Shown piece by piece: positions 1 to 64,000 of a DNA stretch of 64,000 bases. The notes below the pieces were generated by a model, which did no database searches, had not been told where the DNA came from, and saw only the letters and a program-made list of their open reading frames with translations. This stretch comes from Curvularia clavata. Its lineage: Eukaryota. The stretch is taken from NCBI GenBank assembly GCA_023920165.1, contig CP089279.1, forward strand, positions 1,798,001 through 1,862,000, given 5' to 3'. The stretch's first letter is position 1, and each line of letters begins with the position of its first letter. The translations under genes and the position numbers were made by a program.

Positions 1-475
1 GAAGCACTACAGAATTACATACAGATGATAGAAAACAGAGTATAGAGATAGTGATTATGTAAAGGCACTGGTACACTGCAATAGCTTTTAATTGGTGGAT
101 TGCCTCTAGTAAGTGAAATACTGCGTGGAGAGTCTAGTTATATAGATAGTAGGAACTTTAGTATTTTTATATAAACTTTTTTATTTAGTTAAATAAAGTT
201 ATATAATTTAAAATTCTCGATTTCAATTTTATTTATAATACTATTTCTTTCTCTAAAAAAACAAAATAAATTCTAGTACTTGAATAGCTAGTATATAAAA
301 GATTAGTACCGTAGTTTATTTTTATAAAATCTTTTTTAAATCTAAATAGCTATAGTTTATCTATTTTATAAAAGCTGTTCATATTAATATATATAATTAA
401 ATAGTTATTATAATTAAATATAATAATTTTAAAAAGTTATGATCAGATTTTGATATAAAATTATATCTACTTATA

Positions 476-2032
476 TTTGTATTTATTTCTATTTTTATTT
501 CTTATAATTAGCTCGCCTATAGCGATTGGCTAATATTGAAAAGTAGTCTAAAAATAAAAGTAGGCCGCCTTATAGCCTATTAAGATTCAAAAATTGAAAT
601 AAAAACTATATCTAAGAAGAAATTTAAATATAAAGCTTTAAGCTTCTATATTTTAGACTTTAGTATTTTTAGTTTTATATATTAAATTTGATTGGCTTCG
701 GCCTTTTGTGGAATATTTTGTGAAACAATTTGTGAATTACATTTTGATTTTTGAACTAATAGTCACAGCACACCCAGCTCCGCAAAGCTAGATCGACATA
801 TCGTTAACTCCCTCCCTCGTGTCGGCGACATCAACATCCTCCATCTCCACCTCCTTAACTTCTACTGTCTCCAACTCTTGCGATCTTGAAGAAGGTTGTT
901 GGTTGCGCAAGGGATGGAAATCGGGCAGAGGGTGATGTCGATGGGTTTGCCGGGCTAGAGACTGAGTTCACGAGAGCAGGGTACTTATAGGCGGCTGTGA
1001 GCTGTTCTACTGCTTTGCGCTGCGTGTCCTCATCACAACTATGGTTCATCGAGTGCAGATTTTGCTGCCCGTTGTTGGACGCCTAATGGGGTGGTTGTTG
1101 TTGTTTTGTGGCTCAGTTCTATCCGGACTAGTACCAACTTTTCGAGACGAGGGCTAGGTGGCCTTTGGTGCCTGAGGCCTGGAGCCCGAGGCCTCGCGTT
1201 CGAATCCCTACTTGGACAGTATCCTTTATCTTGACTTCTTGATTTTTGGTGGGCTGAGGGGCGGCCTGCTGCTCGTTTATGTGATGTATATTTTGGGCTA
1301 ATCGCCGCCGGCGAGCCAATTGTGGGAAATGAAAACATAAATAAACATTAAATTTGAAATAAAGTATAAATCTAGATTAGAATAATGATAATTACACTAA
1401 TAAAGTTTTATCTATTAAGTAGCTAATAATAGATAAAGCAAATTCTAAAGTTATTAAACTATAGTTATAATTAAAATATATAGTATTAGAGTAGCGTATA
1501 CTATCTATAAATATCTACTCTTCTATTCTTATAAATTTAATTTCTAGCTTAGTAAAATCTATTAATAGTATTATATACTTAGCTTATTCTATTTCTTTTT
1601 CTAGTCTTTTTCAAATTTAGATTAGCTATATTTAATCTCTCTAGATCATAAGTAGTCTTTTTTACTCTTTTTTTAGACGTTTAGTCTACTCTCTATAAGC
1701 TACTTTTAAGTAAAGTTACTATAGAGCTATAGAAATAGCTCTTTAAATAGCTTAACTTTCTAGATATAAGTGTATTTAAAAATAATAACTATATTCTATA
1801 TTATAACTAATAGAAAGATATAATATAGCTATAATAGTTATAAGATTAGAAAATTATTTTTATTAATAGATAAGATATATTAAAAATTTATAATTCTAGC
1901 TATTAATTAATTAAAAAAAGTATAGTAAAGCTATCTATTCTAGATATTTAGTTATAGCTAGAATATAATATTTATAAAATTAGAAAAACTATTATGATTA
2001 GATATATAGATATAGAAGTAGTATTATAATAT
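476..2032 (-). mobile_element. SINE-like retroelement, subfamily 2, copy A (5'-truncated, interrupted by copy B)
   Basis: 476-691 plus 1358-2032 is the reverse complement of ~2350-3240; it carries the family 3' motif (TTAGCTCGCC...GGCCGCC) and an A-rich tail at the left end. Confidence 0.7.
692..1346 (+). mobile_element. SINE-like retroelement, subfamily 1, copy B (internally deleted, essentially un-RIPed)
   Basis: 11-bp TSD ATTAAATTTGA at 681-691 and 1347-1357; 5' GGCTTCGGCC; B-box GTTCGAATCC at 1198-1207; 3' stem-loop then GAAATGAAAACATAAATAAA tail; no TIRs. Confidence 0.8.
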
Positions 2033-2961
2033 CTAATCCGGTTTCGGCCTTTTACGAAACGTTTTAAGAAACACTTTAGATTTTATTTTTTATATTTAAA
2101 TTAAGCTTAACGAATATAGTTTAAACCCAGCCTCCGCAACGCTATATTAGTATATTGTCTAACCTCTCTCTTATATCTACTATCTTGATATCCTCTATCT
2201 CTATATTACTATCTCTATCTATATTACTATTATTATTACTATTACTATCTATGTCTACTTCCGCGTCTGTATCTATATTATCGTCTAACTAGCGTAGTCT
2301 TAACTAGATAAGATAGAGCGTTGTATCTATCTAAGCTATACTTTTTAAATAGTATTATACTACTTCTATATCTATATATCTATCTATAATAGTTTTTATA
2401 ATTTTATAAATATTATATTCTAGCTATAACTAAATATCTAGAATAGATAGCTTTACTATACTTTTTTTAATTAATTAATAGCTAGAATTATAAATTTTTA
2501 ATATATCTTATCTATTAATAAAAATAATTTTCTAATCTTATAACTATTATAGCTATATTATATCTTTCTATTAGTTATAATATAGAATATAGTTATTATT
2601 TTTAAATACACTTATATCTAGAAAGTTAAGCTATTTAAAGAGCTATTTCTATAGCTCTATAGTAACTTTACTTAAAAGTAGCTTATAGAGAGTAGACTAA
2701 ACGTCTAAAAAAAGAGTAAAAAAGACTACTTATGATCTAGAGAGATTAAATATAGCTAATCTAAATTTGAAAAAGACTAGAAAAAGAAATAGAATAAGCT
2801 AAGTATATAATACTATTAATAGATTTTACTAAGCTAGAAATTAAATTTATAAGAATAGAAGAGTAGATATTTATAGATAGTATACGCTACTCTAATACTA
2901 TATATTTTAATTATAACTATAGTTTAATAACTTTAGAATTTGCTTTATCTATTATTAGCTA
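1420..2961. repeat. Perfect 563-bp inverted repeat (1420-1982 / 2399-2961) with a 416-bp spacer
   Basis: Line-by-line comparison found no mismatch between 1420-1982 and the reverse complement of 2399-2961; first mismatches at 1419 and 1983. Confidence 0.9.
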
Positions 2962-3245
2962 TTTAATAGATAAAACTTTATTAGTGTAATTATTATTATT
3001 CTAATTTAAATCTTTACTTTATTTTAGATTTAATATATAAAGCTAAAAATACTAGAGCTTAAAATATAGAAGCTTAAAGCCTTACGTTTAAACCCTCCCC
3101 CCCACCTCTTAGATATAGTCCTTTTTTAAATTTTTAAATTTCAGTAGGCTGAGGGGCGGCCTACCTTTATTCTAAGACTATTTTTCAATATTAGCCAATT
3201 ACTATAGGCGAGCTAATAATAAGCAATGAAAATAGGAATAATTGA
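2039..3245 (+). mobile_element. SINE-like retroelement, subfamily 2, copy A' (full length)
   Basis: Starts GGTTTCGGCCTTTT like copy B; ends GGCTGAGGGGCGGCC...GGCGAGCTAAT...GCAATGAAAATAGG; internal body differs from subfamily 1. Confidence 0.7.
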
Positions 3246-3274
3246 ATAATTATAATTTTTCTTATATTTGAATA

Positions 3275-4531
3275 TTATTATTTTTCATGTTTTCATTCCC
3301 TATAATTGGCTCGTCTATAATAATTAGTTTAAAATATACATTATATGAATAAGCGGCAGACTACTTTTTAGACTACTAAAAATTAAGAAGTCAAGATAAA
3401 GAATACTATCTTAGTAGAGATTTAGATATAAAGTCTTAAATTTTAGGCTTCAAAAACTAAAGACTATCTAGCTTTCATTTTAAAAAGTTAGTACTAGTCT
3501 AAATAAAACTAAGCTATAAAACAATAATAACTATTTTATTCGATATCTAATAATAGATAGTAAAATCTATACTTAATAAACTATAGTTATAACAAGAATC
3601 CATAGTATTGAGTAGTAGAACAGCTTATAGCTATTTATAAATACTCTTTTTTATAAACTTAGTTTTTAGTCTAGTAAATCTATTAATATTAGTTTTTATC
3701 TAATTTCTATCTCTTACGTAACTAATAATCCTCTTTAAAATTATAATCCAACTATATCATTATACTCTATTAGCTTATCTGGATAGTAAAAGACTATAGT
3801 TATTTTTATACTATGTAAATACTATATTTACTTTCTTTAATAGAATAGATATTAATATTCTTTAATATTTCCAGAAATAGCTTTTTAACTAGCTAAAGTA
3901 TGTTAACTATCTATTAGCTAAAAACTACTCTATCTTACTAAAAAAGTACTAAATTAAGAAGATATAACTACACAAAACGTTAATATTCTATACTAATTTT
4001 ATTAACAGCTAAGAAGCCTTTTAACTATATAAATTTAGATTTAATTCAATCCAGAAGATTTAACGTTAAATAGAAACGTTACTATATTTTATTAGAGTAG
4101 AGTTAGAGATAGTGTAACGGTGCGCAATGCACCATTACACTACATTGGTTATGTAATCTGTAGTCACGTGGGCTGGTAGTTATAAGCCCACCCCTTTCAG
4201 TAGTTAGAGAGAGTCAGACACCTCACACACAATAGTACACAAAAACTCCAATCTTTCTCTCCTGTTCCTCTCCTCAGTTGCCTGCCCACTCACTCCTACA
4301 CCGACTCTACCGCTCACTGAGTAGAAACCGTAGCCTCGACCAACTACACCCTTACAATAGTAGAAGTTAAGAAGGTAGAGATAGAGAATATTAATATTGC
4401 TAATATAAGAAAGAAAATTAATAATATATTGATCTAGCTTTATAGAGCTAGATATACTATAACTATGAGTTTAAAAATGAAGAGATAATTTATAATATAT
4501 TTTATAAAATAGTCTATAAAAGGCTGAAGTT
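3275..4531 (-). mobile_element. SINE-like retroelement, subfamily 1, copy C (interrupted by a solo LTR)
   Basis: Colinear with 15881-17038 and with the reverse complement of copy B; ends AAAGGCTGAAGT (RIPed GGCCGAAGCC). Confidence 0.75.
4113..4356 (+). mobile_element. Solo LTR, 244 bp
   Basis: TGTAA...TTACA termini; 4-bp TSD ATAG (4109-4112, 4357-4360), confirmed against the empty site at ~16855-16870; TATAAG box; retains many CpA. Confidence 0.85.
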
Positions 4532-4559
4532 AATAAAATGCTCTATATAATATTTTACT

Positions 4560-5272
4560 TCTAAAGAAATTCAGAGCAATCTATATTGATATCAAAAAAA
4601 AGGAATATAATAGATCTTAATATATAGTGATTCTTATAGATCTATAGTTATCATAGAAGAAGATAGCTTAAAATAGATAAAAGTATAAATCAAGATAATA
4701 AAGATAGGTTTTAATATGAGTCTAGATAGTTTAGTAAATATAATAAAATAGATACAGTAAGAAGATTTTAAAGATTTAAAAAGCTAAAAGATATTATCTA
4801 ATTAATAAATTTTTTTTTAGATATATAGTAGATAGAAAGTAGTTAGAAAGTAATATTTACTAAAGTACTAGACTAGAGACTAAGTTTATGAAAGTAGAAT
4901 ATTTATATTTAGAGATTATATACTATACTACTATCTTACATATTATATTCTTATTATAACTATAGTTTATCAAGTATAGATTTTACTATCTATAGTTAGA
5001 TATCTAATAAAGTAGTTATTATTATCATGTAGTTTAGCTCTATATGAACTAGTCCTAATTTTTAAAATAAAACTAGATAGTTTTTAGTATCTAAAATCTG
5101 AAATCTAAAGTCTTATATCTAAATTTCTATTTAGATAGTATTCTTTATCTTGATTTCTTGATTTTTAGTAGACTGAGAGATAGCCTGCTACTTATTTATA
5201 TGATATATATCTTAGGCTGATCGCTATAGGCAAGCTAACTTTAGGAAATAAATATATAAATAAATAAATAAA
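4560..5272 (+). mobile_element. SINE-like retroelement, subfamily 3, copy D (degraded)
   Basis: The 3' ~450 bp matches copy B and ends in a (TAAA)n tail; the upstream part matches 31893-31980. 5' boundary uncertain. Confidence 0.6.
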
Positions 5273-5630
5273 TAGTTAAATGTTTTAGTAGATTTATTTA
5301 TATTATTTCAGTTTTTCTAAATCAACACTAGGTTACTAGTGTTTAGTTATAGTAGTTGACAACTATATCTTAGATTATAATCTTTAATTAATTAAACAGT
5401 TGTTGCAATGGTACTACTATTTACTATATTATAAGCTTTGAGTTTAGTTATCAATAAAAATAATATTTAGTTATTTTATTTATAGTTAATATATAAATCT
5501 AAATGCTATTCAAACTATATGTTAGTATTTGCTATTTATTTATCTATTTTAGAATAGTAGCCAATAGATAGCTGTAGTTAGATGCTAAAGTATTAGTAAA
5601 AGTATATCTAGAAATATGATAGAAACCATA

Positions 5631-5693
5631 TTTGTTTATCTATATTTATATATCCCACAATTAGCTCGCCTACAGCAATTAGCCCAAAATATA
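5631..5693 (-). mobile_element. SINE-like retroelement 3'-end fragment, copy E
   Basis: CCCACAATTAGCTCGCCTACAGCAATTAGCCCAAAATATA matches the family 3' end; cut off at the TA where the Tc1-like element starts. Confidence 0.6.
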
Positions 5694-6905
5694 CAGTAGG
5701 AGGACATAAAAAAAAAGAACTCGAAAAAGTAGTAGTTTTAGAATTACTATAGCTTAGCTAATAAAATAGCTAAAAATCTAAAAGATACTGATCTATAAAA
5801 AGAGTAGTCTATAGTCTTAACTTAGTATTTTAGATTTAGCTTAGTCAGTATATATAAACTAAAGTAAATTGTTAAAGTAGAATAAAGAAAAAAAGCAAAA
5901 TAAAAGCTACCTTCTCGCGCTTTAATCTTCCAGTATTTGATGTTTTTAATATATATATATAATAGATCTATTTAGTAGATTTATATATATCTTGGTTTTT
6001 TGTTCAAGAAAAATTTTAGATTAGTTAATGAAAAAATTAGAAAAAAGTAAGATATTTACTAGATACAATTAGTAGATAGTTTAAATTTTAGAGCTATATT
6101 AGAAAACTGAAGTAAAGCTGAATTAAGTTTAACATTGAGAATTCTCTTCTAACTCTTCTAGTTATTAATTTATTAATATAGTTGACTATCTAAAATCTCC
6201 TTTAAAGAAGTTTATTATTTTACTCTAGTTTTCTTAATATTTTATGAAATACTTTTATATTTAAATATGTTATTCTTCAAAGTATATATAATTTAGAAAT
6301 ATTATTATCATACCATTATACATATTAGTTATATTTTAATACTAACTAAAAGTTTACTATACGCCAAAATTCCAAGGACTTAGAAAAATTAAGATAATCA
6401 AGAAAATTAGATGTTATCAATTATATAAGTGTATATGAAAAAGGATTCAGATTTAATATTATAAGTATGATATTGAATATCTTTGTAACTCATGTTAGAA
6501 ATCATAGACTGTAGGCTTATTTCTATACATAGAAATGTAAGAAATAGAAAAAAAAGGATTATCTCTAATATATTCGTAGTTAGATAGATAACTATAGCTA
6601 TTAAAAGTGGACATTATCTATATATATATAGCCTTTTTATGTATAGATACTAAAAACGATCAATAGTAAAGAATTTGAGCACAAAAGAGTAGTTTTTATT
6701 TACTTCTTTTCTTTACTCTATTTTAATCACTTACTATATTTTCTATAATTGAACTAAGCTATATCTAAACCACTATATTAAAAATACTAACTAATCTCTA
6801 TATAAAACAATATCTGTTATATTTTTAGCTATTTTATTAGCTGAGTTATAATTATTCTAAAACTACTACTTTTTCAAGTTCTTTTTTTTTAATGTCCACC
6901 CACTG
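5694..6905. mobile_element. Tc1/mariner-like non-autonomous element with long imperfect TIRs
   Basis: TA-CAGTAGGAGGACAT ... ATGTCCACCCACTG-TA; ~250-bp imperfect TIRs related to the TIR at 17292; no readable transposase. Confidence 0.75.
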
Positions 6906-7415
6906 TATTTTGCTTCTCTCTACCGTGAGGTCTCTCGTTTCTAGGATTTTTAGATTTCCCTAGACTGCGCTACTTCTAGTAAAGGGATACTCTAATTCTA
7001 GTGTGGCTCTAGTAGCCGTGCTTATCCTTTACTTAAGTCTCTAGACTAGAGCCTTAGACACTACTCTAGCACCTATATAGCGCTACTACCTTACTATCTA
7101 GCTGCTAGGCTATTTGCTTTTATCTATTAGATAGGTCTAGACGCTTTGATTAGAGCTCTAAATTACTAGTAATTTATTTATAACTAGAGTCTAATAGCTA
7201 TCTAGTTTATATATACTAAGACTATTCACTTCTCTAGTATATATATTAATAATAATATAGTATTACTACTAAGTTTTCTTTTCTATATATCTTATTTAAA
7301 ATATGTTAGTTATAACTTTAACGCAATTATTTTCGCTATATTGCTTTATTGTCTACTTAATACGCTACTAGATACGTATTATTTTATCTATCTATAAGCT
7401 ATCTACACTTTAGTT

Positions 7416-7762
7416 TGTTGAAGTAATGGGTGACTGCTAGTACTACTAGTAGTAGACTTAGACAGCCTGATCGAGAGACTCTAGATAGACGAGAGATTGC
7501 TAGGGGAGAGAGTTGATGGACACGATTGACTTTGTATAAACTGCTCTGGTTTCTATCTACTAGCTATTCTACTACTATATATATTGGCTGGAGTAGATTC
7601 TAGAAGAATCTATCTAGTAGTAGCTTGCGTAATCTTTGGCGTTATAGATAGATGTCTATAGATCGATTATAGTCTTGATAGATCGACTATAGATTGTAGA
7701 ATCCGGGTGTGACTGAGCACCCGGATTCTGTCGTAGAGTAGCTGAGTAGCTTATCTACAACA
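7416..7762 (-). mobile_element. Solo LTR, ~350-bp family, copy 1
   Basis: TG...CA termini; 5-bp TSD TAGTT (7411-7415, 7763-7767); homologous to 8671-9025 and 30263-30612. Confidence 0.9.
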
Positions 7763-8670
7763 TAGTTTACTATTAGTTTAATATTATTTCTACTTATCTA
7801 TCTAATTCCTCTAAAAAAATATATTCAATATATCTAGTAGAAAAAGAAATATAATTCTATAAGTTTACTTCTTTTTTTCTTTGCTATTTTTAGCTTAGCT
7901 AATCTAGATAGATTTTTAAGCATATTTTTAAAAGGTTTTAAAATTTAGTTAATACTATTAAGCTATATACTATTACTTAGTATAGTTTGATAGCTAAAAC
8001 TAATCTAGAGACCATATTTAACTAAATTATTATTTCTACTTTAGATTTAACTTATAAAGTTCAAGTTATTAGATTTTGAAAAAAAAAGCTTTTAGTTAAT
8101 TAGCTTCCTATTATTTAGAACTAGATCTAAAAAGATATCTAAAATAGTGTTTAAGAGTTAGTTAACATAGTTAAGAGTATAGAAATACGCTTTTTATATT
8201 TTAAAGTAAGATTAGCTTAGAATAGCGCTTAGATTAACTCTTGAATTAAGAAGAAAGAGAAATTATTCAGTTTATTCTTCTCTAAAATGAGTAAAAGTAT
8301 AGTTAACTAGAAGATAGCTAATACTAAACTAGAGCGCTCTAATATTAAACTTTAAGTAAAATAATATCTTAGAAATTTACTAGTAGTTATAAGATTAGAA
8401 TCTAAATTTTCTTTATTACTAATACCTGATAACGATTTCATTTTTCTTTTTCTCTAAATTTTATTTTATATGTTTTATTTCTTTACTATAATCTACATAC
8501 TAAGAAAATATAAAAGTTCTAGTTTAGTAGAATATTATTAATAGAAAAGTTTGAAATTATATAGAGTTTTTATAAAGTTTAAAACTAGATACTATATAGA
8601 ATTTAGATTATATCTAACTTACTAAATTAAGTATTTTAGATTTAGATAGTATAACTTATCTACTAGAATC

Positions 8671-9025
8671 TGTTGTAGATAAGCTACTCAGCTACTCTAC
8701 GACAGAATCCGGGTGCTCAGTCACACCCAGATTCTACAATCAACTTAATCTATAGTCGATCTATCAAGACTATAATCGATCTATAGACATCTGTCTATGA
8801 CGCTAAAGATTACGCAAGCTACTACTAGATAGATTCTGCTAGAATCTACTCTAGCCAATATATATAGTAGTAGAATAGCTAGTAGATAGAAACCAGAGCA
8901 GTTTATACAAAGTCAATTGTATCTATCAACTCTCTCCCCTAGCATATACTACTCACTTGAGTCTTTGATCAAGCTACCTCTGAGTCTACTACTAGTAGAA
9001 CAAGTAGCTACCCCACACTTTGACA
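8671..9025 (+). mobile_element. Solo LTR, ~350-bp family, copy 2
   Basis: TGTTG...TGACA; 5-bp TSD GAATC; inserted in the chromodomain region of Gypsy relic 1. Confidence 0.9.
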
Positions 9026-11134
9026 GAATCTTTTCTACTTTTTGTTCTTCTATATTTTAAATAAAAGTAGCTAGAGGCTTTAGAAGTTTTTATTCTAAGG
9101 ACAGATTTTATAAATCTTTATATAATAGATCTAGAGCGAAAATATTATAAATCTCGATTTTTTTCAGATAGTCTAAGTAGTATAAATACTCTATCTCCTC
9201 AAATATTTTAAAAGACTTCGCTTATTTATAAAATAGTTTTCTACTTGAATAGTCTAACGCAAGATTTTAAATACTTGAAAAAACTATATCTTCTATATTC
9301 TAGTAAATAGAATAATAATAGCAATTGACTATAGTTTACATCCCATTCTAGACTTTCTCTATCTATTTTTTAACTATCTTCTATCTATTATATACATAGA
9401 TAGTTGTTTCCAATCTACCTTTATAGTTAAGTTTATTGATCGAAGTAAAAACGCTGATAAAATGTTTCTAATTCTAACTCTATTAGAGTTTAGGACTATA
9501 TAAAATATAGTATAGAGATATACTGATAGAAAAATAGAGTAGAAAAATTTAAGTATAGTTAATTAATAATAGAAGTCTACTCTAGTTATTTTAGTAGTAG
9601 AATATAAATAGATATAACTTTTAAATAATATATATATTTATAATTTCTATCCAACTATCTATTTCTTTATAGTAGGTAGTTAATAGCTTAACTTTAATAT
9701 TTAGAATCTAGTAGAATTCCAACTAGAATCTTAAAATAAATTATAGTTCTTAGTCCAAGACCATAGTTTTAAATATATAGCTAAATCAGTTCATCTATTA
9801 AATTAATAAGTTGTCTATTTTTTTCATATTAATAGTTTTATAATAGAAAATAGAAATAGACTACTTAAATAACTAGTTAATTATAACTATGATAATATTA
9901 TCATTAAATTAGTTCTAAAAAATATTTTTAAAGTTAATATATAGATACTATACTAGCTAGTTAGAAATTAGTGAAAAATAAATTATTTTTCAAATTTTAA
10001 CCTATTTTAAGTATATCTTTTTATAGACTATATAGTTCTGTATATATTTTTTATAAATAGATTCTATACTCTTCTAGTAGTATTTCTAGAATAGTAGTTA
10101 TTAAGTTTTCTTTACGTTAAAATATGCCAAGAATATCTAGTTATATACTTCTTAAACAAAGTAAATTATAAAAATAGAAATAAAAAAATATATAAGTAGT
10201 TAGAATGAAATAAAAATTTATTTTTAATCTGATACTTATTTAGAAGAGACCTTTACTTTGATTTAAAAAAGATTTAGTTCTTTTATAGAATAGACTTACT
10301 TAGCTCTAGTAAATTCAAAAATATCAACTCTAATATAAGCTTAACTATAAAAAAAAAAATTCTATTTAGAGATAAACTATATAAGTTTTAGTAAGGTTAA
10401 AGTTAATCTAACCTTGAACTAGTATAGCTCTAGAAGAGTCTATGAATAGTTATTAATTTAAACTATTTTCAGATTTTTTAGATTTTACTTTTATTAAAAA
10501 AAAAATATTAGTATAGGTATTTTCTTTTCTAAAAGTATACTACATAAAGAAATTAAAAGATTTTAACTTTTCTAACTATTATACTTAGTAGATATCTAAA
10601 ACTTTAGTAATTATAAAGTATTTAAGAAAATAGTAGTCTAAGTATATATTAATATAAGAGCGTAGTAATAGTAGTTTAGATTTCTACTTACTTAATACTG
10701 TTATAATAGCAAATAGTTTTTTATTATATATTTTTTAGTTTAACTTGGACTTAGATAGAACTTTACCAAAAAATACCATAGGATACTATTTTCTATTTAA
10801 CTACTTTTAGAAAAGAATTCCTATCATAATACTATTAAATATATTAGTTTCTATTTTAGTATTGTACTTAAAATAGTAATATCATACAACAGAAATTACT
10901 AATAGTATAGATTTTAACTTTCTAAAAGTTTAGTTATATTTTAAATTTCATATAAATAGCTTTGAAAAGCTTCAGAAAATAAAAACAAAAATTATAATTT
11001 ATAAGTATTTAGAAATATACTACTAATAGAATCTAGTAAACTCTAGCAACAACTTTATATTAGTAATAGTAGTAGATTAGACGTAATTTTAAAAAACTTC
11101 TATTTTATTAGAATTTATCTCTATATTTTAGTTA

Positions 11135-14100
11135 ACGTGTTGGATAAGCGAGTGAGCCAGGCAAGCGAGTGAGCTACCCCACCAACTTTACGCATCTATA
11201 CAAGCGCGTAGCTCTACTATATCATAATAATATAGATATATATTAATATAGTAGATTAAGTAGTATCTATAGTATTATTTTTACATATACGCGAATTATA
11301 GCCAGCCTCTCTATATCTACTATAACGCGTAAAAGCCTAGCAGCTAATACCTAATCGCTCTTCTTTCTCTCACTTTTTATAAGTAATCTACTTATTAGTA
11401 TTATATTAAGTAATAATATTCTGACTAGCTCTCTTTATGAGTACTTCTTACTTCTATATCTACTTTTTTTTATATTATCTATACTTTAAAGCTATCTTGT
11501 TAGTTTTTTTAAGCTAGTAATTTAATTATATATAAGCTTAGCTAAAAGTATTATTATCTCTATCTCTTTCTTAAGTTAGCTAATTACTTTAATAATTAAT
11601 ATTAGTAAAAAGCTTTTATGCTATTAAATATAATTACTTATTAGTATTAATTAAGCTTTAAACTTACATATATTACTTAGTATATAGATCTACTAAAGAG
11701 CTTCTATAAAAGTTAGTAGAGCTAATATAGTTAGCATATATAGCTATATATTAAGCTTTAATAGAATAGTATCTAGCTAGAATGGAATAAAGCCTATACT
11801 TTAAAAAGCTAAGTAGATATTACAGTACTAGGACTAAAGTTTCGCCTCGCTAGCTCAACCCCGCCCAACACCACAATCTCCACCAGAACTTCGAACGCCC
11901 ACCACCACCGCCACGTGTATCCAATTCGACTGCGGAGTGTTTTAAATTATGGCGCGCGGTCCAAATATGAGTTTAACGGAGCGAAACATCATAATTGGCA
12001 TATTAACGGCGGGCGCAGGTTACCGAGAAGTTGCGGAGTACTTTCACCAAGACGCGACTACCATCCAACGCCTCCACCACAAGTACAACACCACCTACAC
12101 TACTGCCGACAGGCCTCGCTCCAGACGTCCACCAGTATTTTCAGACCGTCAGAAAAAGATTATTCGCCATATAGTTCGAAGAACGCCTAAAATCTACTAT
12201 AAAAAGCTTATTAACGAGGCTATATTTATAATCCCTAGTATGCCATCTCTAAAGCGCCTATGCCGCCGCACACTTTACTAGGTCCTTGCCAAACTAAATA
12301 TATATAAATATCAGTATAAGAGATGTCTAAAACTAACCGCGGAGCATATCAAAGCGCGTTATGCCTTCGCCCAAAGATATCGACAGTTCCCTTAGCACCG
12401 CCGCACTATAAAGTTCTCAGACGAGTGCTCTATTCAGAAGGGCTCCGGCCACTAACGCGAGTGGTGCTTCTGCTATCCAGATGAGAAATGGAAGGCGGAT
12501 ATAATTACTAAGCTTACTCCTTCACAGGGGCCCCAGCAGATGGTGTGGGGCGCTATATAGATAGACAGTCGTGGGCACCCTCGGCGGAGCTCACTCATCA
12601 TAATAGAAAGGGATCCAGATACTCCCCGCGGTGGATACAGCAGCCAAAGTTATATCCAAGTCCTTCGTCAAGGACTACTGCCTTACTGGCGGCCGGGTCA
12701 GATCTATATGCATGACAACGCGCGCATACATACGAGTCGCGCTATCCGTGGATTTCTCAAAGAACAAGGCATCAGAACACTCGACTGGCCACCATACTCA
12801 CCAGATCTCAACCCTATCGAACACCTCTGGTGGGCTCTAAAACGACGCATAGATAACTTCTACCCACAATATAGAAACTATAGCGTCGCCCAAGAAGAGT
12901 AGGATAGCTTTTATCAGGCTCTAAAAGACTGCTGGAGACAGATACCTAATTCACTTATCTTGGCACTGATCCACTCCATGCCGCGCCGCCTCACCGCCTG
13001 TCGACGCGCGTAAGGACACCAAACCAAATACTAGTATATAGGGAATATATTCTGAAATTTAATTGAAGAAATATGCTGTTTTGGTGGAGCAATGGCTGTT
13101 GTAATCATGGGAGTTAATTTGGGTGAGGGCGGGGCTTCCGCTAGCGCGGCGAAACTTTAGTCACATAGCTGTAGCTAACGTAAACAACTAATTAAAGGCT
13201 ACCTTAAATGCTGATAGAAACTTAAGCTTAGTAATATAGTTAATATAGTTATATATTAGATTCTCTATCTTATAGCTATACGCGCACTTTAATAGTAAAA
13301 AGTAGCTAATATTAAAAGACTAGAGTAGATAAGATAAGTAAGATAGTATATAGAGCGTATAAATATTATTCTCTTTATAGAGCTCTTAGAACTTAAATAA
13401 CTAGTAGCTCTTATAGCTATTAAGAATAAGCAGCTAGTATACTCTAATAATCTTACTATCTATATACTTAATAAAATACTTTAGCTACTTAACTTCTAGC
13501 TTATTAGTTCTCTAGCTATTATTACTAACTACGATTATCTAGTCGCGTAAGATTTCTATCTCCTTATACTAGATAGATAGATAATATTTACTAGTAAAAA
13601 TTAGAAATAGTAGAATAGACTAGCTAGCTATATTAACTATAGTAATAAATATTATCTACTTACAACTATCTAGCTAGATAGCCTTTAGTCGCGCTTTTCT
13701 TTCTAAAACTATAATAATAAGCTAAGTAGTAATCTTATCTATTATAAAGCTAGCTTTATTAAAGTTATAAATATTTTTATTATAGATATTATACTTAGTC
13801 TTTATCTACTCTATAAGCTTAAACTAGCTTTTAATTAAAACTAGATCTTTATATGGAGCTCTCTGTTTATTATATATCTAATTAAAACGCATTATAAGAC
13901 TATCTATATACTTGATAAAGTTAGCTAGCTACTTCTATCTAATCTGGCTAGCGCTACGCGTAGCTAATAGCTTATTAGCTATATCGCGTATAGTAGTATA
14001 TGTAGGCGTAAATCTATATAAATTAAGATTAAATATATAATTGACTATTACCTTCTTTTCTAGCTTAGTAAGCTTTTTTAAGATAGGCTAGCAATCACGT

Positions 14101-14345
14101 TAAATAGGGGAACTAGCGCGTTAGTAGTAGAGTATAGCTTGTAAGATATTATATATCTTAGTAGTATATCTTTCTATTTGAATTTACTTTATATTAAAAG
14201 CTAAAATTATAAAATATATATTAGCTTTAGAAGAGACTTTAGAAGCTTATTAGAGGGACGCTGTAGTTAGTTGAAGTTAAGATGTTGTGTAAAGTTAGTA
14301 GGGTGGCTTACTCGCTTGCCTGGCTCACTCGCTTATCTAACACGT
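11135..14345 (-). mobile_element. pogo/Fot1-type DNA transposon (RIPed), interrupted by a Tc1 element
   Basis: TA-ACGTGTTGGATAAGCGAGTGAGCC TIRs with an internal direct repeat; ~1.86 kb after removing the insert; antisense homology to the transposase at 27968-29619. Confidence 0.9.
11823..13171 (+). mobile_element. Tc1-type (DD34E) DNA transposon, 1.35 kb; transposase pseudogene ~11949-13034
   Basis: TA TSD; ~32-bp imperfect TIRs; motifs FSDE, VWGAI, HDNA-x-WPPYSPDLNPIE with 34 residues between D and E; several RIP-type stops. Confidence 0.92.
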
Positions 14346-15880
14346 TACTTAAAATATACTCTAAATATTTAGTCTAAGTAATATAGAATTTATTTTTCTT
14401 AATATGAAATTAGAGATCTATTTATCTGAGCTTTTCTATAATTTATTATATATAGTAGAGATAGTTTAGTTCTAATTTAAAGTAGATTAAAATATCATTT
14501 TAATAGACTATATAGAAGCTATCTAAATAATTAATTAATTTATCATTCATATAGTATTAATATATTATAGAGCTATTATATGATTTAAAAGATAATACTT
14601 TGGATTTAAACATTTTATATTTAGTATAAAACGTTATATACTTTTCTAAGTTAGAGTATACTCAGATTTTATCAAACAATATATATATATTAAGCTTAGT
14701 AAAGATTTTCATTTTATAAATATAGACTAGAAGCTTATTAATATATAGTATCAAATATACGTTTTATCAGTAATTAAATGAAGTCTATAGTAATTTATAT
14801 AGATATAGATATTTCTATCCAGCTTTTAAATATAGACAACTAGGAAGATAAAAATGTAGCTACTTGAGTTAATATATCTTTCTCTAAAGTTTTCTATTAT
14901 AAATATTTTAGTAGTTTTAAACTCTTTAATACTCTATTCATATAGAGAGCTAGATTAATTTAGAAAAAAGTCTAGTTAGTATAATTTCATAGTTATATAG
15001 ATGATATTTAGATAGTAATTCTACTACTATCTTACTAAAGATATTACGATATCAATAGTCTGTAGATAGAAATTAGTTCTAAATAAGTTTCGTATTTTTA
15101 AAATTATTTAGCTTTATACGCTTTTTTAAAACATAATTGATTTTATAGATATTTATTATAAAGAATTTATTTTTCTTCTACTTTATAAAAAAATAGAGAG
15201 TATTTACTAAGATAATAGTAATATAAAATAAAAATATTAGTTGAATAGAGTTTTAAGTAAACTTAGAAATAGATAGTTATAAATAAATCTTAGAAAATCT
15301 CAAGTATCTTCTAATTTTTAATATAAAAGTTCTTTAAAAACTATTTTGATTTCAGTAGTTGTTTTTTTTATAGTACGTCTTATTTTTATATATTCTATTC
15401 TATATTAGTATTAATAGAAAGTTATTTTAACTATATAAAAACAGAGAGTATAAAATTAATTATTAGAGAGTATTTAGCTAGCTATATACTTGAGTTTTAG
15501 TTGATATCAAGTTTAAGCTAAAACTATTTTAATCATTCAACTTTGATTATATAGTTTTATATCTCTAAATGTATAATTATAAAAAGATAGTTATAAATTC
15601 TTTTTTATTAATTTAGATATATAACTAAATATTTTTATCTATTTAGTTTAGACTTAGTTTCAAAATTCTTTAATTATCATTTTAAAAAAAAAATTTTGAA
15701 GAGATCTAAAGAGAACTAGAAAGAATATAAGTAATAATAAGATTCAAAAATAAAAGTTTTAGGCTCTAGTATTAACTCAAGAGTATAAGCTCATACTAAG
15801 CTTTTTTGAATAAAGAATTTTAGAGACTAAAAAGTATTTTCTTCTAAATAAGTAGAATAAATTAATCTTGACTAGGTTAT

Positions 15881-17038
15881 TTATTTATTTATGTTTTTAT
15901 TTCCTATAATTAGCTCGCCTATAACAATTAGCCCAAAATATATATTATATAAATAAGCGGCAGGCCGCCCCTCAGCCTACTAAAAATTAAGAAGTTAAGA
16001 TAAAGGACACTGTCTAAGTAGGGATTCAAACGCAAGGCCTTAGGCTCTAGACCTTAAATACTAAATATCTTAGATACTAAAGATTATCTAATCTCTATCT
16101 TAAAAAGTTAGTACTAGTCTAGATAAAACTAAACTATAAAATAATAATAACTATCCTATTAGATATCTAATAATAGATAGCAAAATCTATACTTAATAAA
16201 CTATAATTATAATAAAGATATACAGCATAAAGTAGTAGAATAGCTTATAGCTATTTATAAGTACTCTTCTCTTATAAACTTAGTTTTTAGTCTAGTAAAT
16301 TTATTAATATTACTCTCTACCTAATTTCTATCTCTTACGCAACTAATAATCTTTTTTAAAATTGTAATTTAACTATATTATTATACTCTATTAATCTATC
16401 TAAACAGCGAGAGATTATAGTTATCTTTATACTAAACGCTATATTTGCTTTCTATAATAGAATAGATATTAATGTCTTTTAAAATCTCTAGAAATTGCTC
16501 TCTAACTAGCCAAGGTATTTTAGCTATCTATTAGCCAAAAACTACTCTACCTTACTAAAAAAGTACTAGAGTAATAAAATTCGACTATACAAAATGTTAA
16601 CATTCTATACTACAATTATTAATAGCTAGAAAGCTCTTCAACTATATAAATTTAGATTCAACTTAATCTAGAAGATCTAAAAGAGATAGCTTAGTTAAAC
16701 TACTTATAACTAGCTTTATAATGATATAAGCAATATCTAATAGGCTATTATAGCCTAAATACTAACTAAAAAGTAGCGCGAATTTAAAGTAAAATTTTAG
16801 TCTAAGAAGAGTCAACATTAGATAGGGGCGTTGTTGTATTTTATTAGGGTAGAGTTAGAGATAGTAGAAGTTAAAAAGATAGAGATAGAGGATATTGATA
16901 TCGCCAATATAAGAGAGAGAGTTAATAATATATCAATCTAGCTTTATAGAGCTAGATATGCTGTGACAATTAGTTTAAAAATTAAACTATAACCTATAAA
17001 ATGTTTTATAAGATATTCTATACAAGGCCGAAGCTAAG
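15881..17038 (-). mobile_element. SINE-like retroelement, subfamily 1, copy F (longest, ~1.16 kb)
   Basis: (TTTA)n tail at left, AGGCCGAAGC at right; candidate 8-bp TSD TAGGTTAT (15873-15880, 17039-17046). Confidence 0.78.
16375..16941 (+). pseudogene. RIP-destroyed ~188-codon passenger ORF of the SINE-like element, function unknown
   Basis: Frame runs without indels from ATA (RIPed ATG) at 16375 to TAG at 16941; internal stops are all TAA/TAG; TATAAGTA at 16256; the un-RIPed copy B reads the C-terminus as EVKEVEMEDVDVADTREGVNDMSI*. Confidence 0.6.
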
Positions 17039-17291
17039 TAGGTTATATTTATTTATATCTAAAATAGAGAGTTTTTTTCCAATTCTAATAATTTTTTATT
17101 TAGTTTTTCTCTAAAAAGTATTTATATACTTTTGTAATCTTTTTTTTTTTATTCTAATTTCTTAGATTTAAAAAATAAAATACTAATTTATATAATATCT
17201 AGATTTTATATAGTTATAGTAATTATTTATAGTTAGCTTACTATTTAGTAAAGAGATCTTTGAAGAAAATCTAAAAGTATTAAAATAAATA

Positions 17292-19547
17292 CAGTGGGGG
17301 TTCATAAATAAAAAGTACTAAAAAAAGTAGTAGTTTTAGAACGACTAGAACTCGGCCGATAAAATAGCTAAAGATATAAAAGATACCATTATGTATAGGG
17401 ATTAGTCAGCAGTTTCAATCTAGTATTTTAGATATAGCTTAGTAAGCATGTATGAAATGCAATAAATTGTCCAAGTAGATTGAAGAAAACAAGCAAAATA
17501 AAAGCTATTCTTTCGCGCTTAAATTTTTGGATATTTATCATATTTAGTGTACATATATAATATATCTATATAACGTGGTTCACAAGCGAGCGGCTCACCC
17601 AACCAAGCGGCTCACGCCCCACCAGCGCGCCAACGTCGACACTACAACGCGTTATGTCTCAGCAACGCGATAATCAATTAACTTATCCTAAATCAGATCT
17701 TTAACTTGCTCTTTTTAATGTCCAATCGCAACGTGTTTAAAGCTAAAGACGTGCTGTCTCTATCTATAACGTGCCTCAAAGAACTTTGTCTTACCAACGC
17801 GCTGGAAGACGCTCTCGACGCGACTGCGAACCGAATTCAAAGCGCCTAAATAAGCTAGAAGAAGAGGCTATAGTTAAGCGTATTCTTAAAGAATCTACGC
17901 GAGGATTTGCGTCTATAAAGGCTGATATTTAAGTAATAGCTAATAAACTATTATATAAGCAAGAGAGCAACCTTACTAGTAAGAACTAGGTTGATAACTT
18001 TGTCAAGCGAACTCCTAAGATCCGTACGCGCTAGAGCTATCTCTATAATCACCAGCGAGCCGCCTACGAGGATCTAGTGGCTATCTAACGCTAGTTTAAC
18101 TTAGTCCAGGCGATAAAGCAGAAGTGGGGTATTATAGATAATAATATCTATAACTTTAATAAGACTGGCTTTATAATAGGTAAGATTTTATTATAATTAG
18201 TTATTATAGGCTTAGAAGAATATAGTAAAAAGAAGCGGGTACAGCTAGACAACCGTAAGTAGGTTACTGCGATCTAAGGCGTAGGCGCGTCGGGTCACTA
18301 GATACCACCCTTCGTTGTCTTTACGGGTAAGGTGCTTATTAACGTCTAGTTTGAAAATTTGCCTGCCGACTAGGTTTTTGAAATTAGTCCTAATAGCTAG
18401 ACGAATAATCAGCTTAGTATTGTTTAGCTAAAGCACTTTAATACCTATACAAAGAGGCATACTATAGGTGGGTATCGACTGCTAATTATTAACGGCTATA
18501 AGAGCTACTACTCCGTCGAATTTCAAGATCTTTGTAAGGAGAAGAATATCGTTCTTCTCTACATGCCTGCGCACTCGTCTCACCTATTGCAGCCTCTTAA
18601 CGTCGCCTACTTCTCGCCGTTAAAGCGCAAGTATGGCGACGCTGTTTCAGGCTTGGCACGCAACCACACCAACTATATCAGCAAGAAGACCTTCCTGCTA
18701 GCCTTTAAGGCGGCTTTTGAGCAGTCTATCACGAAGGAGAATATCTAAGCTGGCTTTAGAGGTGCTAGTCTAGTCCCACACGACCCACAGGCTATACTAT
18801 CAAAGCTTAATATGGTAGTGCAGACACCATATCAATCACCACGACGGGCAGCCGCCTAGGAGGCGCAGACACCATATAACGCGCGCGAGGTTGAGGCTCA
18901 AATTAGTCTTATTCAACAAAGCGTGAGAAGGCGCCGTGGGTCTTCTGCCAATTCACTTACTAAGCAGATCGCGCAGTTGAGTAAAGGGGCTTAGCAAATA
19001 GCATATAAGATAGTGCTTCTAACAGAGAAAATTACTACTCTTTAAGCGGCTCTTGACGAGTTAAATAAGCATAAGAGCCGCAAGCGGCGATATATACGGA
19101 TAGAAGAGACTCTTACTATAGGCGAAGTACAAGAAGTATTAGCTAAACAGGCGGGTAGTAGTCGTGGCGACGGTGAGAGTGCGTCGAAGAGGGTGCGAGG
19201 AGAGAGGCGGTGCGGGCGTTGTAAGCAGACTAGACACAACGCTCGTACCTATACAGTTAAGATAGATAGTGCAAGTAATAACGGCGATTCTAATAATTAA
19301 ATTAGTATATCGTAATAGTTTATTGACTGTGATAAAAGACCGTAATAACGTGTCGACGTCGGCGCGCTGGTGGGGCGTGAGCCGCTCGGTTGGGTGAGCC
19401 GCTCGCTTGTGAACCACGTTATATATAATTTATATTTCTATAGCTATATCTATTTATCTAAATAAATAATAATATAAGATTATAAATTTTAGCACTAGCT
19501 TACGTAACTAATAGCTTAGTCAGCTATTAGTCAGCTTATAGTATATA
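17292..19547 (+). mobile_element. Left end of a long-TIR Tc1-like element, interrupted by pogo elements
   Basis: TA-CAGTGGGGGTTCA TIR of the 5694 type; 19470-19545 is homologous to the pre-ATG region of the 33068-35178 element. Confidence 0.65.
17573..19419 (+). mobile_element. pogo/Fot1-type DNA transposon, full length, RIPed transposase from ATG 17654
   Basis: TA-ACGTGGTTCACAAGCGAGCGGCTCA TIRs; motifs PAHSSHLLQPL and C-terminal RRCGRCKQTxHNART; 1847 bp. Confidence 0.93.
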
Positions 19548-19720
19548 ACGCTAAGGATCAGCAAGCTGGCCAGATCAGCAAGCTGGTAACCCTATCTAAC
19601 CTAATTTAACTCTCTTCACCATTAATCTATAACGATATAGTCAAATTAAATAAAATTTAACAAATATAATTTATTATCTAGATTTATCTAAAGTAAGAGT
19701 ATAATATCAAATATAGCAGT
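19548..19720 (+). mobile_element. Left-end fragment of another pogo-like element
   Basis: TA-ACGCTAAGGATCAGCAAGCTGG with an internal direct repeat typical of pogo TIRs; truncated at the junction with Gypsy pol. Confidence 0.55.
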
Positions 19721-22700
19721 TTGTGTATATTAGCAGCGCGCGCTAGCGTCGCTAACTGCCCTTACTCTACTCTATCTCTATAACTACTCTTTCTATCTCT
19801 AAAGTAAGCTACTAAGTCTACTATATCTAGAGTACTCTACTAGAAGTACTATATTCACGCGGCTAATTCTACTTTTATTACTAGCACTAATTTGCTTCAT
19901 ATAGCTTTTTATTCTTTTCTATAAATATTACTACTAATTATATTATGTATTTATACTGCGATGTCTTTAGCAAGATAGTGGTAGAGCTACTGCCCGAATA
20001 TCGCCTATACGATTATAAGATTGTACTAACTGAACCTTTTCCAAATTAATTTAGTCCTCTATATAAGTAGAGTACTAAAGAACTTAAAGCTACTAAGATA
20101 TTCGTAATAGAAAACCTTAGAAAAGGATATATTAATCTAAGCTACTGCCTTTTCGCCTCTCTAGTCTTTTATATTCAGAAACCAAATAGAGATATTTGTA
20201 TCTATGTAGATTACCGCCAACTTAACGCAATTACTAAAAAGAATACGTATCTAATACCACGTATTAATAAGCTTCTAGCCCACACTTATAAGGCAAAAAT
20301 CTTTACCAAGCTTAACATACATACGGCATTTAATAAGATCTGAATATACCCTGACTTAGAGGAGTATACTATATTCCGCACTAGATATAGAACTTATAAG
20401 TCTAAAGTATTACCTTTTAAATTATATAATAGCCCTATAATATATTAACGCTATATAAATAATATATTAATTAATTATCTAGATAGCTTCTACATAGTCT
20501 ATCTAGACAATATTTTAATCTACTCTAGATTAGAACTGGACCACCCCCGCCACGTATAATAAGTCCTAGAAAGACTTAGGCAAGCAGGTCTCTAAATTAA
20601 TATTAAGAAAAGCGAATTCTATATTACTTAGACCAAATACCTAGAGTATATTTTAACTAACTAAAGTTTGGAGGTAGACTCTAATAAAGTAGAAGCCCTT
20701 TAAGATTAGGTCTAACCTACTACTATTACTAGTATAAAGTCGTTCCTAGAGTTTACTAGATTCTATAGATAGTTTATTCCTAAATATTTATAAATTATAA
20801 AACTTCTCCTCGCCTTCTAGAGCCTTTTAAGACTATTTGTATAGAATTTAGAGTATAACTAAGCTTTTAAAAAGTTAAAATCTATACTGCTAGCAATTTA
20901 TATATTATACTACTACCATCTAGAGTATAATACTAAGGTAGAGACTAACGCGTCTAATAGCGTTATAGTAGGCGTTCTTTCCCAAAAGTAGCTAAATAGA
21001 AATTAGTATCCTATAGCATTCTTTAGCAAGGTCCTATCCAGGTCTAAGCTAAACTAGAAAATACATAACAAAGAACTATTCGCCATCGTAACGGCGTTTA
21101 GCAAGTAGCGACCTAAACTGCTATTAGTACGCTCTCGTGTTAATGTGTACTCAGACCACCATTCCTTCAAATACTTTATAACTACTAAAGTCCTAAATAC
21201 CCGCTAAGTACGATAGATAGAAGAATTAGTATTCTTTAATTTCTATATCTAATACACCTCTAGAAAGAATAATATTTATACTAATATCTTTTTTTAATAA
21301 GAGTAAGATATAAGAAATCTAAAAATAGTCTAAATTAATAACTATTCGGGGGTCCTCCTAGAACTATACTAACTTAATAACTAAATTAACTCTAAACTTG
21401 CTAAAACCTATATAGCCTAACTCTAAGCAGAATCTTTCTCTTTACTTATAGTTGAGCCTATATTAGAGCTAATATCTTTTAATTCGCTAGAGCTAATCGA
21501 GTCTATTCTATAAGAGAACTAAACTTTATTTAAAATAAAGTAAAGGTCCCTTTTAGATAGATACTAAATTAAAAATAGACTCCTACTCTATTCTAACTAC
21601 CTATATATTTCTTCCACCTCTACTCTTATAACTTACTTTATTTAGAAAGTATATAACTAGATATTCTTAGCGCACCCTAGTATAAAGAAGACCTACTAAC
21701 TACTATCCTAGAAGTACTACTAGAAAGGTATAGAATCTATCTATAAAAGATATATATAGAATTATATAGCCTATAGAAAAGCCTATTCTAGATAGACCCG
21801 AACTCTAGAGATAATTTATTTTTTACTAATTTCTAACTAGCTAATATAGCACCTATATATTAACTTTAAAAAATTTCTCTAAGATTAATCTAGTTACGAT
21901 ATAATTATAGTCGTAATTAACTAGTTATCTAAGCAGGCTATCTCTATCCTCTACTATAAGACTATTAATATAAGAGGAATAGCTAACCTATTCGTATAAT
22001 AGATGTACTAATTTAGCTATACATCTAAAACTATAGTCTCTAACTAAGGACTATAGTTTATTTTAAGCTTCTAGTTAGAATTCTGCTAAATTCTAGACGT
22101 TAAGATTAAGCTATTAACTATCTACTATAAAGAAATAGATAGTTAGACAGAGATTATAAATAAGTATATTAATTAGAGATTACGTCTATTTATATTCTAC
22201 TACTAAGATAACTAGAGTAGACTTCTATCTTTAATTAATCGCGCTTAAATTTCCCTACTATATTCTTCTATTAGTATATCTCTATACTATATTCTATATA
22301 GTTCTAAACCCTAGTAGAGTTAGGACTAGAAATATTCTACTAGCCTTCTTACCTCTACTAATAAACTTAACTATAAGAATATATTAAAAATAGCTATCTA
22401 TATATATAATGTATAGAAGATAGCTAAAGAATAAATAGAGAAAGTCTAGAATAGGATATAAACTATAGTTAACTACTATTATTATTCTATTAACTAGAAT
22501 GTGGGAGATATAGTTTTCCTAAGTATCTAAAATCTCGCGTTAGACCATCTAAGTAGGAAGCTATCTTCTAAATAGAAAGGACCCTTTAGAGTATTTAAAA
22601 AAATAGAATATTTATATTACTTAGACTTTCTAAAAAAGTTCTAGATTTATAATATTTTTACTCTAGATTTATTATATAAAGATTCTTAAAACCCCCTTCT

Positions 22701-24525
22701 AGAATAAGAACCTCTAAAGCTTCTGGCCACTCCTATCTAAAGCGTAGAAGAATAGGAAGTAGAAGAAATTCTAGTAAGTAAGTTATACTACTTAAATTTA
22801 AAATACTAAGTATAGTAGGTTAGATATAATCTAGATTCTACTTAGTATCTAGCTTTAAACTTTATAGGAGCCCTATATAAGCTTAAGCTCTTCTATAAAT
22901 AATATTCTACTAAACTAGGACTTTTATATTCTATTAGTAAGTAGATTATAATATAGAAATAAAATATAGAAAATATAACTTTACTATAAAATAATAAAAT
23001 TTAGAAAAAAGAAAAAATAGAAATTTTATTAAGTATTAGTAATAAAGAAAACTTAAATCTAAATTTTATAACTACTAGTAAACCCTCTAAATATTATCTT
23101 ACTTAAAGCTTAATATTAGAGCGCTTTAGCTTAGCGTTAGCTATCTTCTAGTTAACTGCATCTTTATCCTCCTCTAAAAAGAAGGATAAACTAGACTATT
23201 TCTCTAACTTCTTAACCTGAAGGCTAATCTAGACGCTATCTTAAGCTGATCTAGCCTTAAAACGCAAAAGGCGTCTTTCTATACTATTAACTATATTAAC
23301 TAATTTTAAAATACTATTTTAGATATCCCTTAGAACCTAGTTCTAGGCGATAAGAAGCTAATTAACTAAAAGCTTTTTTTTCTAGGATCTAATAACTTAG
23401 ACTTTATAGATAATATCTAAAGTAGTAGTAGTAATTTAATTAAGTAATATCTCTATATTAGTATTAACTATAGGGCTATACTAAGCGATAGTATATAGCT
23501 TAATAGTATTAACTAAATTATAAAACTTCTTAAAGATGTACTTAGGAATCTATCTAGATTAGCTAAGCTATAAATAGTAAAGGAAAAGAAAAGTAAACTT
23601 ATAGAATTGCACTTCTCCTTCTACTAGATATAATAAAGACATTTCTTAGAGGAATTGGATAGATAGGCGTAAGTAATATCGAACTAACGGCGCGCTAAGG
23701 CGCGGATAGCTCGTAGATAGATAAAGCGATACGTATCTAGTAGCGTACTAGATAGATAATAAAGAGATATAGCGAAAACGAGTGCGTTAAGTTATAACTA
23801 ACTTATTTTAATTAAGAAGTATAGAGAAGAAAACTTAGTAGTAATACTATATTATTATTAATATATATACTAGAGGAGTAAATAGTCTTAGTATACGTAA
23901 CTTAGATAGCTATTAGACCCTAACTATAAATAAATCGCCGGCGACTTAGAGCTCTAATCAAAGCGTCCAGGCCTGTCTAGCAGGTGAAAGTAAACGGCCT
24001 AGCGGCTAGGCAGCAAGATAGCAGCGCCACGTAAGTACTAGAGTGGCTACTGAGGCTTAGGCACAGAGGCTTAAGTGAAGAACATGCACGGCCACAGGAG
24101 CCACACCAGAACTAGAGTATCCCATTAGCTAGAGTGGCGTAGTATAGGGAAAATCTAGAGAAATCAGGAACGAGAGACCTAATAGTGCAGGAAAGAAGAA
24201 TGACCACTAGAACTAATAGCTATAGGACTAGCTGTCTACTAGGAGGAGGGGTAATATAACTATATATAGACTAAAACATACCCTAGCTAGAATAGCTTAC
24301 TAAGATCTAATTAAAGGCTAGGTCAGATCTAATAAAGACCCGCCCCTAGGTATAAGTACTAGCTACCTTCTATAGATATTTGGTAGATTTTTAATATCCT
24401 TTCGTACTAGGTCTATAAGTGTCTACTAAATCTAAGGTATTTCTGCTGTCCCACGCACTTCCATATACATTTGAGTAACACTTCCTACCGGAACCGATTC
24501 GACTAGTCTTGCTCGCGCCGTTACA
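19720..24525 (+). mobile_element. Chromodomain Ty3/Gypsy relic 2: RT-RNaseH-integrase-chromodomain, long 3' region, PPT and 3' LTR (24255-24525)
   Basis: De-RIPed motifs LPEHRPYDH, CVDYRQLNAIT, YLDDILIYS, ETDAS, IHDKEL, VSDRGPQF, TDGQTE and chromodomain; PPT AGGAGGAGGGG; LTR TATAAC (RIPed TGTAAC)...GTTACA. 5' LTR and gag are missing. Confidence 0.92.
23000..23760 (-). pseudogene. Antisense spliced accessory gene of the Gypsy family (Cys-cluster plus helical domain), RIPed
   Basis: Minus-strand frame ...KKCLY[C]xQQKEKCNS | 53-nt intron 23602-23550 ([G]TAAGT...GCTAAT...TAG) | IPKY...LLVNQLLIAQNQVLRDIQN...; region and splice-like signals recur in relics 1 and 3. Ends approximate. Confidence 0.6.
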
Positions 24526-25953
24526 CTAAAAAGGCTATTAATAGAGATATTACTAGAAGCCTAAAAAAGATAAATAAAAGATTGATATAAGAAAATAATC
24601 TAAATATTTCTTTTAGTATACTTAAAAGAGTATTAAAAGAACAAGGCTAGGTAATAAATATTTGTTTAAAAAAAAATATATTAAACAAACAAAAAGCTAA
24701 AAAAAAACTAGCTTATTATAAAATATAGCTGACTAATCTAAGTGATATAGCTTTTACTAAGATTATATTCTCGGACGAGTCCGGGATTGAGCGTGGGCAT
24801 GGCTCTAGAGCTGAATTCTCTAGAAATCGCCGAAAAAAACGACAAAATCCAAAAATATATTCTATAAGAAATATAAGTACGTTTAAAAATATTTCTAATA
24901 AGCCAAAGTGTAGTACTATATATATATAACTATATTTATGTTATATATTTTATATATCTAGCTAACTAAGCCGATTTTTGGCCTATGATATAACTATCCA
25001 TGTTTGGGGAGCTATTTGGATAGGTGGAAGATCCGATCTAGTGGTTATAAAGACACCAAATAGTGTGATTAGTCATCGAAATTACCACTATATAAGAAAA
25101 TATCTAATACCCCATATGAAGCCAAAGTTACAAGCTAGTAAGTTATATATATTGTTCTACTAGTTATATATATATAACTATATATACATATGTATATATC
25201 ACTAACTAGTCATATTTTACTAATATATATTTAGGCTGGCATTTCCAACAAGATAACGCTAAAATCTATAAAGCTAGAAACGTTCTAGACTGGTTTAGGC
25301 GCCATCATATTAAGATTTTTGAATATCTAGCGCATAGTCCGGATTTAAATCCAATAGAAAACGTATAGAGCTTGCTTAAAAATTAGCTTACTAAGCTGCT
25401 AGCTAGTAGTCTTAGTACTAGCGCTAGTGAGACTAGTATAACTACGTTTATTATAGCTATTCACTAAGAGTAGCATAAAATACCACAAAAAGACATAGAT
25501 AGCTGTATTTTATCTATGCCAAAACGCTATAATAGAGTAGTTGAAGCTAAGAGCTAGTATACAAAATATTAGATAGCAATTTACTATTATTATCTAATAT
25601 ATTTGCTAAGACATAACTTATATATATGTCCTTTAATTTAGATATATAACTATAGCTAGAAAAAATATATATTATATATATATACTAATAGTATATAAAG
25701 ATAGCTATATAAATTCTAAAATCCAAGCGCGAAAAATACGTGTAAAGTTGACGTTTTCTTTTCTCTCTAGTTTCGCATTTTTGTATAACAGCTATATACT
25801 TATTTAATTATTTTTAAAACTATAGACCAAAAAAGCTAGTAAAGCTCCATACAGATCTTAAACCTTTATATTTTTAGCCATCTTATTGGTTGAGATATAG
25901 CCTAGTGAAAAATGCTATTTTTCCTTGTGATCTTTTTTCGTGTCACCCCACTG
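24526..25953 (+). mobile_element. 3' two-thirds of an intron-containing long-TIR Tc1 element, RIP-inactivated
   Basis: Homologous to 33068-35178: FSDESG, VWGAIW, QQDNA, SPDLNPIE, same two intron positions; TAG/TAA stops; right TIR ...GTGTCACCCCACTG-TA. Confidence 0.88.
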
Positions 25954-26077
25954 TAAATAGGAGAGCAACCTTACTAGTAAGAACTAGATTAATAACTTTA
26001 TTAAGTGAACTCCTAAGATCTATACACGCTAGAGCCGTCCCTATAATTACTAGTAAGCTATCTATAAAAATCTAGTA

Positions 26078-27429
26078 TAGTACTACGCCAAAAGTCTTGC
26101 CGCGCTAGCCGAATCCTCACCCCCACCGAAGTTGATCACCTATGAAAAAAACAGCTGTAACTCCACCAACAATAGCATTTTTTTCAAATTTTAAAAGCAG
26201 ATATATTTTCTAGATACTAGTATTTAGTTTGCCAGCCTCGCGCGCGCCGGCAGGCCAAAAGGCGGCGCGGCATGGACGCAATTAGCCGAGAAATCAGCTC
26301 GTCTGGTATCCGACTCCAGCAGTCTTTTAAAGCCTCGCAAAACCTATGCTACTCGTCTTAGGCTTGGCTATAATTTCTATATTGTGGATATATATCCTAC
26401 ATCTTTGTTTTAAGTGTCCACTAGAGGTGTTCAATTGGATTCAGATCTGGTGAGTAGGCTGGCCAGTCAAATGTCTGAATCTGGTGATCCGCGAGAAACG
26501 TCCGGACGACTCGGGCCGTGTGTATGCGCGCGTTATTATGCATAAAGATCTGATTTGAACGGTAGAAAGGGAGTAGGCCTTGATGAAGGGCTTAGATGTA
26601 ACTTTAGCTAGAGTAGCCACTATATTGGGCATTGGGATCCCTTTCTATGATTATAAGAGGACTCCGCTAAGCGCGGCCTCTTCTATCTAGCTATATAGCC
26701 CCCCATACCATCTACTATAAGCCCTGTTTTAGATCTATTTCGCTAATTATATCCTTGCTCCATTTCTCGTGTGGATAGCGAAAACACTACTCTCGTTAGG
26801 CGCCAGAGCCCTTCTAAATAGAGCACTCGTCTGAGAAGATAACCGTGCGGCGATACTAAGGGAAAAGCCGGTGCCTATAGGCAAACTTATAGCGCCGATA
26901 GGCAAAAAGACGGGTCAGTTTTGGCCGGCCTTTGCAGCGATATTTGCGTAGGCTAAAGCTTGAAAGGACCCGGCATAAAGTATAGCTGCTAGGGGGCTTA
27001 GAAGTCGAGCCGTCGGCATATATAAAGACGGCTTCTTTAATAAGTTATTTATATTATATTTTAGGCGATTGATGTGTAATACGATAGATAATCTTTTTCT
27101 AACGATTAGATAGTATTGTAGGACGGCCAGAGCGAGGCCTATCGCAAGTAGTGTGGGTGGTGTTGTACTTATTGTATAGTCGTTGGATGGTAGAGGCATC
27201 GCGGCGGAACACTATCGCGACTTCTTAATAGCTTGCACCTGCCTACAACATGCCGATAGCGATATTACGCTCGTCCACAGTCATGTTGCGACCTCTAGAC
27301 ATCTTTTGCAGTACTGCTAGATCGCATTGGGGTAGTGGAGCGTTGGTGGTGGGCGCTCGAAGTAGTGGGTAGTGTTAGTGGTTGGTGGGGTGGCTAGGTT
27401 ACCGAGGCAAAACTTTTGTCCCATAGCTA
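26078..27429 (-). mobile_element. Tc1-type (DD34E) transposon, diverged relative of 11823-13171, RIPed
   Basis: TA TSD; TIRs homologous to the 11823 element; minus-strand IFSDE and WPAYSPDLNPIEH; 1352 bp. Confidence 0.9.
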
Positions 27430-27886
27430 TAGCTATCTAACGCTAGTTTAACTTAGTCTAGGCAATAAAATAGAAGTAGAGTATTATAGATAATAATATC
27501 TATAACTTTAATAAAACTAGCTTTATAATAGGTAAGATTTTATTACAATTAGTTATTATAAATTTAGAAAAATATAGTAAAAAGAAGTAGATATAGCTAG
27601 ATAACTATAAGTAGATTACTACAATCTAAAATATAGGCGCATTAGATCGCTAGATACCATCTTTTATTATCTTTATAGATAAGGTGCTTATTAACGTCTA
27701 GTTTAAAAATTTGCCTACTAACTAGATTCTTAAAGTTAGTCCTAATAGCTAGACGAATAATTAGCTTAGTATTATCTAGCTAAAGTACTTTAATACCTAT
27801 ATAAAGAGATATACTATAGATAGATATTAACTGCTAATTATTAATAGCTATAAGAGCTACTACTCTGTCAAATTTTAAAATCTTTA

Positions 27887-29741
27887 ACGTAGTGGATAAG
27901 CGAGTCGCGCAGGCAAGCGAGTCGCGCACCTCACCAACTTTCTTACCCTATCATACTTGCCTCCATTATGGCTCCACGCCACGCTACTCAATTACTCTTA
28001 AACGAATTAGATATCTAGCTTACTATACAGTCTCTTAATTCTAATTAAATTCAAATAGGCCAGCGCGCAGCTTCGATCTTTAATATACCTAAATCGACAT
28101 TACGTAATTGAAGCGCTGGGAAGCGTGCTAGACGCGATTGCCAGCCTAACTTAAAGAAGCTTACTTAGATAGAAAAGGAGGTAATTATTAGCTATATATT
28201 TGATCTAGATCAGCGCAGATTTGCGCCTACCTATACTACCGTGCGCGATATAGCTGATAAGCTGCTAGCTGCGTGCAGCGCTGGCCAGGTTGGGCAGAAA
28301 TAGCTAGCTAACTTTATCAAGCGTACAGACAGTCTTACAACGCGTTTCAATTAGGCGTATGATAGGCAGAGAGCTCTATATAAAGATCTAGTCTTAATTA
28401 AGAGCTAGTTTAAGCTTATAGAGTAGACGAAAGCCAAGTACGGCATCTATGATGAGGACGTCTACAACTTTAACAAAGCTGGCTTCTTAATGGGCAAGAT
28501 TACTACTCAGCTTGTCGTTACAGCGTTAGAAAGAAGATCTCGACTAAAGGCTATCCAGCCAGATGGTCGCGAGTGGGTAACGTTTATCGCTACGATTAAC
28601 GCAGCCAGCTAGTCTATCCCACTATTTCTAATCTTTACTAGCAAGTATCACCTGTCTACTTGGTACGATGAGGCAGAGATCCCACGCGACTGGGCGATTG
28701 CAGTCAGCGATAACAGCTAGACGACTAACGAGCTAGAAGTCGAGTAGTTAAAGCACTTTATTAAGTATACAGAGGGTAAAGTTGTTAGAGCACGCCAGCT
28801 ACTTATTCTTGACGGCCATAAGAGCTACCAGTCACTTGAGTTCCAAGAGCTCTATAAGGAGAACAATATCTACACGCTCTATATGCCGCCTTACTCGTCT
28901 CACCTACTTCAGCCTCTCGACGTTGGCTGCTTCTCGCTATTGAAGCGCGCGTATAGCCGTAAGGTGGAGAGCCTAATACGTAACTATATTAACTATATCA
29001 CTAAGCTTAAGTTTTTACCAGCATTTAAGGCCGCCTTTAATCGCTCGTTTACCTCAGCTAATATCTGCTCTGCCTTCTATGGCGCAGGCCTTATGCCTCT
29101 CCAGCCAGATGTTGTTCTATTAAAGCTTAACGTGAAGCTGCGTACACCTACTCCACCAGCTGTTCTAACAGAGGCTCTCTGGCAAGCTCGTACACCTAGC
29201 AACACACGCGAGCTTGAAGCTTAATCGACGTTAATACGTAATCGCGTTTAGCGGCACCAAGACTTATCACTAGCTTTAATTATTATAGCAATTAGCCAGC
29301 TTAAGAAGGGGGCAGAGATAATAATGCTCTTAGCTGAGCTAATGCGCAATCGAATCGCCAGTCTTAAGATAGCTAATAAGATAGCAATAAAGTGTAGGCA
29401 GCGTAAAAGAAAGCGGATATAGAAGCGAGGGGTGATTATAAAGAGAGAAGGAGAGGATCTACTCGCGCAGCGTAAGGCAGATTAGCAGATTGCTTATAAA
29501 CAGCGCTATAGAGGAGAGCAATCAGGTGTCAGCCAACAGGCTTTAGCGCGCTATAGCAGGTGTAGAGAGACTGGCCATAATGCGCGTACATGTAAGAACG
29601 ATACTATAGTAACTAGTTAATCTACTACACCAATATATATTGAGATAGTCGTATAGTGGTGGAGTTATATGCTGATAGAGGTGCGAAGGTTTGGTGGGGT
29701 GCGCGACTCGCTTGCCTGCGCGACTCGCTTATCCACTACGT
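27887..29741 (+). mobile_element. pogo/Fot1-type DNA transposon, full length, RIPed transposase from ATG 27968
   Basis: TA-ACGTAGTGGATAAGCGAGTCGCGC TIRs; LILDGH, PPYSSHLLQPLDVGCF, C-terminal CRETGHNARTC; 1855 bp. Confidence 0.93.
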
Positions 29742-30262
29742 TATAAAAAGAAGAATATTGTTCTTTTCTACATATCTGCGCACTCGTCTTACTTATTACA
29801 GCCTCTTAACGTTGCCTACTTCTCGCTATTAAAGCGTAAGTATAGCGACGTTGTTCTAGACTTAGCACGTAACTATACTAACTATATTAGTAAGGAGACC
29901 TTCCTACTAGCCTTTAAGGCGGCTTTTAAGCAGTCTATTATAAAGAAAAATATCTAAGCTAGCTTTAAAGACGCTAGTCTAGTTCTACACGACCTATAGG
30001 CTATACTATCAAAGCTTGATATAGTAGTGCAGACACTATATTAATTACCGCGATAGATAGCCGCTTAGAAGGCGCAGACACCACGTAACGCGCGCGAGAT
30101 TAAAACTTAAATTAGTTTTATTTAATAGAGCGTAAGAAATTACCGTAGATCTTCTACTAATTTACTTACCAAATAGATCGCGCAGTTAAGTAAAGAGGCT
30201 CAGCAAATAGCATATAAGATAGTACTTCTAATAGAGAAAATTAGTACTCTTTAAGCAGCTCT

Positions 30263-30612
30263 TGTTGTAGATCTAAGCTAGTCAGCTAATCTACAGTATC
30301 TGGGTGCGTACTTCTACACCCAGAATCAACTTAGTCTATAGTCGATCTGTCAAGACTATAATCGATCTATAGACATCTGTCTATGACGCCAAAGATTACG
30401 CAAGCTACTACTAGATAGATTCTTCTAGAATCTACTCCAGCCAATATATATAGTAGTAGAATAGCTAGTAGATAGAAACCAGAGCAGTTTATACAAAGTC
30501 AATCGTGTCCATCAACTCTCTCCCCTAGCAATCTCTCGTCTATCTAGAGTCTCTCGATCAGGCTGTCTAAGTCTACTACTAGTAGTACTAGCAGCCACCT
30601 ATTACTTTGACA
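30263..30612 (+). mobile_element. Solo LTR, ~350-bp family, copy 3
   Basis: TGTTG...TGACA; 5-bp TSD GCTCT. Confidence 0.9.
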
Positions 30613-30985
30613 GCTCTTAACAAGTTAAATAAGCGTAAGAGCTATAAGCGGCGATATATATAGATAGAAGAGACTTTTACTATAGATAAAGTATAAGAAG
30701 TATTAGCTAAATAGGTAGATAGCAGTCGTAGCAACGGTAAGAGTACGTCGAAGAGGGTGCGAGAAGAGAGGCAGTGTGGGCGTTATAAATAGACTAGATA
30801 TAACGCTTATACCTATATAGTTAAGATAGATAGTATAAGTAATAGTGGCGATTCTAATAATTAAATTAGTATATTGCAATAGTTTATTAACTATAACAAA
30901 AGACTATAATAACATATCGACGTCGGCGCGCTGGTGGGGCGTGAGCCGCTCAGTTGGGTGAGCCGCTCGCTTGTGAACCACGTTA

Positions 30986-33065
30986 TAGTATTACTATGAA
31001 GTTTTCTTTTCTATACTGTTTAATCAAATAAATGAATTATACTCTAATATCTCTATTTTTACTATATTTTTTAATATCTATCTAGTATATTATAAGAAAT
31101 ATAATATTTTTTCTATCTATAAGCTATCTATACTTTATCATACTATTAGTTTAATAGTATTTATATCTATCTATTTAATTTTTTTAAAAGTATATTTATT
31201 ATGTTTAGTAAAAAGAAGAGTATAATTCAAAAAAGTTTACTTTTTTCCTCTTCTATAACTTATAGTTTAGCTAATCTAAATATATTCTTAAGTATATTTT
31301 GAAAAGAAGATTTATAATTTAGTTAATACTATTAAGTTATATACTATTGCTTAGGATAGTTTTATAGCTGAAACTAATTTAGAAGCTATATTAAATCAAA
31401 TTATTATCTGTATTTCCAGTATCGCTTATAAAATCTAAGTTAGGAGATTTTAGAAAAAAACTTTTAATTAATTAGTTTTTTATCATCTAGAACTAGATTC
31501 TAAAAGATATCTAAAAAAGCATTTTAAAATCAGTTAATATAGTTAAAAGTATTAAAAAATATTTTTTATATTATAAAATAAAATCAGCTCAAAATAGTGT
31601 TTTGAATAGCTTTTAGATCAAGATATTAAAAGAATTGTCAGATTTTTCTTTTATAAAAAGAGAATAAGAGTATAGTTAATTAGAGAATAGCTGATACTAA
31701 ATAAAAGTACTCTAATATTAGACTTTAAGTTAAATAGTATTTAAAAAGTTTACTAGCAGTAGTAGGGTTTAAGTCTAAATTTTCTTTGTCATTAATATCT
31801 AATATAGTTTCATTTTTTTTTTTTTTAATTTTATTATTCTATAGTAAAATTATATCTTTTATATTGTATTTCTATGTTGTAGTTTACTTATAGGTAGACA
31901 TGGTAAGAAGATAATTGAAGAAGCTAATGGATGATATCCGATTGATGAGGAAGACGTTTTAGATACGTAGTAGATAGAAATTAGTTAGAGGGTGATATTG
32001 ATTAAGTTGCCAGACTAGAGACTAAGGTTATAAGAATAGAGTATTTATAGTTGGAAGTCATATACTATACTACTATCTTACGCTTTATATCCTTATTATA
32101 ACTATAGTTTATTAAATATAGATTTTACTATCTATAGTTAGATATCTAATAAAGAAGTTATTATTATTTTATAGCTTAGTTCTATTTAGACTATTACTAG
32201 CTTTTTGAAATAAGAGCTAAACAGCTTTTAGTATCTAAGGTCTAGAGTCTAAAGGGCTATATATTTAAATCTCTACTAAGATAGTATCTTTTATTTTAAC
32301 TTTTTAATTTTTAGTAGACTAAGAGATAGTCTGCCGCTCGTTTATATGATGTATATTTTGGGCTAATCGCCGCAGGCGAGCCAATCACTGGAAATAAAAA
32401 TAGAAAGAAATAGTTTACTTATAAAAAGCATACAAAAATTCTAATTTAGTAAAATATTATTTACGAAAGAATTTAGATTTATATAAAACTTCTGTAAAGT
32501 TTAAAGCTAGATACTAAACAGAGTCTAAATTGTATCTAACTTACTATATCTAGTATTCTGGATTTAAATAGTATAATTTATTGATTAGAATCTTTTCTAT
32601 CTTTTTTTTTTTCTAAATTTTGAATAGAAGTAGCTAGAGACTTTGGAGATTCTTACTTTGAAAAAAGGTTTTAACAGTTTTTAAATCATAGGTTTAAAGT
32701 AAAGATATTGTTTGAGTCTAGAATTTTTTAGTAGATATAGATAGTATTAATATCTGAATATTTTTAAGTACTCTAAAAAATCTTTTTTATTGAGAAAAGC
32801 ACTTTCTACTTAAATAGTCTAATATGAAACTCTAAATACTTAGAAGGACTATATTTTACTATTTCAGTTAATGAAATAATAATATTGGTTAACTATAGAT
32901 TATCTACTATTTTAGACTTCCTCTATTTTTTTTTAGCTATCTTTGATATATTATATACATTAGTAGCTTTTTTTAACATATTTTTTCATAGTTGAATTTA
33001 TTGGTAAAAAGATAAGGACTGATAAAATATTTCTAGTTCTAATTCTACTCTAATTTAGAACTTTA
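30986..33065 (-). mobile_element. Chromodomain Ty3/Gypsy relic 3 (3' region, chromodomain, integrase end)
   Basis: Colinear with ~7250-9500 and with the reverse complement of ~22300-23900; very degraded. Confidence 0.75.
31893..32410 (+). mobile_element. SINE-like retroelement, subfamily 3, copy G (5'-truncated)
   Basis: 13-bp TSD TAGTTTACTTATA (31880-31892, 32411-32423); family 3' stem-loop and A-rich tail; lacks the GGCTTCGGCC end. Confidence 0.8.
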
Positions 33066-33067
33066 TA

Positions 33068-35178
33068 CAGTGGGGTGACACGAAAAAAGATCACAAGGAA
33101 AAATAGCATTTTTCACTAGGCTATATCTTAGCTAATAAAATAGCTAAAAATATAAAAGCTTAAGATTTGTATAGAGAATTACCAGCTCTTCTAGTCTATA
33201 ATCTAAAAAAAAGTTTAGTAAGTAAATAGCTCTTATAAAACAAAGCTAAACTAGTGAGAAAAAAAAACGTCAACTTTACACGTATTTTTCGCGCTGAGAT
33301 CTTGCAATTTATATAGCTATCTATATATAGATATATACTATTAGTATATATATATAATATATATTTTTTATAGCTATAGTTATTTGTCTAAATTAGAAGA
33401 TATATATATAACTTATATTTTAGTAAATATATAAGATAATAATAGTAAATTACTATCTAATATTTTGTATACCAGCCCTTAGCTTCCACTACTCTATTAT
33501 AGCGTTTGGGCATAGATAAAATACAGCTATCTATGTCTTTTTGTGGTATTTTATGCCACTCTTGGTGAATAGCTGTAATAAACGTATTTATACTAGTCTC
33601 ACTAGCGCCAGTGCCAAGACTAGAGCTTGGCAGCTTAGTAAGCCGATTTTTAAGCAAGCTCCATACGTTTTCTATTGGATTTAGATCTGGGCTATACGCT
33701 GGATGGTAGAAAAGTGTAATCTTATGGCGCTTAAACCAGTCTAAAACGTTTCTAGCTTTGTGGATTGTTGCGTTATCTTGTTGGAATTTCCAGCCTAAAT
33801 AGATATAGATTAGCTAACTATAACTGTATAGTTAGACTTATATATATATATTTATATATTTAGATATATATATATATATATAAGTAAAAATATATAGCAG
33901 AACCTACCGCGTTTTATATTCGGTTTTATACATGGTATTAGACATTTTCTAATATAGTGGTGATTTCGATGTTTTACTACGCTATTTGGCGTCTTAATAA
34001 CCACTAGATTGGATCTGCCACCTATCCAAATAGCTCCCCAAACTTGGATAGTTATATCATGGGCTAAAAATTGGCTTAGTCAGCTAGATATATAAAATAT
34101 AATATATATATATAGTTATATATGTATATAACTATATTTTGGCTTATTAGAAATATTTTTAAACGTACTTGTATTTTTAGTAGAGTATATTTTTGGATTT
34201 TGGTGGTATTTTGGCCTATTTCGAGAAAATTCGGCTCGAGATCCATATCCACGCTGGATTCCAGACTCGTCAGAAAATATAACTTTTTCAAAGTTAATAT
34301 TACTAAGCTTTTTAAGCTTATTTTTAGCGTAGAGTAGCCGTTTTTTAGCTTTTTTCTCGTTTAAAATTGGCTTTTTTTGACTAGTTGTTATAGTCCAGCC
34401 CTCTGCTTTTAAAACTCTTTGAAGAGTTCTACTAGATATTTCTAGATTATTTTCGTTTAATAATCTATTTTTTGGTTTTTTTGGACTGCGTAGTATATCT
34501 CTATTTAGAGCTCTTATTGCTCTAGAAGTTGTCTTAGAAATTCCGCCTAAACTAGCTCTTTTTGGCTCACTAATAGCTTTATATTTTCGTTTTATTCGAG
34601 CTATAGCGTTATATATAGACCGTGGATTTTTTTGAAAGTAATTTATTATATTTTTTATAGGTGTATTAGCGTCTAAAAACGCTTTGATTTGGCGTTCGAA
34701 ATTCGACAGTTGTGGCTCCATTGTGTGGGGAATACAGTTTTAAGTTGCTAGAAATGAAAAGCTATAGTTATATACTAGTTGATTACTAATAGCTGACTAA
34801 GCTAGTGCTTATGTAAGCTAGTGCCAAAATTTCAAATCTCATATAGCTATTTAACTAGATAGACAACTATAGCTTAAAACTATATATATTATATATAAAT
34901 ACTAATAGTATATATCTATATATAGATAGCTATATAAAATAACAAATATCAGCGCGAAAAATACGTGCAAAGTTGACGTTTTTTTTTCTCTCTAGTTTAG
35001 CTTTGTTTTATAAGAGCTATTTACTTACTAAACTTTTTTTTAGATTATAGACTAGAAGAGCTAGTAAATCTCTATACAAATCTTAAGCTTTTATATTTTT
35101 AGCTATTTTATTAGCTAAGATATAGCCTAGTGAAAAATGCTATTTTTCCTTGTGATCTTTTTTCGTGTCACCCCACTG
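33068..35178 (-). mobile_element. Full-length long-TIR Tc1 element, 2111 bp
   Basis: TA-CAGTGGGGTGACACGAAAAAAGATC at both ends; ~300-bp TIRs; TA TSD. Confidence 0.95.
33457..34721 (-). CDS. Tc1 DD34E transposase, 348 aa, three exons (34721-34169, 34063-33908, 33794-33457), open frame
   Basis: Introns GTACGT...GCTGAC...TAG and GTAGGT...CTAATC...TAG; splicing gives 1047 nt with no internal stop; IFSDES, VWGAIW, FQQDNA, PAYSPDLNPIENVW. Confidence 0.88.
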
Positions 35179-35517
35179 TATATGGAATGGAAATCGGACC
35201 AAATAAAGACATATACAAATGGTGGTAATACAGATTCAATAGTATTCCATATTTTACTCTCTTCATTTCGCTAAAGTTAGATAGTTACAAGGAGTAGAGG
35301 AGAGAGATTTATTGAGTACAACACTAGCGTGGCCAGCAAACCCGTATAGTCCACGAACCGAGGAGATATTTTACTTGTTGAAGAGACTGAGCACCTTTTC
35401 TGACCTAAACCTCGAGCATTCATACTGCGCCTTCATAGTAGAGATTGGTGAGTTGGCTGGTTGAGCAGATGCACCTCTCCAACCCTGTCCTTTAGTCATT
35501 CAACAATCTACTACTCT

Positions 35518-37183
35518 TCAAGGGCTAGATTGCTCCTCTGCTGTTAATCTTCGCGCTAGTTCAAGCCGTAGTTCCGCATGATGCGTCCTGAGATACGTCT
35601 TCTTCCCAGTTACGAGCCAGAAGATTGTTGCTAATACAAGCATAACGCCGAAAACGGCTATAGCCCAGTTCATATCTTCAATAGTAGGGTCTGGATTTCC
35701 AGGGAAGAAGAAGAATACCGTCGTAATAGCACAGTAGATTATGCTGATCCAGTTGCAAATCGGTCCCAGTCTGCCTAGATCGAACCTCCCACCTGCAGGT
35801 AGCTTGTCTCGTCCAGTAGCCACCAGGCAGATGATGGGGATGCCGTAGGATACTGTCAACGCAATTGTGCTCACGCTGAGGATAGCTTGAAGCACTTCGG
35901 ACGCGAAGAGGTATAGGACGCCAATGAGACCAATGACGATCCCTTGTAACCAGAGTGCTCGCACAGGACATCTCCAAGTTACGCTAATATGAGAGAAATA
36001 TTCACTCCAGGGAAGTCCGCCGTCCCGAGCAAAACCCCATGTCAAGCGGCTTCCAGTCGTCGCAATGCTAGTGCCTTGTCCCAAACCGTTAAAAGTAAAG
36101 AGGGCGATTAGAGCGCAACCGCCTCTCAAGCCAACCGTCTGCTGGATAAGCTCGATAAATGGTAGCCCTGTTGGACCATCAATTACGAGATCAAGGTTCT
36201 GTATACAAAACAAACAGACTACCATAAAGATAAACCCGCTGATTGCTCCGCACAGGACAGCTAGCCAGATAACTTTAGGGCCATTTGTCCTCGGAGAAGG
36301 AATTTCTTCGATCACTGTAGGTGCTCAGTCAGTCCAACATGTAGAAGCAATCCATACTAGCGCTCTTACTGTGTATGGCTGAGTCAAAAGCTGTTAGTCC
36401 ATAAGCCGCTTGTAATAATCCAAGAAACCACACCACCCCATCACCCCATGCAGTCTTGTTCTCCCAGTGTCCAAACACGAAGGCCGCAGGTTGGTAATGC
36501 GTGTTGTCCTTCGCGCCCACCGATATCAAGAGGGCCATAATGAGGGCGAAAAACAACCCAACAAACCAGACTCCTACCGAGTTGTTGAATCGAGGTAGAA
36601 ACCTGTCCCTCCGACACGCAATGACGTTAATAACAGTGAAGAGAAATGTGACACCTAGGTAAACGAGCAGCCGTACCCATCCTTCGTCTGCTCTTTTCCA
36701 CTCCGGATTGAACATGACCTTCATGCCTAACAAAAATTGGGTCATGAAGGCCACCTGACTAGCGGTCAGTGTCCACCATCCAAACATATTAATCCAAGCC
36801 GTCAGATAGGATAGAAACCTTCCCAAGCTGGTTCCCATCAGTCGATGCACATAGTATGCTTGTCCTAACGCCGTAGGCATAGAGGAACAGAGTTCGCCCA
36901 ATGATAAGGCAACGCACGTATTACACGCGAAGACAAGTACCAAGCCCCAAAGAATCGCAATGGGTCCACCATTCGTGAGTCCGGAACTAAAGCCTTGTGC
37001 AAACGTAGAATAGGTTCCCAAGATACAGAAGGACATGGCCAGCAGAGACATGAGATCGAATTTGAGAGTCATCTCAGCGACGTGGTTCGTGGAAGTCCCG
37101 ATCTCGATATCATTTTCGATCGGAGTCGTGGACGCTCGACGACCGGAGGACTTAGTAGTTTTAGTGGTGTCTGTGTCAGTCAT
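35518..37183 (-). CDS. APC-superfamily amino acid/choline/GABA-type permease, ~536 aa, two exons
   Basis: GGP...WG, ELCSSMPTALGQAY, AFDSAIHMIEEIP across intron 36369-36315, SRLTWGFARDGGLP; many hydrophobic helices. Confidence 0.92.
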
Positions 37184-38006
37184 GTTGGTTTTTTTTCTGA
37201 TGGATTTGATTACTTTGCGACTCAACCGCCGATGGGCGATGTTGTCTCATAATGTGTGCGGCCTTCGATGCGGGGGAGGAAATAAACCCCTCAATTACTT
37301 TCGTCCGAGCCTCTAGACTTACCAAATAGGTTCTGACAGGGAAGGGTGAAGCATGTCACAGTGGCACCTATTATGGTGGGCCAGCTAACAACTCGCCGAG
37401 AGAGAACGAGAAGCGGGTGGGAACGATCGCTGAGCTAGTCCCAGAAAAGAAAGTCCTTGCGGAACAGCCTATGTTCGTATTAGTGAGAACGACATAGTAA
37501 CCAAACATGTACAATTGCCCTTCTGAATACCACATGCAGTAAAGCTTGGTTTCTATGTCCTCTGAATACCCCGCCTCATTGCTTCGCTATCACTGTGCCA
37601 ATTTGTTTGGAACAACTACTCCTCACGGACGTGAATATTGTTGATCAAGTCGCCGCCACAAACGATAGCGCTAATCAAGGTGTCTAGGCACCCATAGAAC
37701 CCAATAACGTGTTTACTAGGGTTACCAAGGACACTAACAAGAAACTCGGTAAATTCAGCTTCAAGATTAACCACATGGTCATCCTAACGTCAAGAAGAGC
37801 CATGTAATCCGGCATACTTCAGATCAGCTCCAATGCTCACAGATGCTAGGTAACAATTCTATTGTTCGAAAAATATCTTTCTCAAGGGAGCAACCATAGT
37901 GGAATATTCAAGCTTGGTATTTTGCAAACTTATAGCATTTTTGGTTTAACTGAATGAGTAATTATCAGTGTGTTCATTCGTCTCATCCATACCTCCAGAT
38001 TGACAT

Positions 38007-40234
38007 TCAAAGCTTGGAATATTTGCAACGACTATCATCTGGTTGAAGAACCTTCGGACCCACAAAGCACTTGCGAAGGTCTTTTGAGCTCAGGTCCCGA
38101 TCCTGGCTGGTTGGTGGAACCCACAAAGCTGGGTTCTTCTGAAAGAAATTGCTGGCCCGTAGCATGATACTCAGTGGCTCGGCTGGCATCAGTGGGAAAT
38201 CCTCCGTGCGCGGGAAGTGTGTGATGCCAAATTGGAGCCAGCAAACAATGTCTGTGTTTTCGATCGAGTCATTGCGTTCCGACCAGTCCACAAGGGACTC
38301 GTTGTTTGGCCAGCCAGGCACACCATTGGATTGACACACATAATTGCCTGCTGGGAACAGCTCATTTACGTTGTACTTGGTGACCCACAATGTCTTGCGA
38401 GTGAAACCTGCGCGTTTCCAAACAAGACCCCCAGGCTGGCAAAGTAGACTGGGTGACTTTCTACTGATGATCTTGTAGCCCACCGGCTTCTTGCACGCTG
38501 GATTAATTTTTTGCGGGTTAATTATATCCCATGTGCGCGATGTCTCGTGTCTGTAGTCGCAAGCGCCCTCTTTACTAGTCTTGAGCAGTGTCTTTTCGCA
38601 GTAAAAGGCATTACCGTATAGATTTCCTGGCTGGCCTGCTGGAATAGATGACATTACTGCGTCATTTTGAACAACACTGTTGTTGGGACTGTCTAAGTGG
38701 GAATCGACTCTCAAGGAGAAGATATGCTGATGATTGTGCGCATTCAGTCCTGGTGCCATACGACTGCCGTATGTTTGCCGTAATTCCTCGGATTCAGTCA
38801 AGGGCACGGTGTTGAAAATTCCTGTCAGTTTCACCTCAAGCTTGTATGTTACATCTAGCTGGAAGGTGTGATAGAAGCCATACTCATAATTGGCTGCTGT
38901 GATGATCTGGGAGATGATAAGTTTCCGGTCTCTCGCCACAACAGTGCTCCCATCGCGATAGTCCATATGCTTGTAGAGCAGACCGTTGTCTTCTTCATGA
39001 ATGCAGACTGCGTTCGGCAGGACTGCAGCATAGCCATGTCGCGTCGACAAAACGGCGTCGAGATATTGTATGGCGCCCTTGCAATCGCATCCGGCCTTCA
39101 AGCTATGTGTCATCAAACCTGAAAGTTTTAGCAACTGATTACTAAGAATGTTTACTCTTTTATCAACTCACCCATGCCATATTCCCCAATATCAAAGGCA
39201 TGCTTACGATGGTGCGGAATGTCGGGATTTCCATAAGGTACCACCATCTCGGCCACGCTCAGGCGATTGAATAGCATGCGCTGACGATTTTCATGCATGT
39301 CGTGTATCGAAACATCCGAGAGAACGATCCCCTCCCTATAATTAAACCCAATATGCATTTCGAAGCCGGCCCAAGAGATACGATTTCCCTTCATGTTGAA
39401 CGAAACACCCTTGGGCTGTGTAATCTCTATAGGCTTCAGTCGGTCATAGCCATATCCATGGCTGACAAGGGGCGGAAAGTAATTCTGTTGTTGACGTGGT
39501 ATTGGCACTCTTTGCCCGTCCACCTTTCGGATGTCGATACGAAGCACCTCTTCCTTTTCCGTATCGACAACAACAGTAAAGTCCAGAGGATGAGCATACT
39601 GATTGTCATCTGGTGAAGCTCGCCAATACGCAAGTCCTTGTTGAAGTCGACGATCGAAACCAAAACGTTCGTCAGCACCGATCGCCCAACCGTCAAAGTA
39701 TACAGTGCTCATGCCATGTATTCCGAGCTCTTTGCAAGTCGAATGACACCGGCATCATTGTGGGCCACGCTCTCGCAGATGTCCAGATCTTCTAAAGTAA
39801 GGATAGGCAAGACATCTGGCACGCTCTTCGTTCCTACGATGACTCGCTTAGACAAGCTGACGATGAGCTCGTGGACGAGACATTCACCATCAAAGAGAAG
39901 GATTATGAAAGCTTTTCGATCTGGTCGTGGTCCTTGATGATCACGAAAAGCCACACACTCTGCCTTTAGTGGCTCCTTCAAGGTAATCCTGTTGAACTTC
40001 AACCTCCTTAGACCGTAATGGGACCTGATGATCTCGGCTGCTTGGGTAATTTCATGCACTGAAAGTTGGTCTATTGCAAAGATTTAGCAGTGCTCCACAA
40101 GTATATTCCAAGAACTGCCTACCTAGTGGATGAGGTTGATCTGCTTTGGTGATCCCATCATCAGCCATGTAATGAGCAGCTGCTTGAGGTGTGTAGACCT
40201 CATAGCCAGGAATAATCTCAGTATCAGGGCCCAT
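38007..40234 (-). pseudogene. Peroxisomal copper amine oxidase with a 1-bp frameshift near 39738
   Basis: HPLDQLS across intron 40122-40071; intron 39171-39119; TPQ motif TAANYEY; Cu ligands HNHQH and THFP; C-terminal SKL; frame break between ...VIR and CKELGIHGMSTVY. Confidence 0.88.
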
Positions 40235-41287
40235 GTTTGCAGCTTGATGGCAGATGCCGATAGTATGAGAAGTACAAAGTATTGAGGATAACTTGAAGAA
40301 GATGAAGATAAAGACGACAGATTTGAACCGTGTTCTGATCACACTGGGAGTGCTGAAGTAACGAGGAGTTTCTAGGATCTGAAGTCTTACGGATGATAGA
40401 AATGTGATTAATATAGTCAATGTAGAAAGACCAAGCTGAAATCGTAAGTCAAGCCATTCGTATGGACCTGCCCTATTGGGAACTCTTCTATGACCATTCC
40501 CCATGGGGACTTTCTTACGATAAATGTTTGGCAAAGACCTAGTCTGTCACAAGATCCATCCAGCTGTGGGAAGTGCAGACCACAAAATCCCAGGATTGCG
40601 ATCCAAAACTCCGTCTTTATACAATTCCATAGCACAGATGGACGCCATGTTCATGCGTGTGACACATCATAAGTCAACATTAACGCAAAGAGGTATCTAG
40701 ACTGTGGCTCTTGCCTTGATGTTTTTGAAAATATATGTATTTGAACTAGGATTCTTCTTTCAGTGTTCTTGCACTATATAGATATTTCCACTGCCGGAAG
40801 AGTGGAAAGGGAATATGGATTTAACTATTCGATCAACTTCTAAAATCTTTCAAATCAACCGGAAACTTATGGGAAGATCTACGCACAGTGAGCTTTGACA
40901 CGCATCTGCACTATCTTCAACCTTGCACGCCTCCTGTGCACAAGCCCTCATTTCGCCTCCGCTATTGTTGGGTGGTGTGCAAAGACGCGCGTCGAAGTCG
41001 CGTATTGATATCCGGTCCAGATTCCAAAACCAGTAACAAGAAGGGCCCTAGGTCTGTGCTCGATCTGTCTATGAATAGTAGCCTGTCGGGTCCCGTCGCG
41101 GTCCATTATCGGCACTTCCGCCGTGGAGGTTGATAGACTCTGGCTCCGTCTTCCCATGTAGGAAGGTCCTACCGAACAGTTCACGGTCTTGTCCACCTTA
41201 CCCTATGAATGACTTTTACAACGGCAACGGCTGCATCGATTATCAAGGTGTGCCAGTCATCTCAAATGTCCTCTCTTGGAGAATATT

Positions 41288-42900
41288 ATGGCGCGGCACG
41301 CTCTCGCAAGCACTCTCACCATTCCCAATTGTCAGGTGTACATATAATCTCTGGTGCTCTTCATCGGCAATGAATTTGTGCAACCAAAAAGCGGCAAGAA
41401 GATCGCTCCTATGAGCCCTGCGCATGAGCATAAGTCACTCACTAGAATGACTGTTATGTCAATAATTTACCAGGACCGAGAAGTTGACTGCCAAAGTTCA
41501 AGCTGCTTCTGTTGAAGATGTAGACAAAGATATTCCTATAGCCAGAAAAGCTTTGAAGGATTCCAAATGGAGAATCTATGCTCGACAGATAGAGGAACCC
41601 TGCTATCAAATCTAGCGGACTCGGTTGAGAAGAACGAAGAGGTACTGGCTGCAGTGGAAGCATGAGATAACGGTAAGATCTACGAATATGACAGTTCAAA
41701 TAATTGAACTTCTGTACAAGTTCTGACCAGTAAACTATGGAAGCCTTGTAACATAGCTCTAAAAGATGATCTGCGCGAAGAGATAAGAACATTGAAATAT
41801 CGTAGCGGCTGGGCCGACGAAGTTTTCGACGATACGATAAACACTACAGTCGAGGAGTTTGCACACACACTGCACCAGCCTGTCGGCGTTGCATCATAGA
41901 TAATCCCTTAGATCTATCTACTTACGATGGCGGATTGGAAGCTTGGTCTGGTCTTAGCCAGTAGTAATAGTATTATGCTTAAAGCAGCTGAACAATTGCT
42001 CTTTAGTTGGTTAAAAAAGCGGGATTTCCGCCTGGTATATTCAATTTTATCAACGCGTATGGATAAGAGGCAGGCATGGCTTTAGTCAAACACTTAATTG
42101 TCGACAAGGTGGCCTTCACATAGTCTACGGTGACTGATAAGGCGATTATGCGACTCCCAGCTGTATCATTATAAAATATCACTCTAGAGACTAGTGGGAA
42201 ATCCGCATTACTGGTTTTTGGGGATGTGGATTTCGAAAAAGCTGTGGCTTGGACACACGGCGGAATAATGTTTAATTAAAAACAAATCTGTATGGCAATA
42301 TCTCACATCCTCATTCAGCGATGCATTCTTGATGAGTTCCTGATTCGTTTCCGCATGACTGTCGCCGAAGTATCAGTCACCGGAAATCAACGGGATCCAA
42401 ACAATTTTCAAGAGCCACAAGTATCACGTTTTTAACTGGATAAAATTCTCGAATGTGCAAAAATTGGCGAAACGGTGTGGGAGAAGCTGGAGATAGGACG
42501 TGAGGCATCACCTATCGATGGCAGAGGCTTCTTTGTGCAACCAACGGTATTTTCTCAAGTAGAAGAGAGCATGGGATCTGACAAGAAGAGGTCATTGACC
42601 CTTTTGTGACTATCGCAATCTTCGAAACAGAGGACGAGGCCATGGCATTGGCTAACGTTTTGACACATGAACTTAGGGCTGCCGTGTTTGCATGTGACCT
42701 TGTCAGAGAACATAAGGCCACGTCAGAAATCGAATCTGGCATGGTGTGAATCAATTGAAGTCGAGACACGGACCCTTAGATCCCCTTTAGTGGTGTCAAA
42801 CAGACTGGTACTGTCGAGAACTTGTTCAGACCGGCTTAGAGGCTTAAACGCAGATCAAAGCCGTTCATGTCAGTGTGTGGGCCAAGGTCTGAATGTTCGG
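41288..42900 (+). pseudogene. Aldehyde dehydrogenase pseudogene
   Basis: LFIGNEFV, EDVDK, EAxDNG|GTAAG, GWAD, QPVGV..QIIPW-like, LETxGKS, QIKAVHV; many stops and frameshifts. Confidence 0.88.
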
Positions 42901-43639
42901 GACATGATTGCGTTGTGACTATAGTTATAGTGCTACACGGGATTGGGCTATACTTCTTTAGTCTTGGTCTAGGTCAGGGCGAGATGAACCGTGCAATTGT
43001 CATGGCGATCCCGTGGACAAGATTCGTAGGAGTTTAACTGAAAGAGTGAAAAACGAATAGCCCCTGTCTGTAACCACGCTGTCTAGCAACTTCCCGCTGA
43101 GCCGTTGAGTGATCTGCTCCAAGTCTACTCTGCCTATTGCCCCCTGGCTTGAATTATCTTACACCTCATGTAGATAACTTAAACGCGAAATAATGCGACC
43201 CATCGCGATAGAAAATTATTATGTCTACATCCTGCCCCAACGGTCAGCAAGCCACACAGGCTCGTGAGACATTTTTGCCGAGCTTTTACTACAATTTATA
43301 CTTGATTCTAACATTGTAGTAACAAGTGCATACGATATACTCTAAAGAATTGCCTACATATATAGATTGACTATCTAGCTAAGATCTGCTTACAGATTTT
43401 GAGCTATAGAAGTCTACAACTATCATAGCGCGGTATTGAGTAAGAATTAGTTTCATTGAAAAGCAAGTAGCACAGTCTATATCTAACGTGTATTAACGAA
43501 TTCTATCTATCATAATCAGAGTAGCCTAGATAGAGTGGGTACATCAGTAGAGGCTTGGCAAAAGTCATATACGAACCCATGTGATGCACGAACACGAGAG
43601 GTACTTTATTCCATGCAGACATTCAACTATATACTACAC

Positions 43640-46031
43640 CTATGTTTTCAAGATACTAGCAGCAAGTAAGATTGCGTCGCTAGTTTTCTGAACCCACTCC
43701 TGAGCTAGTTGGGCGTCTTCATCAAAGGTGATACTCTCTGTAATACCGGGGAAGGTGACGGGGGCATATCCAGTGTCCCTTCCAGGAGCAAAGATCGTGT
43801 GTTGATAAAATTCACGCGTAGGCAAACCACCCTGGCTAGTGAAGCCACGGGAGAAGTCGCGAGCCTTGTGGTTCTGGACGGTGACGAGCATGGTGTCATT
43901 AGCAGCAACCGCTTGCTCTCGGAGCTGGACAAACTCTTGAGCCGAAGTCTCAAACTGCGATATTGCCGCTGTGAGGTTCGTCAGATCAATGGTGAATTTA
44001 CTAGCGCTTATATCTCCTTTCAAAGCCTCGACATATTTGTTGAGTTCAGCAACGTAGTCAGCTGGCTCGAGTGGTACAACAGGATCGGAGACCATGTGGT
44101 AAAGGAGGAGTGTAAGGAATTGGCCCATGGCTTTGTGTGTAGTAAAACCCGGATCTCCAAATGTTGACATCCAGTGGTAAGAATCATAGTTGGAGTGATA
44201 GGGATAGACTGGGTCATTCGGTCCACCGCCGGCTCCCATGTCTATCGATGCGATACCGCGATGAAGAAACGCAGTGTAGTCGCTTCCACTGCCGAGAACG
44301 CCAACTTCTCCAGACTCATGCATCCAAACGTCATACATGGTAAGACCAGTTTCGTTCCGGTAGGGGTATACAATCTTCTTCATCAGGGAGGTGGCAATGG
44401 CATGGAGATCAGGTGTTGCTGAAACGTCTGGGATCTATACATTTGACCGAAGTCGTCAGCGTGGTTTACCTTGTTGTCAGACGAGTGTTCGCTTACCGGG
44501 CCTGAGACTGCTACGTCAATGTTCAAATAAGAGACGGCGGCGTTCTTGAGCCATGGAATGTACTCTTCCATCCATTCAGTGCTAGATAGGTAAGCGAAAG
44601 TTTGTGAATTCAGAGCATGGCAGACGATACCTTCCAACCAAGCCATACTCTTCAGCATCCCAACTACAGAGCACGATGGTACGAAGAGGCTTCCACCCAG
44701 TCTCGGATAGCGCACCAAACGCTTTGGCTAGCTCGATGAGCACTGCAGATCCAGAGTTGGGGTCAGCCGCCCCACCGACAATCCAAGCATCTCTGTGGTT
44801 GCCAACGATAACCACTTCGTCCTGGTTGGTTCCGTTGATAACGCCAACGGCGTTCCAGATTGTGCCATATGTGTCATTCATAACATTAGACATGGATAGC
44901 GTCGCACCAGATCCCTCACCTGTGTAGTATTCTACACCTGGGATGGCCCCAATCCAACGTGTCCTGTTGACTTCAGTGCCATTGGTACCATGGCCATTGA
45001 GAGCTAATAGCAGTGGCTGTGCTTCAATCCATGAGATGGGCAGGCTGGGAATCTGGGGGATGATGTTGCTGCGATCGGAGCGCGGCGAGTCTGGTTTGGA
45101 AACGTAACCGGGCGTAGTTGGATCTCCCGGATATGTGCTTAGGAACTGAACAGACCCACGCTGAACGGTGGTAGGGTTTCTAGCACCGCCATGGGGGTAT
45201 GGAGCAACGCCTTTGGCCTCGGTCATGTTGCCATCGTCGCCAGGGTCGGTGAAGATGACGGCTCCAACCATGCCATGATCTTGGGCGTTTTTGACCTTCA
45301 GGCCGCGGAAAGGTCCACCATACTTGGCCAATGCGATTTTGCCCTCAAGTTGGACGCCAAGCTCCATCAAGCGATCGAAGTCAACTTGCTGGCCCCTGCC
45401 TACATAAACATACTCTGCAGAGGCGTTTCCTGTGAAGGAGTAGCCGTGGAAGGTTGGAATACTGTTTGGATAACTAGTTGTTGGATCTTCTTCAAGCACA
45501 GCCTCTTTTAGACTGGGGGTGTATGTGCTGCCGTTCTGGTAGGTGAGCTTCAAGGAGTTGGACACGGGATAGTTCAAAAAGACATCTGATAGCTGTTAGC
45601 CGAGAGATTGTCCTAGCTTGTCAAGAAGCATTTGCACGCACAGTACTCGTCCAGTCGTGACGTGAAACCATACTCGGCCCACTTGTCGGCTGTCCAGCTT
45701 GCTGTGGACTTTAGTCAGCTTGAGAAACAATGGTTGGTGAAACATAAAAGTTACCCATGGATTTGTTCTGGCCAGCTAAGTGGGCACCATGAGCTGTGAT
45801 GTGTTAGTGATGCTTGCTATATGGGCGTTTGTGGCACGTACTGTAATAATATGACCACTCTGATATAGAGACAGCGTCGAAAGAGTTGAGCAGTATCTCC
45901 TCATGAGCAGTCAAGGAGGGTGGAAAGGACGTCTGCCGCTTTACGTGGTTATGAGGATGGTGCTGGAAAGCACGTTCACGCTGGCAAGCCTGAGCGCCAA
46001 TGGCTGCGAAGACCAAAAGCGATGGTCTCAT
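43640..46031 (-). CDS. Secreted glutamate carboxypeptidase II-like peptidase (M28B; PA and TfR-dimer domains; Vps70/Tre-like), multi-exon
   Basis: Signal-peptide-like MRPSLLVFAAIGAQA; GNHRDAW, GAADPNSG, SWDAEEYGL, YLNIDVA, GSGSDYTAF, YHSNYDS. Confidence 0.92.
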
Positions 46032-47925
46032 TTTGGGGACGGAGTGGTTGACTGAGGGTTGCACACCTTGCCGGGACAGAAAGGGCATCTGAAAATCCCT
46101 GCGTATTGATGATCTTAAGTACCTGTCGGCAGATGCGGTAACCTTGAGCACGATAGCGTCAATGGTTTCTTTCACGGCATGATTTCCTCGAACAGAGCAT
46201 GATTGGCAGTGACGTTGGCTGCTGCATGCTTCGTATTCCAGGGCACAGGTGATTTTTGGTGTATGGAGGCAGCAGGTAGCTAGGGAACTAAGAGAGTTGA
46301 AGGCAGTTGGCTAACGCAGTGTGGAAGGTCGCACAGATAGCCATGCGGGAGACAACGTCGCCATGCTTGGCGACGAGGGATGACGATATTCATAGTGGGT
46401 CAACTTGTCAGCTTCTGGAATGCGCAAGAGATTGTGCGGAGGGAGCAAGTGGCCCGATTGACAGGACGGCGGTAAACAGCACATGTTGGTGACACCAGGA
46501 TCGTGTTTGGTGCATCAATGGCCAAGAGCCGCCGGACGACGAGTCGGAACATTGCAAGGGAAGCAAAAGACGAGATGCTGGCTGTGATGTCAGCGTAGAC
46601 GGGGCGTAATGGGCGCCGGGTACCGGGCACGACGCCCGGCTCAAGTGTAAGTAAGTAAGTACATGCCGTGCGGGGAAGAGTGGCGGGTATTGTGTACTCC
46701 CAACGCCCCTTGCTTGCAATTGAATAGTCGGCTCTGCCCACGACGCGCTTTGACTCTTCGTGTCTGCAGGCTCAGGAATGCGTAGATGCAGGGCGTGGTA
46801 ACTCTGAATGCGGCTCAATGGCACCAGCCATGAGGGCGGCGCGCAACCATGGCGAAGCCGGGGACATGGACTAAGGTCGGAGAGATATCAGGTTGGGATG
46901 CAAGAGACGCTAGACCTGTTTTGGATTAGTAGTCCTCCGCCATGACCAATGTAGTCGGACAAAAACTGCCCCAACAGTGAGCCATACAAGTACGTAGACT
47001 CTGGTAGAAGACACTCGTCAGCGTTTCCACATGCGAGTTGGAAGTTTGCTTCTGTATATACTGATGTTCCTCAACTCTATCATGTACTGTATTGTACTCG
47101 TTCAACCAAACTCTTGTTGCAAGTTGAGCCGTGTTTGTCCAGCTATTTCCGGTACATCAAGTGCACGCAACACGCACCGCACCTTCCTTGTGCACAACAA
47201 AAAACAAAGACAAGCCAGCACAAAACAAATATTCTTGTGAGCCATGTGCAGATGCTATAGCCTTGAGGGATTGCAAAATCGCTCGTTTACGAGATGCACT
47301 AAAAAGTGCGAGACTGCTTCCTTGTCAACTTACACAGCGGGAACCATATTACCGCTGTCGCTTCACGACGCTGCGCCAAATGACAATCGAGTATTGAACA
47401 ACGACTGAACTTCAACCATATATATATGTATATCTGCAAATCGCACCCCAGCTAATCATTGAACTCCCATAGTTCTACTCGCTCACCAAACCTTGCCGAT
47501 ACCAGATAGGTACACCCGTGTTGTGCTGTTGCACTCTATTTCCGGCTTCCCCGACGCACCGACCGACCGCCGCCGCCGCCAGATCCACCGCGCCCACATT
47601 ACAGTACCACCCGTTTGAGGAGAGGCACCGACGCTGCGCCCGTCAACAATTACTTCGAGCTGCCGGCAGCGCAAAACGTCGCGGTGATACCACCGGCGTC
47701 CAACAAAGCTGCCTGCATCAGCACGCTCGTTGAATCGGCAGCAGCCACACATAGACGACGCGCCGTCTGGCGTGCCCAGTCGGAGACGCCCCCAATTCTC
47801 CGTCTCTTTGTGATTTACGACAAGATACCTTCGTTTCGAACAAACACCAACCCACCCATTGTCGTTCGCTTCAAAGGCTCGCCAGTCGCCACCGCTGTCG
47901 CCATTCTGGCAACATTGCTATCGCC

Positions 47926-50745
47926 ATGGACGCCTTCCCAACCCCCATACGTCTAATGCCGCCCCAGACCCCCCGCCGAGTACCCTCTCCAGCCATGTCG
48001 CCTAGTGGTAGGAGAGGCCGCCTATATGCCGGTCCAGAAGACGGTCGTCTTCGCGATCTATCACCCGACACGACCCTACGCGCCTTCACCTACACACCCG
48101 TGCCATTTGACACCACACGCGACGAATACAAAATATTTGCCTGTATCGACACCCTCACCCCCGCCGAGAGAGACCTGGGCACTCGCGTTGCAAAAGCTGC
48201 CCAACGGCTCAAGGCATGGTGCTCTGAAGTCGACCAGTGGGGGTGGCCCGGCACTTTTGAAGAGCCCAGCGCTCGTGATCGTGAGCGAAAGAGGAAAAGC
48301 CTGGAACTACGCATCAGGGAACATGTCGGCAGTCTGAACCCCGTCGATTCCATGCCACTGCTCGAATACTGGGGCTCGCTGCTCTCTGTCGAGGTGGAGC
48401 ATCACGAGGCACGCCTTGACGAAATAAGCGATGAGATGCTCAAGCTTGACGTGGAGGAACTCAAAGAGTACGTGCTGGACATGCACCCCGCCGCCAGGTC
48501 TAGGCCTTGCTCTGCTGGTTGTGAAGCCGCGCGCCAACAGTACAAGGTCATGGACGACTTTTCCTTCCTCATCACACAGACTCTGCTATCGGCCCTGCCT
48601 CATCACACTAAGCTCAAGGAGCGCCTCAATACATGGACAGCTCGTGTCTCTGTCCTGCGCGAGGCACCCTGTTATGTTAATGATCTTGAGGCTGTGCGGA
48701 AGGCCATGCGCTCGGCTTGGGATGATATTCAGCCACTAGCATATTTATCTGATACCGCATTACATCAGTGGAAAAACATCACGAATACAAAGTCAAAAGA
48801 TATTCACCAGAAAATCAGTGATCTAGGTAGGCGTCTGGATAGGATGCTTGATACACTTGAAGGCCGAGAAGATTGTTTACCAGATCATTGGATAGACACC
48901 TTTGAGTCTACAGAGGCAGACTACGGGCAATGGAAACACGAGTTGACAAGGAGAACCATCGATCTCGAGGTGCGAAGCCGAGCAGAGGACTCTGCTAGGA
49001 CGGGGGATGCATCCCAGAAACAGCCCCAGCAGCCTACACATCGCTCATTAGATCATTCAAACGGGCAGTCGATTCCCGTTTTCAACCCTGATCCACTCAA
49101 TACTCCACGACAGTCCGTTGAATCCATCGACGCGATTCTGTCTCCTAAGTTGCGCTCCAAATCAGCCTGCCAAAGCATCACTACCTCACCAAGTTGCGAG
49201 CATGATGCTACTACTACACATGGTAGCTTTGCGTCTGACTCTCCACCCTCTGACGACGAATCAGAGTTTGATGAAGGCGATACTGTTGTACATCACATTC
49301 TCGACGAAAGCTCAGAACGCATCGCTGTTCAGGCCGAACCAGAGCCAGTCATGCCAGATCGGTTACACGGAGACGACTCGTTGGAAAACTTTGCACCACT
49401 TCGCCCAGAGACTGTTACGCAATCGCATGAACCCGCCGTAATCACTGTCGATAGTCAGGATGAAGCTGTAGCGGACCCTCCCCAAACACCACGCTCATGG
49501 CGTGATAGCCTAGGATCATTTTCTACAGACATGTCGCCAGACTCAAGCCCACGCAGTGCTGTCGAAGAGTCTCCTTCAGTCCGTAACGCCACCACCCGGG
49601 CAGAGAGGGCGTCTCGCCCCGAACTGAATGCCACAATGGCAAAGTTACGGCCCGAGAAGAATTCTGCTGTTGCTGGACAAGACTCAGCGAGCGCGCCATG
49701 GCCGCCTTCTCGCTTTGTCCAGAAAACTGCCAATAGTGCCGAGGACTTGGAGCGGAAGATCTCTGATATCCTAACAACGATTCCCGCCCACATTCGGCTC
49801 ACGTCAGGCCCCGGCCCAAATGCGCCCGAAGTGAAACCAGCACGTAGCTTGACAGCTAAAGGCAGTCGCACATACCTACGCGCAGCTCGTTCTGTAAGCA
49901 ATTTCAAAGCGCCAGAACTTACCTTGTCGCCTGCCAAGAGCGAATTTGATCTCCACAATGCTCCGTCTGGACGTAGATCTGCAGCAGCAGCAAGAGGGGA
50001 CAACGATATCAAGCTTTACCATCTCACCCAGCCGGGTAAAGAACAGCCCATCAAGCTCTTCATCCGCCGTGTCGGGGAGAATGGTGAGCGTGTCATGGTA
50101 CGAGTTGGTGGCGGTTGGTCTGACCTCGGCGAATACCTGCGCCAGTATGCAGAGCATCACGGCCGACGGACGGCAAGCGAAGGCAAATTCGAGGTTTTGG
50201 GTCTGGAAGTCAAGAACTCAGATCACTCGCCCAGCCGCCCAGAGAGCGTCATGAGCAGGCGAGAAAGGCGCACTAGCGTTGGCTTCCCCTATGCCAGCCC
50301 CTCTACTACCCCGACCAAGTCGTCTGGTTTGGGCGTGGGTATCTCAACCGATGAAGCACCTCCTCTCATGTCGAGCTTCCATCCGTCTACCCCAGATCGG
50401 ACTGAGGAGCCAGCCATACCCTCAACCACGTCATCTCGCAGTTCTTGGCAGGGTAAGGAAGTCGGGCTCGCAGGCCCAAAGGCAAAGAAGCTGGACCTTA
50501 GCGACGATAAGCTGGAGTGGATTGAAGGTATGATGAAACAAGCTCGTACAGTGAGTACAAGCGCTGCCTCGACTGATCGTCCTGTTTCTCAACGTGGAGA
50601 ACGACCAGTCACTAGTGGTGGCAGCCGCCCGGGGAGTCGTGCCGGCCCCGGCGGGGCGTTGGGCGGCAAGAAGACAGAGTTTAAAGATTTGGGCAAAGTT
50701 GGCGGCACACGGAGACTGTTTATGAAAGGTGCGAAGCCCGCTTAG
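47926..50745 (+). CDS. GAS2/GAR-domain protein, 939 aa (putative cytoskeletal linker)
   Basis: Single long ORF; helical N-terminal half, Ser/Pro-rich linker, RVMVRVGGGWSDLGEYLRQY GAR motif. Confidence 0.85.
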   Translation: MDAFPTPIRLMPPQTPRRVPSPAMSPSGRRGRLYAGPEDGRLRDLSPDTTLRAFTYTPVPFDTTRDEYKIFACIDTLTPAERDLGTRVAKAAQRLKAWCSEVDQWGWPGTFEEPSARDRERKRKSLELRIREHVGSLNPVDSMPLLEYWGSLLSVEVEHHEARLDEISDEMLKLDVEELKEYVLDMHPAARSRPCSAGCEAARQQYKVMDDFSFLITQTLLSALPHHTKLKERLNTWTARVSVLREAPCYVNDLEAVRKAMRSAWDDIQPLAYLSDTALHQWKNITNTKSKDIHQKISDLGRRLDRMLDTLEGREDCLPDHWIDTFESTEADYGQWKHELTRRTIDLEVRSRAEDSARTGDASQKQPQQPTHRSLDHSNGQSIPVFNPDPLNTPRQSVESIDAILSPKLRSKSACQSITTSPSCEHDATTTHGSFASDSPPSDDESEFDEGDTVVHHILDESSERIAVQAEPEPVMPDRLHGDDSLENFAPLRPETVTQSHEPAVITVDSQDEAVADPPQTPRSWRDSLGSFSTDMSPDSSPRSAVEESPSVRNATTRAERASRPELNATMAKLRPEKNSAVAGQDSASAPWPPSRFVQKTANSAEDLERKISDILTTIPAHIRLTSGPGPNAPEVKPARSLTAKGSRTYLRAARSVSNFKAPELTLSPAKSEFDLHNAPSGRRSAAAARGDNDIKLYHLTQPGKEQPIKLFIRRVGENGERVMVRVGGGWSDLGEYLRQYAEHHGRRTASEGKFEVLGLEVKNSDHSPSRPESVMSRRERRTSVGFPYASPSTTPTKSSGLGVGISTDEAPPLMSSFHPSTPDRTEEPAIPSTTSSRSSWQGKEVGLAGPKAKKLDLSDDKLEWIEGMMKQARTVSTSAASTDRPVSQRGERPVTSGGSRPGSRAGPGGALGGKKTEFKDLGKVGGTRRLFMKGAKPA

Positions 50746-51510
50746 GGTGGCTATTCTGAGTGCCATCCCTAATGGTGTAGGCTGTTTAGTTTTATTTGAT
50801 ACCCCGGGCCTTGTACATTCACATGGTGTTGTACGGCCATTGTCTTATTTTTTGTCTCATCTATATTTGGTGGGCTTGAATCAGGAAGGTTTGAGTCTTT
50901 TCTTCTTTCTACTTCTCTCGATTTTCCGTTTGTTGTATTTGGAGTAACGGGGGGGTTTTTTTTGTCCTAGTTAGACGGGTTTGCCTCATCAGCATTGGGA
51001 CAAAGCTTTATACCCAGGAAATTTTTCCTCATCTACTATGTAGTAATCGATTGTGGGAAACACTGTTCCCTGTCTGAAATTTGCGTATGCGCCTATGTAC
51101 TCTGTCACCAGATGATTTTCGATGTTAGTGCACCCTCACATTTCTTCACTGGCAAGTTGCACAACGAAACAGACAGCGATTACCGTGTCAATACAAAAAC
51201 CAATTATCTTGGTGGAAAAATGTACCAGAGGCCTGATGTCGTTCAAGCCATGGAACGGTGCTTCAAAGAGCAGGCAGGGCAGAACAAAATGAGTGCCAAA
51301 GGCGGGAAGCACCACGTTCCAAAAAGCCAGCAAGCACAAAACGCGCAATGCTGTATGGATGTCATGGGCTAGTCTGATCTTCGCACGTAGACTAATCGAC
51401 ACAGTATTGAGGAATAACTTGTGGCAATTTAAGAAAGTGCGGACTTGGACTTGAGGTGAGGAGATGCACAAAATATGGTTGCCGAATTACACATGTGAAT
51501 TGCAGCACAG

Positions 51511-52548
51511 CTATTCGTCGTCGTCGGCGTCATCATCATCACCTTGGACATCCATGACACGTTCGCCAGCTCTTTCGAGCGTTCGGCGACTCCAAGCGCG
51601 AACTCCTTTGTAGATTGCCTGATCAATATTAGTACCATGCCGCGAGCAAATCATTCAAGTGCATACCGTTAAAAACGTGGCAACTCCGACTAGAATGATA
51701 ATCCAACTGATCTGCTCATAGCGATCGCGACCAGTTGTGCGACCTCGCCCACCCCCAATTCTAAAGTAACTGAGTGGACTAGCAAGCAAAACTTTCAGGA
51801 AGCCAAGCACGCCCATGCTTGCAATCCCTTTAGCAAAGTGTTCGTACCAAGTAGACGACTGGTCATCATCGTAATACGAATGATCAGATTCGGAAAGTCC
51901 AGACCAGGGAAATAAGAAACTCCAAGGATCAAGATATAGGTTGATAATAGGGTCGGCAACAAATCCTAGGATGAAAATGGTAGAAAACAAAATAAGGGCG
52001 GTCAAACCAACCTGAGCAGCTGCGGATTAGGTCAGATTCTGTCTTGCATAGTGTTCATGTGACGTACAAACGCTGCCAATGAAGCGACCAGCGCCCAGGC
52101 GCGCAAGGCGATATCTGAAGCCACAGGTGGGACATTGCCAGTAGTTTCTGCGACCGTAGCTGGGATCTGCATGTCTCCAAGCTTGCAAGCAAGCATCATG
52201 GACATACTTGGATGAACCCTTGCAAAGGCATGGGCGGATCAGGCGACCACTCTCATCCTCGTAAACGACGTTGGAGGACTGTAAGAAGCCGGGTAAATTT
52301 GGTGAAGGGATGTTGAAAGTAGGCTGGACTGTCTCGAGACAGATTCTGCACTGTCTCGGTGGCCAGTGGGTGCGTCTGGAGCCGTGTGAGCCCGATGACG
52401 CATTTGCGCCGCTCGCTGTTGCGTCTGAACGCCGGGATCGTGAGGATGTATTTGCAGAAGATGCATCAGGATGCGAGGGTTCATTTCTGGGTACTTCGTC
52501 TGGCCAGTACCATCCTGGCATGGGCTGAAAACCCGAGGACGAAGACAT
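51511..52548 (-). CDS. RING-CH (MARCH-type, C4HC3) membrane E3 ubiquitin ligase, three exons
   Basis: CRICLE...LIRPCLCKGSSKYVHDACLQAW...CPTC followed by TM helices; last intron 51666-51619; acidic C-terminus. Confidence 0.88.
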
Positions 52549-53034
52549 GGCAGGTAAAGGGTATGCTACTAATGCAGGGAGGTGAGGTTAATCCGACTCT
52601 TACCAGAAAAGAAGCACATGAGCGAACATGAAGATGACAAGGCGATCAATCAATAAGCGGCGGAGAAGACATTCGTCAACTTAAGTATCCCGGCAGCGCG
52701 GATCATGTTCCGGCACAGCCTCCTCTGCTGGCATACAACCGGGAGAGGGGTGGGGGACACGGTGGCAGGAGGCTGCAGACGTATCGGGGATCTGAAGAAG
52801 CGGTTCTGGAAGGCCAGAGAATTCAAAGTAGCAAGTTTGCTGGAAGAAGCCGGAGCTGAGGTTGAGCCGAGCGCCGGCCTTGGCGCGCCCGCGACGAAGC
52901 TCTAGGTAGCCTGGAGCTCTAGAAGGTCGCCTTTCCGTGCCCGCGTCGTCACTCCATCCTCCCGCCCAAGTTCACGACGACAACTGCTGCACCATCTCTA
53001 CCATAGCCCTCACTCCCTCAGCCAAGCAGTCACC

Positions 53035-54050
53035 ATGGCGGATCGATATTCTTTCTCTCTCACCACCTTCTCCCCCAGGTAAACACCGCACTGCCCTACC
53101 TGTTGTACATGACATGTTCGCTGACGTTCCTTATAGCGGGAAGCTGGTACAGATTGGTACGCGATCCTGTAAACGCTGCAGATTATGCGGCGAGGATTAT
53201 GATTAATGTCTAACCTCACAATAGAATATGCCTTGAATGCTGTCAATCAAGGAGTCACTTCATTAGGAATCAAGGGTATGTATTCTTCACCACATACATG
53301 TAGCACGATTGACCATGTGCTCTAGCCACCAATGGAGTTGTCCTCGCAACGGAGAAAAAGTCATCGTCGCCCCTCATTGACTCGCAATCTTCGTCCAAAA
53401 TCAGTCTCATAACACCCAATCTCGGCATGGTCTACTCTGGCATGGGTCCCGATTATCGCGTCCTAGTCGACAAGGCCCGCAAGGTCTCACATACTGGATA
53501 CAAGCGCGTCTACAATGAGTACCCACCTACAAGGATATTAGTCCAGGATGTGGCGAGGGTGATGCAGGAGGCTACGCAGTCAGGTGGTGTGCGGCCGTAC
53601 GGCGTGAGTCTGCTCATCGCAGGATGGGACGATGGTATCGAGCCCGAGGCTGAGGGCAAGAGCGACGAGCAGACGAGCGAAGAGAAGAAGAAGGTGACCG
53701 GCAAGACTGGCGGTATTCTCAAGGGAGGACCCAGTCTTTACCAGGTCGACCCGAGCGGCAGCTACTTCCCCTGGAAAGCGACAGCAATAGGAAAGAGTGC
53801 AACGAGCGCAAAGACATTCCTGGAAAAACGATATACGGATGGCCTGGAGCTTGAGGATGCGATTCACATTGCTCTCCTCACACTCAAAGAGACCATAGAG
53901 GGAGAAATGAATGGCGAGACTGTTGAGATTGGCATCGTCGGACCACCAGAGGAGAGGCTTCTTGGTGTAGAGGGAGTCGAGGGTGCCGTCGGTCCACGCT
54001 TCAGGAAGTTGAGCCCCTCAGAAGTAGAGGACTACCTCACAAACTTGTAA
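53035..54050 (+). CDS. PRE8: 20S proteasome subunit alpha-2
   Basis: [28 protein letters not shown]...|[32 protein letters not shown]. Confidence 0.96.
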
Positions 54051-54424
54051 ATGGCTCGCAACGATACTGCGCGCAATAGGCACAGGTTATCTGAGCGCCT
54101 CACGAGCACTGTACCGAGTTATGATCAAAGTCATGAAGCGACTTATGTAGCATTTACGAAAATGATGTCCCACAATACCCAATCTATGCCCCTTCTGTTG
54201 TCTGCTGTTAGTGGTGCCGCATTCAAACACTAATACTATTGGACCAAGCAAGACCCTTCATTTCTGCCTTGTACGACATCTGCACGTCGCTAGTCAGCCA
54301 ACATCGTTTAGCCCTACCGAGCACGCTGATGGTTGTTCCAAGCTTTCGAGTGCAGCATCAAAAGCTACAGAGCGTTTGCCCTTCACGTTTGCGATTCGGG
54401 TCGCTTACGGCTCTCGTGCTACTG

Positions 54425-57400
54425 ATGGGCTCACCACAGCACAATAGCGACAGCGGTTTGGCCACTGTGATGGCGTCTAACGAGCCGTTCCGCCTGCGGG
54501 GCTACCAGGCTGAAATGGTCGAGGAGAGCATGAAAGCCAACACCATCGTTGTCATGGACACGGGGTCTGGAAAGACGCATATGTAAGCCACTAGCCACTC
54601 TTTCAATAAGCTATCATTGATGATACAGCAGCGCTATTGAACGAACTCGAGCGGAGTTGGAGACATGCGAGCCTAACAAGGTGCGGATACCTACTTACCT
54701 GCCGCCAGACCTGCGCTAAGCTACCTCTCACCTCTTTAGATTGTCTGGTTTCTAGCACCCACAGTGGCGCTTTGCGAACAGCAATACGAAGTCTTCCAAT
54801 CCAATCTACCCGGCTACATTCATTTGCTTCTCTGTGGAAGAGACGATGTCGAGTTATGGACGACGCAGAATACCTGGGATCGAGTGCTTCGCAATGTCCG
54901 TATTGTCTTGTCCACGCATCAGATTCTACTTGACGCACTTTCACATGGTTTTGTGAGACTGAGCAGGCTAGCTCTTCTCATTTTTGACGAAGGTTCGCTA
55001 GATGACGTCTCAGAAAAACACTTTTCACTCATGTCTTTTTTAGCTCACCATTGCACGTTAAAACACCCGGCTCATCGTATAATGTCCGGCTTCTATATGC
55101 CGTTAGTAAGGGTGGGAAGTAAAGAACTACCTAAAATTCTGGGTTTAACTGCTAGCCCCGTCATGAAAGCAGCAGCTAACAAGCGAAGTCTTGAGTAAGC
55201 CTGTCAATCCCACAAGCTCGACTGAAGCTGACATACACAAGGGAAATTGAACAGAACTTGCAAGCGACCGCAAGAACACCTAAACAGTACAGGTCTGAAC
55301 TGATTCGCCATGTCCATCAGCCGGAGGTAATTCAAGTCAATTACACTCAGGAATTTCTCAGCAAAAGCCCTTCTGTGTTGCTGCTAGCGTTACAGAACGA
55401 GTGCAGGAATTACGACCTCATGCAAGATCCGTATATAATCGCGCTCATGAACCAGCAAAGGAATGGATACAACGTCTCTAGGCAGCTTGAGAAGATTTGG
55501 ATCAGTGGCAAGACTTATTGCTACGACCACTTAAAACAATTGGTGTCCAAAGCTGAAGCAATGGCAGAAGAGATGGGAAAATCTGTCATGGAACACTTCT
55601 TGCATCATTGTGTAAGCAATTTCGCGAACCTGGCAAGCGCTGCCGATCACCAGCTACTGGAATTATCTAGTGATGAGAGGCAACATCTCTTAAACATCCT
55701 CCAACCACTTCTCGCTCAACACATTACAGTCATTCCAGTCCCATTACTGGAGAGTCTCTCTCATAAGGTCAATGTCCTTATTGATATTCTAGTCAATGAA
55801 GCTACTGCCAGTTCAACATTCACCGGTCTTGTGTTTGTAGAGCAACGAGTCTGGGTGGCATCTCTCGCCGAAATACTGACTTCCCACCCGCGCACCAAAA
55901 GCATACTACGTGTCGCTACATTTGTTGGTACATCTCAGACATCCAAGCGCAAAGGAGATTTAAGCACTTTTGCGGAACCCAAAAACCAGCAAAGCACTCT
56001 TGACAAGTTCAAGGCTGGTATCATCAACCTTGTTTTGGCAACGAGCGTATTGGAAGAAGGTATCGACATACCCAGCTGTCACCTAGTGGTATGCTTTGAG
56101 CATCCTAAGAATCTTAAGTACGTTTTCTCATCACAAGTTTGCTTTATGGTTTTGACTAATCATGTCTTTTTTGAACTTCCAGGGGCTTCATTCAACGCCG
56201 TGGGAGAGCGAGACAACACCAGTCGCGTCTTTATATCTTTGCTCCAAACACTGGAGTCACCCTTTCCCCAGCATCTTGGCAGCTGCTTGAGACTGAGTTG
56301 AGAAAGGCTTACGAAGACGATAAGCGTCAAGTCCTACTGGCTCAGGCACAGGAAAAGGTCAAGGAGGATGGCTCGCGTTGTTTTAAAGTCAGCAGTACTG
56401 GGTAAGTTTGGATATACCATCTTCTACATGTTCTTTATTCCCCACAATCAAAGGCATAGAGGGCCAGTGAACACTGCTAACACAGACTCTAGAGCATTAC
56501 TGACTCTTGATAATGCGTGCCAACATCTCTATCATTTCTGTGCTCGTCTGACGTCCAGTACCTACGGGGATACTCAACCGGAGTTTGATTTCACTAGCGT
56601 TGACGGCCAAATTACTGCAAAGGTTACGCTCCCGATTTCCATCCCACCTGCATTAAGGATGGCCAAGAGTTTTCAAACGTGGAAAACAGAGAAAATGGCA
56701 CGAAAGGACGCGGCTTTTGAAGCATACCGAGCCCTCTACGATTCTGGTTTGGTGAATGAAAACCTCCTTCCTGTTAGAGACGAAGAGGAAGAATTGACAG
56801 CACAGGACCAGTGTCGCAATGATCAGCCGTCGTTGATACCCGTATCTTTCACGGTTGATCCCTGGAAAATTCTCCTTCAGAACCACCATAACAGTTCACA
56901 TGAATGGTATCGCACATTGCTCAATGTGACAGCCCCCGGAGAAGAGCCGTCACAGATGATCCTGTTAACCCCACATGCTGTGCCTGCTATGCCAGACGTA
57001 CTGTTACACTGGAATGAATCAAAGCGGTACAATGCAAAAACTTCCTCCTTGCCTAGTGCATTCCTGACAGATGCCGACGTCCAGCTTCTACGATCTATCA
57101 CATGGACAATGCTTCGCTCGGTTTTCGGTGTTTACGTAGAAGACGACGCTTACGACTTTGTCTACCTCCTCGCACCTTGCAGCAAGCTGAACTATGCCCT
57201 GTCAATGTTTGAACTTGAAAAATGGCATGCGGAGACCAGAGGCCAGCGATCAGCCCAAGAGCTTGTACTTCAAGGCAACGTTGATCCAAGATGCTGGGGT
57301 CTGGCCACGAGACAAGAAGACATGCGAAGATATATTGTCAAAGCCATCAGGCTATTGCCATCCACAGCTTCTGTAGATGCTGAAGAGCCATTCGTGGAAG

Positions 57401-59070
57401 CCGTTCGTTTCCCCAAGCGTCGGGACTTTTTACATCCTATTCCGGAGAGTGACAAAAGGAACGAAGCATATGCCAAGGTTGAGACTCTTGGTGTTTCTTC
57501 ATGCGTTGTCGACAACCTCCCTGTATCGCAAAGTATCCTGGCATTGTTTCTCCCATCGATCGCGCATAGGCTTGAAGTGCACATGGCTGCCGACATACTC
57601 AGAACCAGCCTTCTTAAGCATGTCGACATTGATAACTCTCATTTGCCACTTATCGTTCTGGCGCTTACCTCATCAGCTGCCGATGCTGTATCGAATTATC
57701 AAAGATTGGAATTTCTTGGAGATTGCATTCTGAAGTTCATTACTTCTCTTCACCTGATGGCTACTTACCCTCATATGCCAGAGGGTATGTTGACAGACAA
57801 GAAAGGTAGAATCGTTAGTAATGGGAATCTGGCTCGAGCTGCTTTACATGCTGGCCTTGACAGGTTTATCCTTTACAACAGTTTCACGGGAGCGAAGTGG
57901 AGGCCAAAATACATCAGCCAATTGGTTGCGGACACAAGCATTCCATGCAAGCAAGAAAAGTCTCCAAAGCTCATCGCTGACATTGTAGAATCCCTCATTG
58001 GCGCGTCCTACCTTGCTGGCGGTCTTTCTAAGGCATTCACATGTGTGAAATCCCTGCTACCTTCGGAAAACTGGATGTCCATTTGGAACGCTCATTACAC
58101 ACTCTACAATGCTACTCCTGACCAGGCCACTGTAAGGAGTCTCACCCTGGTAGAGAGACTACTTGGCTATACGTTCAACAATAAAGTCTTACTCGTCGAC
58201 GCACTAACACATTCTACGTTCCGTGGTGTCAACACGCATTGCTCATATGAGCGCGAAGAATTTCTTGGCGACGCAGTGCTTGATTACATCATTTCGAAAA
58301 ATCTCTACGCATACGAACCAGGACTGCCGCATCATAAGATGCACAGCATTCGGACCGCGATGGTCAATGCTTCATTCCTCACGTACAGCATGTTTGAGAC
58401 CACTGTTGAAGAAGAGCTGACAAGCAAAGAAACGTTACAATCGCAAACTCATCAAAGAGCTTTATGGCAATTCCTTCGATTCACGAGCTACGAACTTGCC
58501 GCTTTACAATCCATAGCCCTAAGAAGACATGTTGAAGCACGAGCACAAATTGCTGCAGCTCTGGAACATGATGCACGTTTTCCATGGCAAGCGCTCTCGC
58601 TCACGGACCCACCAAAGTTCCTCTCTGATATAGTAGAGAGCGTCATCGGTGCCCTTTACATTGACAGTCATGGTTCCATTTCGGTTTGCGAAGAGTTTAT
58701 TCGACGCCTTGGCATCCTACGTTGTCTTGAGCGTATCCTGAGCGATGATGTAGATTGCTTACATCCAAAGGAACGCCTGGGGATCCTTGCGGTTGATAAG
58801 ACAGTGACTTACGTGCATATCACGAGTGATACAAAAAGAGACGAAGGCAAATCGATCGCGATGAATGACACAACGTACAAAGTACAGGTCAGAATTGGTG
58901 GGCAGGATGTCGGAGATGTTGTTAAAGGTGTAAAGAGACTACAGGCCGAGACGATTGCTGCTTGGAGAGCCATTGAAATCATTGAACGAGTAGGTGTCGA
59001 GTATCAAGACATGAGAGAAGAAGACGAGGTGTTTTTCGATGCGGAAGAAGATGGTGGAGTGAGGCTGTAA
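54425..59070 (+). CDS. DCL2: Dicer-like protein 2 (DExD/H helicase, helicase C, Dicer dsRNA-binding fold, two RNase III, dsRBD), multi-exon; start at 54425 or 54470
   Basis: [76 protein letters not shown]; no recognisable PAZ domain. Confidence 0.93.
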
Positions 59071-60585
59071 CTTAACGAGCCTTCGAATGTGTAGGTCCTA
59101 AATATTACGCGGTCAGGCTTGTGAAATGGGTAACACCGCTAACGAAGCATCTGCCTGTTTCGCGTTTTTATGAGTACCTACTACCATTCATACCTTCCAA
59201 TAGCTGTTAATTTACAGCATTATCAGCGACAGAGTTTGCTGACATCTGTTTCCTCCGGGCCATGCAGGTCTGAGTCTAAACAGTATTCATGATTTCAGTG
59301 ACTGATTTATTCACCGTATTATTAGCAATGACTGGATATCCGTTCTTTTGTTTAAACCTTGTTTTACCTCTGCTATCAATATTATGCTCAGATGTATATC
59401 CAACTAAGAAGTGGCACTCCTCGGCAGAATTTCACAAGAATTTCGGTTGCAATCATCCCCAGCATAAGATATGAAATACTTAGGCATCTTATATTGTATC
59501 TTGCCATGTTTTATTAGCGCCCAGCGGTGGGCTGACAGCTCTTACTAGAACAGGTCTCAGAAGTGACGAATGTAGTCTGAATAGACAGTGCTAGAGCCCT
59601 CAACTTGTCCTGAGGAAACATCATCTCTGCAACCAATCAACCTTAGGATCATAGGCGGTTCGCGTATGTTGTTCACGGAGCATACTAAGGTCAACTAGGT
59701 CCATGATAAGATGATGATCATGTTTCGAGCATATAGCGGCGCCAGCTAGTGCCGCTTCTTGCTCATGCTTGGCATCATTGGGGGCGGACTGTATCGGGGT
59801 GACGATGATCAGCAGCTCACAGAAAATTCTTGCTTCGCGGAGAGAGAAACCCACTACCTAACTCTTGCCTAGCGTCGTGTTGGTTACGGGCATGTAACAA
59901 CAAATATGCCGCGCCCCGATAGAGAGCTATATGTGTGGGTCTAAAGTGAGACATCGGGCGGCACATTGAAGCTGGATACTGAACTTTTCAGGCGTTGACG
60001 GAGAAGCCGATGCTCATTGCCTTAGGCTGTTTGTCGCTCCAAATGTTGTAATCGGCTGGCGCGGCGCTTACCAGAAGAAGACTGGCTCGAACAGGCGAAC
60101 GGAAGCTGAAAGTAGACGAGAAATCGCACGATAGCTACAAAACAACAGTGTTTGTTTCCAGAGCGGCTTCGAAGTCTGCATGTTAGAGTGGCGGAGGCAC
60201 GGTTGGGGCTTCCCTCTCCGACGCCCCGGTGTCGTGAGGCGTTCGTTGTGCCGTGTGGCGTCCTCACGCTCCTCACAAGACTGCCTGACGGCCACTTCCT
60301 GGACCCGAACATCAATGCAATGTGACTGTCCATGTTAGGGGCGGACTATGCCTAGCTACCGTCATTCCGTCTAAGCATCTTTGATTGAGGCGCGGAAACC
60401 GCATGGCAAGACCTGAGGAAGAAAGGCACCTTGTCCGACTATAAAGTGATGAACAGTATCTTCGATGCGAAGAAGCCATCTACAAACAGATCATCCTCCA
60501 ATACATACTGAGCTTCTATCTAGATCAATTTGAGCTCCACGTCCGCTTTTGTCCTTACATTCATCTCATCCTCAAGACCGTCACT

Positions 60586-60826
60586 ATGTCGTCCTCGTCT
60601 CAGAACCAGCATCAACAGTCGTCCTCCGGTAGCAGACCTACCGGCGCAACAGGAGGTGGCTATTACAGACATCCTTGCCGAAACTGGCAGCAGGAGGGCC
60701 ACCCTCAAAACTACAATTTCATCGACCAAAACGACCAACTGTGCGCCCATTGTTTGGTAAGTTGTCAGTCGACGCCGTTTAGCATTCCGCTAATTATCAC
60801 TACAGTGTGCACCCCGCCACCGTTGA
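60586..60826 (+). CDS. Possible small (~63 aa) spliced Cys/His protein
   Basis: TATAAAG at ~60440; CT-rich leader; ATG 60586; intron 60757-60805 (GTAAGT...GCTAAT...CAG); YYRHPCRNW...LCAHCL|CAPRHR*. Confidence 0.4.
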
Positions 60827-63800
60827 GAGATGTTTCATCCATCCCCATGGCGATCAGCCTTAGAGATTTCCTGCACGGATCTTCAATCCTCTTGGGGAAG
60901 GTTTTTTTTTTTTGGAGTTACAAGTAGAGTCGTGTCTGGCTCTCACGAAGGTGGACCATTTGACTTGCGCCAACGGATCCGAACTGTACCAAAATACCTG
61001 ACATTCAATCAGTTACAATAGAAATTTTATTTAGCATATCTGCCTCTGCTATTTGTGACGTTGGTTGCGGCACTGTTCGTCACAGATTGAAGACCACGGG
61101 CTGCCAATGTTGAGGGTATGTTGATTTGTACTGCATTGACCTCGCATAATCCAATGGCTTCGTGGCTCACAGCCACCAATATGAGATTATATCTGCCCTA
61201 TTGGAGCAGACTTCATAATCACACTCTTTAACAACCAAAGGTGTAGCCACTTTTGCCCCGTGCCTCACTAACACAAATTATGGAACACCACGAACGGACC
61301 GAGCCTTGCATTAGCCTAGTATCTTCACACGGTTGGAGGTTTTTGCTGGCATTTATCCTTGGAAAGTGCAAGGGATATGATCCTTTCCATTACCAATGAA
61401 GGCTAGACTTACAACATGTACCCTAGTGGACGAGCGCCTTAGCCGCAAGCTCGTCAGCTGCGAGTGATCGATAATGATCTTAAGAGGGGCAATTATCCAG
61501 GAAAAGTGGCTGTCTTGCCACGCGGACTTTGATCGCAACTGGTAAAGCATGATAATTCTGGACCAATCAGAACGACTCAAAGACAAACGAGCATTCACAG
61601 GATGACTTCTCCTTGTATGGAAGTTCTTTTCACTCAACACCAACTCATCATCAAGTGTGTGGGCTGCTATTTAAGCAAGAACATCCGAGAGAGTTCAGGG
61701 ATGCATTGAAGGTCTCGATTCAGCTATGCAGTTGTCTAATCAGTCAAATATCTATGTCAGACATGAAGCGGATACGTGAAATCGCTCACCATAGTTTGTT
61801 GATTCGTTACCGAGTCAGGCTCTGATGACAAACAATACAAGGTTCTTCGAACTAAAAGCTACGTGCTATTAGTTCACCTCTTAAGTCAACATACCTGCCG
61901 GGATAGGCATTAAGCGCCTTCTTCAAAGTTTGAATGTACGATTCGTTCTGTTTGTGTTGGTTCTATGTGCTTCTAGCAAATCGCGACCAGCTATCAAGGT
62001 AATTTGGGAAGGCTTCGCCACGCCCCGGAGCCTGCATACAATACACTTAAGCCGCTGGTAATTGGCTAACCTTTTGCCTTCTTTTGCCGCTTCGATCTAC
62101 TGGGCAAGACATGTCCAGGTGCGCGAGACCACTGCTGTCAACGGCTACCAGAAGCCGGTCTTACGGAGTGCAACACCAACCAAGGAGCAATCGAAAAATA
62201 TAGTGATTTATCAAGTTCGAGCAGCGTCTAAAGGTCACAGAAGATCTCTAAGTGGTGCTAACGTGCATGGGAACAAAGAGTGGTGTGCTGTCGGTGCAGC
62301 AACCCTGCCTAGCTGGCGTACGCAGGACCCGTGGTCAGAAGTTCCCACTTTCCTACCTCCCGAATTCATGGAACCAATCGAGAAAAAGGATACTAATTTT
62401 TCTTAAAGGTAGACCAAAGTCTCTAAACTGTAAGAAATGGCTACGCGAAACTCGTACGAAGCCCAGAGAGCTGTCAAGTATTCCAGTGGTACTCGAAGAC
62501 CATGCTGCACAATCGCCAAGATTTCAAGGATGCACCATGGTGTAGTGTCTTTATCGAACAATGTAAATCAGACTGTGACATCACTTATGCCAAGTTCGGG
62601 GCAATCAAGTTTTGACATACCTTGACACCACTTTGTGCTTCGTCAACCCTTGACCCAACCCTCGAATCCACTCATCTAACCAGGATAGGCTTTGTATTCG
62701 CAGCAAGCGCAGATGCCCAAGAAAGATCATATGACGCTCAAGATTTAGCTAGGTGCTCCGGGACAGGAATCTTCGTTGGTTGTCCATGTTGTGGCCCTTT
62801 CTGCGACCGCAACGAGCCTTTTACACGCAAAAGCCACCTTGTTCACACCAGGAGGCATGCAGCTGGATCCAGCGAATGGTAAAGAATTTTCTTGTGATGC
62901 CTGACCTAGACTCTCCGTCTGGCCGCGTCGTTCTAATCTGACCCCATGTTCATCACAACCCCATGAATTCTTCTTGGGTAAACGAATAATGATAAGATGA
63001 GGAGATAATCTAGTTATTTGGCTTCGAAGCGAAGGGCTCAAGCTGCTTTTTCCATAGAGAGCAGATCAAAATTCAGATAACAACAGCAGTTTTAAGGTTG
63101 CAAGCTTAGAAGCAGCCAGCTTTATGGGCTCATCCTCTCGTGTATGAAGTTTATCGGGAGCATGTGATCAGAATTGAATGCATGCAGGTGCAAGACATCT
63201 GTCACTCGCTCCCAACAATCGGGCATGCATATGCAGGTCAATCAACCATTTGGGCACAATCCCGTTGCAACCAACATGATGAATTCGCCCTATCAGCACC
63301 AACTCAGATACCATTATCGCTTGAAAAGAGACACCACATCAGCCATACCCCCTGATCTTCTAGCCCCAGTCCTCGTGGGGCAGAGCATGACCAAGCTTAT
63401 GGGGGTTATGCAGCTACTCAGGGATCTTGGCCTCAAGAATCCCACCATGTCATGAGCATGCGGGAGCCATAGCACGGAAAACACAGGCGCCTAATCATCG
63501 GTCTTCTTGACGCAGCCTTGAAATGACTTGGAAACCCTCTGACCATAGGCGTGTGAGCACATGGTTCCGCATTCAAGCCCCAACTACATCAGCACTACTC
63601 GTACTGACCGACGACGGACAAATTAATGGAAAGATGAGATATTTGTGTGTCTCACTTGCAAAGGACCCAAGGCATGCCGAATCGAGCTTACATGCAAGGC
63701 GCAACTTGATTGCCGTCATGCTTCTCTAAGCGCCCATCTCTTGCGGCACAGCAAACACTGGTCGTGACCCTAGTCTATTACCACCATTTACACCCCCAAA

Positions 63801-64000
63801 TCGCGTCCTGACATCTAAACCATTAGGGGGGCTGTGGCTTAGGAGCTAAAAACACTACCGTGCCGCAACAAGCGCCGGCGCGTAGCCAGGTAGTGAAGCG
63901 AAACGACCGACGCTGCCTTAGGACAACGGCTTTTCCTGGGAAAAGGGCCAAAACTAAGTCAGTTTATGATGTGTCGTTCGCGAGCTTTATACTAGTTGAG

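Follow-up and report, generated by a model that had tools for sequence, protein, structure and literature searches.

Eight Related Copies in the Window

The repeats at this locus raise the question of what they are: an ordinary transposon family or, as a preliminary description proposed, a non-autonomous retroelement that serves as a mobile cassette for a complete Pol II gene located on the other strand. BLAST and MAFFT comparisons across the window (the whole 64-kb stretch of DNA analysed) revealed eight related copies at about the places proposed for them (Table 1). A 25-nt motif from the 3′ end gave seven matches with at most 3 mismatches in the 64 kb, a list that excludes copy D, the eighth copy; none of 100 shuffled sequences contained any match. 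When the whole window was scanned on both strands with a RIP-tolerant procedure, the high-scoring tiles coincided with the sites of the eight copies, with the short piece at 5634-5695 scoring inside the null range. Together, these analyses bear out the eight proposed copies. One marginal extra tile at 9803-11021 (score 197.5 vs. a maximum of 182 in 30 shuffles) sits in a Gypsy repeat and was treated as noise.

The block of repeats that houses the family is AT-rich and belongs to a Pleosporaceae fungus. The organism has further copies elsewhere: one of its read sets (X1) yielded 72 contig pieces of ≥85% identity, and another (X2) yielded 52. Loose ends in these contigs lie before position 692 and behind ~1330, where differing A-rich tails follow.

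Table 1. Copies and sequence features of the family, in window coordinates
Feature	Position	Strand	Description
Copy A	476-2036 (476-691 + 1347-2036, split by B)	-	C-type subfamily, RIPed
B left TSD	681-691	+	ATTAAATTTGA; identical to 1347-1357; 0/300 shuffles as long
Copy B	692-1346	+	young, un-RIPed, 655-bp short form, inserted within copy A
Copy B head	692-877	+	abuts 3′ module directly
5′ head hairpin GGC-TTCG-GCC	694-703	+	same start in B, C, D and F (alignment)
Shared 3′ module, ~466 nt	878-1346	+	in B, D, F, E and G; more diverged in A and C
Bulged 3′ stem-loop GGCT-aat-CGCC-gcc-GGCG-AGCC	1296-1317	+	same predicted fold in B and G; motif matched in 7 copies at ≤3 mismatches
B tail, A-rich (AAAY)n-type	1331-1346	+	AATAAA at 1340-1345; ends at TSD
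B right TSD	1347-1357	+	identical to 681-691
Copy C	2039-3245	+	full-length, ~1.2 kb, diverged subfamily, RIPed
Copy D	3275-4531	-	full-length long form, RIPed
Copy E	4745-5272	+	~60-nt leader + 3′ module, RIPed
Further copy, last ~62 nt + tail	5631-5695	-	84% match to B 594-655 (BLAST)
Copy F	15881-17038	-	full-length long form, RIPed, 1158 bp
Copy G	31893-32410	+	518 bp, leader + 3′ module, exact 13-bp TSD

RIP and the Relative Age of the Copies

Seven copies are heavily RIP-mutated; B, which lies inside the older copy A, is un-RIPed. The composition of B (GC 0.493, TA/AT 0.76 and (CA+TG)/(AC+GT) 1.28) is that of the genic half of the window, whereas TA/AT reaches 1.4-1.5 in the old copies (1.45 in C, where GC is 0.232). 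C>T or G>A changes account for 183 of the 230 differences between B and D and for 161 of 202 between B and F. Among copies in the read sets, the two changes together made up 42/65 (X1) and 40/68 (X2) of the places tallied by change type. The old copies were mutated by RIP, and B landed in an already RIPed copy, itself remaining unmutated. Contigs spanning the junctions of B with 0 differences were present in both X1 and X2.

Ends and Modular Structure

In the MAFFT alignment, copies B, C, D and F share one start with a GGCTTCGGCC-type head, and on inspection by eye the sequences upstream of them show no resemblance; the four copies said to begin at the head hairpin do so. This hairpin folds, yet it is unexceptional (z = -0.28 vs. 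shuffles). The 3′ stem-loop folds as first described in B and G, the two least-mutated copies, with z values of -0.56 and -0.83, respectively, which are not significant, so that neither hairpin has extra stability over shuffled sequence (z = -0.3 to -0.8). A tail of ~15-26 nt (hand count) follows directly after the 3′ hairpin region. It is of variable A/(AAAY)n type, on one strand only. The stem-loop fold and variable tail that had been reported are therefore present; the tail is not poly(A), and the stability of the fold is only at shuffle level. Neither TIRs nor LTRs above chance were found in B, F and C, as had been claimed; the comparison of the first 120 with the last 120 nt of F was borderline, its score being equalled by 15/500 shuffles.

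The structural forms number three or more and have the ~466-nt 3′ module in common: copies C, D, F and A are of a long form (1.15-1.2 kb), copy B is of a short form (655 bp), and copies E and G are of a leader form (~520 bp). Copy F consists of a 187-nt head, a 484-nt internal part and the 3′ module; B aligns to F 2-187 and F 672-1156, and F 188-671 is absent from it. Both the head and the internal part of F are homologous to C (0/100 shuffles each). In the C/A subfamily, C 307-996 matches 2036-1347 at 97.8% and C 990-1203 matches copy A 687-483 at 80% (BLAST), and A is without a counterpart of C 1-306. Copy D is interrupted by a 244-bp foreign insert at 4113-4356. The module of E aligns to B 896-1346; its 5′ limit is uncertain and could extend back to 4532.

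The junctions of three different 5′ parts with the module fall within ~3 nt of one point: homology between F and B picks up again at 878, and that between G and B begins at 881. Copy G had been taken for a 5′-truncated element. Instead, it possesses its own leader of ~60 nt, common to E alone: the first 58 nt of G are homologous to those of E (0/300 shuffles) and show no homology to F, D, C or B, where 289, 140, 94 and 248 of 300 shuffles, respectively, gave an equal score. A simple truncation of the long form is thus not borne out for G. The piece at 5631-5693 is uninformative about truncation, since it is cut exactly at a Tc1/mariner terminal repeat, whose end (TACAGT...) starts at 5692 and lines up with that of three other mariner copies.

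Target-Site Duplications and Empty Sites

Target-site duplications (TSDs) of 11, ~8 and 13 bp had been reported. The TSD of B is an exact 11 bp, or 13 bp if one mismatch is allowed, and the homologous place in copy C (~3024-3034, reverse strand) has ATTAAATTTGA once. Copy G is flanked by an exact 13-bp duplication (31880-31892 = 32411-32423), a length reached in 0/300 shuffles, and its host repeat is uninterrupted in two paralogues at ~8470-8500 and ~22930-22960 (reverse strand). The candidate of ~8 bp at F, ATAACCTA(C/G)T, is at chance level in AT-rich DNA (46/300 shuffles), as are the candidates at D (160/300) and C (89/300). Insertion involves a discrete unit and yields a long TSD (11-13 bp). 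A variable TSD length is not proven, since there are two solid TSDs and both can be read as 13 bp. The case for hallmarks of LINE target-primed reverse transcription is accordingly weaker than first stated, given only two solid TSDs, a leader of G's own and a window in which no LINE was found.

Coding Capacity

A Pfam search of B and F in all six frames, and of E and G in the three sense frames, gave no domain, in agreement with the reported lack of reverse transcriptase and transposase motifs. The only antisense ATG ORFs of B encode 64 aa (855-1049) and 99 aa (1039-1338). If the element existed to carry a complete Pol II gene opposite the strand of the tail, these two frames in un-mutated B would be its candidates, and there is a precedent in ROPIP1, a peptide encoded on the SINE-like Eg-R1 (bioRxiv 10.1101/242271). 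One divergent X2 copy also keeps the 64-aa frame despite 2 + 1 nt insertions at 990/993. However, no frame matched Pfam above threshold, a word-indexed search gave no homologue of either ORF, and with HMMER the 99-aa ORF had 0 matches in 1.84 billion representatives. In other copies from X1 and X2, this ORF is broken by 1-bp deletions at 1209, 1219, 1228 and 1230 and by a 1-nt insertion at 1221, and its R/P/S-rich product is what would be expected of a frame open by chance in non-coding DNA rich in GC. Over bins 882-939, covering a portion of the 64-aa ORF, the depths of X1 and X2 add up to just that of B's own contig, the opposite of what a conserved cargo would give. The claimed gene is thus unsupported, a cassette function is highly improbable, and the element carries no detectable cargo gene.

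Alternative Origins

That the copies are not mobile and stem from segmental duplication and rearrangement in a RIP-degraded repeat block is hardly credible. Five of them do cluster in 5.3 kb in alternating orientation, and A and C share a 563-bp stretch that is 100% identical. Yet B and G are precise insertions whose TSDs and uninterrupted paralogous sites refute such an origin for these two, the flanks of D, E, F and A had no partner elsewhere in the window, and read-set contigs contain copies with other flanks elsewhere in the organism. We also consider it very improbable that the family is a DNA transposon without obvious TIRs (e.g., a non-TIR Mutator-like one) making long TSDs of fixed length. 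The two solid TSDs, both readable as 13 bp, would agree with this, and the block also contains several remnants of DDE transposases; on the other hand, TIRs are absent, the variable A-rich tail is at a single end, and G has a perfect TSD but not the head, the would-be transposon terminus. A 13-bp TSD matches, to our knowledge, no known DNA-transposon superfamily, which also counts against this origin.

Unlikely, though less so, is that the copies are chimeric retrocopies made repeatedly de novo and not a self-propagating family. The 466-nt module would then come from the 3′ end of a LINE, with E and G as 5′-truncated copies of that LINE; a cellular non-coding RNA, added by template switching, would have supplied the head and internal parts. 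The joining of three 5′ parts to the module within ~3 nt speaks for this, as does the shared architecture of the Magnaporthe MINE/WEIRD chimeras, for which TSDs of 10-20 bp are reported (PMC2104539). However, the junction of head, internal part and module is identical in D and F, and the C/A subfamily has the same overall architecture, which argues that the chimera itself has long been propagating as a single unit. The starts of E and G differ by no more than ~10 nt, an improbable outcome of two random truncations (with the 5′ limit of E uncertain), and no ORF2 remnant is present in three sense frames of either (Pfam).

Proposed Transcription and Mobilization

The proposal of a non-autonomous retroelement mobilized in trans is supported by the TSDs, the one-strand tail and the fixed 5′ end. 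Since two insertions were verified, neither TIRs, LTRs nor coding capacity were found, and 5′ variants occur on one module, the copies are best viewed as a non-autonomous retroelement. We consider it probable that they form a family of LINE-dependent, Pol III-independent, SINE-like non-LTR retroposons without a Pol III-derived head, akin to Eg-R1 or MINE. No LINE partner was found in the window, where heavily RIPed LINE debris may have escaped the search; the sole reverse transcriptase detected there is that of Ty3/Gypsy, and the remaining coding remnants are Tc1/mariner and pogo. No tRNA was found, no Rfam family reached the gathering score in the window, and a search of B at E ≤ 10 gave nothing relevant, with no tRNA, 5S, 7SL, snRNA or ribozyme. 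Judging from the sequence, transcription by Pol II is more likely than by Pol III, since runs of T4-T5 (704-707, 716-719, 742-745 and 748-752) occur within the first 61 nt of B.

One can envisage that an autonomous LINE supplies a reverse transcriptase that would recognize an RNA beginning with either the head or the E/G leader, the 3′ module and tail of this RNA serving for recognition; the enzyme would then nick AT-rich DNA and copy the RNA in place by target-primed reverse transcription. The 5′ parts may have been joined at the 5′ border of the module via template switching or recombination. The nearest published survey suggests that the partner could be a LINE of the I/Tad1 superfamily: in the related Cochliobolus heterostrophus, it lists 101 I-superfamily LINE copies, 68 of them judged potentially active (PMC4112212).

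Comparison with Known Retroposons

Fungi are known to have SINE-like elements of the Pol II type, marked by TSDs, oligo-T runs and AAUAAA. One such element is Eg-R1 (EGRT1), a non-autonomous non-LTR retroposon that is transcribed by Pol II in Blumeria graminis (bioRxiv 10.1101/242271). By this description, Eg-R1 is like the present family in being TSD-flanked, ~0.67 kb long (the size of copy B) and without RT or EN; its 5′ region has no A/B boxes, internal oligo-T runs would stop Pol III, and AATAAA lies near the 3′ end with no long genomic poly(A). It differs in its host, Leotiomycetes without RIP where thousands of copies are described, as opposed to Pleosporaceae with RIP and few copies, and in that its transcription and polyadenylation were demonstrated, whereas the present family is known from DNA alone. 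The present family also differs in being modular, with a long form of 1.15-1.2 kb.

MINE of Magnaporthe, a LINE-made chimera of WEIRD and the 3′ part of the MGL LINE, has a ~1-kb non-coding 5′ RNA part of no Pol III origin, a 3′ part that bears LINE reverse transcription signals and several 5′/3′ combinations (PMC2104539). Its 3′ part is described as a demonstrably truncated LINE of variable length, whereas the module of the present family is of fixed length and its LINE origin putative; unlike MINE, the chimera here appears to propagate as one unit. Canonical fungal SINEs, represented by Mg-SINE (PMC2104539) and AfuSINE2/3 (PMC5063351), are likewise non-autonomous, with a 3′ end thought to mimic that of a LINE, as proposed for our 3′ module, and AfuSINE2 has variable TSDs of 4-14 bp; they are 140-493 bp long, and their heads, derived from tRNA or 5S, contain Pol III promoters. 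The present family, at 0.5-1.2 kb, shows no detected tRNA, 5S or 7SL similarity and has T-runs near its 5′ end. RIME/ingi of trypanosomes and other end-to-end deletion derivatives of LINEs offer a further parallel: the present elements could likewise derive from the two ends, 5′ and 3′, of an autonomous LINE and be mobilized in trans.

Thus, since no detectable gene is carried, the repeats of this locus are an ordinary kind of transposon family, made of short non-coding copy-and-paste retroposons and probably previously undescribed.

Copies, Ends and Modular Structure of the Family

All eight copies of the SINE-like family listed in the preliminary description were recovered by BLAST and MAFFT at essentially the same coordinates. 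With a degenerate 25-nt motif spanning the 3′ stem-loop, seven matches with three mismatches or fewer were obtained, against none in 100 shuffles; the eighth copy, D, is absent from the motif list at this threshold. A transition-tolerant scan of both strands of the whole window revealed nothing convincing outside the places of the eight copies, and we regard a single extra tile in a Gypsy repeat (score 197.5 vs. a maximum of 182 in 30 shuffles) as noise. Between positions 476 and 5695, five neighbouring copies stand in alternating orientation (A, C, D, E and the fragment), with the 5′ ends of A and C 2 bp apart and the tails of C and D ~30 bp apart.

Copies of the retroposon family and neighbouring features (positions within the window)
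Feature	Position	Strand	Remarks
Copy A	476-2036	-	interrupted by B
Copy B	692-1346	+	head and 3′ module
Copy C	2039-3245	+	long form
Copy D	3275-4531	-	long form
Copy E	4745-5272	+	own leader and 3′ module
Fragment	5631-5695	-
Copy F	15881-17038	-	long form
Copy G	31893-32410	+	own leader and 3′ module
Tc1/mariner-like elements	5692-6907; ~17.28, 25.9-26.0 and 33.06 kb		terminal repeat TACAGTGGGG
Ty3/Gypsy, partial copy	9000-11600	-
Ty3/Gypsy element, RIP-degraded	19600-22800	+	read-through translation: RVT_1, RT_RNaseH, Integrase_H2C2, Tf2-1 SH3 (SH3_Tf2-1)
DDE_3 remnant	12561-12902	+
DDE_3 remnant	33457-33813	-
pogo/Fot1-type DDE_1 transposase remnants	18428-18748, 28748-29224, 29679-29957	+	less-mutated patches, GC ~0.40-0.43
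Amino-acid permease	35518-37246	-	right half
Copper amine oxidase			right half
M28 peptidase/TFR-like			right half
GAS2-domain protein			right half
Dicer			right half

As had been described, copies B, C, D and F begin with a common head start of the GGCTTCGGCC type, and in the alignment their upstream flanks are unrelated as judged by eye. All copies share the same 3′ end region, followed by an A-rich tail of ~15-26 nt (manual count) that is variable in sequence. The tail begins after a conserved GGAAAT, is found on the sense strand only and differs among copies; that of B contains AATAAA at 1340-1345. B itself starts with TTGG and ends with AAAC, its 3′ hairpin lying 29 nt from the end. The reported absence of TIRs and LTRs was upheld by shuffle tests, which showed none above chance. 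When the first 60 nt were compared with the reverse complement of the last 60, shuffles equalled the match in 123 (B), 369 (F) and 422 (C) cases out of 500; direct terminal repeats are likewise absent from B and C (30 and 237 of 500 shuffles as good), with F being borderline (15/500). A panhandle or TIR formed by 5′ TTGGCT and 3′ AGCCAA was rejected, as it is just 6 nt long, lies 27 nt from the 3′ end and is lost in D and C. The whole RNA fold of B is not more stable than those of shuffles (z = +0.98).

Alignment of F (1158 bp) to B matched F 2-187 to B 1-186 and F 672-1156 to B 187-655, so that B is without 484 internal bases of F. Splicing was considered as the cause of this difference and rejected, since the borders in B, D, F and the consensus of loose contig ends (see below) are without GT...AG. 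The head and the internal part of F are each homologous to C (0/100 shuffles each), and the long form of ~1.15-1.2 kb is therefore old and common to two subfamilies. Copy A lacks the first ~306 nt, and its 5′ end abuts C. Copy G had been taken for a 5′-truncated long form; G and E instead share a separate leader. Their first ~58-62 nt are mutually homologous (0/300 shuffles), whereas comparison with F, D, C and B gave scores equalled by 289, 140, 94 and 248 of 300 shuffles, respectively. Homology of G to B starts at 881, 3 nt from the joint between the head and the 3′ part of B (877/878). Thus, three 5′ parts join a 3′ module of ~466 nt at practically one border.

The short piece at 5631-5695 stops where a Tc1/mariner terminal repeat, in register with those of three further mariner copies, sets in, and therefore cannot be counted as a 5′ truncation. 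A continuation of this piece past the mariner element (after 6907) was not found. The flanks of the element do not match each other; its insertion was therefore followed by a rearrangement.

Target-Site Duplications

Exact TSDs of 11 bp (681-691 = 1347-1357) and 13 bp (31880-31892 = 32411-32423) border copies B and G, respectively, and neither was equalled in 300 shuffles. The homologous place in copy C has the TSD sequence of B once, and the repeat hosting G is uninterrupted at the insertion place in two paralogues. B and G are, among the eight copies, those with TSDs of more than 6 bp and empty sites. The window contains no paralogous empty site that matches F, D, E or A. The candidate TSDs of F, D and C are at the level expected by chance in AT-rich DNA (46, 160 and 89 of 300 shuffles as good). 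Of the variable TSD length proposed earlier, the readings of 11 vs. 13 bp stand, but allowing one mismatch extends the TSD of B to 13 bp as well. With two informative copies out of eight, the difference in length is thus not proven.

RIP and the Age of the Copies

B has a GC content of 0.49, a TA/AT ratio of 0.76 and a (CA+TG)/(AC+GT) ratio of 1.28, indices identical to those of the genic half of the window. In the other copies, the corresponding values are 0.18-0.29, 1.3-1.5 and 0.2-0.75. Among the 230 changes that distinguish D from B, C>T and G>A account for 183 and the opposite direction for only 14; between B and F, the same two changes make up 161/202. Repeat-induced point mutation (RIP) occurs in Pleosporales, and the bias seen in the old copies is its signature. 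Since B sits within RIPed copy A, it came after the mutation of A.

A and C form an inverted pair whose inner arms (1347-2036 vs. 2345-3034) are 97.8% identical, and their central 563 bp (1420-1982 vs. 2399-2961) are 100% identical, whereas the outer arms (483-687 vs. 3028-3241) are only 84% identical, with 26 of the 33 differences being transitions. The change in identity falls exactly at the B insertion; gene conversion halted by heterology and an assembly artefact are both possible causes of the identical stretch. Copy D contains a 244-bp GC-rich, un-RIPed insert (4113-4356) with TGTAA...TTACA termini and ATAG on either side (4109-4112 and 4357-4360). No such insert interrupts copy F at this place, and the window has no other copies of it. 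In appearance it resembles the solo LTR of a retrotransposon of the LTR type.

Setting of the Copies

The left half of the window (1-34 kb, GC 0.21-0.43) is pieced together from degraded repeats, namely, Tc1/mariner (DDE_3), pogo-like (DDE_1) and Ty3/Gypsy, while the right half (~34-64 kb, GC 0.45-0.54) contains ordinary genes. A 996-aa ORF with a GAS2 domain has its nearest named relatives in Bipolaris (72-73% identity); Stemphylium, Pyrenophora and Alternaria come next, which places the fungal host in Pleosporaceae. The change from the AT-rich RIPed compartment to gene-dense DNA is abrupt (~34000-36000), and the first gene past the boundary, the amino-acid permease, is separated from the last remnant of a transposase by no more than ~1.5 kb. 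The repeat that hosts G (31.3-32.6 kb) has paralogues at 7.9-8.7 and 22.8-23.6 kb, occurs immediately after the Ty3/Gypsy element and may be the LTR of this adjoining element.

Other Copies in Read Sets

Contigs of two DNA runs under the same species label (X1 and X2) were aligned to positions 592-1446. At an identity of at least 85%, 72 and 52 pieces were found in the two runs, contig depth not being taken as copy number. The A/B junction is present with no differences in both, although one run may be the window's own assembly sample, and the junction is therefore not independent support. Loose ends of contigs fall at 692, before the element, and at ~1330, behind it, where the contigs run into differing A-rich continuations. 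The commonest changes are C>T and G>A, which together account for 42/65 tallied places (X1) and 40/68 (X2). Past position 855, the consensus of head-matching contigs reads ...CAACTCT followed by GCCC, F continues from the same sequence with ACCC (a RIP-type G>A change) and B with TGCG. The contig consensus fits F, not B, and suggests that less-mutated long-form copies exist.

No RNA run was among those listed as containing B. A possible RNA run (X6) yielded two pieces, which come from diverged copies rather than from B and have no bearing on expression. A run labelled as another organism (X3) contained one 268-bp contig of depth 2, 99.6% identical to 841-1108 in the middle of B, and a 'plant metagenome' run had the same share of the sampled words of B as X3. 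These B-like matches could come from a close relative, contamination or transfer. Two degenerate motifs of the 3′ module retrieved no loci in metagenome scans.

Coding Capacity

According to the preliminary description, the element carried a complete gene on its opposite strand. ATG-initiated ORFs of B are 64 and 99 aa long in antisense and 38 aa in sense orientation. A word-indexed search revealed no homologues of the two antisense ORFs, and none was found for the 99-aa ORF among 1.84 billion representatives. No Pfam family scored above the cut-off in six frames of B and F or three frames of E and G, and by the same analysis none of these copies encodes RT, EN or any other transposition protein. 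Other copies have 1-bp, frame-breaking indels inside the 99-aa ORF. None of these results supports a cargo gene.

Class Assignment

A canonical Pol III-transcribed SINE would have a head derived from tRNA, 7SL or 5S RNA, in which A and B boxes are found. ARAGORN found no tRNA genes, Rfam gave no matches at the gathering score (in B, one irrelevant lncRNA match with E = 6.3), and the head has no similarity to tRNA, 5S, 7SL, snRNA or ribozymes. Terminator-like T runs of B (T4 at 704-707, 716-719 and 742-745; T5 at 748-752) all lie within its first 61 nt, which also speaks against this class. A B-box-like GTTCGAATCC at 1198-1207, which agrees at 10 of 11 positions with the Pol III B-box consensus, is located ~505 nt from the 5′ end of the element and is not embedded in a tRNA fold. 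A DNA transposon or MITE with TIRs was rejected, as inverted repeats do not exceed shuffles in B, F and C. LTR retrotransposons are recognised by TG...CA termini, a TSD of 4-6 bp and direct terminal repeats; B has TTGG...AAAC ends and an 11-bp TSD, and neither B nor C has direct terminal repeats, so an LTR retrotransposon or solo LTR does not fit. Helitrons lack a TSD, insert between A and T, start with TC, end with CTRR and have a hairpin ~11 nt before the terminus, and the TSDs, termini and hairpin position observed here are at odds with each of the corresponding features.

Closer parallels are found among fungal elements. Eg-R1 of Blumeria is, in the part of the preprint considered here, a Pol II-transcribed SINE-like element with TSDs, and the present family resembles it in being without a Pol III-type head and in having T4-T5 runs near the 5′ end and AATAAA (bioRxiv 10.1101/242271). 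MINE chimeras of Magnaporthe, consisting of WEIRD and MGL, have TSDs of 10-20 bp in the sections considered, and the likeness is in one fixed 3′ module placed on different non-coding 5′ parts; here, three 5′ variants meet the module within ~3 nt (PMC2104539). As to the enzyme, no LINE was found among the parts of the window examined. For Cochliobolus heterostrophus, a TE survey lists 101 copies of I-superfamily LINEs, 68 of them judged potentially active; in the sections considered, it reports neither this family nor SINEs, the latter being named in background text only (PMC4112212).

Taken together, the TSDs, Eg-R1-like features, MINE-like modularity and I-superfamily LINEs in a relative lead us to infer target-primed reverse transcription. 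The enzyme of a LINE would recognise the 3′ module and tail and reverse-transcribe the retroposon RNA at the target. The source RNA would be expected to start with (U)UGGCUUCGGCC and to end in the (AAAY)n tail.

Significance

We conclude that this is a real non-autonomous retroposon family of a known kind, without a gene, and RIP-degraded save for one recent copy. It is probably undescribed: no description was found in the literature on fungal SINEs and on Pleosporaceae genera or with three sequence strings, subscription journals, Repbase and Dfam lying outside the scope of this search. No new element class and no gene-carrying mechanism is opened by these results. Their use is in the annotation of the Curvularia clavata genome and its relatives, where standard classifiers would call such a repeat family, with no coding capacity, TIR, LTR or Pol III head, "unknown".

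A bolder proposal, which we think improbable, is that the ~466-nt module acts as a portable 'retrotransposition handle' in a RIP-proficient Pleosporaceae genome. Template switching at a single sharp border would even now be adding the module to various non-coding RNAs (head, head with internal part, or leader) and so giving new Pol II-type SINE-like elements, with B recent enough to be active today; in the boldest form, one small ORF would be expressed, as has been reported of ROPIP1 on Eg-R1.

The most interesting residue of the analysis is the sharp modular border together with the post-RIP insertion. The modular 5′ variants offer a small testable case of template-switch chimeras outside Magnaporthe. 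The nesting of un-RIPed B in RIPed A shows that LINE-type machinery of some kind was at work here later than the last RIP round of the locus, and such an insertion bears on how static AT-rich compartments really are.

Follow-up and report, generated by a model that had tools for sequence, protein, structure and literature searches.

A conserved gene antisense to a retrocopied tail, probably assembled by splicing and reverse transcription beside a LINE-type enzyme in a fungal genome

The window analysed here, 64,000 nucleotides of the 32.4-Mb, 8-contig assembly G000 (G000:C6:1798001-1862000), carries copies of a 1.2-kb element with a gene lying antisense to the RNA strand of the element. Comparison of the copies and of their relatives supports a conserved protein-coding gene, and we consider it probable that a resident LINE-derived system builds this gene by splicing and reverse transcription. 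The only intron-bearing form of the element was found on contig C7, where introns on the wrong strand break the frame of the gene, and the copies are intronless; a complete gene thus arises only when the RNA has been spliced and then reverse-transcribed.

The first 35 kb of the window consist of AT-rich, RIP-mutated fungal repeats and the remainder of ordinary genes. The earlier note on this DNA had pointed to a 189-codon frame free of indels, in which all internal stops are TAA or TAG, preceded by the box TATAAGTA. On re-reading, the frame at 16375-16941 (+) indeed comprises 189 codons including the terminal TAG, without frameshift and with 16 internal stops, each TAA or TAG; its start codon is mutated to ATA, and copy L002 retains ATG at that position. 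The octamer TATAAGTA was located at both places named in the note, 16256-16263 (+) and 989-982 (-), the latter on the minus strand of the copy referred to as copy B. As evidence for a gene, neither the stop types nor the octamer stood out from the chance background: 18 octamers were counted in the window where chance predicts 11.3 ± 3.5, and 5 of 100 shuffles reach 18. The other two plus frames over the same interval hold 19 and 25 stops, and TGA makes up only 2 of the 25 in the one frame in which stop types were counted, so that stops of TAA and TAG alone are a general feature of RIP-mutated DNA here. Because the octamer count is near chance and the stops are alike in other frames, frame and octamer alone are weak evidence, and the case for a real frame rests on the copies of the family, not on features of the window. 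The position of the box stood up better: a sequence of the form TA(C/T)A-A-(A/G/T)TA is found at the identical place in 7/7 aligned leaders, reading TACAAATA in three unmutated ones, and this conserved TATA-like box may serve as a promoter.

Three subfamilies of the element were distinguished in G000: A (the window frame and locus L019), B (L026) and C (L041). They are colinear with 28-34% amino-acid identity, and in the middle of the gene they align as protein where the DNA no longer aligns. L019 includes an unmutated subfamily-A piece whose frame stays open for 105 codons and shares 49% identity with that of the window, and the lightly mutated, colinear B and C copies contain 4 stops in 192 codons and 6 stops in 202 codons, respectively; these are the best full-length copies found in G000, none being stop-free. 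When A was compared with C, the frame of the gene gave 46 bits (E 5e-13), whereas of the five remaining frames two gave no score and three gave 15, 24 and 31 bits, a moderate margin over the best antisense frame (31 bits) in a control of one pair. The positions of start and stop are held in common. A profile search of 1.84 billion proteins gave seven matches, six of which are relatives, located on short metagenome contigs without gene context and predicted by gene callers as open frames of 140-172 aa with 25-32% identity; the window frame matches one of them, P0010, at 26% over 159 aa (E 3e-14). The seventh, the phytoplasma repeat protein P0013, was dropped as a compositional or repeat artefact. 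A word-based homologue search with P0002 yielded 0/67 candidates, a later homologue search returned just three matches, each already in the set, and scans of viral and prokaryotic contigs gave no relatives. A metagenome scan with a 14-nt 5' motif was unspecific, since no locus found by it matched the element, and was set aside.

Structure prediction, suggested in the earlier note as a check, was run on the relative P0010 with AlphaFold and a 13-row alignment. The model (pLDDT 80.4, pTM 0.77) shows a small alpha+beta fold made of a helix pair, a beta hairpin and four helices, and the family protein ends in an acidic tail. The note had recognised no domain, and the searches agree: a Pfam search gave no family for the protein, the best hit of a PDB sequence search had E 0.26, the ESM Atlas gave no match, Foldseek against PDB and viral structures returned nothing at E <= 0.001, and the wide search with VIA-align reached at best Z 4.2 with rmsd 4.0 over 71. 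Such blank searches do not establish a new fold. With no match by family, sequence or fold, the selfish helper of anti-silencing or toxin/antidote type that the note considered is a conjecture. Taken as a whole the interpretation in the note is partly supported; its core, a real conserved protein-coding passenger antisense to the retro-tail, is borne out by the subfamilies, the metagenome relatives, the frame control and the predicted fold. A separate observation concerns L019:900-2250 (G000:C1:~1,376,380-1,377,700), an unmutated chimera with a first half of subfamily A, a C-like tail insert and a second half of subfamily B. Its leader is ~500 nt long, compared with the usual ~120, and P0012 corresponds to its last 40 residues.

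The copies of the carrier element (Table 1) share both ends. All seven full-length C copies that were aligned, as well as A and B copies, begin at the hairpin within ~2 nt. The consensus structure of the 3' end has -10.4 kcal/mol, with two-sided change in only 2/15 pairs, that is, thin covariation support. Target-site duplications of 8, 11, 13 and 12 bp were read by eye in four copies, and many copies of the element are tail-only. Target-site duplications and tail-only copies are marks of target-primed reverse transcription, as known from LINEs. A reading of the element as a Helitron was dropped because of the target-site duplications and the loss of introns. ARAGORN found no tRNA gene within the window, which leaves a tRNA-derived head unsupported, and no Rfam match, ribozyme or other family, was obtained for the element. 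Each of the 8 contigs has a single AT-rich block in which the copies are concentrated, and our guess is that these blocks are centromeres. Copy B had been described as free of RIP, which is correct; it carries merely the last ~30 codons of the gene, the middle being deleted.

Table 1. Features of the retrocopied element and its antisense gene in the window
Feature	Position	Strand	Basis or remark
Antisense gene, subfamily A	16375..16941	+	188 codons + stop; 16 RIP-type stops; 49% to unmutated L019 piece
TATA-like box, then C/T-rich leader	16256..16263	+	~120 nt before start codon; same position in 7/7 aligned leaders
Subfamily-A retrocopy, full length (~1.16 kb), RIP-mutated	15881..17036	- (RNA strand)	Ends and colinearity with other copies
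Fixed 5' end of copied RNA, GGC-UUCG-GCC hairpin	17024..17036	-	Shared start with other copies
3' end: GC-rich stem-loop region and (TAAA)n tail	15881..15965	-	Conserved in 10 aligned ends
Target-site duplication, left, 8 bp exact	15873..15880	+	Sequence reading
Target-site duplication, right	17039..17046	+	Sequence reading
Copy B, unmutated subfamily A, most of gene deleted	694..1346	+	11-bp target-site duplication 681-691 / 1347-1357
Subfamily-C retrocopy, without any of the nine introns of the C7 master, RIP-mutated	2038..3245	+	Gene on minus strand
Second subfamily-A copy, with deletion and ~240-bp insert	3278..4533	-	Insert TG...CA near 4114-4356
5'-truncated (tail-only) copy	4814..5271	+	–
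5'-truncated copy, nearest subfamily B	31892..32415	+	–

Several further features of these blocks were recorded. The TG...CA insert in the second subfamily-A copy is probably a solo LTR. Positions 1347-2036 and 2345-3034 form an inverted duplication, 97.8% identical and adjoining the 5' end of the subfamily-C copy, whose near-identical RIP pattern suggests that the duplication postdates mutation. On C7 the copies L201 and L205 are arranged tail-to-tail, and on C8 (L003/L014/L060) and C3 (L017/L057) copies of different subfamilies lie end to end or nested in tails, which hints at T-rich tail sequence as a preferred target. Beside the flagged copy, at 17555-19435, lies a RIP-mutated DDE transposon with terminal inverted repeats of ~88 bp, classed by eye, and ~20 kb off the repeat block a Dicer-like gene (54764-59070), named from motifs by eye.

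On contig C7, locus L051 is an unmutated master of subfamily C, starting 27 nt behind the stop codon of a reverse transcriptase (RT) gene. The whole unit (G000:C7:~1,693,800-1,703,110) is a single-copy locus flanked by host genes, and no repeat flanking it was found. It consists of a zinc-knuckle (gag-like) gene directed leftward, an intron-bearing APE-RT-CCHC gene directed rightward and a 1.75-kb tail. The tail contains nine segments of 47-119 nt that read GT...AG on the RNA strand and thus run antisense to the gene; six of them have a branch-like motif according to our own pattern, and the exons measure 25-261 nt. The gene is interrupted by two introns and cut at its end by a third; two more separate the TATA-like box from the ATG, three are farther upstream and one is beyond the stop. 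Both introns within the gene preserve the frame when removed, and splicing also rejoins the TATA-like box and the leader. The spliced tail measures 1204 nt; its longest ATG frame is 64 aa on the RNA strand and 203 aa antisense, and the unspliced antisense frame has only 96 aa. On the strand of the gene the inserts read CT...AC, and by eye no usable intron was seen there. All nine introns are absent from the 7/7 full-length C copies in the aligned set, one of which is in the window. Of 35 matches just one runs across the introns, hence the intron-bearing form is single. Since the introns are spliceosomal, a Pol II origin of the tail RNA is indicated. No master for subfamily A or B was found in G000.

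The RT gene encodes an APE domain (PF14529, E 3.4e-12), an RT domain (PF00078, E 1e-30) with the YVDD motif and a C-terminal CCHC motif. Among 87 RVT_1 matches in G000, three have the length of LINE-type enzymes, LINE and LTR type being judged by the length of the match, and of these C7 alone is stop-free. The two other LINE-type RTs are decayed and ~30% identical to the C7 RT, and no tail was found in the 10 kb stretches around them; one further short match reads as telomerase. The RT gene is absent from the tail copies, and dispersed intronless copies that include ORF2 were not found (1 close match of 3). Relatives of the enzyme are present in Bipolaris (74%), Alternaria (66%), Parastagonospora (56-58%) and Pyrenophora (about 55%), 54-74% overall, and in Fusarium (34-44%), and the nearest carry PF14529. 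Judging from the named relatives, G000 itself would be a member of the Pleosporales. Two of the relatives, P0020 and P0021, have an insert of ~16 aa exactly at the place of the RT intron, which is probably an uncalled intron. The zinc-knuckle gene lies on the strand opposite to RT, ~1.5 kb upstream, and therefore no ORF1 is found upstream on the same strand. As a candidate relative of ORF1, it has three CCHC-like motifs by eye, no Pfam match over the cut-off, no alignment with P0056 and a model with pLDDT 50. Near the start of the RT gene a long (AAG)n run (L221:3912-3988) encodes poly-lysine. Behind the tail we noted a 522-aa frame (L218:8318-9883) with an F-box-like start by eye and no Pfam match, and an RNase H gene (L219:2804-3226, PF00075, E 1e-25). 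Elsewhere in G000 many RT matches have identical scores and stop-free frames of 1100-1500 aa, and read as a recent LTR-type burst untouched by RIP.

Four of 21 listed sequencing runs were compared with the C7 locus (L221) as contigs, which carry no strand; X9 and X14, both from one study, are RNA by the guess of the tool, and parts of L221 uncovered in these RNA-type runs are uninformative. Five of the nine tail introns are skipped in RNA-type contigs. The RT intron L221 6797-6842 is skipped in both X9 and X14 and retained in the DNA run. Contig 25 of X9 lacks a single tail intron but retains the adjacent ones (1 difference in 911 nt), the pattern expected of a part-spliced master RNA, and contig 11 of X14 extends across the end of the RT gene and into the first exon of the tail. 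The DNA run X1 contains joined forms, with C>T or G>A at 53/62 listed change places. The main RT contig of X14 retains the APE-RT intron (L221:5580-5641; the strain differs at donor +5) and skips a further GT-AG-like piece of 65 nt in the RT frame (L221:5865-5929), which breaks the frame; hence this contig cannot encode the whole enzyme, and the X14 strain possibly has a disabled one. In X14, L221:9168-9446 is also covered by a contig of depth 94 that represents a further, fourth variant of the tail, shorter and unmatched to the master.

From these data we propose that the neighbouring RT would make the copies by target-primed reverse transcription. The spliced 1.2-kb tail has been inserted into the genome as copies that run from the 5' hairpin to the A-rich end, the RT gene being left behind; the copy or its cDNA would be transcribed from the TATA-like box, and RIP would later destroy the copies. 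RIP requires a few hundred bases of homology, and the master may evade it because its exons are short and the RT gene is single. The frame persists in the master though the master cannot express it, which points to selection on the copied product as the force that would keep the frame open. The flagged frame in the window would then be a copy of an older or foreign subfamily-A master no longer visible in G000. As for the protein, it may be a payload whose constant presence would be harmful or restrict growth and which is hence gated by reverse transcription, a role we put forward tentatively; that it helps transposition or counters silencing is a doubtful suggestion, and other roles account for the rest.

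The same loci could be read as the remains of an ordinary LINE whose 3' UTR harboured an antisense gene; one copy would have settled and gained introns, and it would still shed tails while the gene goes unused. Antisense frames are known in LINEs (L1 ORF0), and every copy seen in G000 is broken. Nevertheless we regard this as unlikely, because the spliced master frame is open over 203 codons with both inner introns preserving it, although the gain of more than 10 introns, one of which a different fungal family seems to have as well, would have given an unused frame time enough to decay. If the frame is a relic after all, what remains is another form of LINE-driven retrocopying. A purely selfish retroposon proof against RIP would share the architecture proposed above and differ from it in purpose: the introns would only hide the master, the protein would aid spread through anti-silencing or targeting, and gating by RT would be a by-product. 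The exons of 25-261 nt, the unmutated master with its mutated copies and the clustering of copies in one AT-rich block on each of the eight contigs all agree with it. The RT gene does not copy itself, so that the enzyme does not multiply along with the tail, and RT relatives in several genera suggest a long vertical descent that calls for another benefit; we judge such a purely selfish purpose rather improbable.

The remaining explanations dispense either with the gene or with the neighbouring enzyme. That a domesticated RT gene simply has a long 3' UTR, or a spliced RNA without coding function, as its tail, and that the frame is a shadow of conservation at the RNA level, appears very unlikely to us: the middle of the gene aligns as protein and not as DNA, open relatives of 140-172 aa persist at 25-32% identity, start and stop positions are shared, and the predicted fold is confident. 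What speaks for a non-coding tail is that both RNA ends are conserved at the DNA level, that one frame antisense to the gene reaches 31 bits, and that spliced antisense lncRNAs of transposons occur in Blumeria, according to the available part of the report (PMC10648671). Hardly credible, in our view, is production of the copies in trans by another RT, from an extinct LINE or an LTR element, with the adjoining RT incidental. G000 does contain many stop-free RT genes of the shorter, LTR-type span and the two decayed LINE-type RTs, but the 5' truncation of copies and the variable length of the target-site duplications agree with a LINE enzyme, no tail was found in the 10 kb stretches around the decayed RTs, the tail starts 27 nt after the RT stop, and one X14 contig joins both.

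The proposed splicing and copying system was also compared with known ones. With APE-type LINEs (Tad1-like in fungi) it has in common the APE domain, the YVDD RT and the C-terminal CCHC motif, as well as target-site duplications, an A-rich tail and 5' truncation of copies. It differs from them in that the RT gene is single, intron-bearing and never within copies, the zinc-knuckle gene points away, and copying, with its fixed starting point, is confined to the 3' tail. Like processed retrocopies, the copies have lost all introns (7/7 aligned C copies) and show target-site duplications; in contrast to these, the own-strand frame of the parent RNA is only 64 aa, and it is retrocopying that creates the gene. 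The same logic underlies engineered retrotransposition indicator cassettes, whose antisense marker is interrupted by an intron of the sense strand and becomes complete once the RNA has been spliced and reverse-transcribed; the cassettes are constructs with one intron, the C7 tail is natural and has nine. The SINE-like Eg-R1/ROPIP1 of Blumeria, described in the accessible portion of PMC6022647 as coding for a peptide, is likewise short, non-autonomous and LINE-dependent with coding potential. The C7 system differs from SINEs in its one intron-bearing master beside its own RT, and where SINEs are defined as non-coding it has an antisense gene, broken at the master, for a protein of ~200 aa that is predicted to be folded. 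As for a Pol III head from tRNA, 5S or 7SL RNA, neither ARAGORN in the window nor Rfam gave a match.

Bacterial DRT2, as far as the consulted part of PMC11100668 describes it, forms rolling-circle concatemers that yield the neo gene upon a phage trigger, and it shares with the C7 system an RT beside an RNA template and a gene that the chromosome itself holds only in incomplete form. On that description the differences are considerable: in the C7 system the wrong-strand introns are taken out by splicing and the integrated copies are monomers that contain a stop codon, so that the C copies show neither concatemeric cDNA nor a stop-less frame, and enzyme class, host and protein are unrelated, the likeness being one of logic only. 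The rvt genes are also single-copy domesticated RTs found in fungi; the excerpted account in PMC10680173 presents them as a distinct RT type with non-templated synthesis, in contrast to the LINE-type C7 RT with its APE domain and integrated products. Hence the C7 system uses LINE chemistry, yet by the criteria tested it is no LINE, SINE or ordinary retrogene. The literature searched, a scope outside which lay most subscription journals, Repbase and supplements, contained no account of such a system, and the architecture, seen in one genome, is apparently undescribed.

In a wider and rather speculative reading, which we offer with more doubt than trust, Pleosporales would have domesticated a LINE enzyme that assembles a hidden gene: wrong-strand introns would lock it and shield it from RIP, reverse transcription would unlock it, and RIP would erase the product in the next sexual cycle. 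The payload would be growth-limiting or concerned with self/non-self, subfamilies A, B and C and the X14 variant would be successive or competing template alleles, and the whole would be a eukaryotic counterpart of DRT2/neo. RT relatives occur in genera with many public genomes, and the claim is thus directly testable. Since the gene is whole only in reverse-transcribed copies, annotation is blind to it at the master and RIP destroys the copies; a conserved family with an unmatched fold could thus be overlooked even in well-studied fungi. If the proposed assembly by splicing and reverse transcription is true, it would represent a natural form of the logic of reporter cassettes, a way for a retro-system to coexist with RIP by means of a single enzyme and a template in short exons, and a role for a LINE enzyme that has ceased to propagate its own gene.

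Follow-up and report, generated by a model that had tools for sequence, protein, structure and literature searches.

The element occupying positions 33068-35178 of the window (the whole stretch of 64,000 nucleotides of Curvularia clavata DNA that was analysed) is, as judged from its sequence, an intact and recently copied Tc1-like DD34E transposon of 2,111 bp, hereafter L001, whose gene lies on the minus strand. The most satisfactory account of its composition, to which we assign a probability of about 0.68, is that, through repeated CpA>TpA mutation and selection among copies, a lineage that went on transposing has lost its silent and tolerated targets to a mutator of the RIP type (which converts C to T at the CpA sites of repeats; PMC12543289).

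Structure of the element and of its gene

The features of L001 and of the adjoining DNA, in window coordinates, are as follows.

1..33067, no strand: relic block of repeats, ~35 kb counting L001 at its right edge
24534..25953, plus strand: 5′-truncated, RIP-hit copy of subfamily B (L022) with 8 internal stops and 82% DNA identity
33066..33067, no strand: TA target-site duplication, left
33068..33405, no strand: 3′ TIR, ~338 bp
33457..33794, minus strand: exon 3, 338 nt including the stop, with the second D at 33777-33775, the E at 33672-33670 and the C-terminal GWYTKY; Pfam DDE_3, E 6.9e-16
33795..33907, minus strand: predicted intron 2, 113 nt, phase 1, with GTAGGT (GTAAGT in most copies) and a GCTAAT branch-like site
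33908..34063, minus strand: exon 2, 156 nt, with the VWGAIW motif; size constant in copies and relatives
34064..34168, minus strand: predicted intron 1, 105 nt, phase 1, with GTACGT and a CTGAC branch-like site
34169..34721, minus strand: exon 1, 553 nt, with the ATG, the DNA-binding region and the first D at 34271-34269; HTH_Tnp_Tc3_2, E 6.8e-8
34841..35178, no strand: 5′ TIR, ~338 bp
35179..35180, no strand: TA target-site duplication, right

L001 begins with CAGTGGGG, closes with CCCCACTG and is bordered by TA on both sides, like 10 of the 13 copies in which both ends could be aligned. Its TIRs of ~338 bp bear the CAGT...ACTG termini and differ from each other at 21 positions out of 338, the outermost 110 bp being perfect; counting the flanking bases, the arms are 342 nt long and 93% complementary. 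The spliced exons (553 + 156 + 338 nt) encode a stop-free transposase of 348 amino acids with the triad D151, D243 and E278, 34 residues separating the E from the second D, and with an N-terminal HTH supported by PF01498 above the cut-off and by Atlas neighbours, while Sleeping Beauty (5cr4, E 8.6e-12) can be aligned with exon 3 over its whole length. Everything that the first-pass annotation had described here, namely the 348-residue DD34E frame with two introns, the complete TIRs and the TA duplication, is present, and L001 conforms to the definition of Tc1-like elements given in PMC4054914.

The splice sites are not fixed by the open frame alone, since as many as 46 GT-AG combinations in L001 yield an open frame of more than 300 amino acids; what fixes them is that genomic copies and relatives agree on the exons. 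Exon 2 measures 156 nt in every genomic copy that spans it and a complete exon 3 always measures 338 nt, these flanking exons remaining constant while intron 2 varies from 89 to 153 nt among the complete genomic copies. Furthermore, in six metagenomic relatives (51-57% protein identity) exon 1 is of 553 or 559 nt and exon 2 of 156 nt, both introns are phase-identical and their 5′ ends read GTAAG or GTACG. On these comparative grounds, both introns of L001 are probably removed by splicing. The idea that they could be former coding sequence, suggested by lengths divisible by 3 in a large number of copies, was rejected in view of the D-D spacing of the spliced product, which is 91, and of the introns of 104, 100 and 68 nt present in the relatives.

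In the IR/DR group, to which Sleeping Beauty and Minos belong, each TIR carries an inner and an outer direct repeat; a crude test found no clear repeats of this type in the TIRs of L001, the best local matches being weak (score 16-18) and A-rich. Impala and Crawler, which are ~1.3 kb long and intronless and have short TIRs, are set apart from L001 by this description and, to our knowledge, introns and long TIRs are rare among fungal Tc1 elements. The protein of an intronless Tc1 element of this same genome (L098) is ~30% identical to that of L001 and falls outside its clade. With Sleeping Beauty, Tc1 and Tc3 L001 has in common the TA duplication, the CAGT...ACTG ends, the DD34E triad and the HTH and DDE domains, whereas its ~338-bp TIRs differ from the 12-28 nt typical of Tc1-like elements (PMC4054914) and its two introns and its GC3 of 0.27 with CpA-specific loss are further differences. 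Two fungal Tc1-like elements, impala of Fusarium oxysporum and Crawler of Aspergillus oryzae, are described as active (PMC4054914, PMC9910759). Introns and long TIRs are, on the other hand, not new for Tc1-like elements overall: Minos of Drosophila hydei resembles L001 in that its TIRs are long, at 254 bp, and its transposase gene is interrupted, although by a single intron of 60 bp (PMC2874221), and the host is an animal without RIP.

Copies, selection and location in the genome

A DNA search of the genome (32.4 Mb in 8 contigs) gave 50 candidates, 40 of which were scored; the family has at least 30 loci, at least 19 of them near full length, with 74-100% identity to L001. Five of these 19 copies (L001, L002, L003, L008 and L014) are free of internal stops and frameshifts, the 5′ ends of L008 and L014 lacking 118 and 25 bp, respectively, and the otherwise intact L003 having a stop codon that reads CAG and adds ~23 residues; seven others contain in-frame stops only and the last seven small indels, mostly in A runs. 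The single-base indels of the A runs may be errors of the assembly, in which case intact copies would be more numerous. Most copies carry 0-2 new stops. The purifying selection that had been claimed for the element is borne out by a dN/dS of 0.22-0.31 (NG86) between L001 and lightly hit copies of subfamilies A and B, the ratio being 0.50 and 0.82 against the RIP-hit copies L020 and L023. Because copies 98-99% identical to L001 sit at unrelated TA sites, the sequences point to recent transposition of the family, and L001 is probably a young copy, still competent.

Subfamilies A and B are separated by 117 transversions and by just 9 CpA>TpA changes and, since transversions and non-CpA transitions prevail, their recent divergence was not dominated by RIP. 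The sister copy at 24526-25953 (L022), said to have stops at target codons, does have five of its eight stops at TGG or CAA codons of L001, but it is 5′-truncated and belongs to a different subfamily. Four copies (L005, L006, L010 and L017) look mosaic between sublineages, in that their 5′ and 3′ parts or their two TIRs differ in affinity, with up to 100 differences between TIRs, a pattern that suggests recombination or gene conversion. Still others (L016/L029, L018/L030, L025/L027 and L026) are split by insertions whose junctions start with TGTTA and which are probably other mobile elements, e.g., LTR retrotransposons.

As many as 16 of the 19 long copies are located in eight AT-rich blocks, each contig having a single one of ~34-61 kb. 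Together the blocks amount to ~1% of the genome, and from TA density alone a share of 3.5% of the copies would be predicted for them; the enrichment is overstated because the blocks were located via the copies and have limits that are only roughly placed. The blocks are the following.

Contig C1, ~1727-1764 kb: AT-rich block
Contig C2, ~2445-2498 kb: AT-rich block
Contig C3, ~4276-4315 kb: AT-rich block
Contig C4, ~2096-2130 kb: AT-rich block
Contig C5, ~1985-2046 kb: AT-rich block
Contig C6, ~1798-1833 kb: AT-rich block
Contig C7, ~522-558 kb: AT-rich block
Contig C8, ~405-445+ kb: AT-rich block

In 40 background samples, each 2 kb long, the GC content was never below 0.40, and AT islands outside the blocks also hold copies (L008, L011). 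The AT-rich blocks are likely to be regional centromeres, and the block at 1..33067 of the window is possibly the centromere of its contig. A DNA transposon, discoglosse, is the commonest family in the 35-46 kb centromeres of Podospora pseudocomata, a species that has lost RIP (bioRxiv 10.64898/2025.12.02.690432); unlike in that host, the putative RID gene looks intact here and some copies are RIP-hit, the blocks being candidate centromeres.

The window also contains an element of ~1.2 kb (5694-6909 and near 17284-17572) with related long TIRs (76-84% to the ends of the L001 family) and TA flanks, probably a non-autonomous or decayed relative, for which a window-wide tblastn gave no transposase match. 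Relics of a second, intronless Tc1 family (~28-30% protein identity), to which the open copy L098 belongs, are found at 11961-13031 and 26220-26990, and within the relic block there is an inverted repeat (1342-3039) with arms of 695 bp at 98% and a spacer of 308 bp. A Dicer-like gene encoding a helicase, a Dicer dimerisation domain and two RNase III stretches lies at 54740-59070, ~20 kb from the AT block.

The mutator and its trace at silent sites

The genome has a DIM-2-like gene (PDB 9bap, E 1.1e-50, with a BAH domain) and a second ascomycete C5-methyltransferase, open and spliceable, that is separate from the DIM-2-like and DNMT5-like genes; on the basis of motifs we provisionally take this second enzyme to be RID-like and another to be DNMT5-like. 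Some copies of the family have visibly been struck: the coding sequence of L020 has lost 71 of its 82 CpA/TpG targets, and 18 of the 20 nonsense ones, directional C>T changes are present also in L023, L022 and part of L016, and in L020 and L023 CpG targets are mutated as well. The stops of the killed copies arise both as CAA>TAA and as TGG>TAG, which means that both strands are attacked. Each of 15 subfamily-A copies has undergone 0-6 changes of the CpA/TpG type, and the intronless L098 (361 aa, GC 0.48, 139 targets) is intact, a second open copy of it existing. As read from these copies, the mutator is at work in this genome, sporadically; the methyltransferase genes and the RIP-killed copies agree with the earlier proposal that RIP acts in this lineage.

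L001 had been held to be about as AT- and TpA-rich as the dead relics around it. This is correct as far as TpA/ApT is concerned (1.33 vs 1.34-1.39 in the relics) but not for the GC content, which is higher (0.29 vs 0.22-0.25), nor for the CpA o/e (0.64 vs 0.47-0.48). On standard indices L001 is RIP-positive (composite index 0.55), displaying an excess of TpA and a loss of CpA/TpG: TpA/ApT is 0.73 and the substrate index 1.27 in the host, the latter index being 0.79 in L001. That TpA codons are frequent (ATA 21, TTA 8, CTA 7, GTA 4) while TGG (8), CAA (11) and CAY (10) are kept is also confirmed by the codon counts.

The depletion of targets at synonymous sites, a check proposed in the first-pass annotation, is found on one strand. 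On the coding strand the silent C/T third positions are occupied by C in 8 cases out of 77 before A and in 42 out of 91 before other bases (p=2.6e-7), a trend opposite to that of nine host ORFs (381/575 vs 720/1516); on the template strand, where G is however rare at every third position, no silent CpA loss is seen in L001 (5/24 vs 27/125, p=1). When the expectation is set by random synonymous recoding of the protein with the gene's own third-base use, L001 has 13 silent targets vs 26.0±4.4 expected, as would follow if dispensable targets had been lost, and 72 non-silent ones (52 missense and 20 nonsense) vs 86.0±4.9. CpA depletion is not seen in L098 of the same genome, where silent targets are 37 vs 36.6 expected and non-silent targets 102 vs 96.6. 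Among the 15 subfamily-A copies polymorphism affects 7 of 13 silent CpA sites vs 14 of 76 other silent C (p=0.011), and a weak test of continued purging after the A/B split gave coding-strand p values of 0.04, 0.15 and 0.35. Private changes are T>C in 209 cases vs C>T in 98, which is partly a polarisation artefact; since the T allele is common to heavily hit copies and biases singleton counts, majority-based counts, themselves not independent, were used instead.

The premise that the L001 copy itself is RIP-tolerant is, on the contrary, not supported. The 72 non-silent targets are still in place, compared with the heavy losses of L020, CCA is found at 15 of the 18 prolines (15:1 over CCT), and there is the mentioned lack of a template-strand effect. 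The CCA preference, shared by L026 of subfamily B (12/14) and opposite to that of CCT-using relatives, counts against an exhaustion of targets; a host RIP that spares CCA was rejected as its cause, CCA being mutated 41/41 times in L020. Among the glycine codons of L001 GGT accounts for 1 of 13. With 20 nonsense targets, a hit rate of 10% would leave 12% of L001-type copies without a new stop.

According to the preferred explanation, L001 would be an autonomous cut-and-paste element descended from an old fungal clade whose members are AT-rich and have two introns as well as long TIRs. The spliced mRNA would give rise, as can be presumed from what is known of the family, to a 348-aa transposase that would bind the ~338-bp TIRs and insert the element at TA. 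A repeat-directed CpA>TpA mutator would strike the copies; those struck at essential codons would die, whereas those struck at silent or tolerated sites only would keep transposing and found the next generation, so that silent targets would run out while the frame remains open, and the present composition would be the outcome of this filter across many host generations. In the genome under study the mutator would act sporadically, leaving most copies lightly touched and a subclade rich in non-silent targets, and the L001 lineage would persist not through tolerance but because strong RIP reaches few copies and copying outpaces the hits. Against this explanation stands the lack of a template-strand effect in L001, although the killing mutator attacks both strands. 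The C>T change at CpA is the same as that produced by RIP and by the Dim2 mutator, which the cited papers treat as inactivating (PMC12543289, PMC8016269); unlike in that picture, the signature is here saturated at the silent sites of open, selected genes.

The two-intron clade and the competing explanations

With E<=1e-10 as the threshold, a protein search over 1.84 billion representatives returned 22 proteins; the four that score best end ~15-40 residues past the exon-1 boundary, as expected of intron read-through. A word-indexed protein search for longer relatives gave 879 candidates with none at E<=0.001, and no match to the element was found in a phage collection. A metagenome scan yielded 34 related loci, whose TIRs begin with CAG(T/A)(A/G)GGG(T/C)GACA; splice models are reported for 8 of the 12 loci in which they were attempted, and the six relatives used are those left after L037 and L042 were dropped (contig ends; a poor L042 model). 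Relatives and genomic copies form one clade (support 100/100, stem of 1.28 changes per site) set apart from L098 and from 23 other full-length Tc1-like proteins. Complete open frames of 348 aa are present in L035, L039 and L041, with GC3 of 0.16-0.23, and the silent targets kept on the two strands are, respectively, 2/99 and 0/34, 3/75 and 0/23, and 0/84 and 0/23; silent CpA loss on both strands is common to L035, L036, L038, L039, L040 and L041. L058, 96% identical to L041, differs from it by CpA>T at 24 of 44 sites vs 3 of 72 for CpC. The 85 targets of L001 are the highest total among the clade members examined, the others having 34-65.

From these data a further explanation can be put forward tentatively, namely that the clade was actively hardened, inter-copy selection having acted in favour of codons by which lethal targets are eliminated, essential residues included, so that its members would come through a round of RIP better; the features considered were CCT for conserved prolines and, ahead of essential codons that begin with G, the avoidance of T. 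L035 and L041 contain 34 non-silent targets each, about half of the 68 and 62 that their proteins would lead one to expect (0/500 simulations); in four relatives NCA:NCT is 47:201 while GGA+CGA:GGT+CGT is 33:24, and T is rare before invariant G-starting codons (p 0.016-0.055); each of the 6 conserved prolines is encoded by CCT in L035 and L038, whereas L001 has CCA at five of them. These skews suggest active codon hardening in the relatives but not in L001, whose NCA:NCT is 6:7 at invariant columns with p=0.26 for T-avoidance. Moreover, the lineages are not independent, the codon counts sharing ancestry, a passive filter yields an equal skew at variable sites, and L035 and L041 retain 13-14 nonsense targets, with which a hit rate of 30% would leave ~1% of the copies without a new stop.

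Less likely than not, yet compatible with the exhaustion of targets by mutation and selection, is that the same filter was driven not by premeiotic RIP but by a Dim2-dependent mitotic mutator that slowly turns CpA into TpA in heterochromatin. Such a mutator has been demonstrated in Zymoseptoria (PMC8016269) and would suit an open frame with saturated silent sites because single hits allow stepwise selection; the DIM-2-like gene, the few new stops of most copies and their siting in AT-rich blocks speak in its favour. On the other hand, the loss of targets by L020 while its neighbours were spared is burst-like, and CpG was hit in L020 and L023, whereas the Zymoseptoria process is reported to be CpA-specific (PMC8016269).

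It is very improbable, and already largely refuted, that the AT-richness derives from an AT-rich host without RIP, RIP being irrelevant to the composition. The coding strand is indeed A-rich with third-position G low in all contexts, and a run index lists 33068-35178 under 11 organism codes plus a root metagenome, which is a lead only, but a general AT bias gives no CpA-specific loss on two strands. Furthermore, this reading is removed because near-identical siblings of L041 are RIP-hit and the flanks of some relatives have a GC content of 0.5-0.6, so that the nearest relatives, expected under it in RIP-less AT-rich genomes, adjoin GC-rich DNA; the lineage would have become AT-rich through weathering by the mutator and not through host composition. 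The run index lists in all 20 runs for 33068-35178, of which one is recorded as RNA (share 0.07) and two contain at least half of the words; it is no evidence of expression or of host range, and gives no more than a lead on a possible interspecies spread. Even less probable is that L001 is a dead relic whose frame is open by chance or through a recent duplication of flanking DNA: many GT-AG combinations do open the frame and intron support is comparative only, but 98% identical copies at unrelated TA sites, dN/dS well below 1 and an exon structure conserved in relatives speak against it.

As to novelty, the available portions of PMC5751038, PMC4522978, PMC12543289, PMC9910759, PMC6180176 and bioRxiv 10.1101/2025.06.18.660325 contain no description of this clade, and the literature search gave no account either of it or of a hardening against RIP at the level of codons; Repbase and most subscription journals, where the family could be listed, were outside the search. 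L001 itself is a Tc1 variant, and the interesting part is the possibly hardened clade. The usual answers to the question of how transposons survive under RIP are horizontal transfer, loss of RIP and asexual escape. The clade points to another route, a gradual erosion that would leave few targets in a gene kept under purifying selection. Since the number of targets ranges from 34 to 85 among natural members of identical gene structure, this route can be put to the test. Index-based surveys would score such open elements dead, as the composite index of L001 illustrates, and, with its clustering in one block per contig, the family may be a further DNA transposon that fills the centromeres of a fungus. 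At somewhat less than even odds, all this could be the sign of an old and widespread two-intron clade that is codon-adapted to RIP and active in AT-rich, probably centromeric blocks, the subclade of the window having relaxed under sporadic RIP. If such a codon adaptation is real, silent targets would have gone from both strands, with non-target codons used even at essential residues and damaging targets halved in some lineages, and the clade would provide a single gene in natural forms of both kinds, hardened and relaxed.
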